From an uncultured Sterolibacterium sp. (lineage in GTDB: Bacteria > Pseudomonadota > Gammaproteobacteria > Burkholderiales > Rhodocyclaceae): a DNA stretch of 64,000 nucleotides. Below are positions 1-64,000 of the stretch, piece by piece. The stretch lies in contig CAYTHB010000005.1 of the NCBI GenBank assembly GCA_964437515.1, positions 3,814 through 67,813 of the forward strand, given 5' to 3'. Numbering within the stretch: the stretch's first letter is position 1; every line of letters begins with the position of its first letter. A program made the translations under genes and the position numbers. The notes beneath the pieces were generated by a model, which was not told the DNA's origin, ran no database searches, and was given only the letters and a program-made list of their open reading frames with translations.

Positions 1-1625
1 GCGCAACACGAGCGCAGGCTGATCGGCTTTTATATAAGGCTGCGATACGGCAACGACTGGAAAATCAGTCGAACCTGACTTTGTTTCAGCAGGCCGTTGA
101 TGATCTGGTTCTCACGGGCGATCGTGTTTGTGGTGTGGTGACGCAGCTCGGCATCCGTTTTGAAGCGCCCACCGTGGTGCTGACGGCCGGTACGTTTTTG
201 AATGGTTTGGTTCATGTGGGTTTGAGCCATTATCCGGCGGGTAGGGCGGGTGATCCTCCTGCCATTTCCTTGTCTCACCGTTTGCGCGAGATGAATTTAC
301 CCATTGGACGACTGAAAACGGGGACTCCGCCTCGGATTGATGGACGCACGATTGACTATTCAGTGTGCCAGATTCAGCCGGGGGACGACCCTGCGCCGGT
401 TTTTTCATTTATTGGGCGGCGTGAGCAGCATCCGCGTCAAGTGCCGTGCTGGATTACGCATACGAATGCGCGCACGCATGACATCATCCGCGCCGGACTG
501 GATCGTTCACCGATGTTTACCGGTGTGATTGAAGGTGTGGGGCCGCGTTATTGTCCTTCCATCGAAGACAAGATTCATCGCTTTGCCGATAAAGACAGTC
601 ACCAGATTTTTCTGGAACCCGAAGGGCTGACGACCCATGAGGTTTATCCGCAAGGCGTATCTACCAGTCTGCCGTTCGATGTACAGTTGAACTTGGTGCG
701 GAGTTTGCGGGGTCTGGAAAATGCACATATTTTGCGACCAGGCTATGCAATCGAGTACGATTATTTTGATCCGCGCAACTTGAAAACGACATTGGAAACC
801 AAGTCGATTGCAGGCTTGTTTTTTGCTGGGCAGATCAATGGCACCACGGGCTACGAAGAAGCGGCCGCGCAAGGTTTGCTGGCAGGTGTCAATGCGGCAT
901 TGCAGGCGCAGGGCAGGGAGGATGCCTGGTCGCCCCAGCGCGATCAGGCCTATCTGGGTGTGCTGGTGGATGACCTGATTACACGGGGCGTTTCCGAACC
1001 TTACCGGATGTTTACCAGTCGTGCCGAGTATCGTTTGAGTCTGCGTGAAGACAATGCCGATCTGCGCTTGACCGAGATTGGGCGAAAGCTGGGGCTGGTG
1101 GATGATCTGCGTTGGGATGCCTTTAATCGCAAACGGGATGCTATCGCTGCCGAGAGCGAGCGACTCAAAAAAACCTGGGTTCAGCCTAAACAAGTGGGTG
1201 AAGCGGATGCGTTGCGTGTGCTCGGGCAAACATTGGAGCGCGAGTATCGCCTGTTTGATCTGCTGCGCCGTCCCCCGGTCAGTTATGCCGCTCTTGCCAC
1301 CCTGCCGGGCTTTGCTGAAGCGGCGATAGAACTGGATGAAGCGGTGATCGAGCAGGTTGAGATTCAGGCGAAATATCAAGGCTATATCGATCGGCAGCAC
1401 GAGGATGTGCAGCGTGCGCAGACGCATGAGTCAATGCGTCTGCCGGTGGATCTGGACTATGCGACTGTGCACGGTCTGTCGATTGAAGTGCGCCAGCGCC
1501 TGAATCAGCATCGTCCGGAAACACTCGGGCAGGCGAGTCGTATGCAAGGGGTGACGCCTGCCGCCATTTCGTTGTTGTTGGTGCATATGAAGCGCTTGGC
1601 ACTACAGAAAGGGGTCGGCAAATGA
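1..1625 (+). CDS. mnmG: tRNA uridine 5-carboxymethylaminomethyl modification enzyme MnmG (GidA); 5' end outside window
   Basis: The frame of ORF 81..1625 stays open back to nt 3 ([30 protein letters not shown]), so TTG 81 is an internal Leu. Family motifs [50 protein letters not shown]. 4-nt overlap with rsmG. Confidence 0.95.
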
Positions 1626-2260
1626 GTGCTGCGGCATCCGTTGCTTCGCTGTTGCATACAGGCATCCGTCAGCTTGAACTGAGTTTGCCCGAGGGTACGG
1701 AAGCGCGTTTGCTGGCGTATTTGTCGTTGTTGAGTAAATGGAATCGCGTGCATAACCTCACCGCGGTACGCGATGAACAGCAGATGGTGAGTCATCATTT
1801 GCTGGACTCCTTGACCGTTCTTCCCCATCTTGCGGGCTATGCCTCGTTGGCGGATGTGGGCAGCGGCGGTGGCTTGCCGGGGATTCCGCTGGCCTTGGCG
1901 CGACCGGACAGGGCGGTGACTCTGATCGAAGCGAATCACAAGAAAGCCAGCTTTCTTCAACAGGCCAAAATCGAGTTGGGTTTGAGTAATGTGAGTGTCC
2001 ACTGTGGCCGTGTCGAAGATTACATGCCCCCCCTGTTGTTTGATGCCGTCATTTCCCGGGCTTTTTCAGAGTTGGCACTGTTTGTCCAGGTGGCAGGACA
2101 TTTATGCGCGCCAAACTCACCGTTGCTGGCGATGAAAGGTGTTGATCCTGAAGAGGAAGTTGCTCGATTACCGAGCGGTTGGTGCGTAGCGCAGACACAG
2201 TCGCTACACGTTCCGGGGCTGGATGCTCAACGTCATTTGCTGACGATTCTGCGCAATTAA
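1622..2260 (+). CDS. rsmG: 16S rRNA (guanine527-N7)-methyltransferase RsmG (GidB)
   Basis: 212 aa. SAM-binding motif [18 protein letters not shown] overlap with mnmG stop. Conserved mnmG-rsmG-parA-parB order. Confidence 0.9.
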
Positions 2261-2272
2261 AAGGAAATCCCC

Positions 2273-3046
2273 ATGCATATTTTTGCCATTGCAAACCAAA
2301 AAGGTGGTGTCGGCAAGACCACGACTTCGGTCAATCTGGCGGCAGCACTCGCGGCCAAAGGGCAGCGCACCTTGTTGATCGATCTCGATCCGCAAGGCAA
2401 TGCCACGATGGGCAGTGGTGTGGATAAACGGTCTCTGGAAAAGTCCGTTTATCACCTGCTGGTGGGGCTGGCGACACTGACGGAAGTTCGGGTGAGCAGC
2501 GAGGCCAAGTATGATGTTCTCCCCGCCAATCGCGATCTGGCAGGGGCGGAAATCGAAATGGTGGAACTGGAACGTCGCGAACATCGGCTCAAGGAGGCGT
2601 TGGCGGCGCACGCCACCGAATACGATTTTGTGCTCATCGATTGTCCGCCTTCGCTGTCCATGCTGACACTCAATGGCTTGTGTGCGGCACATAATGTCAT
2701 CATTCCAATGCAATGTGAATACTATGCGTTGGAAGGATTGTCTGATCTGGTCAATACAATTAAGAAAGTGCATGCTCACCTCAACCGGGATCTCAAAGTG
2801 ATTGGCATTCTTCGGGTGATGTTCGATAGTCGAGCCACCTTGGGGCACCAGGTATCGGCTGAACTGGAACAGCATTTTGGCGACAAGGTGTTCAAAACCG
2901 TAATCCCCCGCAATATCCGCCTGGCCGAGGCACCCAGTTATGGCATTCCGGGGGTGCTTTTTGATAAAAGTTCCAAAGGTGCGCAGGCGTATCTGGCTTT
3001 TGCGACGGAATTGATGACGCGAACTGCAATCAAGGAGACAGTATGA
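2273..3046 (+). CDS. parA: Chromosome partitioning ATPase ParA/Soj
   Basis: 257 aa. N-terminal deviant Walker A NQKGGVGKTTT. ParA family throughout. 4-nt overlap with parB. Confidence 0.92.
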   Translation: MHIFAIANQKGGVGKTTTSVNLAAALAAKGQRTLLIDLDPQGNATMGSGVDKRSLEKSVYHLLVGLATLTEVRVSSEAKYDVLPANRDLAGAEIEMVELERREHRLKEALAAHATEYDFVLIDCPPSLSMLTLNGLCAAHNVIIPMQCEYYALEGLSDLVNTIKKVHAHLNRDLKVIGILRVMFDSRATLGHQVSAELEQHFGDKVFKTVIPRNIRLAEAPSYGIPGVLFDKSSKGAQAYLAFATELMTRTAIKETV

Positions 3047-3918
3047 ATCCCCCGAAAAAGAAAGGCCTGGGGCGTGGCCTGGACGCTTTGCTGGATACGC
3101 AGACGACGCAGGAATCCACACGACAGGACAGCTTGCCAGTGACCCGCTTGCAACCGGGCAAGTACCAGCCACGTACCCGCATGGATCAAGACTCGCTCAA
3201 TGAGCTGGCGGCATCGATCAAGGCGCAGGGCATCATGCAGCCGATACTCGTCCGGCCGGTGGGTGAAGATCGCTATGAAATCATTGCCGGCGAGCGTCGC
3301 TGGCGTGCCGCACAGCTGGCTGGGGTCAGCGAAGTGCCGGTGCTGGTGCGCGAAATCCCCGATGAAGCCACGCTGGCGATGTCGTTGATCGAAAACATCC
3401 AGCGCGAAAACCTCAACCCGCTCGAAGAAGCGGCTGGCATTCAGCGCTTGATCGACGAGTTTGGCATGAGCCATCAGCAAGCCGCCGATGCCGTGGGTCG
3501 TTCTCGGCCTGCCGCCTCCAATCTGCTGCGTCTGCTGCACCTGGCCAAGCCCGTACAGGAATGTCTGTTTTCCGGCGAGCTCGATATGGGCCATGCGCGT
3601 GCCTTGCTACCGTTATCCAAAATAGAGCAGGCACGACTGGCGGCGATGGTGGTGCATAAACGCTTGTCGGTGCGTGAAACGGAAAAGCTGGTACAGCGTG
3701 AATTGCATCCACCGGCAGAGCGTGAAACGACCAGCTCAGGCAAGGTGGATCGTGATTTGCTGCGTTTGCAGGAAACACTGGCTGATACGCTGGGCGCGTC
3801 GGTCAAGCTGGTCACCCGCAAGAAAGGTGCGGGGAGCCTGACCATCGATTTCAATAGTCTCGATCAGTTGGATGGATTGCTGGAACGCCTAGGGCTTACT
3901 CAAGACAGGGATGCTTGA
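3043..3918 (+). CDS. parB: Chromosome partitioning protein ParB/Spo0J
   Basis: 291 aa. ParB-box motifs ([27 protein letters not shown]) and HTH ([23 protein letters not shown]). Directly follows parA. Confidence 0.92.
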
Positions 3919-3969
3919 GTCTGGAAGTGTGAGCGAGTGAGCATGTGTGGCGTGGCTCATGCCACCGAT

Positions 3970-5241
3970 TCATTCCTCGGGCGTGCGTTCTTCTTCCTTG
4001 CGCCCCGGACGGAGCCCCAGATCCTTGAGCTTTCGATAAAGGTGGGTGCGTTCAAGACCTGTTTTTTCAGCAAGACGTGTCATGTTGTGGCCATCGATGC
4101 GTAAATGGTGTTCAAAATAGATGCGCTCGAAAGATTCTCGCGCTTCACGCAGTGGCAGACTCAGCATTTCGGATGAAAACCCGTTGGGAATCGGGTTGCC
4201 ATGTCCTTGCGCAGCAAAAAGTCGGGTGACATCTTCGGCTTGGATTTCCTCATCCAGTGCTGCGGCGGCCAGCGATTTCACGGTGTTTTTCAATTCATCG
4301 TAACCGCCAGGCCAATCGTGCTGCCGTAGCATGTTGAGTGCCGTTGGAGAAAAACGCCGGACAGGGGCTTCTTTGGTTTCGGTGCGTTGCGCGAGCAAGT
4401 GGGTCGCTATTTCTGGAATGTCCTCACGCAGATCGGTCATGGATGGGATGGCGAGCCAGACATCGAAAAGCTGTTTGAGCTGGTTGTCATCCCAGCCCTG
4501 GGCGGTGAGTGTGGCCGGATCCATGGCGGTCGCGGCGATCAGGCGTAGATCGTAACGTGCCAGCCGTTCGGCGGCAAAGACGAGGTTCTTTTGCTGCAAG
4601 CGGTTCATGCGTCCCAATTCATCGACAAACAGCAAACCTCCGCGAACTTCTTCTAATGCTTCCAGTGTGAGCGGGGTGCTGTCCTGGGTCAGGTCGAGCC
4701 AGGCGCGAGCGGGTGACAACAGGGTGCGTGCGGCCAATTCTGCCATACCACCCGGTGCGGAGCGCAGCATGACCGTGCGGCTGCTCGTGGCAACCTGTTC
4801 CAGTCGCTTCTTGAGATCACGCAAGGCGGCTGATCGTGTAAATGCGGCAAGTGTCAGCCCGGTTGTGGCGGGTGCCGGTTTTTTGGCGAGTCCTTTTTTA
4901 ACGGTTGCCAGCAGTTTTTGAAGCGCGATGGGTTTTTCCAGAAAATCAATCGCACCGATACGCGTTGCTTCAACGGCGGTATCAATGGTGCCGTGACCTG
5001 ACATCATGATGACGGGCAGAGTGAGTAATCCGTTGCTTGCCCACTCCTTGAGGAGCGTGATTCCATCGGTTTCGGGCATCCAGATGTCAAGCAACACCAG
5101 ATCGATGCGCTCGTTTTCGCGAGCGATTCGAGCTGCGGCAGCATTCTCTGCGAGGCGTACATCATGACCCTCATCGGCAAGAATTTCCGAGAGTAATTCT
5201 CGTATGCCAATTTCATCGTCAACAACCAGTATCCGTGCCAT
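3970..5241 (-). CDS. ntrX: NtrX-like response regulator (receiver + degenerate AAA+ + Fis-type HTH)
   Basis: 423 aa. Receiver domain (VVDDE...DLVLLDIWMP). Central domain keeps Walker B-like LLFVDELG but has no GxxxxGK[ST] P-loop and no GAFTGA. C-terminal HTH NMTRLAEKTGLERTHLYRKLKDLG. Immediately downstream of ntrY. Confidence 0.75.
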   Translation of the reverse strand: MARILVVDDEIGIRELLSEILADEGHDVRLAENAAAARIARENERIDLVLLDIWMPETDGITLLKEWASNGLLTLPVIMMSGHGTIDTAVEATRIGAIDFLEKPIALQKLLATVKKGLAKKPAPATTGLTLAAFTRSAALRDLKKRLEQVATSSRTVMLRSAPGGMAELAARTLLSPARAWLDLTQDSTPLTLEALEEVRGGLLFVDELGRMNRLQQKNLVFAAERLARYDLRLIAATAMDPATLTAQGWDDNQLKQLFDVWLAIPSMTDLREDIPEIATHLLAQRTETKEAPVRRFSPTALNMLRQHDWPGGYDELKNTVKSLAAAALDEEIQAEDVTRLFAAQGHGNPIPNGFSSEMLSLPLREARESFERIYFEHHLRIDGHNMTRLAEKTGLERTHLYRKLKDLGLRPGRKEEERTPEE

Positions 5242-5265
5242 GTTGGTTCCTTGAGGTTGCTAGGA

Positions 5266-7470
5266 TTATGCCAGAGGCAGATGAAGTGTGACTTCTGCGC
5301 CGTGGGGATTGCAATTGGCGATACGAATATCGCCTCCATGTTCATCGATGATTTTCTTGACGATGGCCAGCCCGAGTCCGGTTCCTTTGGACTTTGTCGT
5401 GACATAAGGCTCAAAGGCATGCGTCAATATTTGCGCGGGGAAACCGCAGCCATTGTCTTTCACTGTAATCGAAACGCCCGTGTCATCCCGTTGGGTTGAC
5501 AGGTGAATTTCAGGTGTCTGATCCGGGAATTCTTTGCGGGCATCCTCACCGGCTTCCTGCGCGTTTTTCAGCAGGTTATGAATGACTTGACGCAGTTGTG
5601 CCGGATCACCGGCTACGGCGGGGAGTTGAGGCGTCAGTTTTGCATCCGGGCGGGCCATACTGTTTTCATAGAGATCCAATACCTCCTGAATGAGTGTGTT
5701 CAGGTCGATGGCCTGAATCTGCGCAGGTGGCATACGTGCGTAATCACGGAATTCATTCACCATGCTTTTCATCGCCTCTACCTGATTGACAATGGTGCGT
5801 GTCGCCCGATTCAACAGGGCGCGTGCTTCGTCATCGAGCTTGTCAGAGAGCTTGTGTTGCAGCCGTTCAGCAGAAAGCTGTATGGGCGTCAGAGGATTCT
5901 TGATTTCATGCGCCAGTCGTCGTGCTACTTCGCCCCAGGCCAAAGAGCGTTGAGCGGCGATTAGTCGGGTGATGTCGTCGAAGACAAGCACATAGCCTCC
6001 GCCCGTGGCATTGGGTAGTGTGGAGCCTCTAATCAGAAGGACTTGGGTCACGCGCATTCCACCGGTTTCGGTGCTGCCGATTTCGAGTTGTTGCTGCCAT
6101 GTCCGGAGTTCGGAGGACGGTGCGTCTAGTGGCATGAAGCCCTGGAGAATCGCTGTTCTGAATTCAGCATGACGTGGCCAGTCGCTTAGGGGCAGGTCGT
6201 CGATGTCATTCAATGGGTCATTCAAAATGGTGCAGGCACCCCGGTTGTTGGCACGCAACATGAATTGACGATCAAAAGCCATGACTCCGGATGACAGATT
6301 GGCCAGCACACTTTCCAGATAGGCACTGGCCGCTTCGACCTTGCTGCGATGACGCTCGGTTTCCTCGCGGGCTTCGGAGAGCTGGCGGGTCATGCGATTG
6401 AAAGACTGGGTCAGAACGCCTAGTTCATCGTGAGTTTCCAGTGAGGCGCGCGGGGTGAAATCACCGGCAGCCACCGCTTGTGTACCTTCGGCCAGAATCA
6501 GCAAGGGTGCTGCAATGCGACGCGCCAGCAGAAGTGCGAGTGCGGTGGCGGCAAAGAGTGCCAAGAGCAGGGTCAAGGTCAAGGACAGCATGTAAATACG
6601 ATTGAGCCCCGAGCGTCCCAAGGATAATTCCTGATAATCTCGATAAGCCGATTCCACGCTGCTGGCACTTTGGGCGATTGTCGATGGTACGGTGCGGGTG
6701 GCTTGCAGTATGCGTGCCTCGCTTGCCGGGGCATCACCGGATAACGGCATTCGTATCCATACGCGCAATATCAGCCCACCTTTGCCGTTGTCTTCAATCC
6801 GCGATCCGCCCGTTTTGACGTGCTGTGCTTCTTGCACGAGAGGAACAGCAGATACAGCAGATAGTGGAGTGATCGGCGGTGCCGTGGGAGGCGGGGCATT
6901 GGGTTGGTTGGTGCTGTGTGCCAGAACTCGCCCCCGTGCCGAAAAAAGGGTCAGGCTCGTCAGGTTGGCTTGTTCGCGGAGCTTGTCGAAGCGTGCCGGA
7001 CGGGTATCCTGGGGGTGGCTTAACTGTGCAGCAAGACGTGCTGTCTGTTCGCGAAGTTCGTCCAGTTGGCCATCGAGTACATTGCGGGCGAGTTGCAGCC
7101 CCCCTTCTAACGCACGGTCGACGCGTACATCAAACCATGAATCGATGCTGTTGACGACAAACTGCATCGATACGCCATACACCAAGGCACCGGGCAACAC
7201 GGCCAGCAAAGCCAGCATCAACAACAGGCGAGACTTGAGGCGCACGCCAAAGATTCCCTGTCTGTATTCGCGGCGCAGGCGCGCCAGCTGGATGAGCACG
7301 GCCACCAACAGGGTGACGATCAGCAATACATTCAGTCCGATTAGCAGTGGATAGTCGTGCGCAAACAGGGCGGTGTTCGCGCTGGCGGTGGTCAGCAGGA
7401 ACAATAAGATGGCACTGAGCGTAAAGCCCAGCACGGCGATGAGGATGGCGGATTTTTTCCGGAAAGCCAT
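5266..7470 (-). CDS. ntrY: NtrY-like sensor histidine kinase (TM-HAMP-PAS-HisKA-HATPase)
   Basis: H-box LAHEIKNPLTPIQLSAERL. ATPase boxes NLLKNAQEA, DNGCGF, GTGLGLAIVKKI. N-terminal TM helices. Start set at ATG 7470 (MAFRKK) because the five upstream codons (MYFTL) are repeat-element sequence. Confidence 0.8.
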   Translation of the reverse strand: MAFRKKSAILIAVLGFTLSAILLFLLTTASANTALFAHDYPLLIGLNVLLIVTLLVAVLIQLARLRREYRQGIFGVRLKSRLLLMLALLAVLPGALVYGVSMQFVVNSIDSWFDVRVDRALEGGLQLARNVLDGQLDELREQTARLAAQLSHPQDTRPARFDKLREQANLTSLTLFSARGRVLAHSTNQPNAPPPTAPPITPLSAVSAVPLVQEAQHVKTGGSRIEDNGKGGLILRVWIRMPLSGDAPASEARILQATRTVPSTIAQSASSVESAYRDYQELSLGRSGLNRIYMLSLTLTLLLALFAATALALLLARRIAAPLLILAEGTQAVAAGDFTPRASLETHDELGVLTQSFNRMTRQLSEAREETERHRSKVEAASAYLESVLANLSSGVMAFDRQFMLRANNRGACTILNDPLNDIDDLPLSDWPRHAEFRTAILQGFMPLDAPSSELRTWQQQLEIGSTETGGMRVTQVLLIRGSTLPNATGGGYVLVFDDITRLIAAQRSLAWGEVARRLAHEIKNPLTPIQLSAERLQHKLSDKLDDEARALLNRATRTIVNQVEAMKSMVNEFRDYARMPPAQIQAIDLNTLIQEVLDLYENSMARPDAKLTPQLPAVAGDPAQLRQVIHNLLKNAQEAGEDARKEFPDQTPEIHLSTQRDDTGVSITVKDNGCGFPAQILTHAFEPYVTTKSKGTGLGLAIVKKIIDEHGGDIRIANCNPHGAEVTLHLPLA

Positions 7471-7631
7471 TAGCGTGAAATACAAAAATCAGAGTCGGGT
7501 TGAAGTTTCGAGCGTAGCGAACCAATCAGTAGCCGCCCCTTGAGGGGGCGGATGGGTGGGGTAGGCGTATTTGGTATCGGGTAACGATTATTTCATCCTC
7601 TGCGGGTGGAGATGGTCACCATGATCGTTAG
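7470..7631 (+). repeat. Interspersed ~154-nt structured element, copy 1 of 6 (162 nt)
   Basis: TTAG|CGTGAAATACAAAAATCAGAGTCGGGTTGAAG...GGGTAACGATTATTTCATCCTCTGCGGGTGGAGATGGTCACCATGATCGTTAG. Aligns end to end with the copies at 9696, 14054, 22272, 29979 and 32369. Confidence 0.9.
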
Positions 7632-8263
7632 TGATTCTCGTAGACGGATGCGCTTCCGGGAATGAATTGCCAGTGCAGGACACGGGCTTCGATCGTCCAG
7701 TCCTTGTTGGCGATGGCATCGAGCTGGAGGGGCTTGGGGAGCTGTTGGCGATCGAGCGATAAACGCGTGGCAACCTGATAAGGCTCACCCAGTTTGAGCT
7801 TGTTGCGATCGACGACTGGCAAGGCCACAGTGCGTCCCATGACACGCAGGGCTTCGGCCAGTTTTGGGAAATCCTGGCTCAATCCACGTCCGCCACTGGA
7901 GAGGCGGTAAACGCGTGAGAGCGGAATGTAAGCCAGACGATAATTGAAAGTACGACCGGCGATATGTTCTCCCGGCCAGAACCAGCGATTGCGTGTGATT
8001 TCGACTTCGAGCTGAAAATACAGCGGGACACCCCGCAGCAGGATGTCTTCGAGATAGCTGCCTAGGTCAATATTGAAATCGGCCGTGAGCACATACGTCT
8101 CATCATTGGCCGTCAGCCGTGCCGAACGAGCTTCGATGCTACCGGCTTGTGCCAGCGGAGGGGTGGTGATACTGAACAGGCAAAGCAGGAACGTCAGAAC
8201 CAGTGTGCGCCAGCGCCATGGGGCGAAGGCGACGGGGTCAGCAACGTTTTTGCAAAAGCGCAT
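7628..8263 (-). CDS. DUF4390 domain protein (conserved rsmB-ntrY linker gene)
   Basis: Start chosen at MRFCKNV (residue 82 of ORF 7628..8506), giving a signal-like N-terminus. Family-typical LYFQLEVEITRNRWFWP...YRLAYIPLSRVYRL. Conserved position between rsmB and ntrY in betaproteobacteria. Confidence 0.7.
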   Translation of the reverse strand: MRFCKNVADPVAFAPWRWRTLVLTFLLCLFSITTPPLAQAGSIEARSARLTANDETYVLTADFNIDLGSYLEDILLRGVPLYFQLEVEITRNRWFWPGEHIAGRTFNYRLAYIPLSRVYRLSSGGRGLSQDFPKLAEALRVMGRTVALPVVDRNKLKLGEPYQVATRLSLDRQQLPKPLQLDAIANKDWTIEARVLHWQFIPGSASVYENH

Positions 8264-9638
8264 AAAAAAAGCCGTCGTGTTCCGCGCTGGGGATGAGTTG
8301 AAGGAAGCCGTCGTGCCGAGGGGCTGGGGTCGTGCCTGCGGGGGGCGACAGCGGCAGCGTGTGAGCATCGGTATGACGGTGCAAAAAAGCATCGATCTGG
8401 GCGGTATTTTCCAATGGAAACAAGGAGCAGGTGCAGTAAAGCATTTTGCCACCTGGCGCGAGTGTGCGCCACAGAGCATCGAGAATTTCACGTTGCGTTC
8501 GGGCAAAGCCGATCACATCCTGTTCGCGCCGTAACCACTTGATGTCCGGATGACGGCGAACCACGCCGGAAGCCGAGCAGGGAACGTCGGCCAGAATGCG
8601 GTCAAAAGGGCGGCCATCCCACCATGCGTCGACATCACGGCAGTCGGCAGTTTTGACTGTCGCGCCATGAGCAAGATTCAGACGGTGCAGATTCTCCTCG
8701 ATACGTTTGCTGCGGCTGGCATCCGCTTCCAGTGCCAAGAGTTCGACATGGACACGCTCCAGCAGGTGTGTGGCCTTGCCGCCGGGAGCGGCGCAGGCAT
8801 CGAGGATGCGTTGCCCATCCTTTGCATCGAGCAGATAGGCGGCTTGCTGTGCGCCCCAATCTTGTACCGTCACCTGGCCTGCAAAAAAGCCGGGCAGTTT
8901 GTCCACGGCGACAGGGCGTTCCAGTCGTATCGCAGCGACATCAAGAACCTGAGCCGGGATGTTCAATGCATTCAGTGCTGCACAATAATCGGCGGTATTC
9001 TCCTGCCGTTGATTGACGCGCAAGGTCATGGGGGGATGCGTGTTTCCGGTCTGGAGAATGGCTTGCCATTGTTCGTGGGTGGCGTAAGCCGTGCGTATCT
9101 TGTCGATCCACCAGCATGGGGTGCGGTAATGAGCAACGACGTCATTGTTTGCATCAGTTAGTAGTGACTCACTTTGACGTATTCTGTTGCGTAGCAATGC
9201 ATTTGCTAAAGCCTTGAACTGTCCGCGCCCGATGCGTGCGGCCGCTTCGACGGCTTGATCCACCGTGGTATGCGCATCTTCGGAGCGTGTTTCGAGCCGG
9301 TACAAGGCGACGAGCAGCAAGGCGCGCAACAAGGTTTTGCTGCTTTGCGTATCGGACGATTCCAGCGGTTCGCGCAGCAAACGCTGCAATAGAAAATCGC
9401 CCCGACCATATTGACGCAAGGTGCCGTAAGCTAAATCCTGTATGGCGCCACGCATCGCCGGTGTGGGGGCGTGGGTTTGCCAGCAGGCACTCAACGTGTG
9501 ATCGAGATTGCGTCCCGCAATCACCTGCTGCACGGCTTCCGCCGCACGCAGTAGCGCAAAGGCAAGCGAGTCACTGGGAAGAGGTGATAAGGGCGGCGGG
9601 GGTGCGGAGTGAGTGCGATTGGGTGAACGAGGTTTCAT
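8238..9638 (-). CDS. rsmB: 16S rRNA (cytosine967-C5)-methyltransferase RsmB (Sun)
   Basis: NusB-like N-terminal half plus m5C MTase core (DACAAPGGKATH, DRILADVPCSASGVVRRHPDIKW, GGKMLYCTCS). Start at MKPRSP (ATG 9638). Confidence 0.88.
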   Translation of the reverse strand: MKPRSPNRTHSAPPPPLSPLPSDSLAFALLRAAEAVQQVIAGRNLDHTLSACWQTHAPTPAMRGAIQDLAYGTLRQYGRGDFLLQRLLREPLESSDTQSSKTLLRALLLVALYRLETRSEDAHTTVDQAVEAAARIGRGQFKALANALLRNRIRQSESLLTDANNDVVAHYRTPCWWIDKIRTAYATHEQWQAILQTGNTHPPMTLRVNQRQENTADYCAALNALNIPAQVLDVAAIRLERPVAVDKLPGFFAGQVTVQDWGAQQAAYLLDAKDGQRILDACAAPGGKATHLLERVHVELLALEADASRSKRIEENLHRLNLAHGATVKTADCRDVDAWWDGRPFDRILADVPCSASGVVRRHPDIKWLRREQDVIGFARTQREILDALWRTLAPGGKMLYCTCSLFPLENTAQIDAFLHRHTDAHTLPLSPPAGTTPAPRHDGFLQLIPSAEHDGFFYALLQKRC

Positions 9639-9695
9639 GGGCGCGCATCCTAGCATGGGCGTGCTACTGTGGATTTTTGCTGCATGAGATATCTG

Positions 9696-9849
9696 TTAGC
9701 GTGAAATACAAAAATCAGAGTCGCGTTGAAGCTTCGAGCATAGCGAGCAAATCAGTAGCCGCCCCTTGAGGGGCGGATGGGTGGGGTGGGCGTATCGGGT
9801 AACGATTATTTCATCCTCTGTGGGTGGAGATGGCTACCATGATCGTTAA
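9696..9849 (+). repeat. Interspersed ~154-nt structured element, copy 2 of 6
   Basis: TTAG at left junction, ends ...CATGATCGTTAA. Full-length alignment with the other copies. Confidence 0.9.
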
Positions 9850-9998
9850 TCCAAAGCTTACGGCACCCTCGCTGTGAATGGGGTAGCGGACATTTCAGTT
9901 TTGGATTGACACCTTCCGAGTTCGGTCGCTTTGGTCGCCAGTTGGAAAAATTTGCACTATCCTGCTGTCCTTGACCAATCTTCGACTGACCCCATTCC

Positions 9999-10750
9999 AT
10001 GCCCCAAAACACCAGCGAAAGCGCAATTCTGAAGGTCACGGAGCGGACGATCTACCGACTCGCGGCAGCCAAGAAAATACCGGCCTTCAAGGTCGACGGG
10101 ACATGGCGCTTCCGGGCGGCGGATATCGACGGCTGGATAGCTTCAAGGTGCTTTATCTTGAGAGCTACGAAGACACCATGAACAACCTGCAACTGCGCCG
10201 CAAGCAAGCCCAGGGCGATCTGCTGAACACTCTGCCACAAGAGGCCAAGGACGACTACCTGTTCCGCTACATGCTGAACGTGGAAAGCCGTGGTTCGCTG
10301 TTGTCGGTGGAAGACTTCAAAAAGCCCTTCGACTATCAGCTCAACGTGGCCGTGGATTCGGCGGGCGCCTTCGAGCCGCGCAAGATCGATCTGGTGGAAA
10401 CCTTCAACTACCTGATCGGCCTGCGCGTAAAGCACATCGACATGCAGCCTGCACGAGGTTTTACCACCGTCACCGGCGCGCTGCCCAGCGGTGAGACTTG
10501 CCTCGTGCTGTGGCGCGATTGCGAGGTGTTGGACTACGAAGGCGTAGCCAAGCTCTGCGACAAGCTGGTCATCAACTCGGCGGACAACGAGTTTGATGTG
10601 GTCTATATCAACGGCGATCACAACATTCCCACCGTGCTGACGCAGACGCTTGAGGAAGGCGGTGAAGCAGGCCCAACGACGCGCGTGCTCAAGCTGCGCC
10701 AGATCGAACCGGAGTTTTTGGAACGCATGTTCAGTGTGGAGGATGTGTGA
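9999..10750 (+). pseudogene. Remnant of a type III-like DNA methyltransferase (Mod): N-terminal excisionase-type HTH joined out of frame to the C-terminal tail; catalytic core deleted
   Basis: Frame 0 encodes ILKVTERTIYRLAAAKKIPAFKVDGTWRFRAADIDGWI (HTH_17-like). From about 10140 a different frame reads FKVLYLESYEDTMNNLQL...INGDHNIP...KLRQIEPEFLERMF, typical of the C-terminal region of such methylases. No SAM or DPPY/NPPY motifs anywhere. Confidence 0.55.
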
Positions 10751-11820
10751 TGGCGAATGACCAGCATTTGACGGCCAGCGACGGCCTTGCGCCTTTGCTC
10801 GGCACGCTGCGTCAGCTCATCAGCGATGCACGCAGCCGGGCACTGCGTGCGGTGGATGTGATCCAGGTGCAGACTTACTGGCAGGTGGGTCGCCATATCG
10901 TGGAGTTTGAGCAAGAAGGCGCAGCGCGGGCGGCTTACGGTAAGCGTCTGTTGCCTCTGCTGGCCGAGCGGCTGACGCAAGAGTTTGGCAAGGGCTTTGA
11001 CGAGCGCAACCTGCGCCATATGCGAGCATTTTTTCAAGCTTTTCCAATTTGGGACGCAGTGCGTTCCGAATTGAGCTGGACGCATTATCGCCTGCTCACC
11101 CGCGTGGACAAGGCTGAGGCGCGCCACTGGTACATGACCGAGGCGGCTATCCAGAACTGGAGCACCCGCGCCCTGGAGCGGCAGATCGGCACCCTGTTTT
11201 ACGAGCGTTTGCTGCTCAGCCAGGACAAAGCCGCCGTGGCCGCTGAAGCCGGGCACAAACTGGCCGGGCTGGCCAAGCTGGAGCAAAGCCCGCGTGCCTT
11301 TGTGCGCGACCCGGTGATGCTGGAGTTTTTGGGTTTGCCCGGCAGCGGCGCGTTGCTGGAGGCCGGTCTGGAACAGGGCTTGATGGACAAGCTACAAGCC
11401 TTTTTGCTGGAGCTGGGCAAGGGCTTTGCGTTTGTGGCGCGGCAGCAGCGCATCAGCACTGAAAGCAAGGATTTCTACATTGATCTGGTGTTCTACAACT
11501 ACCTGCTCAAGTGCTTTGTGCTGATCGACCTGAAAACCACCGAGCTGACGCACCAGGACATCGGCCAGATGGACATGTATGTGCGCATGTACGACGACTT
11601 GAAGCGCGGCGAGGGCGACAACCCGACGGTGGGTATTTTGCTGTGCGAGAGCAAAGATCAATCGGTGGTGCGCTATTCGGTGCTCAACGGCAGTGAGCAG
11701 CTATTTGCCAGCCGCTACAAATTGGTGTTGCCCAGCGAGGAAGAACTGCGCGCCGAACTGACCCGCGAGGCGGAGATGATCCGCCTGACGATGGATATCA
11801 GCAAGGAGGAAGGGGCGTAA
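10747..11820 (+). CDS. PDDEXK nuclease, YhcG/DUF1016 family
   Basis: 357 aa, intact. N-terminal helical region (QVQTYWQVGRHIVEFEQEG...YGKRLLPLLAERL) and C-terminal PD-(D/E)xK-like core (FYIDLVFYNYLLKCFVLIDLKTTEL). 4-nt overlap with the preceding fragment. Confidence 0.8.
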   Translation: MMANDQHLTASDGLAPLLGTLRQLISDARSRALRAVDVIQVQTYWQVGRHIVEFEQEGAARAAYGKRLLPLLAERLTQEFGKGFDERNLRHMRAFFQAFPIWDAVRSELSWTHYRLLTRVDKAEARHWYMTEAAIQNWSTRALERQIGTLFYERLLLSQDKAAVAAEAGHKLAGLAKLEQSPRAFVRDPVMLEFLGLPGSGALLEAGLEQGLMDKLQAFLLELGKGFAFVARQQRISTESKDFYIDLVFYNYLLKCFVLIDLKTTELTHQDIGQMDMYVRMYDDLKRGEGDNPTVGILLCESKDQSVVRYSVLNGSEQLFASRYKLVLPSEEELRAELTREAEMIRLTMDISKEEGA

Positions 11821-12887
11821 TGGCGAAGAAAAAACAGGAGGTTTCCATCGTTCGTTCTTCGGCGGCGGAATATCTCACTTTTATCGCCTCCACCGGTTCG
11901 CAGGAAACCGCTGTGGAGATGCGCTATGAAGACGAGAACATCTGGCTCACGCAGAAGATGATGGCCACGCTCTACGAGGTGACCGTTCCAGCGATCAACC
12001 AACACCTGAAGCGCATTTTTGCTGATACCGAGCTGACAGAAGTGGCAGTTATTAAGGATTACTTAATAACTGCCACCGACGGTAAAAACTACAGCACCAA
12101 GCACTACAACCTGCAAGCCATCATCGCGGTGGGCTTCAAGGTAAATAATCCGCGCGCAGTGCAGTTCCGCAAGTGGGCGGGGCAGATCGTCAAGGACTAC
12201 ACCATCCAGGGCTGGACGATGGATGTGGAGCGCTTGAAAAAAGGCCATCTATTTACCGACGAATACTTCCAGCACCAGCAGGAGGTCATTCGTGAGATTC
12301 GCCTCTCCGAGCGCAAGTTCTACCAGAAGGTGACGGACTTGTACGCCACAGCCTTCGACTACGACGCCAACGCCCATACCACGCGTGAGTTTTTCGCGCT
12401 GGTGCAGAACAAACTGCATTGGGCGGTGCATCGGCACACGGCTGCGGAAGTGATCATGGCACGCGCCGACGCGGGAAAGTCACACATGGGGCTGACATCG
12501 TGGGAGTCCGCGCCGCGCGGCAAGATCGTGAAATCCGATGTATCCATCGCCAAGAATTACCTGAGCGCACAGGAACTGGAATATCTGGAACGCATCGTCT
12601 CGCTGTATCTGGATTTTGGTGAGCTGCAAGCGGTGCGGAAAATTCCGATGACGATGGCGGACTGGGCGAAACGACTGGATGGCTTTCTGGAGTTCAACGG
12701 CAACGAAATCCTCACCGGACCGGGCAAGATTTCACACGAACAGGCCAAGCTGCACGCCGAAACTGAGTTCGAGAAATACCGCATCGTGCAGGATCGCCTG
12801 TTCGAGAGCGATTTCGACCGACTGCTGAAATCCGCCGAACCAATGTACCTTGAAGCGCCGCGCAAGAAGAAGAGGAAGACCGAATGA
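11820..12887 (+). CDS. RhuM family virulence/defence-island protein
   Basis: 355 aa, intact. RhuM signature region ENIWLTQKMMATLYEV...INQHLKRIF...HYNLQAIIAVGFKVNNPRAVQFRKWA. Overlapping stop/start with both neighbours. Confidence 0.8.
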   Translation: MAKKKQEVSIVRSSAAEYLTFIASTGSQETAVEMRYEDENIWLTQKMMATLYEVTVPAINQHLKRIFADTELTEVAVIKDYLITATDGKNYSTKHYNLQAIIAVGFKVNNPRAVQFRKWAGQIVKDYTIQGWTMDVERLKKGHLFTDEYFQHQQEVIREIRLSERKFYQKVTDLYATAFDYDANAHTTREFFALVQNKLHWAVHRHTAAEVIMARADAGKSHMGLTSWESAPRGKIVKSDVSIAKNYLSAQELEYLERIVSLYLDFGELQAVRKIPMTMADWAKRLDGFLEFNGNEILTGPGKISHEQAKLHAETEFEKYRIVQDRLFESDFDRLLKSAEPMYLEAPRKKKRKTE

Positions 12888-13971
12888 ACGCCAAGGCCGT
12901 TTCCAGTAAAAAAGGCAAGGCCAAAACCGCCAAGCGCAGCTTTCATCAGGAATTGGTGCTCAATCGCTGGGTGCTGCGGTTTTTCAATGTGGAAAGTCTC
13001 TCCGGCTTAAAGTAGCGTTTGGGCGACGACCGTCATGAAGGCATCGACGAGGACGGCCAGACCAAGTTCTTCCACGAACTGATCCGAGGCTTGTTCGATC
13101 CCAACAAGGTGCCCGAGGCCGAGCTGCGGCGCTACGAATTGAACGTGGTCGCGCACTGGCAGGCCATGAGTTGCAGATGAAGTACTTCCAGTACCTCTCG
13201 CTGCTATTCACCGAGCTGTATCTGGACGGGTACTTCAACCACCGCCAAGACTTGCTCGATGGCCTGAACGAGGAAATGACACGCTACCGCGCCGAGTCGG
13301 GCGCGGAACTGTTTCGCGATTTTGAGGCGGATGACCTGAACAAGATCGCCTTCTGGAACGTCACCGGCAGCGGCAAGACATTGCTGCTGCACGTCAACAT
13401 CCGCCAATATCCGCTGCTGGCATTGGAGGACAAGGATGCAGTACCACTGAAACTGCGTCCGCTGGCCTTTGACGCGCCGAGCGAATGGGAGTTTGTCCGC
13501 GATTTGGAGGCGTTCTACAACTCAGGCGAGGGCAAGGAAGCGATTGGCCCGCGCAGTCTGTATCTGCTGCGCAATGCGGATCGGGAAGAGAAAGGCTTGG
13601 GCTTCGCGCTGGCCGGCAACTTCTACCCGGACTTCCTGCTCTGGCTGGTGGACGATGCGTCGGATACGGGAACGGGCAAGCAGTGGCTGACCTTTGTCGA
13701 CCCGAAGGGGCTGCGCAATCTCGACCTGTCGCACCCCAAGCTGGGGCTGTACAAGGAAGTGAAGAGGCTTGAAACGACGTTGGCATCGCAGGCCAAGGCG
13801 GGCGAAGCGCCGCTGGTCTTGAATGCCTTCGTGCTATCACCGACGAAATTCGCCGACCTGCTCAACGTCGGCGACCCAACAAAGAAGGCCGATCTGGAAA
13901 GCCGCAACGTGTTGTTCATGGAGGATGGTGCCAGTATCTACCTGAAAAAACTTTTTCGGGTTCTGGCATGA
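12884..13971 (+). pseudogene. Remnant of the cognate Res-type helicase-nuclease: in-frame TAG, a frameshift, and loss of the helicase core
   Basis: MNAKAV...FHQELVLNRWVLRFF...SLSGLK then TAG (about 13013), continuing in frame RLGDDRHEGIDEDGQTKFF...HWQAM. Frame change near 13165. ORF 13171..13971 joins KYFQYLSLLFTELYLD...NVTGSGKTLLLHVNIRQY directly to a C-terminal PD-(D/E)xK region (FYPDFLLWLV...LTFVDPKG). Confidence 0.55.
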
Positions 13972-14017
13972 GTGGACATCGGGTCACGAAATCGGCGAAC
14001 TAGTGCGAGCTCAATCG

Positions 14018-14055
14018 AAAAACCTGCTGGATTGTAGACTTGCACGCGGGTTTTT
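14018..14055 (+). terminator. Possible hairpin terminator after the Res remnant
   Basis: AAAAACCTGC...GCGGGTTTTT (10-bp stem with one G-T pair, 18-nt loop) followed by a T-run that merges into the TTAA junction of repeat copy 3. The large loop makes it weak. Confidence 0.3.
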
Positions 14056-14293
14056 AACGTGAAATACAAAAATCAGAGTCGGGTTGAAGCTTTGAGCGTA
14101 GCGAACCAATCAGTAGCCGCCCCTTGAGGGGGCGTAGGCGGGGTTTCACGGAGCACTGCTCCGTGCCGCCGAAGCCGGACGGCTGTGCAAAGCCGTCCGT
14201 GGGGGATGGGTGGGGTAAGCGTATCTGTTATCGGGTAACGATTATTTCATCCTCTGTGGGTGGCAGTGTGGAGATGGCTACCATGATCGTTAG
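14054..14293 (+). repeat. Interspersed structured element, copy 3 of 6 (240 nt; carries nested 70-nt insert at 14135-14204 and a 7-nt internal duplication)
   Basis: TTAA|CGTGAAATACAAAAATC... ...CATGATCGTTAG. The insert contains hairpins CACGGAGCACTGCTCCGTG (14147-14165) and GGACGGCT-GTGCAA-AGCCGTCC (14177-14198). Confidence 0.9.
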
Positions 14294-14399
14294 CCATCCA
14301 AGTCGCCAGGAATGCGCATCATCGTCGCTCAGTCAGTAAGAAGTAATAACATCTGCTGCGTGAGATAATCACTGATTCTTCAGCTTTCTGGAGTCTGCC

Positions 14400-15488
14400 A
14401 TGACCCGCCCCAAGAACGATCTTTTTTTGCGTGCATTGTTGCGTGAACCTGTGGATACCACGCCGGTTTGGTTGATGCGACAAGCAGGACGTTATTTGCC
14501 GGAGTATTGCGAGACGCGCAAGCGTGCGGGGAATTTTCTCAATCTGTGCAAGTCGCCCGGCATGGCGTGTGAAGTGACGCTGCAACCGTTGGCGCGTTAC
14601 GAGCTGGATGCCGCCATTCTGTTTTCCGACATACTCACCGTGCCGGATGCCATGGGGTTGGGCTTGTATTTCAGCGAGGGTGAAGGGCCGAAGTTTGAGC
14701 GGCCGCTGCGCGAGGAATGGGTGATTCGTGATTTGATTGCCCCTGATCCAGACGATCATTTGCGCTATGTGATTGATGCCGTGGCGGAAATTCGTCGCGC
14801 ATTGGCGAATTCTGTGCCGCTGATCGGCTTCTCCGGCAGTCCGTTTACGCTGGCGTGTTACATGATCGAAGGCGGGGCATCGAGCGATTTTCGCCATCTC
14901 AAGACCATGATGTTCGATCGCCCGGATTTGCTGCATCACATCCTCGAAGTTACCACGCAATCGGTCATCGCTTATCTGAATGCGCAGATTGCAGCGGGTG
15001 CGCAGGCGGTGATGATTTTCGATACTTGGGGTGGAGCCTTGTCGCATCGCGCCTACCGCGAGTTTTCGCTGGCTTATTTACAGCGCATCATCGCTGGATT
15101 GACCAAGGAAAATGAAGGTCAGCGTGTGCCCAACATCGTCTTTACCAAGGGCGGGGCGTTGTGGGCAGAAGATATCGTTGCCATTGGCTGCGATGCCATC
15201 GGCTTGGACTGGACGGCCAGTCTGGCGGAAATACGTCGTCGTACCGGGGATCGGGTCGCGCTGCAAGGCAATCTCGATCCGGTGACCCTCTTTGCTTCAC
15301 CCGAGGCGGTGGCGCGTGAGGCACGCCGGGTGCTTGATGATTTTCATGCGGGCGGCGCGGGAGGTGGCCATGTGTTCAATCTGGGGCATGGCATTTCCCA
15401 GTTTACGCCACCGGACAATGTGACGGTGCTGGTGGATACCGTGCATCAATATAGCCGCGAATTGCGTAAATCCAGTGTGGGTGGGTGA
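14400..15488 (+). CDS. hemE: Uroporphyrinogen decarboxylase
   Basis: 362 aa. N-terminal [15 protein letters not shown] and [12 protein letters not shown] motifs. Full-length family match. Confidence 0.93.
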
Positions 15489-15555
15489 TGGTTTTATTCC
15501 GTCTCCGGGTTGACATTCGGTAAAACGGCGGGTTTTGGCGGTAGGGTTTGACGAC

Positions 15556-15728
15556 TTATACACAAAATTTCAGGAAGTCAACAGCTTGCCCCAAAGCCCT
15601 TGTTTTGCAGGAGGTGTTTTGCTAACACTTTGTTTTTCAAATAAAAAACAAAGCCAATCTTTGGGTGCTATAGCCAAAGGTATATTGTTGTCAGAGATTA
15701 CGCACATTTGCCCACAAAATTATCCACA
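15556..15728 (+). promoter_or_regulatory. DnaA-box cluster plus AT-rich palindrome in the hemE-priA intergenic region
   Basis: TTATACACA (15556-15564, fits TTATNCACA). Head-to-tail run TTACGCACA (15698), TTGCCCACA (15708), TTATCCACA (15720-15728, perfect consensus). AT-only palindrome CTTTGTTTTT-CAAATA-AAAAACAAAG at 15628-15653. Confidence 0.4.
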
Positions 15729-15843
15729 GGCTGGCGCGGGTTCGCGATTTCGTTTGTAAATGTTCTTTTCTGGCAATGGATTAGATGCGAATGACAAAGT
15801 TGAATCTGGAAGTTGTTTCAAACCCACTGATTTTCTGAAAAGT

Positions 15844-17856
15844 ATGACCATATTGCGTGTGGCACTGGATGTGCCGCTCCCGCGTCTGTTTGATTATCGG
15901 GCGCAAGAGGACGATGTCCAGAGCTCGGATATTGGCCGTTGCGTGCGTGTGCCCTTCGGGTCTGGCGAAAAGACGGGCATCGTGGTCGATGTTTGCGATC
16001 AAAGCGAGCTGCCACCGGAAAAAATCAAACGGGCGGGCTCGCTCATGCGCGATTTGCCCCCCATGCCCCGGGACTGGCTGGATTTGTGCGGGTTTTGCAG
16101 CCGTTATTATCAGCATCCTTTGGGTGAGGTGATGGCACTTGCCTTGCCGCCCTATTTGAGGCGCGGCAAGTTGCCTGCGGCACGCAAGGAAAAGCCAGTT
16201 TCTGTGAATGCACCCTCTGCCTTGCCCGATTTGCTGGAAGAGCAGGCACAGGCGGTGGCGAAAATTTCGGCGGAACTGGGGCAGGATCGGTATGGTGCAT
16301 TTTTACTGCATGGCATTACGGGCAGCGGCAAGACAGAAGTGTATTTGCGGCTGATTGCCGAAACGATGGCACAAGGACGTCAGGCCTTGATGCTCGTCCC
16401 CGAAATCGCGCTGACACCGCAACTGGAAGGCCGTGTACGGGCGAGATTTCCGTCAGCGTGTATTGTGACGGCGCATAGTGGTCTGGCGGAAGCAGCACGA
16501 GCGCGGGGTTTCATTGCCGCACTGGAAGGCCGCGCCGATATTCTGTTGGGGACGCGTCTGGCCGTTTTTGCGCCTTTGCCGCGTCTGGGGCTGATCGTGG
16601 TGGATGAGGAACACGATGCCTCATTCAAACAGCAGGAAGGGCTGCGCTATTCGGCGCGTGATGTGGCGGTATGGCGGGCGCATCAACGGAATGTTCCCAT
16701 TGTGCTGGGTTCAGCCACGCCGTCGCTGGAAAGTTTTCATCACGCGCGTGCGCAGAGCGGGCGTTATCAACGCATCGAACTGACACGCCGTGCCGTTGCC
16801 GAATCTCCGCCGACGGTGCGTTGCATCGACACGCGTCGTGAAAAGTTGCAGGAAGGCATGAGTACGGCGATGCTGGCGGCAGTGGGCGAACGGCTGGCGC
16901 GGGGCGAGCAAAGCCTGATATTTCTCAATCGACGCGGCTACGCGCCGGTGCTGGCCTGCCCGGGCTGCGGCTGGGTCAGTCGCTGTCCGTGCTGTGCCGC
17001 GAATCGGGTGGTGCATTTGGCGGATAAACGCTTGCGCTGTCACCATTGCGGGCAGGAAGCGGGGATTCCGCATCACTGTCCGAGTTGCGGTAATCTCGAC
17101 ATCCACGCCTTTGGTCGTGGGACGCAGCGCATCGAGGAGGCGCTGGCCGCACGGTTTCCCGAAGCCCGCTTGCTCCGGGTGGATCGCGATTCCGCTAATA
17201 CACCGGCCAAGTGGCAGACTTTGCTGGAGGCCATTCATGCGGGTCAGGTCGATATCCTCATCGGAACTCAGATGCTGGCGAAAGGGCACGATTTTCCACG
17301 GCTGACGTTGGTGGGTGCGGTGGGCGCCGATGCCGCACTGTTTGCTGCAGATTTTCGTGCTCCTGAGCGTCTATTTAGCCAGTTGATGCAGGTCGGCGGT
17401 CGCAGCGGTCGCGCCACCTTGCCAGGGGAGGTCTTGATCCAGACCGAATACCCCCATCATCCGCTCTATCAGGCACTGGTCGCACACGATTACGACCGTT
17501 TTGCGCAGGCGCAACTCGAAGAACGAAGGGCAGCGGGTTTCCCGCCCTTTGCGTATCAGGCCATGTTGCGGGCAGAAGCGCGTCAGTTGGATACCGCACT
17601 GGCCTTTTTGCGAGAAGCCGTGCAAGAAGCGCAGGTTTTACAGGCAGAAGGCGGTATCGAAGGCGTGAGTCTGTTTGACCCGGTACCAATGCGTATGTAT
17701 CGCGTCATGGCACTGGAACGTGCTCAATTATTGGTGGAATCTGCCAGTCGGCCGGTCTTGCAGAGCTTGCTGGGTGCATGGATGACACGGCTATATACAC
17801 TCAAAACCCCTCGCGATCTGCGCTGGCATCTGGATGTCGATCCGTTGGAGTTTTGA
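15844..17856 (+). CDS. priA: Primosomal replication protein N' (PriA helicase)
   Basis: Start at MTILRVALDVPL. Walker A GITGSGKTEVY, DEEHD box, Cys-rich zinc motif CPGCGW...CPCC...CHHCG...CPSCG. Confidence 0.9.
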   Translation: MTILRVALDVPLPRLFDYRAQEDDVQSSDIGRCVRVPFGSGEKTGIVVDVCDQSELPPEKIKRAGSLMRDLPPMPRDWLDLCGFCSRYYQHPLGEVMALALPPYLRRGKLPAARKEKPVSVNAPSALPDLLEEQAQAVAKISAELGQDRYGAFLLHGITGSGKTEVYLRLIAETMAQGRQALMLVPEIALTPQLEGRVRARFPSACIVTAHSGLAEAARARGFIAALEGRADILLGTRLAVFAPLPRLGLIVVDEEHDASFKQQEGLRYSARDVAVWRAHQRNVPIVLGSATPSLESFHHARAQSGRYQRIELTRRAVAESPPTVRCIDTRREKLQEGMSTAMLAAVGERLARGEQSLIFLNRRGYAPVLACPGCGWVSRCPCCAANRVVHLADKRLRCHHCGQEAGIPHHCPSCGNLDIHAFGRGTQRIEEALAARFPEARLLRVDRDSANTPAKWQTLLEAIHAGQVDILIGTQMLAKGHDFPRLTLVGAVGADAALFAADFRAPERLFSQLMQVGGRSGRATLPGEVLIQTEYPHHPLYQALVAHDYDRFAQAQLEERRAAGFPPFAYQAMLRAEARQLDTALAFLREAVQEAQVLQAEGGIEGVSLFDPVPMRMYRVMALERAQLLVESASRPVLQSLLGAWMTRLYTLKTPRDLRWHLDVDPLEF

Positions 17857-17932
17857 GCCTGAAAACACGACTTCGTCCAGCTTCGTCATATCGCGAGCGT
17901 CCTTGAGGCCATGTCCTTTGCTGGCGCGGGTT

Positions 17933-20020
17933 TCAGGCGACCTGGCGGCTGGCGTCGTGGACGAGTTGCAGGTGGGTGGTGGGGCGTTCGACGGGAAGCG
18001 CTCGGAGGGTGCGGGCAGTGCTGAAGCCGTCGATGAGGAATTCGCCGAGTTTGATGATGTTGGGATGGGCGGCGGTGGCGGTGATAGTGACTCCGGGGCC
18101 GATGAGGATGGGGTAGGCGAGTTCGGCGGTCAGGGCTTGCAGGCGGGTGGCGAGGGTGACGGTTTCGCCCAGGACGGCGTGGGTGCGACGGACAGCGGGG
18201 CCGTAGGAGCCGATGAGGACGGTGCCGCTTTCGATGCCGATGCCTAGATCGAGTGGCGGGGTTTTGTTGGAGGCGATGTCGATGCGTGGGAGCTGGGGTT
18301 CGCAGGCTTGCCAGAGGGCGACGGCGGCTTCCAGGGCGCGTGCGTTGTGATTTTCGCAGGGGGTGGAGCCGTTCCAGGTGGCGAGCAGGCTGTCGCCAAC
18401 CATTTGTTCGAGCACGCCACCGTGGGCTTCGATGACGCGGCTGGCGGTGGTGAAGAAGAGGTGCAGCACCATGGCGGTTTCTTCGGGGGGGCGGCCTTCG
18501 CAGTAGGCGGAGAAGTTGCGCAGATCAGCATAGAGTACGGTGGCTTCGCGGCGGGTGGCGCGTACTTGTGCGCTGGGTTCGTGCAGGGCGACTTCGCGGG
18601 CGACGGCTTCGGGCAGGTAGCTGGCGAGGTTGCGATAGAGCATGCTGCGTTCGTGACGTGTGCGGGCGAGTTCGGCCACGCCCAGCAGGCTGGCTGCCAG
18701 CAGGAGGTAGAGACCGGGGATGCTCCAGCCGAGCCAGAGGTGTGCCTTGAGCAGCAGCAGGATGCTGGTGGCTTGTAACGCCAGGATGAGCAACACCGCA
18801 CCGATGGGCAGCAGCAACACGTTGCCTTGCTGGTTTTTTGAGCCTTGTAGGAAGGTGTTACGGCGCAGGATTGCGAGGAGGAGCAGGCTGCCGATGAGTC
18901 CCGCTAGCCACGGCCAGAGTGCGGCGCCGCGTGGGGCGTAGGGGCTGCGTTCATCCAGCAGGGCCGAGAGGAGCTGGGCGTGGACTTCGACACCGCTCAC
19001 GGCACGTCCGAGTGGGGTGGGGACGGCATCGCGTGCGCCAAAGGCGGTGGCACCGACGAGTACCCATGCGCCGCGCAGCAGTTCTGCCGGTGCCTTGTCT
19101 TGCAGGATGTCGATGGCTGAAATGGCGATGAAGCCGGTGCGGGGAATCTGGTAGGAGACGCGTAGCTGGCCGGTTTCGTTCAGCGGCAGACGCAGTGCGC
19201 CCATGTCGAGCCACCAGGCGGGATCGAGCAGACCGGTGCCGCGATGCAGGGCGGGTTGTACTGCACCATCATTGGCAGCCAGGAGACCGGCGAGCGTGAG
19301 GGTGGGATAGGCTTGGCCGTCGTAACAGACGAGAGCGGGGACGCGACGGATGGTGCCATCCGGATCCACTTGGGGGGTGATGTGACCGGCGCGTGCCGGC
19401 GTGCCAGGAGGCAGGGCGATGTCGCTGCCCATGTAGCCGTAGGCGCGTTCGCTGGCTTCGGGACAGCCTGTTGCGGCTTGTGCGAAGGCGGAGAGGAAAC
19501 CCGGCGCGCCCAGTAGTTGGCCGCTACGGACGCGCGGCTCAGGTTGAAGGGAAAATAGCTGTGCTTGTACGGTGGGGATGGGGCTGGCGAGTGCGCGGGC
19601 GAGTCGGGCATCGTCGCGGCTGTGGCCTTCAAAAAGGATGTCGAGCATCTTGAGCCCGACACCGGCCTGATCGAGTTTTTCGAGGAGTTCGGCCTGTTTT
19701 GCGCGTGGCCAGGGCCAAGCACCAATGGCGGCGATACTTTTTTCGTCGATATCGACAATGACGACGCGACGTTCCACGGCGTGAAGGTCGGCCAGAGTCC
19801 ATGAAAAGCTGGCGATGCGTTCATCCCATTGTTGCAACTTATCGCCCGCGACCATGACGATCAGCATCGTCAATAGCATTGCCACGCCGAGCATCGCCAG
19901 ATGCAGCCATCCGGGCCTGCGCAGCAGCGCGGCGAGCGCTGGGGCGATGCGTGCGGGAGGGGTTGGGGTGGCCATGGGCGGGGGAATGAATGTGAATGCG
20001 TGCGTAAATGGCCGAATCAA
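17933..20020 (-). CDS. CHASE2-domain membrane sensor fused to a class III adenylate/guanylate cyclase
   Basis: 695 aa. N-terminal TM plus periplasmic CHASE2-like region, three or more TM helices, C-terminal cyclase domain (ATVLYADLRNFSAY...VGDSLLATW...GIESGTVLIGSYG...GETVTLATRLQ). Start is TTG 20020 (4-nt overlap with the FecR-gene stop) or ATG 19975. Confidence 0.85.
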   Translation of the reverse strand: MIRPFTHAFTFIPPPMATPTPPARIAPALAALLRRPGWLHLAMLGVAMLLTMLIVMVAGDKLQQWDERIASFSWTLADLHAVERRVVIVDIDEKSIAAIGAWPWPRAKQAELLEKLDQAGVGLKMLDILFEGHSRDDARLARALASPIPTVQAQLFSLQPEPRVRSGQLLGAPGFLSAFAQAATGCPEASERAYGYMGSDIALPPGTPARAGHITPQVDPDGTIRRVPALVCYDGQAYPTLTLAGLLAANDGAVQPALHRGTGLLDPAWWLDMGALRLPLNETGQLRVSYQIPRTGFIAISAIDILQDKAPAELLRGAWVLVGATAFGARDAVPTPLGRAVSGVEVHAQLLSALLDERSPYAPRGAALWPWLAGLIGSLLLLAILRRNTFLQGSKNQQGNVLLLPIGAVLLILALQATSILLLLKAHLWLGWSIPGLYLLLAASLLGVAELARTRHERSMLYRNLASYLPEAVAREVALHEPSAQVRATRREATVLYADLRNFSAYCEGRPPEETAMVLHLFFTTASRVIEAHGGVLEQMVGDSLLATWNGSTPCENHNARALEAAVALWQACEPQLPRIDIASNKTPPLDLGIGIESGTVLIGSYGPAVRRTHAVLGETVTLATRLQALTAELAYPILIGPGVTITATAAHPNIIKLGEFLIDGFSTARTLRALPVERPTTHLQLVHDASRQVA

Positions 20021-21336
20021 CGACCCCAGAGCGTGGCACCGGTCAGCACGCCATTTCCGATCGGTTTGCGGAACAGGTAACCGGCTTGTTTGATGTCCAG
20101 TGCGACGGCGCCTGCTACATGTGCGTCAGAAGTCTCGGGGTTAGCCATGAACAGGCCTGTTTTGGCGTCGAGCGTGCCGCTGGCGGTGAGGGTTTGTGCG
20201 CCGACTTCTGTCGTATTGAGTGCCAGCTGAGTCTGGAAGGTGTGATGGGTGAAGTCGATGCCCAGCTTGCCGCTGGTGACGCTGGCCGGTGTGTGATCAT
20301 TGCCGGTGTTGCGGTAGGCGGCGGAACTGTTTTGCAGATTGAAATTCACGGTGCCCGAGGTTCTTTCTAGTATGTTCGGCACGTTTTCGTCACGGAACAG
20401 GAAGTAGTAGCCGTCACCCATGGTGACCTGCCGACCTGACATGGCCTGCGCAAAGGCGACCGTCAGGGTTTCGTCCAAGCGGGGGTCACGCGCCCAGCGT
20501 CCCCAGATCAGACTGTTTTTGCTCGCCAGGACATTGAGGACGGATTCGGGGCTGCGACTGTCGGCCACGGCACTGCCTGATGTATTGGAAGAACCCGCGG
20601 GATTGGCATTGCTGAGGTGCTCTTGCATCAGCAGGGGGGTGATCTGGTCTGTACCTTTGAGGGATTTGATCGGTTGCAATACGGGTTCGGGTGATGTGGT
20701 GCGATACACGAGTGCCATGCCGTTCATCTGGCTGGAAAGCTCACGCGAGCGATCGGTCTGGCAGACACCGAATCCGGCAGCACTGCACGCGCCATCCAGC
20801 GGTGTGAGCACGATGGCACCTTGATTGACGAGTACGATGGCACCGTGGGCATTGGCTTGTGTGACGAAGTCCGTTCCCCGGACGCCAATCGCCACCAGCG
20901 GGGTGTTCAGGCGAAATTTGTCGCGAGCGGATTGCGCGGCATGACCAGAAATTTCACGCACCGTACCGTTTTCGAGATAAAACTTGACGAGTGAATCTTC
21001 AGGCTTTTCCGGGGAGTAGCGGTATTCCTGCACATGCAGGGTCGAACCGGGGCGCACACTCACCAGTGCGCCGTCGATGAACCGGATATGGACATGTCCG
21101 CTGGCCGTCGTCCGGATGATGTCGCCCGCAGCGATATCCGCCCCTTTGGCAAGAGTTTCATTGCGTCCACTGCGCTGAACTTCACTGCTGCCGATGCTGA
21201 GCGTTACCTTGCCGATGCTCGGGACTTCGACCGCATGCGCGGGCACAGACAGCGCGTATGTCATCAGGGTGATGCAGAGCAACAGGAATGACAGGCGATT
21301 GAAGGTAAAAGATGAACGAAGTGTCTGTGTCTTCAT
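20017..21336 (-). CDS. Secreted FecR-domain protein
   Basis: 439 aa. Signal peptide (LLLCITLMTYALSVPAHA). FecR-like beta region (GDIIRTTASGHVHIRFIDGALVSVRPGSTL...NTPLVAIGVRGTDF). Long uncharacterised C-terminal half. Confidence 0.75.
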   Translation of the reverse strand: MKTQTLRSSFTFNRLSFLLLCITLMTYALSVPAHAVEVPSIGKVTLSIGSSEVQRSGRNETLAKGADIAAGDIIRTTASGHVHIRFIDGALVSVRPGSTLHVQEYRYSPEKPEDSLVKFYLENGTVREISGHAAQSARDKFRLNTPLVAIGVRGTDFVTQANAHGAIVLVNQGAIVLTPLDGACSAAGFGVCQTDRSRELSSQMNGMALVYRTTSPEPVLQPIKSLKGTDQITPLLMQEHLSNANPAGSSNTSGSAVADSRSPESVLNVLASKNSLIWGRWARDPRLDETLTVAFAQAMSGRQVTMGDGYYFLFRDENVPNILERTSGTVNFNLQNSSAAYRNTGNDHTPASVTSGKLGIDFTHHTFQTQLALNTTEVGAQTLTASGTLDAKTGLFMANPETSDAHVAGAVALDIKQAGYLFRKPIGNGVLTGATLWGR

Positions 21337-21451
21337 GGAGCAGGTCTCCCCGGTAAAGCATTCTTATGGAACATGTTGCTTTTCAGCCGACTTTCAAGAA
21401 ACAAAAGCCCGGCAATATAGATAAAGTATAAATGATGAGCTTTTCAGGCGA

Positions 21452-21467
21452 TGTGCGTCTGGTCACA
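21452..21467. promoter_or_regulatory. CRP-type palindrome TGTGC-N6-TCACA upstream of the FecR/cyclase operon
   Basis: TGTGCGTCTGGTCACA matches TGTGA-N6-TCACA at 9 of 10 positions. About 115 nt upstream of the FecR-gene ATG (21336) and about 90 nt downstream of the crp-family stop. Confidence 0.45.
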
Positions 21468-21558
21468 AATGAAATTTTTCTTTTACCAATCGATCAAGTC
21501 CGCCAGCGGGCAAATCGCTGCTTATCCCCCACGAGGAGGGAGGATGATTGAGCTGCCT

Positions 21559-22260
21559 TCAGGATGCTTTGGGAGGCTCGATTTTTCCTTCGGCAACATC
21601 TTCCAGATAACGGACTTCGGTGACTTTCAGGCTGTTGCCGTCTCGTTCCACGACCCCGCGTGTTTGTAGTACCTGAAAAATCCGTGTGACGGTTTCGCGG
21701 CTGGTATTCACCATGATGGCGATTTCCTGATGGGTGGGGGCGTTGATAATGATGACCTGTCCGTTGGGCAGGGAGATTGACAACTGCATGAGCTGGGCAC
21801 ACACGCGTTGCGCCGGGTTGGGCATTCCTAGCAGGATGCGCTGGGCAGAAACAGCGCGTACACGTTGGGTCAGGCGGAGCAGTACGGCTTCGGTGATTTC
21901 GGGGGAACGGATGATGAGCTGGCGCGCTTCTTCGGCGGGCAAAAAGAGCACACGCGCCCGTGCGACTGCAATGACGAAATCGGGGCGGGGTTGCCCGTCC
22001 AGGACAGACATTTCGCCAAAATAGTTGCCCGGCTCGACGAAATACAAGCCGACTTCGCGACCATCGAGGGTGAAGTCGACGCCTTGCAGACGGCCTTCGA
22101 TCAGAAAACACAGGGCTTGACCGACATCACCCTTGTTGAATACCACTTCACGACGCGCAAAGCTGCGTTCCGTCATCCGGCTCGCAAGCTGCCCCCTCAC
22201 CTCTTCCGGCAAGGTCTGAAGGAGCGTCAGCTCTTTTAGCAGGTCACTTGAAATGGTCAA
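21559..22260 (-). CDS. Crp/Fnr-family cNMP-binding transcription regulator
   Basis: cNMP-binding fold (FGEMSVLDGQPRPDFVIAVARARVL). C-terminal HTH with recognition helix SRETVTRIFQVL, close to E. coli CRP SRETVGRILKML. Start uncertain: TTG 22260 chosen because the codons upstream (MYFTL) belong to repeat copy 4. Confidence 0.8.
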   Translation of the reverse strand: MTISSDLLKELTLLQTLPEEVRGQLASRMTERSFARREVVFNKGDVGQALCFLIEGRLQGVDFTLDGREVGLYFVEPGNYFGEMSVLDGQPRPDFVIAVARARVLFLPAEEARQLIIRSPEITEAVLLRLTQRVRAVSAQRILLGMPNPAQRVCAQLMQLSISLPNGQVIIINAPTHQEIAIMVNTSRETVTRIFQVLQTRGVVERDGNSLKVTEVRYLEDVAEGKIEPPKAS

Positions 22261-22271
22261 TGTTTTGTTTT

Positions 22272-22490
22272 TTAGCGTGAAATACAAAAATCAGAGTCGC
22301 GTTGAAGCTTCGAGCGTAGCGAGCAAATCAGTAGCCGCCCCTTGAGGGGGCGCAGGCGGGGTTTCACGGAGCACTGCTCCGTGCCGCCGAAGCCGGACGG
22401 CTGTGCAAAGCCGTCCGTGGGGGATGGGTGGGCGTATCGGGTAACGATTATTTCATCCTCTGCGGTGGAGATGGTCACCATGATCGTTAG
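22272..22490 (+). repeat. Interspersed structured element, copy 4 of 6 (219 nt; same nested 70-nt insert at 22353-22422)
   Basis: TTAG|CGTGAAATACAAAAATC... ...CACCATGATCGTTAG. The insert matches that of copy 3 apart from a single T/C difference at its second base. Shares the GCGG..GGTCACC variant with copy 1. Confidence 0.9.
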
Positions 22491-22549
22491 GTTGATTTTT
22501 GTGTGAAACGTCAGGGGGTAAATCTCTCTTCTGGTCTGGCCTTACCCTA

Positions 22550-22898
22550 CCACCCCGTCCGGCTTCGCCGGCCACCCCTCCACAGGAGGGGAATTATTCG
22601 AGGTTGCTGTCGCCGTCTGCGTTATACGTCGTGTGGGTCTTGTCTTCGTTGGAGGAATTATTCGGGATTGCTGTCGGATGTTTCGCTTTGGAGGAAGGAA
22701 TTTTTCAGTGATCGTGTGAACTTCTCTTTCGCTAGGAAAACACTGATTCAATCCGTTCGTCCTGAACTTTTCGAAGGGCATTCTTTGGTAATACAGGAGT
22801 TTCAAATCAATCAGCGTTTCCTGGTGAAGAACTATTTACAGCGGACGCTTAAAATTCCCCTCCTGTGGAGGGGTGGCCGGCGAAGCCGGACGGGGTGG
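22550..22898. repeat. Perfect 46-bp inverted repeat (22550-22595 / 22853-22898) enclosing 257 bp with three direct GGAGG-AATTATTCG-type repeats
   Basis: Arms CCACCCCGTCCGGCTTCGCCGGCCACCCCTCCACAGGAGGGGAATT and its exact reverse complement. Each arm contains two small hairpins (CCGGC-TTC-GCCGG; CCCCTCC-ACA-GGAGGGG). Direct repeats start near 22584, 22650 and 22689. Confidence 0.85.
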
Positions 22899-22962
22899 TG
22901 CGATCCGACGGAGTCGTGCAACCGAACGGTGTAGTCTTTACAACAAATCTTACCCCGCAAAG

Positions 22963-22998
22963 CATAAGCCCGAGCCACATTCATGACCCGGGCTTATG
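22963..22998 (-). terminator. Hairpin downstream of the DUF1329 gene (possible terminator)
   Basis: CATAAGCCCG...CGGGCTTATG, 10-bp perfect stem, 16-nt loop, about 75 nt past the stop at 23075. Only a weak U-tract on the minus strand. Confidence 0.4.
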
Positions 22999-23074
22999 TT
23001 CAAGCGTTTGTGTTTTGCTAGCCTTTGTTGCGCTTTACGAAATTTAACAAGGGCTTGCAAACATCAATGAGCCA

Positions 23075-24460
23075 TCAATAACCAGCGGCCTTCATGTTGT
23101 CATTCGAATAGTAGTCGGGATTGGCGTATTCTGCACCCGGTTTGTCGATGACGATGAAGTTGGGCTTACCTTGCATGAGGTCGAAGGCAGTGTATGTGCC
23201 AGCAGACAAATCGTGATAGTAAGCACTACCTTGCGTGAAGGCTTTGGGACCGGGCATGTAAATATTATTTACCCAGTTATAACGCCACAAGCTGCCTTTG
23301 GCATCGTAGATGTCCGACATGACATACAGCCAGGTGTCTTCATCGGCATACACGGTGCGGTTGGTGTAGAGGTGACGATAGCCGTCTTTCAGTTTGCCTT
23401 CCAGCACATAGACGCGGTGCAGTTCCCAGCGCACGAAATCGGGATTTTCGTGGTGGGGCTTGAGCAGATTGGCGTATTTGTTGGCTCCGGCATCCTTGGC
23501 TTCGAGGCGGAAATTGTTGTACGGAATGTACATTTCCTTCTTGCCGACCAGCTTCCAGTTGTAACGTTCAGCCGAACCGTTGTACATGCGGACTTCATCC
23601 ACGGTGACGGTGTTCGAGGTCGAGGGAATCGGGCTGTCGAAACCAAAGCCCGGTGCCTGACGCACGCGACGTACAGCGGGGATGTATTGCCAGGCCAGAC
23701 GGGCATCGGCTTCCTGCGTGAAGTTGTCGATGGTCTTGGTCACTTCGCCCTTGTTGCGCTCAGGCATCAGGGTGATGAAGCGGACATAAACGGAATTGCC
23801 TTCGGACTTCTGGCCGCGCAGCTTGGTATCGTTGCGACGCGAATACTGCGCCATTTGCTGCTCGCCCCAAGTGATGTTGCCATTGGGGTAGATCACGGCG
23901 GCATCTTCGTCACGATATTCCACGCTGGGCAGGGTGGGGAACATGCCGTTCCAGACGGCTTCTGTTCCAGACTTCGGGAAGGGGAAGGGAATCGCACCCA
24001 TGGCGTAGTTGTTCAGCTTCTTGCCATCGGCGGCGATTTCGGTTTCCGCACCATTCTTGGCAATGACCTTGCACACGGAGTCATCGTAACGGAAGTCACG
24101 GTGCGAGGGATAAACGTTCATCTTGAAGGTGGGATATTTCTTGAACATCGCCTTCTGGCCTTCGGAGAGCTTGTCACCATATTTCGCCATATTTTGTGTC
24201 GTGATGGTAAACAAGGGTTTTTCGCTGGCGTAAGGATCGGTTGGATGCTTGCCGATTTCTGCCGTCATGCCGGGGGCGGCACCCAGCCATTTCCCCGTGT
24301 ATTCGGCCACCCCACCGGCGGTACCGGCTTTTTCAGCCCCCACACAAGTGAGTTCCTTGCCCAGCTTGGCTAGTTCTTCATGTGTACTCTTGGCCTGTGC
24401 TGCGCCGACCAGACCCACTGCCGCAACCAGGGCGGCGATTATCTTCTGCGTATGCTTCAT
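23075..24460 (-). CDS. DUF1329 family periplasmic/outer-membrane-associated protein (LolA-like fold family), paralog 1
   Basis: Start at MKHTQKII with signal peptide ...VGAAQA. Family-typical YPSHRDFRYDD, AWQYIPAVRRVRQAPGFGFD, FVRWELHRVYVLEG. Downstream partner of a DUF1302 gene. Confidence 0.8.
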   Translation of the reverse strand: MKHTQKIIAALVAAVGLVGAAQAKSTHEELAKLGKELTCVGAEKAGTAGGVAEYTGKWLGAAPGMTAEIGKHPTDPYASEKPLFTITTQNMAKYGDKLSEGQKAMFKKYPTFKMNVYPSHRDFRYDDSVCKVIAKNGAETEIAADGKKLNNYAMGAIPFPFPKSGTEAVWNGMFPTLPSVEYRDEDAAVIYPNGNITWGEQQMAQYSRRNDTKLRGQKSEGNSVYVRFITLMPERNKGEVTKTIDNFTQEADARLAWQYIPAVRRVRQAPGFGFDSPIPSTSNTVTVDEVRMYNGSAERYNWKLVGKKEMYIPYNNFRLEAKDAGANKYANLLKPHHENPDFVRWELHRVYVLEGKLKDGYRHLYTNRTVYADEDTWLYVMSDIYDAKGSLWRYNWVNNIYMPGPKAFTQGSAYYHDLSAGTYTAFDLMQGKPNFIVIDKPGAEYANPDYYSNDNMKAAGY

Positions 24461-24530
24461 GTTATTCAACCTGCTTTCCTCTGATGAAAATGGATGCAAA
24501 AAACGATACTGCAAACGACCTCTCCTGAAA

Positions 24531-24599
24531 CGGCACATCCCCGCAAGAGCGAGGATGTGCCGGGAGCCCTGCGCTTCGACCGGTGAGTTCCGGTCGAAG
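24531..24599 (-). other. Two perfect 10-bp-stem hairpins in the DUF1302-DUF1329 intercistronic spacer
   Basis: CGGCACATCC...GGATGTGCCG (24531-24562) and CTTCGACCGG-TGAGTT-CCGGTCGAAG (24574-24599). Confidence 0.7.
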
Positions 24600-24625
24600 T
24601 TCCTGATAATTACACCGTAATTGCC

Positions 24626-26611
24626 TTAGAAGTGATACCCCGCATTGAGCGAGACAAAATCTCGATCGGCAAACGGATTGAAGTTATGGAAGCGCATGTC
24701 GACTTCACCCAGATAATGGGTGTAGGTCATGCCCACTGACAGGTTTTGCTTGTAGGTAAACTTGGTTTCCGCGCTGACCCGCCCCGAGTTCTTGCCCGTC
24801 AAGCCGCTGTTCCACGAACCTGCCGAGGGGCCGGCACCCACCAGTTCACGCCAGTAAAAAATGGGGATATCCAGCGACCATTCTGGCCACGGAGTGTAAG
24901 ACAGCTCCAGACGCGCCCCTGTGGCCACCCCGGTCTTGTCAAACATCAGGGATGTCGGAATTCTCCGTACATCCGAAAGCAGGGGGGTCGGTCCCCACAG
25001 GGTGCTCATCAGAGGGCCAAATACGGCCGGTGTCAGTGCCGGATTGGGGTTGTAGTAGGGCTGGTCATAGCCTAGCAAATGCTGAACCGCCATTTCCAGT
25101 GCTAACGTGGCTGTTTCCGCACGGGTCACGCCGCCCAGGAACTGAGTGCCCGCCCAGGCACGCAAGGCACTGGCATTGACACTGATGGTGCGCCCTTTCG
25201 CCAGATTGTAGTGGTGGTCACCCATGGCAATCGGCGCGCCGCTCCGGTACGCGGTTTCACCGGCGACCTGCCAGTCGCCAAACACCGTGGAGAAGCTCGC
25301 GCCCGTGAGCTTGACATTATTCATGAAGCGCAAGGCGTAGGAGTTCGGGTAAGGTGTGAGGTAGTTCAGCGACATCAGCAGTTCGGCATTGATGTCGTAG
25401 GGATAGCCTCCCGGATTCAGGCTGGAGCTGGCGGGATTGTTGGGGCCCACACCGCTGACGTAGCCTTTACCCAAGCGATAGTAGGTCGTGCCAAAACGGA
25501 ATTCGGGCATCCCGACCGACTCGGTATACCGCAGGTGGTACAAGCCCAGATCGAGTTTGTCGCTCCATTGGTATTTCAGGCCCAGACCCCACTGGTTCCG
25601 GTTGTTCGCGCCGATGTCGGGCAGGCGATACGCGCCGTAATTGCTGATTTCCACCCCCGGAAACATGGGGCCGAGCATGGGGCCCAGAAAGCTGTTCCAG
25701 GCCTTCCATTCAAATGCATTTTGATAGAAGCCGCCGGGGCCGCTGATGTCATCCGTGCTCCAGTAGGTGCCCACAGGCGCCTGTTCGGTGGAGACAAACT
25801 TGAATTTTTTGTAAGCCATCAGGGTGAGCTTGTCCGTGACACCCAGGGTGCCATAAATCTGCTCGGCCGGTAGAAAGGCTTCTGCGGCGGGAATACCGGG
25901 GGTTTGTCCCTTGATCTGGTCATTGGCATTCATCGATGAACCGATGCCTTGGAACAGCAGCCCTTCACCCCAGTTGACGATCTGGCGACCATAGCGGATG
26001 AAGAGCGGGTACTTGCCGCCTTCACCCAGTTTCCATCGACCCTGCACATAGGCATCCAGCAGGCGGATGCGTTGTCCGGCCAGATCTTCGGCTGTCTGGC
26101 TGTGGTTCCGGGGGGATCCGTTCAGGTTATAGGTTCCGGGAGAGATGCTGGCACCGGGATCAAAAATCTTCTGGTCACGGAAGGCATTGACGCGGACAAA
26201 GGCGCGGTAATTGTCCTTGGTCAGATTGAAATCCATCAGGGCGCTGATGCGGTTGCTGATGGTGCCATGCTTGGCGACGCTGTTATTGCCGTCGTCCGTA
26301 TTCATGCGGGTTTCCCATTGTGTGAACTGGTCAACGGCGCTGGGCCATAGTGTTCCGACCACTTTTCCTTGCGGGTTGACACGCAGAATACCGGGTGTCA
26401 CGGCAATCGCGCCCGGCTCGGAAGGACGGGTATCCATCCGGTTGATGGTCACCGGATCCTTGAGACGCTTCATGTTCGTGTAATTGACCTGCAAGGACAT
26501 GTCCAGCGTCGTGCCGTCATCGAACTTGATCGTGTCAAACGCCAGTGCTGTTCCACATTGCAGTGCCAGCAAGAGCGGCAGCAGTTTCGGCACAGTGCCC
26601 ATTCTCTTCAT
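24626..26611 (-). CDS. DUF1302 family predicted outer-membrane beta-barrel protein, paralog 1
   Basis: Start at MKRMGTVPKLLPLLLALQCGTALA (signal peptide). Alternating beta-strand pattern. C-terminal ...VSLNAGYHF aromatic terminus. Homologous to 28261..29916. Confidence 0.8.
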   Translation of the reverse strand: MKRMGTVPKLLPLLLALQCGTALAFDTIKFDDGTTLDMSLQVNYTNMKRLKDPVTINRMDTRPSEPGAIAVTPGILRVNPQGKVVGTLWPSAVDQFTQWETRMNTDDGNNSVAKHGTISNRISALMDFNLTKDNYRAFVRVNAFRDQKIFDPGASISPGTYNLNGSPRNHSQTAEDLAGQRIRLLDAYVQGRWKLGEGGKYPLFIRYGRQIVNWGEGLLFQGIGSSMNANDQIKGQTPGIPAAEAFLPAEQIYGTLGVTDKLTLMAYKKFKFVSTEQAPVGTYWSTDDISGPGGFYQNAFEWKAWNSFLGPMLGPMFPGVEISNYGAYRLPDIGANNRNQWGLGLKYQWSDKLDLGLYHLRYTESVGMPEFRFGTTYYRLGKGYVSGVGPNNPASSSLNPGGYPYDINAELLMSLNYLTPYPNSYALRFMNNVKLTGASFSTVFGDWQVAGETAYRSGAPIAMGDHHYNLAKGRTISVNASALRAWAGTQFLGGVTRAETATLALEMAVQHLLGYDQPYYNPNPALTPAVFGPLMSTLWGPTPLLSDVRRIPTSLMFDKTGVATGARLELSYTPWPEWSLDIPIFYWRELVGAGPSAGSWNSGLTGKNSGRVSAETKFTYKQNLSVGMTYTHYLGEVDMRFHNFNPFADRDFVSLNAGYHF

Positions 26612-26738
26612 ACGGTCGCCCCAGCCTTTGTTTTCAAGCGTCACGTTCTTTCCCCCTGCGTATTTTTCGTCAAATGCCGTTGTTTTCATTGTTTATGGCA
26701 TGGTGCCCTGCCACATTATGATATGACCATGTTAACTT

Positions 26739-26754
26739 TGTGAATATACGCACA
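26739..26754. promoter_or_regulatory. CRP-like site TGTGA-N6-GCACA upstream of DUF1302 paralog 1
   Basis: TGTGAATATACGCACA, 9 of 10 consensus positions, about 130 nt upstream of the start at 26611. Confidence 0.3.
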
Positions 26755-26762
26755 CATTGTTG

Positions 26763-26792
26763 TCCGACATCGTCTTTTTGGACGATGTCGGA
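26763..26792 (-). terminator. 12-bp-stem hairpin between the two DUF1302/DUF1329 pairs
   Basis: TCCGACATCGTC-TTTTTG-GACGATGTCGGA, about 25 nt after the stop of DUF1329 paralog 2. No clear U-tract on the minus strand. Confidence 0.35.
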
Positions 26793-26815
26793 TCCACATC
26801 AGGAAAAAAATCGAA

Positions 26816-28225
26816 TCAACGCCCGATGGCCTTCATGTTTTCCACGGTGTAAAAGCTGGTCTTGTCATACGCCACCCCGGGTGGGTTGGTCAGGAAGTAC
26901 TTTGCCTTGCCCTGCGCCAGATCGAAGGCGGAGTAGGCGCCGAAATCCAGATCATGATAGAAGGCCGCTCCTGCATTGAACACATTGGCGCCTGGCGCAT
27001 AGTACAGATTCACCCAGTTGTATCGCCATAATTTGCCCCGGCTGTCGAAGTTGTCCGCCATGACGGATTGCCAGCTATCTTCGTCGATGAACAGCACGCG
27101 CCGACCATATAAATGGCGATGGCCTTCCTTGAGCGTGGCTTCCAGCACCCAGACGCGATGCAGTTCCCAGCGCACGAATTCGGGATTTTCATGCCCCGGC
27201 TTGAGTAGATGAGCGTAACGGTCTTCGCCCACCTCACGCGATTCCAGACGGAAACCGTTGTAGGGAATGTACATTTCCCGTTTGCCCAGGATTTTCCATT
27301 GATATCGGTCAGGCGGGCCGTTGAACATTCGCGCATCATCAACCATGACGGTGCCACCGGACGATTCGATGTTCTGGTCATAGCCATAGCCCGGTAGCTG
27401 ACGTACCCGACGAGTATCGGGACTGTAATACCAGCCTTGCCGTGGGCTGCTGGTGTAGTTGAAATGATCCGTTACCAGCTTGACCGTGCCTTTTTCGCGC
27501 TCGGGCAGCAGCGCCAGCCCCATGATGACGGATGAAGCCCCTTCGTAACGTGCACCGCGCAAACGCGGGTCGCTGACCCGCGAGTAGCCCCAGAGGATCT
27601 GCCAACCCCGCATGATCTTGCCACTGGGATAAACGAGTGCTGTATCGGTATCACGATAATCCCATGAGGCGCGCACTGGCAGCAGGCTGTTCCAGACGAG
27701 TTCGAGCCCGCTCTTGGGTATTGGGAAGGGCGCAGCGCCCATATAAGCATTCGCGACACCCATGCCATCCGAGGTCAGCTCGGCACTGCCGGCGTTCTGG
27801 AGCGAAATGCGACACATCGCATCGTCATAACGAAAATCACGATGTGAGGGATAGACATGCATCCGGAATGTGGATGGATATTTCTTGAACATCGCCAACT
27901 GCCCTTCAGATAGATGGCTGGCATATTTGGCGACATTCTGCGCCGTGATGGTCAATAGCGGTTTTTCGGCGGTATAGGGATTCTGAGGGTGCTTGCCCTG
28001 CTCTGCGGTCATGCCGGGGGCGGCACCGAGCCATTTGCCGGTGTATTCCGCCACGCCGGATGCGGTACCGGCCTTTTCTGCACCCAGACAGGTCAATGAT
28101 TTGCCCAGACGGGCGATTTCATCCGGTGTCGCCTTGGCCAGTGCTCCGCCAGCGACTGTCATGAATACGGCACCTGCACAGAAAAGCCGCTGGATGTGTG
28201 TGAAAACCCGAGTCTGTCTGTTCAT
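26816..28225 (-). CDS. DUF1329 family protein, paralog 2
   Basis: Start at MNRQTRVF with signal peptide ...GGALA. Same motif set as paralog 1 (YPSHRDFRYDD, RRVRQLPGYGYD, FVRWELHRVWVLEA) but much more diverged. Confidence 0.8.
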   Translation of the reverse strand: MNRQTRVFTHIQRLFCAGAVFMTVAGGALAKATPDEIARLGKSLTCLGAEKAGTASGVAEYTGKWLGAAPGMTAEQGKHPQNPYTAEKPLLTITAQNVAKYASHLSEGQLAMFKKYPSTFRMHVYPSHRDFRYDDAMCRISLQNAGSAELTSDGMGVANAYMGAAPFPIPKSGLELVWNSLLPVRASWDYRDTDTALVYPSGKIMRGWQILWGYSRVSDPRLRGARYEGASSVIMGLALLPEREKGTVKLVTDHFNYTSSPRQGWYYSPDTRRVRQLPGYGYDQNIESSGGTVMVDDARMFNGPPDRYQWKILGKREMYIPYNGFRLESREVGEDRYAHLLKPGHENPEFVRWELHRVWVLEATLKEGHRHLYGRRVLFIDEDSWQSVMADNFDSRGKLWRYNWVNLYYAPGANVFNAGAAFYHDLDFGAYSAFDLAQGKAKYFLTNPPGVAYDKTSFYTVENMKAIGR

Positions 28226-28260
28226 TTTGTTCTTTCTGTCCGGAATCAGTGCCGGCATCA

Positions 28261-29916
28261 TCAGAAGCGATAACTGGCGGTCAATGCCACAAAGTCGCGA
28301 TCAGTGAGTGTGCGGAAGCTGTGGTCACGCCAATCGGGTTTGCCGAGGAAATGTATCAGCTTGATCCCCAGTTCCAGATTCTGTTGATAGGAAAAAGTCA
28401 CCCCTACACCCAAACGACGGTCATTATCCCCCTGCAATCCCGAATTCCAGCCTTGTAGGGCGGGATTGCCGCGTAACTGGTGCATCCAGTCGAGCGGTAT
28501 GGACATGTCCCATCCCGAAAAGAGCTGGGGGTATTTCAGGGTCAGACCCATCGCGTAAGCCATCGTGTTTTTATCAAACTTCGGGGTCGCAGAGACTGAC
28601 GGCGCACCGCTATAGGCCGGAACATCAAAACCATTGAGGCTGCTGGTGACGACTTCGGCACTGGCTTGCGCGGTATCCACCCCCAGCACACCGCCCAGAA
28701 ACTCGGGGCCCCAGAGACGTATGGCGGAAAGCTGGGCATTGGTCACCCGACCGCGTGCCAACTGATAATGGCTATCCGCCATCATGATCGGCGCACCGTC
28801 GCGATACGCCAGCTCACCTGCTACATTGAACTCACCCAGTTTGGTGGAAAAACTCGTACCCACCAGATTGATGTCGTCCATATAGCGTGTGCGGAAGCTG
28901 GAGGGTGCCAGATTGGCAAGCATCGGAACGGAAACGGCGCCCTGTCCTAAAGATCCGAAGGTGCTGCCGTACTGGAATTCTGGCAGGCCGAGCAATTCGT
29001 GGTAGCGCAGGTAATACGCGCCGACATCCGTGGCTTCGGTGAGTTGGTATTTAAGCCCCACCCCCCACTGCCCACCCGCCTTGCGGCCTTCATCGGGCGC
29101 GCGCCAGGCACCGGTATTCATCCCGCTGCCAAATCGCATGAAATTGGCACCGGGGCCGACCAGATCGGTATAGCTGAAGTAACTACCCACCGGCATGACT
29201 TCTGATTCACGAAACGTCCATTTGCCATAGCCCATCAGGGTCATGCGTTCATTCACGCCCAGCGTGGCGGAGACTTGCTCGGAAGGAAGGAACATCTCCT
29301 TGATGGGCGTTCCGGGAATCTGCGCCTTGTAGCCGTCCTGCGGATTCATGGCACCGCCGATGCCCGTGAAATAAAGCCCTTCACCCCAGGCCACGACCTG
29401 TCGCCCGACACGCACCGTCAATGGAGAAGGCGCATCATCCGAGCCGACATTCCAGCGTCCCTGCACATAGGCATCGAGCAGACGGGTGCGTGAACCCACG
29501 AGATTTTTCACGCTCGATGTGTATTCGTTCGATGGCGTGGCTGCATTGAACGTGGCTTGTGAAGTGTTGGCATTGCTGCGATCCAGCGCGGCATCATAAA
29601 CGCTACTGAGCCGCACGAAGGCACGGTAATCCTGTTGGCGTAAATCGATATCCAGCAGCGCACCCAGGCGGTTGCTGATCGTGCCATGCCGACCCACGGT
29701 GCGGTTTCCGTCATCCCCGTTGATGGCCAGTGGGCTGGCGGTGTCGACCAGCACCGAAGCCGGGTTGTTCAGACGTTTCATGTGCGTCCATGACAGCTGT
29801 GCCGAGACATCCAGCACCATCTCGTTATCAAACGTCATGGGCTCGAATGCCCATGCGCTGCCTGACAACAAGGAAAACGACATTCCCATACTCAGCCACA
29901 TCGGCACAGGTCGCAT
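28261..29916 (-). CDS. DUF1302 family predicted outer-membrane beta-barrel protein, paralog 2
   Basis: Start at MRPVPMWLSMGMSFSLLSGSAWA. Upstream ORF codons are repeat copy 5. Ends ...ALTASYRF. Colinear with paralog 1. Confidence 0.8.
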   Translation of the reverse strand: MRPVPMWLSMGMSFSLLSGSAWAFEPMTFDNEMVLDVSAQLSWTHMKRLNNPASVLVDTASPLAINGDDGNRTVGRHGTISNRLGALLDIDLRQQDYRAFVRLSSVYDAALDRSNANTSQATFNAATPSNEYTSSVKNLVGSRTRLLDAYVQGRWNVGSDDAPSPLTVRVGRQVVAWGEGLYFTGIGGAMNPQDGYKAQIPGTPIKEMFLPSEQVSATLGVNERMTLMGYGKWTFRESEVMPVGSYFSYTDLVGPGANFMRFGSGMNTGAWRAPDEGRKAGGQWGVGLKYQLTEATDVGAYYLRYHELLGLPEFQYGSTFGSLGQGAVSVPMLANLAPSSFRTRYMDDINLVGTSFSTKLGEFNVAGELAYRDGAPIMMADSHYQLARGRVTNAQLSAIRLWGPEFLGGVLGVDTAQASAEVVTSSLNGFDVPAYSGAPSVSATPKFDKNTMAYAMGLTLKYPQLFSGWDMSIPLDWMHQLRGNPALQGWNSGLQGDNDRRLGVGVTFSYQQNLELGIKLIHFLGKPDWRDHSFRTLTDRDFVALTASYRF

Positions 29917-29978
29917 TCTGAAACGTCTTTTTTGATGAGTCGCTACTTCAAAATCCGGCACGGATGATTCCTTTGCAA

Positions 29979-30132
29979 TTAGCGTGAAACAACGAAAACG
30001 GAGTCTGGTTGAAGCTTCGAGCATAGCGAGCCAATCAGTAGCCGCCCCTTGAGGGGCGGATGGGTGGGGTGGGTGTCTAGGGTAACGATTATTTCATCCT
30101 CTGTGGGTGGAGACGGCTACCATGTACGTTAA
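29979..30132 (+). repeat. Interspersed ~154-nt structured element, copy 5 of 6 (most diverged)
   Basis: TTAG|CGTGAAACAACGAAAACGGAGTCTGGTTGAAGCTTCGAGC... ...GGAGACGGCTACCATGTACGTTAA. Confidence 0.88.
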
Positions 30133-30411
30133 TGAGCTTATCCCCACGGGGCTGGACGGGATTATGACGAACACATTGCATCATCCTCAGCAAGAATTCC
30201 CCATTACGGGTAAGGCCATGCCCCCAAAACATTCTTCATTCGACGCATCGGGCGACGGCACGCCCCTCGATGGTGTACCATGTATAGCTTTGTCACATTC
30301 GCGGCCTGAATAATGCGATAAGCGCATGATTATTCCATTTTTCATGACGTTTACAAGTGGTTTATCGAAAAATTCCACACTGACTATAAAATTTCAATCT
30401 GGGAGAACACC

Positions 30412-31545
30412 ATGGCTGACACCCCCGACCTGACTCAGGTCAAAACTTCAACGCGCGATCTCGGCGTGATTCAGCAAAAGCTGACCGCATGGATGGAAAA
30501 AACGCTCGGCGCAGGTTCAGCACCCGAACTATCGGAAGTGCGTAATCCGGGTACCGGGGGCATGTCCAGTGAAACCCTGCTGTTCGACATGCGCTGGAAA
30601 GAAAACGGTGTCGCCAAGTCTGGCTCTTTTGTCGGCCGCCTGCCGCCCGCCCCCGATGCGCATCCGGTGTTCCCAAAATATGATTTTCCGCTGCAAGTGG
30701 GCGTGATGCGTCTGGTCGAACAGCGCAGCAAAGTGCCTGTGCCCAAGGTGTTGTGGGACGAACCCAACGAAGCCGCACTAGGCATGCCCTTCTTCGTCAT
30801 GGCACGCGCCAGCGGCGAGCCGCTACCTGACCTGCCCCCCTATCCCTTCGGCGGTTGGTTGCTCGATGGCACGGCGGAGCAGCAGCAACAGTTGCAGAAC
30901 AACTGCGTGGCCATGATTGCCGGCATCCACGGCGTGAAAACCACCGCCGAAGAAGTCGCTTTCCTCATGCCCAAGCACACGAACGGCTCAATGATGCGGC
31001 GTATCGTCGATGACTGGAAGGACTACTACGACTGGGCGCGTGAAGGGCTGGATGTGCCGCTCATCACCGAAATGATGGCCTGGCTCGAAGCAAACTGGCC
31101 AGCCAGCGAAAGTGCATCGGTCATTAACTGGGGCGATGCACGGCCAGGCAACATCCTCTGGGAAAACTTTGAACCCAAGGCGGTGCTCGACTGGGAAATG
31201 GCGGTCTTCGGCCCGCGCGAAATGGACATCGCCTGGCTGATTTTCTTCCACAAGTATTTCCAGTACATCGCGCTGGGGCTAGGCTTCCCCGAAGCCCCGA
31301 TGCAAGGCTATATGACACGCGATGCCATCGTTGCCGAATACGAACGTCTGACCGGCGTGAAGCCACAGGACATCAACTGGTATCTGGGCTTCAGCGTGCT
31401 ACGCATGGCGATGTTCGATGTCAAAGTGAGCAAGCGTGCACTGCACTTCGGCGAGCGTCAACCGGAAGAAGATCCCAATAACTATCTGTTTACCCGCGAA
31501 ATCATCCGCACGATTTTGCGCGGCGAAGATCCGTGGAATTTCTGA
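30412..31545 (+). CDS. Phosphotransferase (APH/choline-kinase-like) family protein
   Basis: 377 aa. Kinase-like catalytic loop [13 protein letters not shown] and DWEMAV. Family commonly found next to acyl-CoA metabolism genes. Confidence 0.8.
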
Positions 31546-31580
31546 ACAACAGACACACCAGAACCTGAAAGGTAAATCAA

Positions 31581-32363
31581 ATGGCATTCAAAGGAAAAGT
31601 GGCACTCGTCACCGGCGGCGCCAGCGGCATGGGGCAACTCGATGCCGTGCGGCTGGCCAAACAGGGCGCGAAAGTCGCCATTCTCGATCTCAACGATAAG
31701 GGCTTGCAGGAAACCGCCGCGCAGTCGTCCAACATCAAAGCGTACAAATGCGATGTCTCCGATCTGGAAAATGTCCGCCAGGTCATCGCACAAGTCGAAC
31801 AGGAGCTGGGACCCGTCGATCGTCTGGTGCATTGCGCCGCGATCATGCCCGGTCAGTCCCTCAAAGACATGCCCGCCGAGCTCATCAACAAGGTCATGGC
31901 GATCAACTATTTCGGCACGGTCAATCTCACCAAAGTATTGATGCCGCTGATGGAAAAGCGCGGTGGCGGCGACATCATCCTCTACGGCTCGATGGCCGGC
32001 TCAGTGCTCACCCATAACCTCGGCGCGTATTGCGCGACCAAGTCGGCGATCAACAGCTTTGCCGAGATTCTGGTGCGCGAAAACAAGCACAGTCCGATTC
32101 GTTTCCTGCTGGTCTGCCCACCGATGGTGAACACCCCGCTGGTCAGCCAGGCCACGGCGCATGGTCCGGAAAGTCTCAAGGATTCCGCCAAGACCGGCAA
32201 GAACATGGCTCAGCCGCAGGAAATTATCGATGCCGTCGAAGCCGCGCTCGATCGTGGCGACTGGGTGGTACGCCCGAAACCCGCCGGTTTTATGATGCTC
32301 TGGCGGCGTCTGTTCCCCGATTCGATGTGGTGGGTCATGGAAAAAGCCAACAAGGTGGCGTAA
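31581..32363 (+). CDS. Short-chain dehydrogenase/reductase (SDR)
   Basis: 260 aa. TGGASGMG cofactor motif and YCATKSA catalytic motif. Confidence 0.88.
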   Translation: MAFKGKVALVTGGASGMGQLDAVRLAKQGAKVAILDLNDKGLQETAAQSSNIKAYKCDVSDLENVRQVIAQVEQELGPVDRLVHCAAIMPGQSLKDMPAELINKVMAINYFGTVNLTKVLMPLMEKRGGGDIILYGSMAGSVLTHNLGAYCATKSAINSFAEILVRENKHSPIRFLLVCPPMVNTPLVSQATAHGPESLKDSAKTGKNMAQPQEIIDAVEAALDRGDWVVRPKPAGFMMLWRRLFPDSMWWVMEKANKVA

Positions 32364-32368
32364 AGTCA

Positions 32369-32522
32369 TTAACGTGAAGTACAAAAATCAGAGTCGGGTT
32401 GAAGATGTGAGCGTAGCGAGCAAACTAGTAGCCGCCCCTTGAGGGGCGGATGGGTGGGGTGGGCGTATCGGGTAACGATTATTTCATCCTCTGTGGGTGG
32501 AGATGGCTACCATGATCGTTAG
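32369..32522 (+). repeat. Interspersed ~154-nt structured element, copy 6 of 6
   Basis: TTAA|CGTGAAGTACAAAAATCAGAGTCGGGTTGAAGATGTGAGC... ...GGCTACCATGATCGTTAG. Begins 6 nt after the SDR stop. Confidence 0.9.
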
Positions 32523-32601
32523 CACGTGGCTCATGTCGGCTTGCATGGGTCACGGCAACAACACATCAACACATCGACAAGCCGCAAGGAAAGGAAACAG
32601 T

Positions 32602-32835
32602 ATGTCGTGCCCCAATCCTTATTCGCTGGAATGCCTGTTTGCCCAGCTCGGCCTGCCGTCGGAGCCTGAAGGGATCGAAAATTTCATTCGCGATCATCGC
32701 CCACTCGCCGATGACATCGCCATCTACCGCGCGCCTTTCTGGAATGTGTCGCAGAAAACCTTTTTGATCGAAGAGCTGATACGCGACGCCGATTGGGCGT
32801 TGGTCATCGATGAACTGAACCACCGTCTGCGCTGA
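32602..32835 (+). CDS. DUF2789-like small protein
   Basis: 77 aa from MSCPNPYSLECLFAQLGLPSEPEGIENFI...FWNVSQKTFLIEELIRDADWALVIDELN. The upstream part of ORF 32497 is repeat sequence. Confidence 0.6.
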   Translation: MSCPNPYSLECLFAQLGLPSEPEGIENFIRDHRPLADDIAIYRAPFWNVSQKTFLIEELIRDADWALVIDELNHRLR

Positions 32836-32868
32836 CGGCGGTTACAGTTTCATCTGTCCACTACGAAT

Positions 32869-34089
<1,221 letters not shown>

Positions 34090-34254
34090 TTACACGCATC
34101 TGCCGGTTCAGGCAATCCAATCAAGCTCAATGTTTCAATCCATCATCCTCATTCTGTTTGCTGCATTTCAGAAATCGCGTTAGGATTCCACTCTTACGCA
34201 CATGTCACGCATTTACACATTTGCATTTTATTTTTCACCCTCTGAGGAGCTGTC

Positions 34255-34575
34255 ATGAATGATATGGAATTGGCCGATGCCGTCACCAAGGAAAAACTGA
34301 TTGCCGACTTCAAGGTCGTCGTTGCCGATGCAGAAGAACTGCTCCGTGCCACGGCAGGTCAGGCCGGCGAAAAGATGGTGGAAATTCGCGCGCGTGCTCA
34401 AGAACATCTGGCCTCTGCCAAGGCCAAGCTGGCCGATGCCGAGGCCACGCTCATCGCCCGTGCGAAACAGGCTGGACGTGCTGCGGATGATTATGTGCAT
34501 GAAAACCCCTGGAGCTCCGTCGGCATTGCCGCAGGGGTCGGTTTCCTGATTGGCCTGCTGGTCGGCCGTCGTTGA
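34255..34575 (+). CDS. ElaB/YqjD/DUF883 family membrane-anchored stress protein
   Basis: 106 aa. Coiled-coil N-terminus plus C-terminal ENPWSSVGIAAGVGFLIGLLVGRR anchor. GAGGAG RBS upstream. Confidence 0.8.
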   Translation: MNDMELADAVTKEKLIADFKVVVADAEELLRATAGQAGEKMVEIRARAQEHLASAKAKLADAEATLIARAKQAGRAADDYVHENPWSSVGIAAGVGFLIGLLVGRR

Positions 34576-34598
34576 TCTGATCTTCTGCTTCAGGATTC

Positions 34599-35018
34599 AT
34601 GAACGCTGTATCGCCCGAAGCGGGGCTGTTCGCCTCGCTTCGAGGGCTTTTACTCACCCTGCTGACGCTTTTGCGCACGCGGGGTGAGTTGCTCGTCGTC
34701 GAACTCGAAGAAGAAAAGTCCCGCCTTTTTGAAACGCTGTTGCTGGGGGCAACGGCTTTCTTCTTCATCAGCTTTGGCCTCATCATGCTGGCCATTTTCT
34801 TGACGGTGCTCTTGTGGGAAAGCCATCGTCTGTTGGTGATGGGGCTATTCACCGCGCTGTTTCTGGGTATCGGCTTTGCAGCTCTAATCGGACTGCGTCA
34901 CCTGCTCCGGCAAGGAACGCGATTGTTCTCTGCCAGTCTGCGGGAGCTGGCTTCCGACGAGGATGTGCTACGTGCACAGCGTACCCAGCCTACCCAGCCC
35001 GAAGGCCATGGATACTGA
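34599..35018 (+). CDS. YqjE-like membrane protein (DUF1469 / phage-holin-3_6 superfamily)
   Basis: 139 aa. LLRTRGELLVVELEEEKSRL followed by two TM helices. Follows the elaB/yqjD-like gene as in the E. coli yqjDEK operon. Confidence 0.6.
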   Translation: MNAVSPEAGLFASLRGLLLTLLTLLRTRGELLVVELEEEKSRLFETLLLGATAFFFISFGLIMLAIFLTVLLWESHRLLVMGLFTALFLGIGFAALIGLRHLLRQGTRLFSASLRELASDEDVLRAQRTQPTQPEGHGY

Positions 35019-35298
35019 ACGCCGCCTCGAACTGGCATTGAGAAAACAGCAGTTATTGATGCAAAGTGCTGAATTGCGTGCGCGCATCGGTCAGCAAACG
35101 CACTCCTTACGTCTTTTGTTCGGTGCGGCCGATCGGGTGCGAGATGCCGCACGCTGGCTGAAACGTCACCCTGCCTTGCCCGTCGCAGTAATGACGGCCT
35201 TGCTGGTCGCACGTCCTCGTTCCATTCTGCGTTGGGCACGGCGCGGCTTATGGCTCTGGCGTATGACGGGGCGTGTGCGTCGCTTTCTTTTGGGATAA
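35008..35298 (+). CDS. YqjK-like protein
   Basis: Start at MDTERRLELALRKQQLLMQSAELR, overlapping the preceding stop. Third member of the yqjD-E-K-type operon. Confidence 0.5.
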   Translation: MDTERRLELALRKQQLLMQSAELRARIGQQTHSLRLLFGAADRVRDAARWLKRHPALPVAVMTALLVARPRSILRWARRGLWLWRMTGRVRRFLLG

Positions 35299-35309
35299 AC
35301 CAAATAACA

Positions 35310-36776
35310 TTACAACCCCAGGTTCAGATATTTCAGTTCGAGATACTCCTCGATGCCATATTTTGAACCTTCGCGCCCCATACCCGATTGCTTGATGCCG
35401 CCAAACGGTCCGGCTTCGTTGGACAGCGTAGTGCTGTTGATTCCCACCATGCCATAGTCCAGGGCTTCAGCGACACGCCAGACACGCGCCATGTCACGGC
35501 TGTAAAAATAAGCAGCGAGTCCATATTCCGTATCGTTGGCTAAACGAATCGCCTCGTCTTCCGACTCGAATCGCATGACGGGTGCCAAGGGCCCGAAGGT
35601 TTCTTCCCGCATACAGCGCATCGAAGGCGCGACATCCGCCAGCAGCGTCGGCTCAAAAAACTGTCCGCCCAGCGCATGATGTTGCTTATTTTTCCCCCCG
35701 CGCAGCAATCGCGCACCACCGGACAATGCATCCGTCACCTGAGCCGAGACTTTCTCGACGGCAACTCTGTCGATCAACGGCCCTACCGTCACGCCCTCAT
35801 CCATGCCATTGCCTACCTTGAGCTTGTCCATCGCGCTGTCCAGCCGCTTTGTGAAGGCTTCATACACCCCCGATTGCACCAGAAAGCGATTGGCACTGAT
35901 GCAGGTCTGACCGGCATTGCGAAACTTGCACTGCATCGCGCCTGTGACCGCTGCATCGAGATCCGCATCGTCAAAGACGATGAAAGGGGCGTGACCGCCA
36001 AGTTCCAATGAAATCCGTTTGAGTGTGGGCGCGCATTGCGCCATCAACAAGCGTCCAACCTCGGTCGAGCCGGTGAAAGAAAGTTTGCGCACGACGGGAT
36101 GAGCGGTGAGTGTCTGACCGATACGCGGGGCATGATCGGCACTGCCGGTCACGATATTGAGTACGCCAGACGGCAAGCCTGCCCGTTGCGCAAGCTCTGC
36201 CAGAGCCAGCGCGGTGAGCGGTGTCTGCTCAGCCGGCTTGACGATCACGGTGCAACCCGCTGCCAAGGCGGGGGCTACCTTGCGCGTGATCATGGCGGCG
36301 GGGAAGTTCCATGGGGTAATCGCCGCACATACGCCCACGGGTTGTTTCAACACCATCATCCGTTTTCCGGGCATCGGGCTGTCGATTACATCGCCACAAA
36401 TACGTCGGGCTTCCTCGGCATACCATTCGACAAAGCTCGCGGCATAGCTGATTTCGCCGCGCGCTTCTGCCAAAGGCTTGCCCTGCTCGGCCGTCATGAT
36501 GCGGGCAAGGTCATCGGCATGGCGTTCGATCAGCGCAAACCAGTCTCGCAAATAGCGTCCGCGTGCCTTGCCCGTCAGGGCACGCCATGCCGTCAAAGCC
36601 GATGCAGCAACGTCGATTGCGCGCTGCGTATCCCGCTCATCCATGTTGGCCACATCGGCAAGCCATTGACCATTTGCCGGATTGTGCACGGCATAGTGTG
36701 CGCCCGTTGCGGCATCGCACCAGGTGCCGCCGATCCAGCCTTGCTGGCGTAGCAAGGTTTTGTCCTGTAATTGCAT
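35310..36776 (-). CDS. gabD: NAD(P)+-dependent succinate-semialdehyde dehydrogenase
   Basis: Start at MQLQDKTLLRQQGWIGGTW. Aldehyde dehydrogenase motifs (ITPWNFP, LELGGHAPFIVF, FRNAGQTCISANR). Confidence 0.88.
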   Translation of the reverse strand: MQLQDKTLLRQQGWIGGTWCDAATGAHYAVHNPANGQWLADVANMDERDTQRAIDVAASALTAWRALTGKARGRYLRDWFALIERHADDLARIMTAEQGKPLAEARGEISYAASFVEWYAEEARRICGDVIDSPMPGKRMMVLKQPVGVCAAITPWNFPAAMITRKVAPALAAGCTVIVKPAEQTPLTALALAELAQRAGLPSGVLNIVTGSADHAPRIGQTLTAHPVVRKLSFTGSTEVGRLLMAQCAPTLKRISLELGGHAPFIVFDDADLDAAVTGAMQCKFRNAGQTCISANRFLVQSGVYEAFTKRLDSAMDKLKVGNGMDEGVTVGPLIDRVAVEKVSAQVTDALSGGARLLRGGKNKQHHALGGQFFEPTLLADVAPSMRCMREETFGPLAPVMRFESEDEAIRLANDTEYGLAAYFYSRDMARVWRVAEALDYGMVGINSTTLSNEAGPFGGIKQSGMGREGSKYGIEEYLELKYLNLGL

Positions 36777-36835
36777 GGTGTTTCCTTCTGTATTTCGTCG
36801 ATGATGTTTCATCGATCCAGACACAATAGTCTGCC

Positions 36836-37396
36836 ATGAGTACACAAATTATAAGAATACGAAATTCGCAAAAAACCGCATGGTTATTGCTTTTTATGCT
36901 GCTCACCCAGTTACAAGGGTGCCGGTCTTTGCCGCCGACAAGTCCCTCCTCTAGCCCGACCAACCGTCAATCGCAAGCCATCGAACGTGCGCCCGCCAGC
37001 ATCACCACGGTAGAAAAAGAAAATGCCGTCGTACTTTTCGCGCTGGGCTTACTCGATACCGGCTACCGTTTTGGGGGCAAAAATCCCGATGCCGGTTTGG
37101 ATTGCAGCGGCATGGTCAGTTACATTTTTCAGCAGGCCGTCGGCTTGCGCGTGAGCGGCAGCGCGGCCGATATGGCACGGCAGAGCAAACCCGTTGATGT
37201 GAAGCAACTACGCCCCGGCGATTTGGTATTTTTCAACACACTGAACAAACCGTTCTCTCATGTCGGTCTTTATATCGGTCAGGGTCGTTTTATTCACGCC
37301 CCCTCCGAATCCGGCAGGGCGCGTGTGCGTACCGAAAACATGAATAACCGCTATTTTGCCGCCCGCTTCGAAGCGGCACGAAGCCTGTTGGAATAA
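36836..37396 (+). CDS. NlpC/P60 (C40) peptidoglycan endopeptidase lipoprotein
   Basis: Lipobox LLTQLQGC. Catalytic region GLDCSGMVSYIF...FSHVGLYIGQGRFIHAP. Confidence 0.85.
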   Translation: MSTQIIRIRNSQKTAWLLLFMLLTQLQGCRSLPPTSPSSSPTNRQSQAIERAPASITTVEKENAVVLFALGLLDTGYRFGGKNPDAGLDCSGMVSYIFQQAVGLRVSGSAADMARQSKPVDVKQLRPGDLVFFNTLNKPFSHVGLYIGQGRFIHAPSESGRARVRTENMNNRYFAARFEAARSLLE

Positions 37397-37476
37397 GCCC
37401 TCAACACCGTCTATTTCACATTAAAAAAACAACGTTACTACTTGACCACAAAACATTTTTGTAACACACTTTAAGC

Positions 37477-37707
37477 ATGAGTGGCGAAACGGTACTGCTG
37501 GAAAAACTGGAACAGTTCATCGTGTTTTGCGAAAGCCTGCACGCTGAAAATCATGCCTTGCGAGAGCGCATCGCACGCATGGAAGAAGAACAACAGGTTC
37601 TTCGTTCCAAAATAGATTCGGCACGAACCCGCCTCGAAGCCTTGGTCGATCGGCTTCCCATCGAAACAGAAGTCGCCCCAAAAACTGAGCAACACCCTGA
37701 TCTTTGA
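37477..37707 (+). CDS. Small coiled-coil protein upstream of zapA (ZapB-like / TIGR02449-like)
   Basis: 76 aa. Heptad-rich LEKLEQFIVFCESLHAENHALRERIARMEEEQQVLRSKIDSARTRLEALV. Conserved position before zapA. Confidence 0.5.
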   Translation: MSGETVLLEKLEQFIVFCESLHAENHALRERIARMEEEQQVLRSKIDSARTRLEALVDRLPIETEVAPKTEQHPDL

Positions 37708-37738
37708 GCCATCGTCACCATAGGCCACGATACGATTT

Positions 37739-38083
37739 ATGAGCAGCCATTCTTCCGTCGATATTTCCTTGCTGGGTCGCGAATACAGGGTGACCTGCGC
37801 GCCTGACGAACGCGAATCGCTGCTGGCGGCAGTGGCTCACGTCGAAGCAAAAATGAATGAAATCGCGACGCGCACCAAAGGCAGTGGCGAACGGCTGGCA
37901 GTCATGACCGCATTGAATCTGGCTCATGAACTTTTGAGCCGCAAAAAAGCCGACGCTGGAACATTGTCGCCCCCTATTGACGCTACTGACGCTCGCTTTG
38001 ACACACCAGAAATAGCGCGTACAATGAATTCATTGATGACGCGCATGGATGCGCTGATGACGCGACAGGAAAGTCTGCTTTAA
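37739..38083 (+). CDS. zapA: Cell division protein ZapA
   Basis: 114 aa. VDISLLGREYRVTCAPDERESLLAAV...MTALNLAHELL. Confidence 0.8.
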   Translation: MSSHSSVDISLLGREYRVTCAPDERESLLAAVAHVEAKMNEIATRTKGSGERLAVMTALNLAHELLSRKKADAGTLSPPIDATDARFDTPEIARTMNSLMTRMDALMTRQESLL

Positions 38084-38104
38084 TCTGCATCATCTTCGCA
38101 TCGG

Positions 38105-38302
38105 TTTCATGAACGTCCCGCTTTATCCCCTGCGGTGTTTGTTTGGGCCATAGATTCCTGCAACCAATACTTTTGCATCGGGTCGATGACCATCCAGTTG
38201 CCGTTGTGAGCGTTCTTCCGAACGCACCTGAAGCAACAGGAAGTCGGCCGCTCTGAACTACGGTTCAGGATGCCGGTTCCGACGGCACAGGCGGGGGACC
38301 CA
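38105..38302 (+). ncRNA. ssrS: Candidate 6S RNA
   Basis: Directly downstream of zapA, as in E. coli and many proteobacteria. About 190 nt. 5' GTCCCGC...CCCCTGCGG can pair with 3' CGGCACAGGCGGGGGAC. Apical hairpin GCGTTC-TTCC-GAACGC near the midpoint. Followed by a strong terminator. Boundaries approximate. Confidence 0.5.
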
Positions 38303-38305
38303 TTC

Positions 38306-38347
38306 AAAACGGCGCATCTGTCTTTCTCGACGGATGCGCCGTTTTTT
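38306..38347. terminator. Bidirectional rho-independent terminator
   Basis: AAAACGGCGCATC...GATGCGCCGTTTTTT. A-run and T-run flank a GC-rich 9-bp stem. Lies between the convergent 6S/zapA unit and the rapZ operon. Confidence 0.75.
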
Positions 38348-38741
38348 AATAGCTCAAGCTATCGTAAGCAGATTCGTCCCCCACCAGCGACAAACTCACG
38401 CGATTCGGGGCACAAATGGCAATGGCATTGGGACGACTCAACCAGCCCTGATGGACGCAGTATTGACGTGGCCCGGGGTCAGACAATACGCGGGCGCGCC
38501 CCGGTTCCACCTCGATGACGGTCATGCCTAGCGGTCCGCTGACTTCCAGACGACGCGCCACATTCAGGCCAAGCTCCGCCACAATCTGTCCATTGCTGCG
38601 AATCACGACCTTTTGTGCTGCCCCTGTGCGCCACAACAAGGAAAACGATGCGGCGCAGACCGTAAGCCCCAGCAGCAAGACCAGCCAGTCCCCAGGTTTC
38701 AGCAGATCCGCCTGTGCCGCGATTCCGCGATACCATTTCAT
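38346..38741 (-). CDS. NusG domain II (DUF1312) family small membrane-anchored protein
   Basis: Start at MKWYRG (ATGA overlap with rapZ stop). TM helix. Family pattern ...YCVHQGWLSRPNAIAICAPNRVSLSLVG. Confidence 0.6.
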   Translation of the reverse strand: MKWYRGIAAQADLLKPGDWLVLLLGLTVCAASFSLLWRTGAAQKVVIRSNGQIVAELGLNVARRLEVSGPLGMTVIEVEPGRARVLSDPGPRQYCVHQGWLSRPNAIAICAPNRVSLSLVGDESAYDSLSY

Positions 38742-39607
38742 TTCGGGGTCATGGCGCGATGCCGCACCAGCACCCGCGCATCGGACTGAAAGTCGCGTGC
38801 CAGACACTCTGCCAGATAAACCGAACGATGCTGACCTCCCGTGCAACCAATGGCAACCGTCAGATAGGAGCGTGAATCCCGCAAATAATCGGGTAACCAG
38901 TCGCGCACGAAACGCCGGATGTCGTTGTGCATCCGCGTGACTTCTGGCTGAGCCGCCAGGAAATCAATCACCGGTGCATCGCGACCATCCAGCGGGCGCA
39001 GTTGCGGATCGTAATGCGGATTGGGCAGACAACGCACATCAAACACCAGATCCGCATCCAGTGGCAGGCCATGTTTGAATCCGAAAGATTCAAACAGCAA
39101 GGTCAGTTGGGCATCATGCACAGTGCCTGTGTGTTGCTCACGCTGATCCGTCACAAAATCCCGGATAAAAGTTCGTAAGGCATTGGGATGCAAATGACTG
39201 GTATCGATGTGATGTCCCAGTGCCGAGAGTGCTTCAAGTCCTTCGCGTTCACACGCAATGGCTTCGGCCAGTGTGGTGCTTGCATCGCCCAGAGGATGAC
39301 GGCGCCGTGTTTCTGAAAACCGTTGTATCAGGACATCATCCCGCGCATCCAGAAAAATGAACCGCACTTCCACAGCCTGCGCACGCAGTTCTATGATCTG
39401 TTGCGGCAAGCTCTTGATGCTGGAACCTGTGCGCATATCCATCGCAACGGCAATCCGGTGGCTACCCTCAAGACGTAGTTGCTCGACCAATGACAACAAC
39501 AGCGGCGAGGGCAGATTATCGACACAGAAATAGCCCGCATCTTCCAACACATTGAGTGCAATGCTTTTCCCAGAACCCGACAAGCCGCTAATCAGTATCA
39601 GTTGCAT
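38738..39607 (-). CDS. rapZ: RNase adapter protein RapZ (YhbJ)
   Basis: Start at MQLILISGLSGSGKSIALNVLED (Walker A). C-terminal TVAIGCTGGQHRSVY motif. Confidence 0.9.
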   Translation of the reverse strand: MQLILISGLSGSGKSIALNVLEDAGYFCVDNLPSPLLLSLVEQLRLEGSHRIAVAMDMRTGSSIKSLPQQIIELRAQAVEVRFIFLDARDDVLIQRFSETRRRHPLGDASTTLAEAIACEREGLEALSALGHHIDTSHLHPNALRTFIRDFVTDQREQHTGTVHDAQLTLLFESFGFKHGLPLDADLVFDVRCLPNPHYDPQLRPLDGRDAPVIDFLAAQPEVTRMHNDIRRFVRDWLPDYLRDSRSYLTVAIGCTGGQHRSVYLAECLARDFQSDARVLVRHRAMTPK

Positions 39608-39756
39608 AAGACCCCAGACAGATGACCGAGGCTGCAAGCATAGCCAATCCTGCTTGTTCTGTCATGGATTCTGTCATGCACGATTCCATGAAATGGCATG
39701 TATTTACCGTGGAGTTGCCTCATTCGGCAAAGACGATTTTCGTGTGCAATGGCGGT

Positions 39757-40140
39757 ATGGCTGAAAGCAAAAAATATGAAATCACCGTCAAGGTCTCAAC
39801 CGAGTTTCTTGAGGATCAATCCGATCCGGCGTCGAATCGTTATGTGTTCGCCTACGCCATCGAGATTCACAACACGGGAACGGTCGCGGCGCAACTCATC
39901 AGCCGGCACTGGGTCATCACCGATGCCGACGGTAGCGTGCAGGAAGTGCGGGGGCTGGGCGTGGTCGGACATCAGCCCTTGCTACAGCCGGGGCAGCACT
40001 TTGAATACACCAGCGGTTGCGCCCTGACGACTCCGGTCGGCACCATGAAAGGCAGTTACCAGATGACGGCCGAGGATGGTGTGAGCTTTGAAGCGCCGAT
40101 TAACGAGTTTCTGCTCTCTGTGCCGCGCGTGTTGCATTGA
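39757..40140 (+). CDS. apaG: ApaG (DUF525) protein
   Basis: Start at MAESKKYEITV. Family-typical YVFAYAIEIHNTG...SRHWVITDADG...VRGLGVVGHQPLLQPGQHFEYTS. Confidence 0.85.
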   Translation: MAESKKYEITVKVSTEFLEDQSDPASNRYVFAYAIEIHNTGTVAAQLISRHWVITDADGSVQEVRGLGVVGHQPLLQPGQHFEYTSGCALTTPVGTMKGSYQMTAEDGVSFEAPINEFLLSVPRVLH

Positions 40141-40972
40141 GGAAAACCGGGCGACGTCCGCCCGAAACGCGCAGGATGCCCGCCAGATCACGGTTTTGTT
40201 CGATCTCGGTGTAATCGCCTTCCCGCAAGAGCCGCTCCACAGCTTCGGCCTGATCGTAACCATGCTCCAGCAGCAGCCAGCCTTCCGCTTGCAGATACGC
40301 CGGTGCACCGGCAATGAGATGACGTAGTGCATCCAGGCCATCCGCACCACTCGCCAGCGCACTCATCGGCTCATGGGGTAAATCGCCCTGAAACAAATGC
40401 GGATCGTTTTCGACGATATAGGGCGGATTGCTTACGATGAGGTGATAGTACTCACTCTCAGAATAATGAGCTAATTCATTGAACCAATCACTTTCAATGA
40501 AGGCGATTTTTGCGCCCAGCCGATGAGCGTTGTCACGAGCGATGCCCAGTGCCTGCGCAGAAACATCCACCGCATGGACGCAGGCATCAGGCCGTTCCAG
40601 TGCCAGCGTAATGGCGATACAGCCACTGCCGCACCCCAGGTCGAGAATCCGGGGCGCAGAAATGTCCGCTACTTTGCTCAGTGCCGATTCGACCAGCAAC
40701 TCGGTTTCCGGACGCGGAATGAGCGCACCGGGCGCCACCCCGAATTCACGACCATAAAACTCGCGATGCCCGATGAGATAGGCGATGGGTTCCCCCTGTT
40801 CGCGTCGCGTGACCAACGACGTATAACGCGTGATCGTTTCGGTTTCCAATACCTGTTCCGGATGCGCGATGAGGCGACTGGCGGATTGCCCCGTCACATG
40901 CTGGAGCAACAGACGGGCTTCCATCCGGCCGATACGTCGTGCCGCGCCATCCAGAACAAGTCCAATGTTCAT
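40100..40972 (-). CDS. prmC: Release factor glutamine methyltransferase PrmC (HemK)
   Basis: 290 aa. LDLGCGSGCIAI SAM motif and catalytic NPPY (VSNPPYI). Immediately downstream of prfA. Confidence 0.88.
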   Translation of the reverse strand: MNIGLVLDGAARRIGRMEARLLLQHVTGQSASRLIAHPEQVLETETITRYTSLVTRREQGEPIAYLIGHREFYGREFGVAPGALIPRPETELLVESALSKVADISAPRILDLGCGSGCIAITLALERPDACVHAVDVSAQALGIARDNAHRLGAKIAFIESDWFNELAHYSESEYYHLIVSNPPYIVENDPHLFQGDLPHEPMSALASGADGLDALRHLIAGAPAYLQAEGWLLLEHGYDQAEAVERLLREGDYTEIEQNRDLAGILRVSGGRRPVFLNATRAAQRAETR

Positions 40973-41005
40973 GCGGTTTTTTTCGAGCGTAAGTACATGC
41001 TAACT

Positions 41006-42088
41006 TTATTCATTATCCGCCAGTGCGGCGAGTAGTTCGGCTTGATGTTCGGCGGTTAGCCCCTGAATCAGCTCGTCCAGATCACCATTCATGATTGCGT
41101 CGATTTTGTAGAGCGTGAGGTTGATGCGATGATCGGTGACCCGTCCCTGCGGGAAATTGTAAGTGCGGATGCGTTCGGAACGGTCGCCACTGCCGATCAG
41201 GCTTTTGCGCTCGGAAGCAATTTTGGCGGCTTGCTCGCGCTCCTGTTTGTCTTTGAGACGCGCGGCCAGCACCGCCATGGCCTGCGCCTTGTTGCGATGC
41301 TGCGAGCGATCGTCCTGACATTCGACGACCAGCCCCGTGGGCAGGTGGGTGATGCGCACGGCGGAATCGGTTTTGTTGATGTGCTGCCCGCCCGCACCGG
41401 AGGCGCGAAAGGTGTCGATGCGTAATTCGGTGGGGTTGATGTCGATTTCTTCCAGCGCATCGGCCTCGGGCAACACTGCGACGGTGCAGGCGGAGGTGTG
41501 GATGCGCCCCTGCGTTTCCGTAGCGGGCACGCGCTGCACGCGGTGGCCACCGGATTCGAATTTGAGTTTGGAATAAGCCCCCAGCCCATTGATGCGCGCG
41601 ATGACTTCACGAAAGCCGCCTAGCTCGGATTCATTGGCGGAAATCAGCTCGACTTGCCAACGGTTCCGCTCGGCAAAGCGGGTGTACATGCGGAACAGAT
41701 CGCCAGCAAACAAGGCCGATTCATCGCCGCCCGTGCCGGCGCGAATTTCCAGAAACAGATTGCGTTGATCGTTCGGGTCAACGGGCAGCAGGGCTTTTTG
41801 CAATGCGTCTTCGACCCGCAGGATTTCTGTGTGGCAACGTGGAATTTCTTCCTCGGCCAGTACTTTCATTTCCGGATCGTCCCGCATTTGTTCGGCAGCC
41901 TGCAAATCTGCTTCAAGCTGGCGGAATTCGCGGTAAAGCGCGACGACTTCGCCGACTTCGGCGTGTTCGCGCGATAGCTTGCGGTAGTGGTCGATATCGC
42001 GCGTGGCATCTTCTGCACCGAGCAGATGATCGAGTTCGGTCAGGCGTTCAGCGAGATGTTCGAGTTTGTGGCGGATGCTGGGCTTCAT
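41006..42088 (-). CDS. prfA: Peptide chain release factor 1
   Basis: 360 aa. GGQ motif ([19 protein letters not shown]), PxT-type region, RF-1 family throughout. Confidence 0.95.
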
Positions 42089-42145
42089 GGTGAACGGACA
42101 ATGACGCAGACGGCAAAGCAGCCGTCATGTGGAGTGAATCGAAAG

Positions 42146-43408
42146 CTACTCGGTAGGATGTAGGTGATACAGGCGCGCGATGAGGTGTGTGAGTTGGCTA
42201 CGCTCGTCGCCTTCGGCTTGGTTCAGGGCATGAGTGGGCGCATGAAGCAGCTTGTTGGTCAGCCCATGCGAGAGTGCTTCCAGCACTTTTTGTGGATCTT
42301 CGCCTCGCGCCAGCAGTTTTTGCGCGTGCTCCAACTCATGACGGCGGTTACGTTCGGCCGCATCGCGCAAGGCACGGATGGTAGGAACGGCCTCGCGTGC
42401 GTCCATCCAGTGCATGAAATCGAGTACCCGTGCATCAATGATGCCTTCGGCTTCGACCACCGCCGCCTGCCGTGATTCGAGGCCGTCCTCGACGATTTTG
42501 CCCAAGTCATCGAGGGTGTAGAGAAAGACATCGTCCAGATGGCCAATTTCCCGCTCGATATCACGTGGTACAGCCAGATCGACCATCACCATCGGTCGAT
42601 GGCGGCGTGTCTTGAGGGCACGTTCCACCGCGCCCAGACCAATCACGGGCAAGGGGCTGGCCGTGCATGAAACAACGATGTCATATTCCGCCAGATGACT
42701 GGGAACTTCATCGAGCCGCAAGGTATCCGCATTGAACCGCTGCGCCAGTTGTGCCGCACGCTCGGTGGTGCGATTGGCAATGGTGATGCGTTTGGGCAGG
42801 TAGCCGGTGAAATGAGCGGCGCACAGCTCGATCATTTCACCCGCACCGATAAACAGCACGCGCTGATCGGCGATATTTTCAAAAATGCGGGCGGAAAGAT
42901 GGACTGCTGCAGCCGCCATGGAAACGGTATTGGCACCAATCGCCGTGGTGGATCGCACTTCCTTGGCGACAGAGAAAGTATGCTGGAACAGTTTGTTCAG
43001 CAAGGTGCCGAGCGTGCCGGCTTCTTCGGCACTGCGCGCGGCCTGCTTCATCTGCCCGAGTATCTGCGGCTCGCCTAGTACCATCGAATCAAGACCACTG
43101 GCGACACGGAACATGTGGCGCACCGTGTCGCGTTGCGGCAGCTTGTACAAGTAAGGTCGCAGCGTGTCCATCGGCAGGGCGTGGTAGCCTGCCAGCCAGT
43201 CGGCAGCAGATTCCGCGCCATTGGCTTGCTCAGCCGCGCAATAGATTTCAGTCCGGTTGCATGTCGACAGGATGGCCGCTTCGCGCAAGGCACGATCATG
43301 CACCAGTTCGCCCAAGGCCTGCGGCAAGCGATCCGGCTGGAACGCAAGCTGCTCGCGCACGTCGAGCGGCGCTGTGTGATGATTGATGCCGAGGGCGAAC
43401 AACTGCAT
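42146..43408 (-). CDS. hemA: Glutamyl-tRNA reductase
   Basis: Start at [19 protein letters not shown]. Active-site [14 protein letters not shown] motif GAGEMIE. hemA-prfA-prmC order. Confidence 0.93.
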
Positions 43409-43556
43409 GGGGCAAGCGAGCCAGGTCGCAGGATTCCTTGAAAAAATCAAGGAAAATTATAGCATTGGCGCACATCGGCGATTTTTTCCTGTCAGCACCA
43501 TCGCATCAATGGCACGATCGCAGCCCGCATGAAACCTGCGGACACCGGTTGCCTGA

Positions 43557-44909
43557 TCAGAATAATATTTCGCCACGCAAGGAGTGCGCACGTGCCTCGG
43601 TGATGCGTAATTCGATGATTTGCCCGATGAGACGCTCTGCCTCGCGGGGTGCGGCGAAATTCACGACACGGTTGTTATCGGTACGCGCAGCCAGTTCCGC
43701 ATCGTTCTTTTTCGAGCGACCTTCCACCAGAACCCGCTGTACGGTGCCGACCATGCGCTGGCTGATGTCCGCCGCCTGCTGATCAATCAGTTGCTGGAGT
43801 TGCTGCAAGCGTGCTGATTTGACATCGGTGGGTGTGTCATCCGCAAGTTCCGCCGCTGGTGTGCCGGGGCGGGCACTGTAGAGAAAACTATAGCTGCCAT
43901 CAAACCCGACATCCTCGATCAGTTTGAGGGTCGCCGCAAAATCAGCCTCGGTTTCACCAGGAAAACCGATGATGAAATCCGAGCTCAGCGAAATATCCGG
44001 CCGCACCGCGCGTAGCTTGCGAATGATGCTCTTGTATTCCAGCGCGGTATAGCCGCGCTTCATCGCGGCCAGCACACGGTCGGAGCCCGACTGCACCGGC
44101 AGATGCAACTGTGAAACCAGCTTGGGCACACGCGCATAGGTGTCGATGAGCCGCTGCGTCATTTCACGCGGATGCGACGTGGTGTAGCGTATGCGTTCGA
44201 TGCCCGGAATATCGGCGATGGTTTCGATGAGGAAGGCCAGATCAACCGTCTCACCTTCCTCATCGGTCGCCCCTTGATAGGCATTCACATTCTGACCCAG
44301 CAGGGTCACTTCCCGGACGCCCTGCAAAGTCAGGCTGACCACTTCAGCCAGCACATCCGCCAAGGGCCGCGAGACTTCGTCACCCCGCGTGTAAGGCACG
44401 ATGCAGAAGCTGCAAAACTTGGAACAGCCTTCCATGATGGATACAAAGGCCGTGGCACCTTCGACACGCGCAGGCGGCAGATGATCGAATTTTTCAATTT
44501 CCGGAAAGGAAATATCCACCTGTGGCTGACCGCTACTCGCGCGAGCTTCGATCAACTGCGGCAGGCGATGCAGGGTTTGCGGGCCGAAAACGACATCCAC
44601 ATACGGCGCGCGCCGGATGATGGCATCGCCTTCCTGACTGGCAACGCATCCACCCACGCCAATCACCAGACCCGGATTGCGCTGCTTGAGATGACGCACA
44701 CGCCCCAGATCATGAAACACCTTTTCCTGTGCTTTTTCGCGTACCGAGCAAGTATTGAACAAAATGATGTCGGCGTCTTCCGGTGTGGCGGTGGGCTCCA
44801 ACGCTTGTCCCTGCGTACCGGCATGTTCAGTGAGTACATCGACCATTTTGGCCGAATCGTATTCATTCATCTGACAACCGAAGGTGCGGATATAAACTTT
44901 CTTGACCAT
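43557..44909 (-). CDS. miaB: tRNA-i6A37 methylthiotransferase MiaB
   Basis: 450 aa. N-terminal MTTase Cys triad (FGCQMN...NTCSVR...GGCV). Radical-SAM CSKFCSFC. C-terminal TRAM domain. Confidence 0.93.
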
Positions 44910-44999
44910 GATATAAAACGTCAGCCTGCTTGCAGAGCAAACCGTGAATTATCCCAGAGATGGCAAGGACGCTGCTACTTTTCAGAGGCTATTCAGAGA

Positions 45000-45713
45000 C
45001 TATCGGGCATCGGCATGCCACGCACGCAGACGTTCCAGCGTGAGATGTTCATTCGCCGCCAGCACGTTACAAGCACCGACAAATTCTTCATCCGGCGTGT
45101 AATCGCTGCGCGTGATGACGGTGGGGATACCGGCTGCACGGCTGGCTGCCAGACCATGTACGGAATCTTCGATCGCCAGACAATCGCGAGCGGGCAGATT
45201 CAACGCTTTCAACGTCCACAAATAGAGATCAGGTGCTGGCTTTTTGGCAGCGACACTCTCACCAGACGCAATGACTTCAAACCAACGATCCGCTTCGGGC
45301 CCGAGGTTGGCGCGCAGCAGATTGACAACATTTTGTGGTGTCGAACTGGAGGCAATGGCCAGCCGTAATCCTTCCGTCCGCGCATCGCAAATCAGCGAAC
45401 CAATATCTGCGCGTAGCGGAATCGCACCGGCGGCCAGAAGACGCTGATAGTTGCGGGTTTTGATTTCATGGATACGATCCAGCAAGGCATCGAAGTCTGC
45501 CCGCTGGAAAGTGGCGGGATCAAATTTTTCTGCATAGTGGCGGATGCGTTCGCGGCCTCCCGTCACGTCGAGCAGTTTCCCGTAGAAGGCTTCATCCCAA
45601 TGCCACGACAAACCCAGCTCGACAAACGCCGCGTTGAAGGCGGGACGATGACCATCACGTTCAGTATGTGCAAGCGTTCCATCGACATCGAAAATCAGGG
45701 CACGCAAGGTCAT
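45000..45713 (-). CDS. HAD-superfamily phosphatase, CbbY-like
   Basis: 237 aa. DVDGTL motif I. CbbY-like N-terminus LIFDVDGTLAHTERDGHRPAFNAAF...GGRERI. Confidence 0.7.
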   Translation of the reverse strand: MTLRALIFDVDGTLAHTERDGHRPAFNAAFVELGLSWHWDEAFYGKLLDVTGGRERIRHYAEKFDPATFQRADFDALLDRIHEIKTRNYQRLLAAGAIPLRADIGSLICDARTEGLRLAIASSSTPQNVVNLLRANLGPEADRWFEVIASGESVAAKKPAPDLYLWTLKALNLPARDCLAIEDSVHGLAASRAAGIPTVITRSDYTPDEEFVGACNVLAANEHLTLERLRAWHADAR

Positions 45714-45770
45714 GACTTTGCTCCTTCAGGGAACCGTGGATCGTTGATTATCCCCCAGATGCGGCTTTCG

Positions 45771-47333
45771 TCAATGCGCCCCGCCCGCTGCATCGGCACT
45801 CCCCATTCCTGCCGATTTTTCCGGGCGCGCCAGCCAGATGATGCCGGTCAGTGCCAAAAACAGCACCGCAGAAGCCGCAAATAAATCAACCGCACTGAGC
45901 GTATACGCCTGCTGGTCGATGAGCCGGTTGATCGCCGCCAGGCTTTGATCCTGACTGAACCCCAGCGCGTTGAATGACGACAGGGTGTGGGTTGTCGGCA
46001 GATGAGCTGCATTGATGCGCTCGGCCAGCTCGGCATGATGCAAAGCGGCACGATCTTCCCAAAGCGTGGTGTAGATGGAAGTACCAAATGCCCCGGCGGT
46101 AATCCGCACAAAGTTGGATAACCCCGCTGCCGCTGGTATGCGTTCCGGCGGTAGCCCTGAAAGAATCAGTGCCATCAGCGGCACGAACAGAAAGGCCATC
46201 GGGATGCCTTGCACCACCGAAGGCATCAGCAGAGTGATGAGATCGGCTTGTGTATTGAAACCTGCACGCATCCACAGCACGATGGCGAAGGTGGCAAAGG
46301 CAACCATCGATAACAGACGCAAGTCGATGCGATGGATGTTCTTGCCGACAAACGGAGTCACAAGAATGGCGAGAATGCCCACCGGTGCCATGATGAAGCC
46401 TGCCCAGGTCGCCGTGTAGCCCATGTACTGTTGCAACCACAGCGGCAACAACACTACATTGCCGAAGAACACGCCATAGCCGAGCGAGAGCGAGAGCGTG
46501 CCAACCCAGAAATTGCGCCGACGGAACAGGGAAAGATCGACCACCGGATGCGCCTCGGTGGTTTCCCAGATGAGAAACAGCACAAAGCCGATGGCGGCCG
46601 TCAGCGCCAGCGTCACGATGAAGCCCGAGGAAAACCAGTCTAGTTCCTTGCCGTTATCGAGCATGATCTGCAAGCTGCCGACCCAGATCACCAGCAGTGC
46701 CAGCCCCACGCTATCAATCGGCAGCTTGCGCGTCGGCGATTCACGACGACGGTACAGTGCCCAAGTGGTGGCTGCAGCAAACAGGCCGACGGGGATATTG
46801 ATGTAGAAAATCCACGGCCAACTGAAGTTGTCGGTAATCCAGCCGCCCAGCACCGGCCCCATCACGGGTGCGACTAGAGTGGTCATCGACCAGAACGCCA
46901 GTGCTGTCCCGGATTTTTCCTTGGGATAGCTTTGCAGGAGCAAAGCTTGCGACAAGGGGATCATCGGCCCGGCGACCAGCCCTTGCAGCACGCGGAAGGC
47001 GACCAGACTGGAAAAGTTGGGAGCCAGCCCGCACAGCAATGAAGCGATGACGAATAACAAGATGCTCAGGGTAAACAAGCGCACCATGCCGAAACGCTGG
47101 GTCAGCCAACCGGTGAGCGGCACGGAAATCGCGTTCGACACGGCAAAGCTGGTGATGACCCAGGTGCCCTGACTCGGGCTGACACCGAAATCTCCGGCGA
47201 TGGCGGGAATCGAGACGTTGGCGATCGACGAGTCGAGCACGTTCATGAAGGTCGCCAGCGACAGGGCGACCGTGCCCAGCACCAAAGTGCCGCCCTTGAG
47301 TGGCGGTGGATCGAAACTGGCTGCGGGATTCAT
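45771..47333 (-). CDS. emrB: DHA2-family MFS efflux permease (EmrB/QacA type, 14 TM)
   Basis: 520 aa. MNVLDSSIANVSIP, LTGWLTQRFG motifs. Follows an EmrA-type adaptor. Confidence 0.85.
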   Translation of the reverse strand: MNPAASFDPPPLKGGTLVLGTVALSLATFMNVLDSSIANVSIPAIAGDFGVSPSQGTWVITSFAVSNAISVPLTGWLTQRFGMVRLFTLSILLFVIASLLCGLAPNFSSLVAFRVLQGLVAGPMIPLSQALLLQSYPKEKSGTALAFWSMTTLVAPVMGPVLGGWITDNFSWPWIFYINIPVGLFAAATTWALYRRRESPTRKLPIDSVGLALLVIWVGSLQIMLDNGKELDWFSSGFIVTLALTAAIGFVLFLIWETTEAHPVVDLSLFRRRNFWVGTLSLSLGYGVFFGNVVLLPLWLQQYMGYTATWAGFIMAPVGILAILVTPFVGKNIHRIDLRLLSMVAFATFAIVLWMRAGFNTQADLITLLMPSVVQGIPMAFLFVPLMALILSGLPPERIPAAAGLSNFVRITAGAFGTSIYTTLWEDRAALHHAELAERINAAHLPTTHTLSSFNALGFSQDQSLAAINRLIDQQAYTLSAVDLFAASAVLFLALTGIIWLARPEKSAGMGSADAAGGAH

Positions 47334-47357
47334 GGCTGTGCGTTGGATGAGCCGGGT

Positions 47358-48581
47358 TTAACGGGCGTGACGCAGATGCACTGCGTGCCCGAGGTTCTGC
47401 GCAACGATGGCATTGACACGCTCGTCAGCCGCCTTACCTAGATCGTCATACACCGTCGTACTGGCAACGGGCGCATCCGGACGTGTAGCCGCCAGCGTCG
47501 AACCCGAGCTGTCATGCGTATCCACCGTCACCTCCATAGACAACCCCACGCGCAAGGGATGTTCGGCAAGTTCCTTCGCATCCAGCGCGATACGCACCGG
47601 CACGCGTTGAACGATCTTGATCCAGTTGCCGGTGGCATTTTGCGCGGGCAAAAGTGAGAACACCGAGCCCGTACCCGCGCCCAGCCCCACCACCTTGCCG
47701 TGATAATCGACACGGCTGCCATACACATCGGCGGTCAGCGTTGCCGACTGGCCGATCCGCAGATCGCGCAGTTGCGCCTCCTTGAAATTGGCATCGACCC
47801 AGAGTTGATCGAGCGAGACGATCGCCATGATCGGCGTACCGCCAGCGATACGCTGCCCGACCTGCACGCTACGCCGCGCCACCGTTCCCGAGACAGGCGC
47901 GACAATCGCCATACGTTTTTCGTTGAGCCATGCCTCGCGATACTGCGCGGCAGCAGCCAGCACACGGGGATGGGTTTCCACCCGTGTACCTTCTGTCTGC
48001 GTGGCATTTTTCGTCTGCTGCTCCTGCGCTTCGCTCAAAGCGGCCTGCGCTGCGGCATGGGCAGCGCGCATATTGGCCAGCGTGCTCTTGAGATGTTGCA
48101 CTTCTTCAACAGCAACAGCACCACTGGCTTCCAGCCCCGCACGCCGCGCCAGATCGGAATCGAGACGTTTCAATTCGGTTTCGCTACGCAGCAAATCGGC
48201 CTTGCGCGCCTCAACCAGCGCGGCCAGTCCTTTATCCGCAACAAACAGGGCACGCACTTCGCGCACCGTCTGTGCCAGTTTGGCTTCGCTCTGGTCGAGT
48301 GCCAGTTGCGTATCTTGTGGGTCAAGACGCACGAGGGGCTGCCCTGCCTGCACAGTATCGGTGTCATTAACGTTGATCGCCAGCACCGTGCCGCCGACTT
48401 GCGGGGTCACTTGAACGATATTGCTCTGCACATAAGCGTTATCGGTGAAGATGTTGTAACGCGCAAAGAAAAACCAATATGCACTGTAGCCGATGGCAAT
48501 GATCAGACAGAGCAGCACGAAAAGCAGCAACCGTCGCTGGCGCGGATTTTCTTGTGGGGTAGAGGTGGGCGTGGAAGACAT
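47358..48581 (-). CDS. emrA: HlyD/EmrA-family membrane fusion protein
   Basis: 407 aa. N-terminal TM, long coiled coil, lipoyl and beta-barrel segments (TDNAYVQSNIVQVTPQVGG...). Confidence 0.85.
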   Translation of the reverse strand: MSSTPTSTPQENPRQRRLLLFVLLCLIIAIGYSAYWFFFARYNIFTDNAYVQSNIVQVTPQVGGTVLAINVNDTDTVQAGQPLVRLDPQDTQLALDQSEAKLAQTVREVRALFVADKGLAALVEARKADLLRSETELKRLDSDLARRAGLEASGAVAVEEVQHLKSTLANMRAAHAAAQAALSEAQEQQTKNATQTEGTRVETHPRVLAAAAQYREAWLNEKRMAIVAPVSGTVARRSVQVGQRIAGGTPIMAIVSLDQLWVDANFKEAQLRDLRIGQSATLTADVYGSRVDYHGKVVGLGAGTGSVFSLLPAQNATGNWIKIVQRVPVRIALDAKELAEHPLRVGLSMEVTVDTHDSSGSTLAATRPDAPVASTTVYDDLGKAADERVNAIVAQNLGHAVHLRHAR

Positions 48582-48617
48582 GAAAGTTCCCGTAAAAAAA
48601 CAGTCAGCGATGGAAGG

Positions 48618-50108
48618 TCATGGCGTGGGTGACGAGGGTGATGCAGGTGACGTGCTTTCGTAACCGCCCCCCAGCGCGCGGATCAACTGGATGCGCCCCA
48701 TCAAGCCACGCACCTGTAAGTCTGTCATCAGGCGTTGCTGCTGAATGACAGCACTTTCTGCACGCAAGACCGGTAGGCGACCGGTCAGACCCGATTGATA
48801 ACGCTGTTGTGCGAGCTCGAAAGTATGTTGCACCCGCGTCAGGGCGAATTGCTGATGTTCGCCTTGTGTCTGCAAGGCCTGCAAGCTTGCCTGCTGATCC
48901 GCTACATCGCGCAAGGCTTGCAGCAAGGTGGCGTTATAGCTGGAAATGGCTGCGTCCGTATCCGCGGTTTGTGCCTGATAGTGTGCACGCAAACGCCCGG
49001 CATCGAATAGGGGCAAATTCAAGGCCAGCCCCAAACCGGGTTGGCGATTACCTGCATTCAGCCAGTGATCGAGGCTGCCGATGGAGGAGTACCCCACGAA
49101 GGCGCGCAGATTGATATCGGGATAAAACAGGGCACGAGCAGCCTCCAGCCCTTGCAGCGCAGCTTCAACGCGCCAGCGCGCCGCCACGATATCCGCCCGA
49201 CGACCCACGAGCTGTGCAGGGAGTTGTTCCGGCAGAAGGGCGGGAGATGTTTTCAGTGGCAAGGGTAATTGAGGCAGCAGCGTATCCAGGGCTTGCGGGG
49301 CTTGCCCGCTCAAGCTCGCCAGGCTGTGCCGTACAAGCATCATCTGCCCATCGAGTGCTGCCCGATCACGCTGCACTTCGGCAAGCTGTCCTTGCGCGGC
49401 TTCCCATTCACTGCGCGCATCCAGACCGGCCTTGTAGCGATCCGCCAATAATTGCTGCCCGGCTTCGCGCACACCCTGTTCACGTTGTAGCAAAGCACCT
49501 TGCGTCACCAGACGCGCCAGTTCGAAATAGCCTTGTGCAACCTGACTCGCCAGCAATCGTCGTGCCGCCTGTTGCTCGGCCTCAGCCGCGCGTGCCACGC
49601 CCAATGCTGCTCTGAAAGTCGCGCGGTTCTTGCCAAAAAAATCCAGCTCCCAGGCCGCGCCGAAACGACCTTCGTTGATATTTTGCGTCGTCCCCGCCAA
49701 TGGAGGAGGGAACTGCCCGTGTTCGCTCAGACGCATCCGCGTCAATTCTGTCGATAAACCCAGTTGCGGCCACAATGTGCTCTCCGCTCCCTGTGCCATC
49801 GCAGCTGCCTGCCTGACCCGTGCAGCCACCCCCTGCAAATCGGGATTGCCTGCCAATGCCTGCTGGATGAGGGCATCCAGTGCAGGATCGTCATACGCAC
49901 GCCACCAATCCTCATGCGGCCAAGCGTTCGTCGACGGGGTCTGTGCAGATGCTGCACCCTGTAACTGGTCGGTCGTCAGCAACTGCCCCTCGGGATGCAA
50001 TCCCGCATAGCTCGCGCAACCCGCCAGCAAAAATAGACTGAAGCTGAGGCTGAGATTGAGACTACCCGCGACACAGACACGGCGGACTTGAGTGGCGATG
50101 CTGACCAT
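48618..50108 (-). CDS. Outer-membrane efflux lipoprotein (NodT/OprM family)
   Basis: Start at MVSIATQV with lipobox LLAGC. Two OEP repeats. First gene of the OMF-emrA-emrB operon. ORF codons upstream run through the 10-bp tandem repeat and are not credible. Confidence 0.85.
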   Translation of the reverse strand: MVSIATQVRRVCVAGSLNLSLSFSLFLLAGCASYAGLHPEGQLLTTDQLQGAASAQTPSTNAWPHEDWWRAYDDPALDALIQQALAGNPDLQGVAARVRQAAAMAQGAESTLWPQLGLSTELTRMRLSEHGQFPPPLAGTTQNINEGRFGAAWELDFFGKNRATFRAALGVARAAEAEQQAARRLLASQVAQGYFELARLVTQGALLQREQGVREAGQQLLADRYKAGLDARSEWEAAQGQLAEVQRDRAALDGQMMLVRHSLASLSGQAPQALDTLLPQLPLPLKTSPALLPEQLPAQLVGRRADIVAARWRVEAALQGLEAARALFYPDINLRAFVGYSSIGSLDHWLNAGNRQPGLGLALNLPLFDAGRLRAHYQAQTADTDAAISSYNATLLQALRDVADQQASLQALQTQGEHQQFALTRVQHTFELAQQRYQSGLTGRLPVLRAESAVIQQQRLMTDLQVRGLMGRIQLIRALGGGYESTSPASPSSPTP

Positions 50109-50245
50109 ATGAATCACTCGCAGTTCAAAAAGAACGAGAGGGAATAAAACGCTCATTTTAATTGATGAAGATGCATTGCAGCAGACAGGATTGTTGCGTA
50201 TGTCATGCGGATTGGTGCGGGATTTCTCTGTTTTTGAAGCCAAGC

Positions 50246-50285
50246 GTGATTGAGTGTGATTGAGTGTGATTGAGTGTGATTGAGC
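50246..50285. repeat. 10-bp tandem repeat GTGATTGAGT x4
   Basis: Four contiguous units (last ends GC) in the divergent OMF / aroK intergenic region. Confidence 0.9.
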
Positions 50286-50383
50286 AAACCAAGCCCGTGA
50301 TTGTCGTTGCACGTTACAATAATGAAGTGAATAAAAATGCTCTCTATCCCGCGCCGACCCTGTCTGATGTCGATACAGGCAAG

Positions 50384-50926
50384 ATGACCGAACCTGGCAT
50401 TCTCGTCGGTCGCAATCTGTATCTCGTTGGCCTTATGGGTGCCGGTAAAACCACCGTTGGTCGCCAGTTGGCCAAGCGACTGGGGCGGCGTTTTGTCGAT
50501 TCCGATCATGAAATCGAAGCACGCACCGGTGTGCGGATTCCTACCATCTTTGAAATCGAAGGCGAAGCGGGGTTTCGCCAACGCGAAACGCAGGTCATCG
50601 CAGAACTGGCTTGCGAACAGGGGCTGGTGGTCGCCACCGGCGGTGGGGCAGTGCTGAAACCCGAAAATCGAACCTATCTTCGCCAAAGCGGATGTGTGGT
50701 GTATCTGTGCGTCCCGCCCTTGCAGCTCTATGAGCGCACCCGCCACGACCACAATCGTCCACTGCTCAAAGTCGCTGACCCCTTGGCGCGGCTGCGTGAG
50801 CTTTATGAGCAACGCGATCCGCTCTACCGTGAGGTGGCAGATATCGTCGCCGAAAGCACGGGGGGCGGCTCGCATCATATGGTCAAACTGATCGAACACG
50901 AGGTACGCAACCGATGCACAGCCTGA
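50384..50926 (+). CDS. aroK: Shikimate kinase
   Basis: Start at [30 protein letters not shown] (Walker A). Overlaps aroB start. Confidence 0.9.
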
Positions 50927-52005
50927 CCGTAAGTTTAGGCGCGCGCGCCTATCCCATCCACATCGGCAACACGTTGCTGGCTCAAACAGAGCTATTGTTG
51001 CCGCACCTGAAAACCCCGCGCGCCGCCATCGTCAGTAATACCACCGTCGCACCGCTGTATCTGGAAAAACTCGCCACACCGCTGCGCGCGGCGGGCGTGC
51101 AGATTACCGAAATCGTGCTGCCCGATGGCGAGGCGTATAAAAACTGGGAAACACTGAATACGATCTTCGATACGCTGCTGGCCGAACGTTGCGACCGCAG
51201 CACGACCCTGATTGCGCTGGGCGGTGGGGTCATCGGCGATTTGTGCGGTTTTGCCGCCGCCAGCTATCAGCGCGGTGTGCCCTTCATTCAGGTGCCGACC
51301 ACCTTGTTGGCGCAGGTCGATTCTTCCGTCGGTGGCAAAACGGGCATCAATCATCCGCGTGGCAAGAACATGATCGGTGCATTCTGGCAGCCGCAACTAG
51401 TACTCGCTGACACGGGCACGCTGCAAACCCTACCCGAACGCGAATTTTCGGCAGGGCTGGCGGAAGTCATCAAATATGGTTTGATTCGTGACCTAGCATT
51501 TCTGGAATGGCTGGAAGCCCACATGGACGCGCTGATGGCGCGGGATGGCGCGGCACTGGCGTATGCCATCGAGCGTTCCTGCCAGAACAAGGCCGACGTC
51601 GTGGCGGCTGATGAATTTGAAACTGCGAAAGAGGGTGGGCGCGCGCTGCTGAATCTGGGACACACTTTTGGCCACGCCATCGAAACCGGCATGGGCTATG
51701 GCGAGTGGCTGCATGGTGAAGCGGTGGCGGCGGGCACGTTGATGGCAGCGGAGCTATCGCGCCGCTTGGGTTGGCTGACGGCTGCCGATATCAAGCGCAT
51801 TCGTCATCTGTTTGAGCGTGCGAAACTGCCGGTGCGCGGTGCAGCATTGGGGGCAGAACGCTATCTGGACTTGATGGGACATGACAAAAAAGTCATCGCC
51901 GGCAAATTGCGCTTGGTGTTGTTGAAACAATTGGGTGAGGCGATCACCTGGGGCGAAGCCCCCCGCACTGAAATCATTGCTGCCATCGAGGCCTGCTGTG
52001 AGTGA
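50914..52005 (+). CDS. aroB: 3-dehydroquinate synthase
   Basis: 363 aa. [39 protein letters not shown]. Confidence 0.93.
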
Positions 52006-52006
52006 A

Positions 52007-53128
52007 ATGAATCTCGCCTCCTATGCCGTCAATACCGCGAATTCGCGGGGACGGCAATATCCCGAAGCGGCTCCCAACGAACGCAGCGAATTCCAGCGCG
52101 ATCGTGACCGTATCGTCCATTCCACGGCCTTTCGCCGGCTGGAATACAAAACACAGGTTTTCGTCAATCACGAAGGCGACCTGTTTCGCACACGGCTCAC
52201 GCACAGTCTCGAAGTCGCGCAAATCGCCCGGGGCATTGCACGCGCCTTGCGGGTGAACGAAGACCTCGTCGAAGCCATCGCATTGGCGCACGATCTGGGG
52301 CACACCCCCTTCGGCCATGCGGGGCAGGACGCGCTCAATGAATGTATGAGCGGAGAATATGGCGGCTTTGAACACAATCTGCAAAGCCTGCGCATCATCG
52401 ATGTGCTGGAAGAAAATTACGCGGCTTTCAATGGACTCAATCTATGCTTCGAGACGCGCGAAGGCATCCTCAAGCATTGTCCTCCCGCCAAGGCGCGCGC
52501 TCTCGGTGAAGTGGCACGCCGTTTTCTGGAAGATCGTCGCCCCTCGCTGGAAGCGCAAATCTGCAATCTGGCGGATGCCATCGCCTACAACAACCATGAT
52601 ATCGACGACGGCCTGCGTTCCGGCTTGCTGACGCTCGAACAACTCGATGAAGTGTCCGCCTTTGCCATTCACGCCACCACGGTACGCAAGGAATATCCGG
52701 GCATCGTCGGTCGCCGCTTCATTCACGAAACCGTGCGGCGCATGATTAACGCGCAAGTCGTCGATCTGATCTCAACGACCCGCGCCAATCTTCAGCAATA
52801 CGTCCCTCAAACATTGGCGGACATCCAAGCAGCTCCTCTGCTGGTAGCCTTCAGCCCGGACATGCATGAGCGACAAAAAGGGCTCAAGGCCTTCTTGCGC
52901 GAACATCTGTATCGCCACTATCAAGTGCTGCGAATGACGCACAAGGCACGGCGCATCATTGGCGATTTGTTTGGGGTTTTCATGGAAAATCCCCATCTGC
53001 TGCCCCCACAATATCAGCAGATGGCCACCGCCGATCATGCGCGTGCTGTTGCAGATTACATCGCCGGCATGACCGATCGTTACGCCATCCGCGAGCATCG
53101 ACGCTTGTTTGCCGTGGGCGAAATCTGA
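52007..53128 (+). CDS. dgt: dGTPase-like HD-domain triphosphohydrolase
   Basis: Start at MNLASYAV, 1 nt after the aroB stop. [39 protein letters not shown]. Confidence 0.85.
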
Positions 53129-53166
53129 AAACTGAAAAACCAATCGTTTTTCGTATATTTCTCGCA

Positions 53167-53622
53167 TCACACGGCGGTATCAATCATCAAGCCTTGTTCC
53201 AACTGATGACGAATCACGTCGGGCAAGGGCTCGGCACCTGCATTCGTCACATGCACAGTGACCACATTGGCCAGACACACACATCGCCCCGCTTGAAACA
53301 ATGCCATGGCGACTTCAAACGAAGCGTTGCCGATGTGAACCACGCCTGCGCAGGCTTCCAATGACTGTGGGTAATAGGCTTCATGCAGGTAATCGTAAGT
53401 CGTGCGTACCGGCAACAAGCGGTAATCCCGTTTGCGAAACAGAAAATCCTCACCAAACAGCCTCATGAAGAAGCGCGTGCGTGCTTCCTCGTGAAATTCC
53501 GCCAAAGCCAGGTTATTGAGATGCCGGAGGATATCCATATCGGCAAAACGCGGCGTCACCGGCATGGAAAATGGATAACGGCTTGCGTTAAGCAACTGGG
53601 GGGCGGGTTTTGTACGGGACAT
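53167..53622 (-). CDS. Hotdog-fold acyl-CoA thioesterase (4HBT/YbgC-like)
   Basis: Start at second ATG after GGAGGA. RFADMDILRHLNNLALAEFHEEAR pattern typical of the 4HBT family. Confidence 0.65.
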   Translation of the reverse strand: MSRTKPAPQLLNASRYPFSMPVTPRFADMDILRHLNNLALAEFHEEARTRFFMRLFGEDFLFRKRDYRLLPVRTTYDYLHEAYYPQSLEACAGVVHIGNASFEVAMALFQAGRCVCLANVVTVHVTNAGAEPLPDVIRHQLEQGLMIDTAV

Positions 53623-53761
53623 CATCAATCCTCCGCCATTCAAACACCATATCGGGTAATTTCGCGGGTCATTTCAGCCAACTCCGTCTGGGCGAATAGC
53701 AAGGTTTCCAATAAAATCAACCGCTTTTGATTGCAGATGTGATTTTCTGAAAGGAGCAAAA

Positions 53762-54166
53762 ATGAGCATTGTCCTCTCTCGCCCCCGCTTGGGCAATCTG
53801 GCGCGGTGCTGGACGGTGGCCGGTATGATCGGTCTGGGTGCTTGTGTCGCGCTGACGACCACAGGCTGCTCGACGGCCGTGGGTCGGGATCTGGCCTCGC
53901 GCACCGACATCCTCAAGACCCTGCGCGAACAGGGCTATTTGTTCAATCAGCATGTGATTTCCACCGTGGCGGATAACGGCAACCCGAATCGTGTGCGGGT
54001 CACCGGTCAGCTCGCACTCAAGTCGCCGGATGAAAGCCATGTCAAGGGCGGTCTCAAGGTCACACAAATCCAGTATGTCGTTGTTGAAAATACGAACGGC
54101 GCATGGACGGTGGCGGAAGCCCCGGTTCTGGTACGTGACCAACTGACTTCCCGCCAACGCTGGTAA
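53762..54166 (+). CDS. Small lipoprotein, function unknown
   Basis: 134 aa. Lipobox ALTTTGC. Confidence 0.55.
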   Translation: MSIVLSRPRLGNLARCWTVAGMIGLGACVALTTTGCSTAVGRDLASRTDILKTLREQGYLFNQHVISTVADNGNPNRVRVTGQLALKSPDESHVKGGLKVTQIQYVVVENTNGAWTVAEAPVLVRDQLTSRQRW

Positions 54167-54202
54167 TCAGCGCTTGATTCTCTCATTTCTGGACGGAACA
54201 CT

Positions 54203-55213
54203 ATGAACACTACCTCCTCTCTCCAGCCGACCTACGGCTACACGCTGGAACAGGCCGAGCGTGGCCGCCGCGTTTTCTTTCTCTCACTGGTCGGTGCACT
54301 GGGCATTCCTCTGCTGCTCTTCGGTCTGCGTCTGGCGTATGGCCCCGAACAGATGCAGCTCTGGTGGGAATCCGCCAAGGTGGCACCGCAAACGCAACCG
54401 CAAGTCTTCACCAATGTGTGGATGACCTTTGTCGGTATCGGCATCGTCATCTGGCATTCCAGTGTGGTCAAAGGCTGGGCGCGTACCGTGGCCTGTATTG
54501 GTGTCGGTTTCACGATCGCCTGGTTCTTCGAATACCTCGGCACCAACTTTGATACAGGCGGCATCTTCGGTCCGTATCACTACAACGACACCTTGTTGCA
54601 AGGCCACTTCCTCGGTGTGCCTTGGGTGGTGGCCATGGGTTGGGAATCCTTCGCCTATCCGGCGTTCTACATGGTGCTCTACCTGCTGCCCAGCGAGCAG
54701 ATGGGCGCGGAAACCTCGTGGATGAAGCGACTCATCAACATCTCCCTGATTTCGACGCTCGGTGGGCTGTTCTGCGTGGTGCTGGATTTCATCGTCGATC
54801 CGATCTCGGTCGAGGCAGGTAACTTCACTTGGCACGTGAATGGCGGTGTCTATCCGTGGCTTGAAGGCAGTGGTGAGCCGATCACCAACTTCCTCGGCTG
54901 GTGGATCTGCGGCTTCACCATGATGGTGGCTTGGGTGTTCATCCTCCAGACCACCCCGTCGAAACGCCATGTGCGCTCGAAGTATCTCGATATCTACATT
55001 CCGCTGGCACTCTATGCGACCTGGTTTACCAATTACATGTCGCAGGAAATATTGATGCAGCAGCGTGATGATGTCATTACCTTCGGCCTGTTTGGTCCCG
55101 GCGGTGTCATCCTCATCGTCCTGATCAAGGTATTGCTGGAGCGTCAGGGTTACCAGCCCAACCCCATTGGACATGACATGGCGCGATCCGCCATGCATCA
55201 GCAAATACGCTGA
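54203..55213 (+). CDS. Polytopic membrane protein, DUF422 (carotenoid-biosynthesis-protein family)-like
   Basis: 336 aa, multiple TM helices. GGIFGPYHYND...GVPWVVAMGW resembles the conserved core of that family. Assignment tentative. Confidence 0.5.
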   Translation: MNTTSSLQPTYGYTLEQAERGRRVFFLSLVGALGIPLLLFGLRLAYGPEQMQLWWESAKVAPQTQPQVFTNVWMTFVGIGIVIWHSSVVKGWARTVACIGVGFTIAWFFEYLGTNFDTGGIFGPYHYNDTLLQGHFLGVPWVVAMGWESFAYPAFYMVLYLLPSEQMGAETSWMKRLINISLISTLGGLFCVVLDFIVDPISVEAGNFTWHVNGGVYPWLEGSGEPITNFLGWWICGFTMMVAWVFILQTTPSKRHVRSKYLDIYIPLALYATWFTNYMSQEILMQQRDDVITFGLFGPGGVILIVLIKVLLERQGYQPNPIGHDMARSAMHQQIR

Positions 55214-55463
55214 ATACGCACTCCATACTTTCGGTGATGGGTGAGGGGTGACCTCCCCTCACCGAGAGCCAGCTCCCATCCTCCAAAACACGCAACGAAA
55301 TTTGTCACTGGACGATCAAAAGATCGTTAGAATCGATGTCCACCGTTTCAGACATGGCGCGTTAGTGACATGTCACCCCCGACAAAAAGATGGCGCAGCA
55401 TGACTGTAACGCCACGAAACTGGGGTTCGGTGATCATTTCATATTTGGAGAGGAGCAATTGTA

Positions 55464-56855
55464 ATGACGCGTTTCAAACATCTGAAAGTGCTGTTTTCAG
55501 TCGCTGCCATGCTGGGCGCCAGCGGTGCAGTTCATGCAAAATCAAGCCCGGATGAGCTTGCCAAATTGGGCAAGGAACTCACCTGTATGGGTGCTGAAAA
55601 AGCCGGCTCCGCCAGTGGTGTCGCCGAATATACGGGCAAGTGGGCAGGCGTTGCCCCCGGCATGACGGCAGAAATCGGCAAGCACCCGACCGATCCTTAC
55701 GCCAGCGAAAAAGCATTGTTTACCATCACCGCGCAAAATATGGCGCAGTACGGTGACAAGCTCTCCGAGGGTCAGAAGGCGATGTTCAAGAAATATCCCA
55801 CCTTCAAAATGCATGTCTATCCTTCGCATCGCGACTTCCGTTACGACGATTCGGTGTGCAAGGTTGTTGCCAAGAATGGTGCGGAAACCGAAATCGCCGC
55901 CGATGGCAAGAAGTTGAACAATTACTATATGGGGGCGATCCCCTTCCCCTTCCCGAAATCCGGTACGGAAGCTGTCTGGAACGGCATGTTCCCGACGCTG
56001 ACCAATGTTGAAGCGCGTGACGAAGATGCCGCCGTGGTCTATCCCAACGGCAACATCACTTGGGGTGAGCAGGAAATGCGCCAGTACTGCCGTCGCAATG
56101 ACCCCAAGCTGCGCGGTCAGAAGTCCGACGGTGCGGCCGTCTATGTACGTCTGGTCACCATCATGCCGGAACGCAACAAGGGTGAGGTCATCAAGACCAT
56201 CGACAACTTCACCCAGGAAGCCGATGCCCGTCTGGCCTGGCAGTACATCCCTGCGGTGCGTCGCGTACGTCAAGCACCGGGCTTCGGCTTCGACAGCCCG
56301 ATTCCTTCCACTTCGAACACCGTCGTGGTAGATGAAGTCCGCATGTACAACGGCTCAGCCGAGCGTTACAACTGGAAGCTGGTCGGCAAGAAGGAAATGT
56401 ACATTCCGTACAACAATTTCCGTCTCGAAGCCAAGGATGTCGGCGCCAACAAGTATGCCAATCTGCTCAAACCCCATCACGAAAATCCTGATTTCGTGCG
56501 CTGGGAATTGCACCGCGTCTATGTGCTGGAAGGCAAGCTGAAAGACGGCTACCGTCACCTGTATCCGACGCGTATCGTCTATGCCGACGAAGACACTTGG
56601 CTGTACGTCATGTCGGATATCTACGATGCCAAGGGCAGCTTGTGGCGTTATAACTGGGTCAATAACTTCTACGCACCCGGCCCCAAAGTGTTTGCTCAAG
56701 GCAGTGCCTTCTATCATGACCTGACCGCAGGCACTTACACCGCCTTCGATCTCATGCAAGGCAAATCCCAGTATCTCGTCGTCGATAAACCCGGTGCTGA
56801 CTACGGTAATGTCGATTTTTATTCCAACGACAACATGAAAGCCAGCGGGTACTGA
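55464..56855 (+). CDS. DUF1329 family protein, paralog 3 (orphan, no adjacent DUF1302)
   Basis: 463 aa. Signal peptide ...GAVHA. Gap-free alignment with paralog 1 with about 50 substitutions in about 440 mature residues (manual count). Confidence 0.82.
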   Translation: MTRFKHLKVLFSVAAMLGASGAVHAKSSPDELAKLGKELTCMGAEKAGSASGVAEYTGKWAGVAPGMTAEIGKHPTDPYASEKALFTITAQNMAQYGDKLSEGQKAMFKKYPTFKMHVYPSHRDFRYDDSVCKVVAKNGAETEIAADGKKLNNYYMGAIPFPFPKSGTEAVWNGMFPTLTNVEARDEDAAVVYPNGNITWGEQEMRQYCRRNDPKLRGQKSDGAAVYVRLVTIMPERNKGEVIKTIDNFTQEADARLAWQYIPAVRRVRQAPGFGFDSPIPSTSNTVVVDEVRMYNGSAERYNWKLVGKKEMYIPYNNFRLEAKDVGANKYANLLKPHHENPDFVRWELHRVYVLEGKLKDGYRHLYPTRIVYADEDTWLYVMSDIYDAKGSLWRYNWVNNFYAPGPKVFAQGSAFYHDLTAGTYTAFDLMQGKSQYLVVDKPGADYGNVDFYSNDNMKASGY

Positions 56856-56897
56856 TTGACGGATCTTGATTGATCTGCCGATCTCACGGCTGTCAGT

Positions 56898-56937
56898 AAA
56901 AACGCCCTGCATCTTCCGATGCAGGGCGTTTTCTTTG
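56898..56937. terminator. Bidirectional rho-independent terminator
   Basis: AAAAACGCCCTGCATC-TTCC-GATGCAGGGCGTTTTCTTT between convergent DUF1329 paralog 3 and the TonB-dependent receptor. Confidence 0.8.
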
Positions 56938-56945
56938 GGCTGGAG

Positions 56946-56973
56946 AGTGGAAAGTGGAAAGTGGAAAGTGGAG
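56946..56973. repeat. 7-bp tandem repeat AGTGGAA x4 (last unit AGTGGAG)
   Basis: Contiguous units between the terminator and the receptor stop codon (56981). Confidence 0.9.
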
Positions 56974-56980
56974 AGGAGGA

Positions 56981-59176
56981 TCAATAATCGTAAATCACAT
57001 CCACACCCAGCGTCCGGCGTTCGCCGTATTGCGCGCTCAGTCCGCCGCCGCCCAGATTGGTCGTCGCGCGACGGTATTCCTTGTCGGCCAGGTTTTTGCC
57101 CCATACGGCCACACGCAGCGTACCTTGCGGCAAGCGAATATCACCTAACTGAATACGTCCATCCCAGAGGCCATAGCCTTTGGTATACGTATCATGCGCC
57201 GGACCGGCGTAGAACGCGCTTTGCCATTTGTAGTCGAGGCTGGCCGTAAGTTTGCCATAGCTCATGCGCGCACCATCGTAACGCAGTCCTGCACCGGCCT
57301 GACCTTTCGGTGAATTGGGTAAATGGCGTTGCGCAGCAATATTGTTACCAAAGCGATCCGTATAGACCTGATATTCCGACTGCAACCAAGTGTAGAAAAC
57401 ATTGGCTGTCCAGCCTTGGGTCAAAAGGGCGTTCAATTCGACTTCCGCCCCCTGAATACGCGCTTTGCCAGCATTTACCGTATCGGTAAAGATGGGGATC
57501 GCCAGCTGTTGATCCACTTGCTGATTGGTATAGCGATTGACGAATGCAGCGGTATTGAAGCGCAGACGGCGATCCAGCAGATTGGTTTTCAAGCCGATTT
57601 CTGTGGATCGCACATTTTCCGGGTTGAAACCATTGCCGAAGCTGGAATAGGGGCTGCGCGTATTGAAGCCTCCGGCGCGATAACCGTTCGCCACTTTGGC
57701 ATAAGCGTTGATGTCATCCGTAAAGGCGTAATCCGCCGTATAGGTCGGGGTAAATTTGTTGAAGCTGCGATCGCCCACCACGGTAATGCCATTGGAAGTA
57801 GGGGCAAAGCCACTGGTGATGAAGTTTTTGCTTGCCATGCGTTGATCGTGTGTCTGACGAATTCCCACCGTCAATCGTAAGCGATCTTCCAGAACAGGGG
57901 GTTTCCATGTCGCCTGCCCGTACAGCGCGGTGGATTTCGATTCCGAATTCACCCGCCAGACATCCACCATTGAACCGCCATAATCGGATTTGATGAACTC
58001 ATCCGCACTTTCCTTGTAGTAAAACAGCCCGCCCACATATTCGAGGCGATGATCGAAGGCATCGCCAATCGCCTGAAACTCCTGCGAGAACTGATCCTGA
58101 CTCTGGTCACCCTTCTGGGTGAAGATGTCGATATAGCTCTGGCTCAGATTGTTGTTCATCTTTCGCCAGGCCGTAATTGACTTCAGGGTGATCGCATCCA
58201 GTGCCCAGCTCAAGGTCAGATTTTGACCATCAATCTTGGTCTGGCTGGGTGTTAGCCCCTTGGGAGTCAGGCTGTATTCCTGATGGCCATCCACGGCTTT
58301 GGGACCGCTGATCTTCTGGAAAAACACATTGCCATACGTCATTTTCGAATGATCGAAACTTAAATCGGCCTTGAAGTTATCAGTGGCCAGCAGGCGCACG
58401 GCCAATCGCGCGGCCTCATTGTCTTCTTCGTTGAAATCTGTCTGGTTCGGTAGCGTCGTATTCAGATTCTTGACCCAACCATCTTTGGATGAACGCAAAT
58501 AGGAAAAGCGCGTGTAGAGGGTTTCCGACAAAGGAGCATTGATGCGCGTCTTGCTGGCAAACTGCCCCCGGTTTCCTGCAGTGAGCGTCTGTTCGAAAGA
58601 AAAATCACGTTCTGGCTTGACGGTAATGAAGTTGATGGCACCCGCCGTTGTATTGCGGCCATAGAGCGTCCCCTGAGGGCCACGCAACACTTCGACCCGT
58701 TCCAGATCCGCAATATCCGATGCCAGCCCGACACTACGCCCCAGAGGAACACCATCGATGTAAATACTGAAGGCATTGTCTTTGGTGGATTGAGCATCGT
58801 TGTTGCTAAACCCACGGATGGACAGATTGGGTGCAGCGCGATTTCCGGTGAAAGGAACGATATTGACGGAGGGCAGCTTGTTGGTCATATCCATCAGGTT
58901 CTCGATGCGCATGACTTCCAGATCACGTGCCGTCAGTGCCGTAATGGCAATGGGCGTTTTCTGTAATGATTCCTTGCGCTTTTGTGCGGTGACGATGACT
59001 TCTTCAAGCTTGCTGCCGTCATTGCCGCCGGTCGGTCGGTCGGCCTTTTTGTCGCTTGCCGGAGCGAGTGTCTCGGCTTGCGCCATTCCGGCATAAGCAC
59101 CGATGACGCCGGCCAAAGCCAGTGTCATCACTGACAAGCTCATGTGTGTCGATGATGTAGATAAACGATGTCGCAT
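56981..59176 (-). CDS. TonB-dependent outer-membrane receptor
   Basis: 731 aa. Signal peptide, TonB-box/plug region (EEVIVTAQKRKESLQKTPIAITAL...VEVLRGPQGTLYGRNTTAGAINF), long beta-barrel. Confidence 0.9.
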   Translation of the reverse strand: MRHRLSTSSTHMSLSVMTLALAGVIGAYAGMAQAETLAPASDKKADRPTGGNDGSKLEEVIVTAQKRKESLQKTPIAITALTARDLEVMRIENLMDMTNKLPSVNIVPFTGNRAAPNLSIRGFSNNDAQSTKDNAFSIYIDGVPLGRSVGLASDIADLERVEVLRGPQGTLYGRNTTAGAINFITVKPERDFSFEQTLTAGNRGQFASKTRINAPLSETLYTRFSYLRSSKDGWVKNLNTTLPNQTDFNEEDNEAARLAVRLLATDNFKADLSFDHSKMTYGNVFFQKISGPKAVDGHQEYSLTPKGLTPSQTKIDGQNLTLSWALDAITLKSITAWRKMNNNLSQSYIDIFTQKGDQSQDQFSQEFQAIGDAFDHRLEYVGGLFYYKESADEFIKSDYGGSMVDVWRVNSESKSTALYGQATWKPPVLEDRLRLTVGIRQTHDQRMASKNFITSGFAPTSNGITVVGDRSFNKFTPTYTADYAFTDDINAYAKVANGYRAGGFNTRSPYSSFGNGFNPENVRSTEIGLKTNLLDRRLRFNTAAFVNRYTNQQVDQQLAIPIFTDTVNAGKARIQGAEVELNALLTQGWTANVFYTWLQSEYQVYTDRFGNNIAAQRHLPNSPKGQAGAGLRYDGARMSYGKLTASLDYKWQSAFYAGPAHDTYTKGYGLWDGRIQLGDIRLPQGTLRVAVWGKNLADKEYRRATTNLGGGGLSAQYGERRTLGVDVIYDY

Positions 59177-59287
59177 ACAATCTCCCCTTTGTCTTTAGTT
59201 TTAGATATGTCTGCTCAAAATCAGGAAAATCCTACCATATCGCGAGGGATACAATATGCTTTTTAAAAATAACAGAGAGGTATTTCC

Positions 59288-60103
59288 ATGACCGAACTCG
59301 ATATCAGTACCAAAAACTGCATCGTTGAAAAACACGGAAAAATTCTGATTGTGACACTCGCTCGCGTCGAAGCCAAAAACGCATTGACGCCCGCGATGTT
59401 GATCGGCATGTACAAAGCCTGGCGACTGCTCGACAGCGATGACGAACTGCTCTGTGCGGTACTCACCGGCAAGGGCGATACCTTTTGTGCCGGTATGGAT
59501 CTCAAAGCCGGGCCGGAAGGCGGTGAAGATGCCGACGAGATACGCCAACTGATGCAGGAAACGCCTGATCTGCACTGGCAGGCCTTGTTGCGTCACAATC
59601 AACCGATGAAGCCGGTGATCCTCGCCGTGGAAGGCTACGCGCTGGCGGGTGGCACGGAAATCCTGCAAGGCACTGACTTGCGCGTGGCCGCTGAGGATGC
59701 CACGCTAGGTATCACCGAAGTCCAACGCGGCCTGTTTCCGCTGGGCGGCTCGACGATCCGCCTGCGCCGCCAGATTCCCTACTGCCTCGCCGCTGAAATG
59801 CTGCTGCTTGGCCGCCACATCACCGCACAGGAAGCCTTGCGCTTCGGCCTCATCAATAAAATTGCGCCCAAAGGTCAGGCACTGACCGAAGCCCTGAAAA
59901 TGGCGCAACAGATTTGCGAAAACGGCCCTTTGTCGGTACGCGCCATCACCCGTTCCTTGCGCGAGAATGGTCATTGGCTAAGCGAACAGGAAGCCCTCGC
60001 TAATGAAGAAGTGCTCGGCTGGACTGTACTCGGCAGCAACGATGCAAAAGAAGGCATGCGCGCCTTCAAAGAAAAGCGCAAGGCGGTGTTTACTGGGACT
60101 TGA
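59288..60103 (+). CDS. Enoyl-CoA hydratase/isomerase (crotonase) family protein
   Basis: 271 aa. oxyanion-hole regions (FCAGMDLK, AVEGYALAGGTEIL). Confidence 0.88.
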   Translation: MTELDISTKNCIVEKHGKILIVTLARVEAKNALTPAMLIGMYKAWRLLDSDDELLCAVLTGKGDTFCAGMDLKAGPEGGEDADEIRQLMQETPDLHWQALLRHNQPMKPVILAVEGYALAGGTEILQGTDLRVAAEDATLGITEVQRGLFPLGGSTIRLRRQIPYCLAAEMLLLGRHITAQEALRFGLINKIAPKGQALTEALKMAQQICENGPLSVRAITRSLRENGHWLSEQEALANEEVLGWTVLGSNDAKEGMRAFKEKRKAVFTGT

Positions 60104-60253
60104 TTCGCCGCAACGCGGCGGATTTAGTCCCAGTTATGCCGGGACGGCGGATGGGACTTGATTCGCCGCAACGCGGCGGATTTAGTCCCAGTTATGCCGG
60201 GACGGCGGATGGGACTTGATTCGCCGCAACGCGGCGGATTTAGTCCCAGTTAT
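60095..60253. repeat. 58-bp tandem repeat, 2.7 units, each unit a strong hairpin
   Basis: Units start at 60095, 60153 and 60211. Unit GGGACTTGATTCGCCGCAACGCGGCGGATTTAGTCCCAGTTATGCCGGGACGGCGGAT. Internal stem GGGACT..TTCGCCGC-AAC-GCGGCGGA..AGTCCC. The first unit contains the hydratase stop codon. Degenerate similarity continues to about 60268. Confidence 0.9.
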
Positions 60254-60362
60254 GCCTGTACCGGCGCGGATTGTCTGGACACGGTTTTGCAACGCAGACC
60301 GACTTTTCATAGCCCTTTATATCGTCTAATATGCAGTTATAGTGAAATATAGACGAAATAAC

Positions 60363-61616
60363 ATGGCCTACCTTTCCCGCTCACTTGCCGCCTCCATCAC
60401 CACGGCCAGCCGCCAGTTTCCCGTATTGATGCTCACAGGCCCGCGTCAGGTGGGCAAGACCACCTTGCTGAAGTCCTTGTGCGAGAACGATGCCGCCCAG
60501 CCTGCACGCCGCTATGTCACGCTCGACAATCCGCTGATGCTGGCGTTGGCGCGCGAGGAACCGGCCTTGTTCTTGCAACGATTTCCGCCGCCGGTGCTGA
60601 TTGACGAAATTCAATACGCCCCCGGCTTGTTGCCGCTCATCAAGGAAGCGGTCGATGCCAGCGACAAAAAAGGGCAGTATTGGCTGACTGGTTCCCAGCC
60701 CTTTCACCTGATGCAGAACGTCGGCGAATCGCTGGCCGGGCGCGTGGCGGTGATGCATCTGCAAGGCTTGTCGCTGGGGGAAAGCCTGGGACACGGTGCG
60801 CGGCTGCATCCATTTCTGCCAGCAGGTTCTGAAACGGTTGCGCCAAGCGTGCTGGTTTCACCGCCTTCCGCGCCATTGAACTGGGTCTTCGAGCACATTT
60901 GGCACGGCAGCTTTCCAGCGCTCCATGTCAAAGATGCACCCGATCGCGACCTGTTTTACGCCTCCTATCTGCAAACCTATCTTCAGCGCGACGTGCGCGA
61001 TTTGGCGCACGTCGGCGATTTGACAGCATTTACCCGCTTTTTGCGCAGCGCCGCCGCGCGCACCGCCCAATTGCTCAACCTTGCCGATATGGCGCGTGAC
61101 GTGGGAGTGGTACCGAATACCGCCAAACACTGGCTTTCCATTCTTCAGGCCTCCGGCCTAGTCTGGCTGCTGGAGCCTTACCACACCAATCTCTCGAAAC
61201 GGCTGGTCAAAACCCCAAAGCTGTATTTCCTCGATACCGGGTTGGCCGCCTACCTCACCGAATGGAGCAGCCCCGCCACGCTGGAGGCGGGTGCCCTATC
61301 CGGTGCCATTTTTGAAACGTGGGTGCTGGGCGAAATGCTCAAAAGCTGGTGGCACCACGGCAAGCAAGCGCCGTTCTATTACTACCGCGACAAGGATCAG
61401 AAGGAGATCGACGTGCTGCTCGTGCGCGATGGGCGTGTGCATCCGGTCGAGATCAAGAAGACCGCGCAGCCGGGGCGGGAGGCAGTGCGGCATTTCTCGG
61501 TACTGGCAAACCACGAACTCGAAACGGGAGCTGGCACGGTGATCTGCCTTGTACCGGAACGACTACCGATCACAGCGCAGGTGGAAGCAATCCCCGCATG
61601 GCAGATCGGCGCGTAA
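60363..61616 (+). CDS. AAA-family ATPase with DUF4143 C-terminal domain
   Basis: Start at MAYLSRSL. Walker A TGPRQVGKTTL, Walker B VLIDEIQ. C-terminal KLYFLDTGL...EIDVLL typical of the AAA_14/DUF4143 family. Confidence 0.8.
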   Translation: MAYLSRSLAASITTASRQFPVLMLTGPRQVGKTTLLKSLCENDAAQPARRYVTLDNPLMLALAREEPALFLQRFPPPVLIDEIQYAPGLLPLIKEAVDASDKKGQYWLTGSQPFHLMQNVGESLAGRVAVMHLQGLSLGESLGHGARLHPFLPAGSETVAPSVLVSPPSAPLNWVFEHIWHGSFPALHVKDAPDRDLFYASYLQTYLQRDVRDLAHVGDLTAFTRFLRSAAARTAQLLNLADMARDVGVVPNTAKHWLSILQASGLVWLLEPYHTNLSKRLVKTPKLYFLDTGLAAYLTEWSSPATLEAGALSGAIFETWVLGEMLKSWWHHGKQAPFYYYRDKDQKEIDVLLVRDGRVHPVEIKKTAQPGREAVRHFSVLANHELETGAGTVICLVPERLPITAQVEAIPAWQIGA

Positions 61617-61632
61617 ATGGTTTGGTGAGAAT

Positions 61633-63342
61633 CTACCGTCCGGCCAGCGTGCGGCGGCCATTCAGTTTTTGCCATAGCCAGCCCGTACCGTGTTCACGAC
61701 CTTCCAGCACATATGACAACACATTGTCATTGAGCAGCGTCAGTTCCAGATGGTTGCGCTGGCCGCGAGGAGCGGCAAACAATAATTGATCTTCCGGGCA
61801 GAGTTGCTTGTCTAGGGCGGGCAGCCAATAAGATTGGCCTTCACGTTCGAGCAACAGGGGAATGATCGGCAGCGTGTGATGACGGTTTGTGTCGTTGCGT
61901 AATAATTCGCCCAAAGTGAGGGGCTGATTGTCTGCCAGATGATGATAGACAGCGCTGGCACTGCGTGCGTTCAAGCAGAGCCCCCAGACTTCTGGCACGC
62001 GATCATGGCAAATGGATTGCAGATGCGTCACGAGAGGTGCGTTCCAGTCCTCGTCGTGTTCGCGCAGATGCTGAAGAAAACGGGCTAGCAGGGGCGTGGT
62101 CAGGATGGCCAGGCATTCCTGTGCCACGATATGGCTGGGTACCATGCAAAAATCACCAATGAAGGCATCGAACAAAGTACTGTTGGCCGCCTTGTTCTGG
62201 CGCGTCACGATATACACCTCAGGGTGAAGCTCCCGTGCCGTAATGGCGATGGCAAGGTTGTTGATGTCGTCATCACTACCTGCGACGATGCCTTGCGCAG
62301 TTCGTATGCCGGCGCGTTCCAGGGTGGCCGCATCGGTGCCTGTGCCGCGAATACAGACATGATTCTCATGGGGGTTATCGATATGGGGGTCAATAATCAC
62401 GACGCTATTTCCGGTGGCTTCCAGATTACGTACCACCGCATGTCCAAAAATCCCATAGCCGCAGACAATCCATCGTCCTTTGGGAGGATTGTGGGTTTCG
62501 GGCAGTGATGTGCCGGGTAGCCCCGTCAATAACTCGACCAAGCGATAACGCGCGGGGGCTGCGGCCGCCAGTGAAAGGTATTCGGCAAAACGATCAAAGG
62601 GATTGATGACGTGATCCACGCCGAATGAAACCATATTGGCTGTAAGTGATGTGCTGCGAGCGCGTGCCAGCACGGGAATGACCGGATTGAGCAATCGCAC
62701 GGCCATGACGACGGCCAGGTTGGTGGACTCTTCATGCGTCAATGCCAGCACGCCGCGACACCACGGATGGCACAGCCCGGCCTTCAGGAGTTGTCCAGGC
62801 TGGCAGACATCTGCCATCAATGTCAGTGTGTCCGTGCGGTAATCTTCCAGTTCCAGTGCCTGTACCCGTGCTTCATCCTGTTCGACCACCACGAAGCGTT
62901 GATCCATGTGATCGAGTGCGCGGCACACCAGATGACCGGTTTCTCCGTAACCACAAATTAGATAGAAGGGTTCGCGTAAGCGATGTAGCCGACGCGCGAA
63001 GCGCCCTGCGACCAGTGCATTTTGAAAACCTTTGTCTTGCAGGCAGGCCAGCAGAGTGACAATGACAAATGACCAGCTGATGACGAGCAGATAGATGCAA
63101 GCGGTAATCCAGAGTCGCTGCGCATCGGAAAAACCGGTCACTGGTTCGGTGTAACCGATGGTGGTGGCCGTGTAGGTGATGAAATAAAAGGCGTGAAAAA
63201 AATCCAGCGGAGGGGCGGGATGACCGTTGACGTCGGCACCGGGGATCAGCGTCAGGCCCAATACAGCAATCGCGTGGCTGACGATGCCGAAAATCAAGGG
63301 TCCGCGCAGGCGGCGTAGCAGCAGGAAAATGACGCTGTTCAT
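61633..63342 (-). CDS. Two-TM pore-loop cation channel with two RCK/TrkA-N domains; non-canonical filter
   Basis: Start at MNSVIFLLL. Pore region FYFITYTATTIGYTEPV between two TM helices. Rossmann motifs ICGYGETGH and VCGYGIFGH. Confidence 0.72.
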   Translation of the reverse strand: MNSVIFLLLRRLRGPLIFGIVSHAIAVLGLTLIPGADVNGHPAPPLDFFHAFYFITYTATTIGYTEPVTGFSDAQRLWITACIYLLVISWSFVIVTLLACLQDKGFQNALVAGRFARRLHRLREPFYLICGYGETGHLVCRALDHMDQRFVVVEQDEARVQALELEDYRTDTLTLMADVCQPGQLLKAGLCHPWCRGVLALTHEESTNLAVVMAVRLLNPVIPVLARARSTSLTANMVSFGVDHVINPFDRFAEYLSLAAAAPARYRLVELLTGLPGTSLPETHNPPKGRWIVCGYGIFGHAVVRNLEATGNSVVIIDPHIDNPHENHVCIRGTGTDAATLERAGIRTAQGIVAGSDDDINNLAIAITARELHPEVYIVTRQNKAANSTLFDAFIGDFCMVPSHIVAQECLAILTTPLLARFLQHLREHDEDWNAPLVTHLQSICHDRVPEVWGLCLNARSASAVYHHLADNQPLTLGELLRNDTNRHHTLPIIPLLLEREGQSYWLPALDKQLCPEDQLLFAAPRGQRNHLELTLLNDNVLSYVLEGREHGTGWLWQKLNGRRTLAGR

Positions 63343-63358
63343 GATGAAGCCATCAGCC

Positions 63359-63742
63359 TCAGCGACGCAACATGACGGTTTCGGCAATCAGGATGATGAC
63401 GGAAATGATGTTGGCAAACAGCGCGCCACCTGACAATGAAACCACGCTGGCAGTGACATGGGGTGTCATGCCAATACCCAATCCATACAGCGCAACAGCC
63501 CAGGTGATCGCAGCCGCAATCAACTGAAGATCAGCGACCAGACTGGTGGCCAGATGAATGGCACCGATTTGGGTACGGTCGCCAAATTTGAGTGTGGTTG
63601 CAATGAAATTCACGACGATGGCGGCAAATAATTCGTACACATTGTGCAGTTCGGGGCGGTCGATGTCGCCCACAAAAAACCCAAAATTCAGGGTGGCGGC
63701 CAGTACGATGAAAAAACCAAACACCACTTTTTCGGAATTCAT
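63359..63742 (-). CDS. Small four-TM membrane protein, function unknown, upstream of the channel gene
   Basis: 127 aa, hydrophobic segments throughout. 16-nt gap to the channel start. Confidence 0.5.
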   Translation of the reverse strand: MNSEKVVFGFFIVLAATLNFGFFVGDIDRPELHNVYELFAAIVVNFIATTLKFGDRTQIGAIHLATSLVADLQLIAAAITWAVALYGLGIGMTPHVTASVVSLSGGALFANIISVIILIAETVMLRR

Positions 63743-63910
63743 GAGACATCCTTTCGGTTCATTGTGTCGTTGCGTCGTTCATCGGCAAGATCAGGAGACA
63801 TGCAGCCTGAATTCTGGATGCCCAATTCTACTGTGTGCGATATGCCGCTCGCGGGTTCGTGGCCGCTATAATGCGCGTTTTGCCATTCTGGCACCTTCTC
63901 GTACTGCCTC

Positions 63911-64000
63911 ATGACTTTCGATTCAAAAACCCATCTGACTGAATTGCTGGCGACCGCCTTGGCCAGTGTCGCTCCCGACTTGCGTGAGACGGCCATTCTG
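63911..64000 (+). CDS. 5' end of a CDS running out of the window (possibly arginine--tRNA ligase)
   Basis: ATG 63911 opens MTFDSKTHLTELLATALASVAPDLRETAIL. It resembles ArgS N-termini, but only 30 codons are visible. Confidence 0.3.
   Translation, partial: MTFDSKTHLTELLATALASVAPDLRETAIL

Follow-up and report, generated by a model that had tools for sequence, protein, structure and literature searches.

The window, a 64,000-nt stretch of DNA analysed here at its full length, carries a repeated element of about 150 nt, which raises the question of whether its copies are a mobile element that is moved in trans or the dispersed genes of a structured small RNA. The preliminary description reported six copies, all on the + strand, and repeat finding, MAFFT alignment and an nhmmer profile recovered the same six, while the same searches found no seventh copy on either strand of the window. 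They are as follows.

7470..7631, +: copy c1, 162 nt (repeat search, alignment and profile), at the TAATG stop/start overlap between a DUF4390 gene and an NtrY-like histidine-kinase gene, both on the - strand
9696..9849, +: copy c2, 154 nt, the reference copy, 40 nt upstream of rsmB and just within the left edge of a 4.67-kb islet
14054..14293, +: copy c3, 240 nt, a long form upstream of hemE, with a ~70-nt two-hairpin module (14134-14205) and indels of 7 nt and 8 nt
22272..22490, +: copy c4, 219 nt, a long form (module 22352-22423) between divergent genes, beside a Crp-like regulator gene
29979..30132, +: copy c5, 154 nt, with the 'var2' left end TGAAACA and the right end GTACG, between DUF1302 and APH-family genes
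32369..32522, +: copy c6, 154 nt, 5 nt past the stop codon of an SDR gene and between convergent genes

Copies c3 and c4 are longer because of the ~70-nt internal module. In the alignment, the 7-nt indel was found in both c1 and c3 and the additional 8-nt indel in c3. The insertions fall between genes, and every orientation relative to the neighbouring genes was found. The 4.67-kb islet around c2 is missing in L043, L058 and L065. A true MITE with inverted repeats, detected in the repeat search, lies directly beside c4 (22549-22899) and provides a contrasting case.

When related sequences were examined for empty and occupied sites, as the preliminary description had proposed, three of the six window sites proved polymorphic. 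The c5 site was empty in L020, where the flanks are 97-99% identical, and in L048 and L056. The c6 site was empty in the latter two, and here the insertion adds exactly 150 nt with nothing else altered. The c1 site, filled in the window and, by diverged variants, also in L043 and L066, was empty in L044, L062 and L068, and L068 and L043 are ~96% identical, yet only L043 has the element. The empty c1 site contains a single TTAG, and insertion into the TAATG overlap regenerated both the stop and the start signal: the DUF4390 gene takes its TAA stop from the right TTA (7628-7630), and the ATG of the kinase gene uses the T that opens the left TTAG (7470). The ORFs of the window include no transposase domain, consistent with the earlier claim that the window lacks a transposase. 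Together with the conserved ends and exchangeable interior described below, the polymorphic sites support the view that the element is moved in trans. It is mobile and non-autonomous, and not a static repeat or a set of ordinary small RNA genes.

At least 41 further copies were found, on 41 contigs of one metagenome, and diverged copies were present in two related lineages. Assemblies typically break inside copies. The clade in which the element multiplies is narrow and consists of uncultured Sterolibacterium-like Rhodocyclales, and searches of plasmids and phages gave no match to it.

Each window copy has TTAG or TTAA as its left flank, and its last four nucleotides are again one of these two, as first described. 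The left junction was TTAG in 21 cases, TTAA in 11 and CTAG in 2, and the right junction was TTAG in 28, TTAA in 10 and TTAT in 1. CTAA was never seen at a junction, so that TTAR is direct and of fixed polarity at both ends, and the flanks beyond it showed no other conservation in the target. Insertion is thus precise at a rare tetranucleotide and always in the same polarity. The left and right tetranucleotides differ in 4/6 window copies, which rules out a 4-bp duplication. The preliminary description had assumed that the left TTAR is the target and that the right one belongs to the element, and two observations disfavour this polarity. The empty c5 site has a single TTAR (TTAA), while the filled one reads TTAG at its left junction and TTAA at its right, and the R of the left junction goes with the subfamily of the left end (8/8 G versus 15 G/11 A, p = 0.034). 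The left TTAR seems to move along with the element. The junctions are explained equally well by a 3-bp duplication of TTA or by recombination at a TTA core. About 15% of copies are joined exactly at TTAA to a second copy or copy fragment, and insertion prefers sites adjoining the ends of resident copies.

The internal parts of the element, with coordinates from c2, are listed here.

9696..9731, +: left end (LE), TTAG followed by CGTGAAATACAAAAATCAGAGTCGCGTTGAAG
9702..9708, +: S1a, TGAAATA, complementary to 9807-9813
9755..9776, +: REP-like unit, GTAG directly 5' of the hairpin CCGCCCC-TTGA-GGGGCGG
9770..9790, +: G-run tract, GGGGCGGATGGGTGGGGTGGG, with G-quadruplex-type spacing
9798..9849, +: right end (RE), GGTAACGATTATTTCATCCTCTGTGGGTGGAGATGGCTACCATGATCG followed by TTAA
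9800..9813, +: internal 14-mer, TAACGAT followed by TATTTCA

The core is 150 nt, with extra hairpin modules in the longer forms, where the added module contributes a second GTAG-footed hairpin. Among 27 copies the ends were conserved and the interior was modular: the element tolerates indels of 7, 8 and 70 nt, and the L043 variant has exchanged its interior entirely and kept only the ends. The LE is A-rich and is kept across three lineages, and of all blocks in the family the RE is the best conserved. The first half of the 14-mer pairs with the right terminus (9842-9848) and the second with the left subterminus (9702-9708). The latter 7-nt complementarity between LE and RE covaries, each of three lineages having its own Watson-Crick haplotype (window TGAAATA/TATTTCA, L043 TGAAACA/TGTTTCA, L066 TGAAACC/GGTTTCA), and the successful var2 subfamily has a mismatch in this helix. 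The reported absence of terminal inverted repeats holds except for the CG adjoining TTAR, as none were found in any of the four possible registers. The palindrome GAAGCTTC, previously listed as an internal module, is replaced by GAAGTTTC in c1, GAAGCTTT in c3 and GAAGATGT in c6, and its position is the most variable spot among the 27 copies. The G-run tract, the first run of which doubles as the 3' arm of the CCGCCCC-TTGA-GGGGCGG hairpin, is present as described, but it has shrunk to three runs in both c4 and the L043 variant.

That hairpin was found in 6/6 window copies and is the only thermodynamically robust structure (-9 kcal/mol as single-strand DNA, z -3.6, with 0/200 shuffles folding equally well). 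This sole strong hairpin lies ~60-70 nt from either end and is missing in the L043 variant. For the proposed terminal hairpin, the stem TAACGAT/ATCGTTA was perfect in 5/6 copies, but c5 has 2 mismatches and the fold is weak. As single-strand DNA the ~50-nt right-end hairpin reached -5.7 kcal/mol (z -1.55), in the two diverged lineages shuffled sequences folded just as well, and the hairpin is not kept by compensation in c5 or L043. Since the left end is unstructured (z +1.83) and the right-end hairpin weak, the 'subterminal hairpins' of the preliminary description were rejected.

The + strand carries all six window copies, and co-orientation was also found in the copy pairs of L036, L032 and L040; two inverted LE fragments were found (L002 and L030). 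The chance of co-orientation had been put at 1/32, which stands as a two-sided value, but intergenic TTAR sites number 26 on + and 14 on -, and given this distribution the one-sided value is ~0.08-0.10. The strand bias is thus only modest after allowing for TTAR availability. The window starts with mnmG-rsmG-parA-parB on the + strand and its GC skew is positive from 1 to 24 kb, so the + strand is probably the leading strand, i.e. the lagging-strand template.

The earlier hints of single-strand transposition, namely the lack of inverted repeats, the 4-nt target of fixed polarity and the co-orientation, are real, and the internal GTAG-footed hairpin of REP form is a further one. Mobilisation in trans by an HUH-type single-strand DNA transposase, of the IS200/IS605 TnpA, RAYT or IS91 kind, is our tentative best guess. 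Such an enzyme would recognise both conserved ends of the element (~35 nt on the left, ~55 nt on the right) on the + strand and cut at the TTAR of each, giving a single-stranded circle with the joint ...ATCG-TTAR-CGTG..., which would be pasted at another single-stranded TTAR. In the polarity that fits best, the element would bring its left TTAR and integrate directly 5' of the target TTAR, and the target tetranucleotide would therefore adjoin the right end, as in IS91, whereas in IS608 it lies 5' of the left end. Folding or synapsis of the single strand may be assisted by the internal REP-like hairpin and by the complementarity of the 14-mer to both termini, and the interior hairpin modules could be exchangeable cargo. 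The Y1 transposase or RAYT gene suggested as a source was sought with phmmer (queries IS608 TnpA, IS200 TnpA, a Sulfolobus TnpA and E. coli RAYT), and no match was found at E <= 10 in 368 kb, comprising the window and 59 related loci.

One point against an HUH enzyme is that the joint, CGTTAACG, is palindromic, as expected for the site of a dimeric double-strand recombinase. Conservative site-specific recombination is a serious rival, though fairly unlikely. Here a trans-acting serine (IS607- or Tn4451-type), tyrosine or DEDD recombinase would act through a double-stranded circle whose joint (...ATCG-TTAR-CGTG...) holds one TTAR, with crossover within the TTA core of the target TTAR. This predicts the junction inheritance exactly, the base after the left TTA coming from the element and that on the right from the target, as seen at the empty c5 site and in the association of left R with subfamily. 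The joint is an 8-10-bp palindrome centred on TA (CGTTAACG, or ACGTTAACGT in the GTACG variant), end hairpins are unnecessary, matching the weak end folding, the empty sites are seamless, and tandem or abutting copies would be natural if targets resemble the joint. However, the target resembles the joint in 4 nt at most, the ~11-14 nt of target identity needed by IS110-type recombinases was not observed, and co-orientation is left unexplained beyond the strand asymmetry of TTAR (6/6, p ~0.08-0.1). No recombinase gene was found adjoining any copy and, to our knowledge, no high-copy non-autonomous derivatives of site-specific-recombinase elements (IS607, Tn4451 types) have been described.

A MITE moved by a DDE transposase with a 3-bp TTA duplication, the element proper then being R-CGTG...ATCG (147 nt), is decidedly unlikely. 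TTA flanks both sides of every intact copy, with one TTA at empty sites, and the size, copy number and intergenic location are MITE-like, but there are no terminal inverted repeats in the four registers, L031 is mismatched (CTA left, TTA right), and a symmetric DDE synapse fails to explain a non-palindromic triplet in constant orientation to the element.

That the copies are small RNA genes or cis-regulatory RNA modules kept for RNA function, the alternative raised initially, is very improbable: the long conserved sequence, the one very stable hairpin, a fold drawable by RNAalifold and the LE/RE covariation, which could reflect an RNA helix, would suit it, but Rfam gave no family match even at E <= 10, c1 and c2 contain neither a sigma-70-like promoter nor an intrinsic terminator, the fold of the whole element is unremarkable on both strands (z -0.6 to -1.1), the L043 interior was swapped outright, indels and all orientations to neighbouring genes are tolerated, and near-identical strains differ in site occupancy.

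Among known systems, classical MITEs (Correia/NEMIS, ERIC, RUP) are similar in size, copy number, intergenic location and TA-containing insertion site, but have terminal inverted repeats and symmetric duplications, and the element has neither. Elements of the IS607/Tn4451 type, which use serine recombinases, lack inverted repeats, make no duplication, share one short core between the two junctions and move through a circular intermediate. The junction inheritance and abutting copies fit these, but their cores are 2 nt (GG or GA) and strand bias is not expected. In IS91/ISCR rolling-circle elements (Y2 HUH) the target tetranucleotide abuts the right end, the ends are asymmetric and there is no target duplication. 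The polarity suggested by the empty c5 site and the left-R association fits this group, but IS91 targets are GTTC/CTTG rather than TTAR and no such transposase was seen; we know of no miniature high-copy IS91 derivatives.

REP sequences, moved by RAYT (TnpA-REP), are defined by GT[AG]G at the foot of a 7-8-bp stem with a 2-5-nt loop (PMC6006769). GTAG with CCGCCCC-TTGA-GGGGCGG fits this definition, and the element is high-copy, intergenic and mosaic like BIMEs. Unlike those of REPs, BIMEs and REPINs, its hairpin is never alone or in inverted doublets (38/38 occurrences in the DNA searched lie inside the 150-nt element), the mobile unit is the whole element, which has sharp ends and targets TTAR, the L043 variant keeps its ends without the hairpin, and RAYT was not found. 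IS200/IS605 elements have a 4-nt target, strict strand polarity and seamless empty sites (PMC5027513; PMC10055086), and PATEs are their non-autonomous derivatives, moved in trans by TnpA (Y1 HUH). The element differs from PATEs in having no left-end hairpin, a weak right-end one, the same tetranucleotide at both ends, junctions that suggest a target TTAR beside the right end and not 5' of the left, and no TnpA or TnpB found. With its left TTAR seemingly travelling, it is not a textbook IS200/IS605 PATE. Like PATEs, it is gene-less, ~150 nt long and without inverted repeats, with many copies, conserved ends, one tetranucleotide, fixed polarity and seamless empty sites (PMC10055086, PMC5027513), and its copies are co-oriented on the probable lagging-strand template. 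The family is previously undescribed, but the type of element of which it is a variant is familiar.

The element is present in the window in exactly six copies, all on the + strand, and no copy was detected on the - strand by repeat search, MAFFT alignment or an nhmmer profile built from the copies. The positions agree with the preliminary description, as does the presence of TTAG or TTAA (TTAR) both before each copy and as the last four bases of the copy itself. The copies are:

7470-7631, + strand, copy c1
9696-9849, + strand, copy c2, the 154-nt reference
14054-14293, + strand, copy c3, long form
22272-22490, + strand, copy c4, long form
29979-30132, + strand, copy c5
32369-32522, + strand, copy c6

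The length of c3 and c4 is due to an internal module of ~70 nt, and the remaining length variation consists of 7-nt and 8-nt indels. A 21-codon ORF in the right half was considered as a small peptide and rejected, its frame being broken by these indels. Repeat search and self-comparison confirmed that there are no terminal inverted repeats, as beyond TTAR only CG matches between the two ends.

Comparison with related contigs revealed that three of the six insertions are polymorphic, namely c1, c5 and c6. One contig (L020) is a homologue of window positions 29382-32491 at 97-99% identity that lacks c5. Its empty site reads GCAATTAATGACA, while the occupied site in the window reads GCAATTAG[CGTG...ACGTTAA]TGAGC. 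Both c5 and c6 are missing from two more distant relatives (L048 and L056), and relative to these the c6 insertion is exactly +150 nt. The c1 insertion lies in the TAATG where stop and start codons of a DUF4390 gene and an NtrY-like kinase gene overlap; this site is empty in L044 and L062 (TTAA) and in L068 (TTAG), and occupied in the window, L043 and L066. L068 and L043 are ~96% identical yet differ by the presence of the element at this site, and the family has therefore been active in a second lineage too.

The copies in the other lineages are variants. In L066, similarity is ~85% over the entire element. In L043, the ends are kept and the interior is swapped for CCCTCTCCC/GGGAGAGGG hairpins. 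The two hairpins of this interior (L043 4575-4665), CCCTCTCCC-ACAA-GGGGAGAGGG and CCTCTCTCCCC-TTGT-GGGAGAGAGG, resemble each other and are mutually inverted, making up a REPIN-like doublet nested within the element. Keeping the ends while exchanging the interior is a hallmark of non-autonomous transposons and not of RNA genes, and we are confident that the six repeats are a non-autonomous mobile element. The sRNA gene family put forward earlier as the alternative is very unlikely, as no Rfam 15 covariance model matched the element at the gathering threshold anywhere in the window, or in any relevant way over 7300-14500 at E <= 10, c1 and c2 show neither promoter-like nor terminator-like signals, and folding of the entire element is unremarkable (z -0.6 to -1.1 on both strands, as RNA or DNA). 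The only Rfam match elsewhere in the window was a 6S RNA (SsrS) gene at 38124-38301 on the + strand (RF00013, 46.8 bits, barely over the gathering score).

Of ~185,000 species-representative genomes, one contains the exact right-end 24-mer, an uncultured Sterolibacterium MAG in which the match lies where a contig ends. Consequently, either the family has a narrow distribution or its copies are lost at contig ends. A 22-mer was found in 41 contigs, all from metagenome Ga0154020, and many of these begin or end within a copy, as expected of a high-copy repeat. Distant blastn searches of 72,556 plasmids and 50,697 phages gave no match, and a degenerate right-end pattern gave only two chance matches, in coding DNA, in IMG/VR. 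The nearest relatives of the neighbouring hemE, priA, rsmB and DUF1302/DUF1329 genes are from Sterolibacterium and Rhodocyclaceae MAGs.

No candidate for the mobilizing enzyme was found. Transposase-like domains (Pfam or NCBIfam) were absent from ~45 ORFs of the window. No Y1 transposase or RAYT gene, as envisaged in the preliminary description, was detected in 368 kb of window and related loci when four Y1/RAYT queries were run by phmmer against all six-frame ORFs. The 111 ORFs of the metagenome contigs were also compared with one another by blastp, and no multi-copy protein emerged.

Several other features lie close to the copies. Adjoining c4, at 22549-22899, is a different, classical MITE-like repeat with 62-nt terminal inverted repeats that are 89% complementary and 227 nt apart. 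These contain the hairpin CCCCTCCACAGGAGGGG and GGCGAAGCCGGACGG, and the motif GCCGAAGCCGGACGG recurs in the 70-nt module of c3 and c4. A relative of this repeat directly follows priA in L043 (10370-10600), a contig that lacks the window segment 17857-22543 with its CHASE2-adenylate/guanylate cyclase, FecR-domain and Crp-like regulator genes and c4. A 4.67-kb islet (9692-14352) separates rsmB from hemE, which are adjacent in L043, L058 and L065. It carries genes for a YhcG/DUF1016 PD-(D/E)XK nuclease and a RhuM-family protein as well as two orphan ORFs, of which one contains a P-loop-like GSGKT motif, and is bracketed by the 13-nt direct repeat GCTGCRTGAGATA, with c2 and c3 just within its ends. 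A simple composite transposon made up of c2, the four genes and c3 was rejected, because the islet boundaries marked by this direct repeat lie 4 nt and 59 nt beyond the copies. The window also includes a 58-nt unit with internal palindromes, repeated three times in tandem (60094-60267; 100%, 100% and 90% identical) and flanked by genes for an enoyl-CoA hydratase and a DUF4143 ATPase. At 23075-30024 and 55464-56855 are two tandem DUF1329-DUF1302 pairs and a third DUF1329 paralogue, which is inverted, 31 kb away and 84% identical over 1334 nt; the products are outer-membrane/LolA-like proteins typical of the clade.

The junctions of all copies with readable ends were tabulated.

Tetranucleotides at the element junctions
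Left junctions (n = 34): TTAG 21, TTAA 11, CTAG 2, TTAT 0, CTAA 0
Right junctions (n = 39): TTAG 28, TTAA 10, CTAG 0, TTAT 1, CTAA 0

As CTAA never occurs, the tetranucleotide is a direct repeat of fixed polarity and not an inverted one, and target recognition is asymmetric. Outside TTAR, no conservation was seen in the 34 left and 39 right flanks. In four of the six window copies the left and right tetranucleotides are unequal, and a 4-bp duplication is therefore excluded. The flanks share only a polar TTA triplet, which is compatible with a 3-bp TTA duplication.

The preliminary description had assumed that the left TTAR is the target. This corresponds to the arrangement in IS608 (PMC5027513) and is disfavoured by two observations. 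At c5, TTAA at the empty site corresponds to a left TTAG and a right TTAA at the occupied one. In addition, the left TTA is followed by G in 8/8 copies of the var2 left-end subfamily (TGAAAC), compared with 15 G and 11 A in var1 (Fisher p = 0.034), while no such association was seen between the base after the right TTA and the right-end variant (p = 0.27). Both observations point to the right TTAR as the target and to a left TTAR that is carried along by the element, if not entirely then at least in its final base. This polarity, opposite to that of IS608, would be expected from IS91-like insertion 5' of the target, from a TTA-core crossover or from TTA duplication. A mirror-image, IS608-like reading on the - strand is unlikely because the active strand would then be the leading-strand template.

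The replication direction was judged from the first part of the window. Positions 1-3918 carry mnmG (cut by the window start), rsmG, parA and parB, all on the + strand. These genes adjoin oriC and are transcribed away from it, and we take this to be the origin-proximal cluster. GC skew is +0.09 to +0.18 across 1-24 kb, also where genes are on the - strand. Based on the gene positions and the positive skew, + is probably the leading strand and the parental + strand the lagging-strand template, with moderate rather than firm confidence as the skew is ~0 from 24 kb on. TTAR is rare in this genome, with 61 sites on the + strand of the window, 12 of them contributed by the elements, and the free intergenic sites number 20 on the + strand and 14 on the - strand. 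The six copies fill about a quarter of the intergenic + strand TTAR sites of the window and about half of those within the first 35 kb. The co-orientation itself holds for 6/6 copies, but under a strand-blind mechanism it is less surprising than the stated 1 in 32, as the strand asymmetry of TTAR gives p ~0.08-0.1.

Seven of ~45 copies abut another copy or fragment exactly at a shared TTAR. The shared site is TTAA in five cases, a degenerate CTAG in L012 and, in L011, a TTAG internal to the other copy. In L037 and L024 the upstream neighbour is an older or fragmentary copy; there is a left-end fragment downstream in L042 and L038, an inverted left-end fragment in L002 and a degenerate remnant in L012, while L011 has an insertion at the internal TTAG of another copy followed by a deletion. 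The rate far exceeds the expectation from the number of TTAR sites, indicating that the machinery is drawn to existing ends or to structures formed by them. One metagenome contig (L030, 40-1273) includes a cassette of 109-aa and 170-aa ORFs, a candidate toxin-antitoxin pair, between a right-end copy and an inverted 48-nt left-end fragment.

The internal modules proposed in the preliminary description differ in how well they are conserved. The hairpin CCGCCCC-TTGA-GGGGCGG is real and strong (-9 kcal/mol as ssDNA, z -3.6) and is the sole strong hairpin, central in the element. The palindrome GAAGCTTC, listed there as a module, is the spot of lowest conservation, and the G-run tract is conserved only in part. 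The terminal hairpin retains a 7-bp closing stem (TAACGAT/ATCGTTA) that is perfect in 5/6 copies, and is weak overall, with a right-end z of -1.55 in the window, +0.20 in L043 and -1.16 in L066. The left end (9696-9731 in c2) is unstructured (-1.7 kcal/mol, z +1.83), with an A-rich stretch of ~60 nt that has less structure than shuffled sequences. The element therefore lacks the feature that defines IS200/IS605, a pair of similar subterminal hairpins, one at each end.

Directly 5' of the central hairpin is GTAG. This matches the operational definition of REP sequences in PMC6006769, in which GT[AG]G lies within 0-2 nt of a stem of 7-20 bp closed by a loop of 2-5 nt, and a strict scan recovered GTAG with a 7-8-bp stem and a 2-5-nt loop in c1, c2, c5 and c6. 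The identical REP-like sequence in c3 and c4 includes a bulged G, and most long-form copies have a second GTAG-footed hairpin. Across the window and the related loci, 38/38 occurrences of the REP-like unit are inside the element, in one orientation.

The two ends may also be connected by an internal 14-mer, TAACGAT|TATTTCA, whose first half complements the right terminus (ATCGTTA) and whose second half complements the left subterminus (TGAAATA). With both helices formed, the result would be an H-type pseudoknot clamping both ends. The left pairing covaries (TGAAATA/TATTTCA in the window, TGAAACA/TGTTTCA in L043 and TGAAACC/GGTTTCA in L066) and in L066 a single compensatory change, A-T to C-G, is seen in the right pairing. 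The covarying pairs were tabulated by script as the MAFFT alignment misaligned these columns, and the set unbiased for covariation comprises the window, L043 and L066, the metagenome copies having been picked by a fixed right-end pattern. Chance alone would produce ~0.7 complementary 7-mers in 154 nt, copies of the var2 subfamily (c5 and others) have a mismatch in the left pairing, and co-evolving inverted protein-binding sites would also produce covariation. A second complementarity between the ends, CAGAG/CTCTG, was rejected, being incompatible with the first helix in one antiparallel duplex and shifting register between lineages.

Movement by HUH single-strand transposition is the mechanism we tentatively prefer, with confidence falling somewhat short of even. 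It is favoured by the lack of inverted repeats, the polar 4-nt target, the seamless sites, the orientation and the REP-like hairpin, and because PATEs and REPINs, the known high-copy miniatures without inverted repeats (PMC10055086, PMC6006769), use such a mechanism. An excised circle would carry the right end-left end joint ATCGTTARCGTGAAA. The missing end hairpins and the non-canonical polarity count against it. A conservative site-specific recombinase acting on a circle with the palindromic joint CGTTAACG is a lesser possibility. It accounts no less well than HUH transposition for the junction inheritance, the missing hairpins and the preference for resident ends, but leaves the orientation unexplained, and we know of no high-copy miniature family that would be a precedent. 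Rather doubtful is a distinct, undescribed class of ssDNA transposon between REP/RAYT and the IS200/IS605 PATEs, in which a single central GTAG hairpin would take the place of end hairpins, pairing with the 14-mer would join the termini in the H-type pseudoknot, a guide-like TAA would then read TTAR, DNA rather than protein would set synapsis and target, and cleavage would be 5' of the tetranucleotide. A DDE transposase making a polar TTA duplication without inverted repeats is unlikely. The remaining probability falls to mechanisms outside those listed here.

No published description of the family was found in a full-text literature search for Sterolibacterium and repetitive elements, and nothing alike is in Rfam, plasmids or phages. 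If HUH transposition is correct, the element is a natural case of the IS608 rules (hairpins at both ends, target 5' of the left end) rearranged, and it ties REP-like hairpins to a discrete, sharply bounded mobile unit, which bears on how REPs and REPINs move. If movement instead depends on a recombinase, we are aware of no earlier high-copy miniature derivative in that class. The element separates translationally coupled genes without destroying them, breaks metagenome assemblies of the clade and provides a strain-level presence/absence marker for uncultured Sterolibacterium-like bacteria of activated sludge and bioreactors.

Among known systems, a Xer/dif reading was ruled out on sequence criteria. 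IS110/IS1111 (bridge-RNA) elements need a target of >10 nt around a short core, and none is conserved beyond TTAR. Integron attC sites have RYYYAAC (R'') ... GTTRRRY (R') cores with crossover at G|TT. The right ends (GTTAGTG, GTTAATC, GTTAGCC, GTTAGGT, GTTAATG and GTTAGCA) fit in 1/6 cases, the base 5' of the left TTA is G in one of the six copies and the internal GGGTAAC is unlike RYYYAAC. DDE-type MITEs have inverted repeats and identical duplications, which are absent here, the 4-nt flanks differing in 4/6 copies. The element does contain the imperfect palindrome of 21-65 nt typical of REP/RAYT systems (REPINs, BIMEs), with GT[AG]G on the 5' side of its foot at a distance of 0-2 nt. However, REPs scatter as single units or inverted doublets, while here all 38 are embedded in a 150-nt element. 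IS200/IS605-derived PATEs likewise lack terminal inverted repeats. They have a tetra- or pentanucleotide TAM 5' of the left end without duplication; here TTAR is 5' of 34/34 left ends (as CTAG in two) and the insertion adds 150 nt, but the left TTAR looks element-borne. With respect to the lagging-strand preference of PATEs, 6/6 window copies are on what is probably the lagging-strand template, but at p ~0.08-0.1 once the strand availability of TTAR is taken into account. PATEs also carry, on the top strand of each end, an imperfect subterminal hairpin like that of the opposite end, with a guide tetranucleotide on the 5' side of its foot; the element does not show this arrangement. A trans-mobilized miniature transposon without inverted repeats is a known kind of element, and this one departs from the textbook members in its end architecture and, probably, in its polarity.
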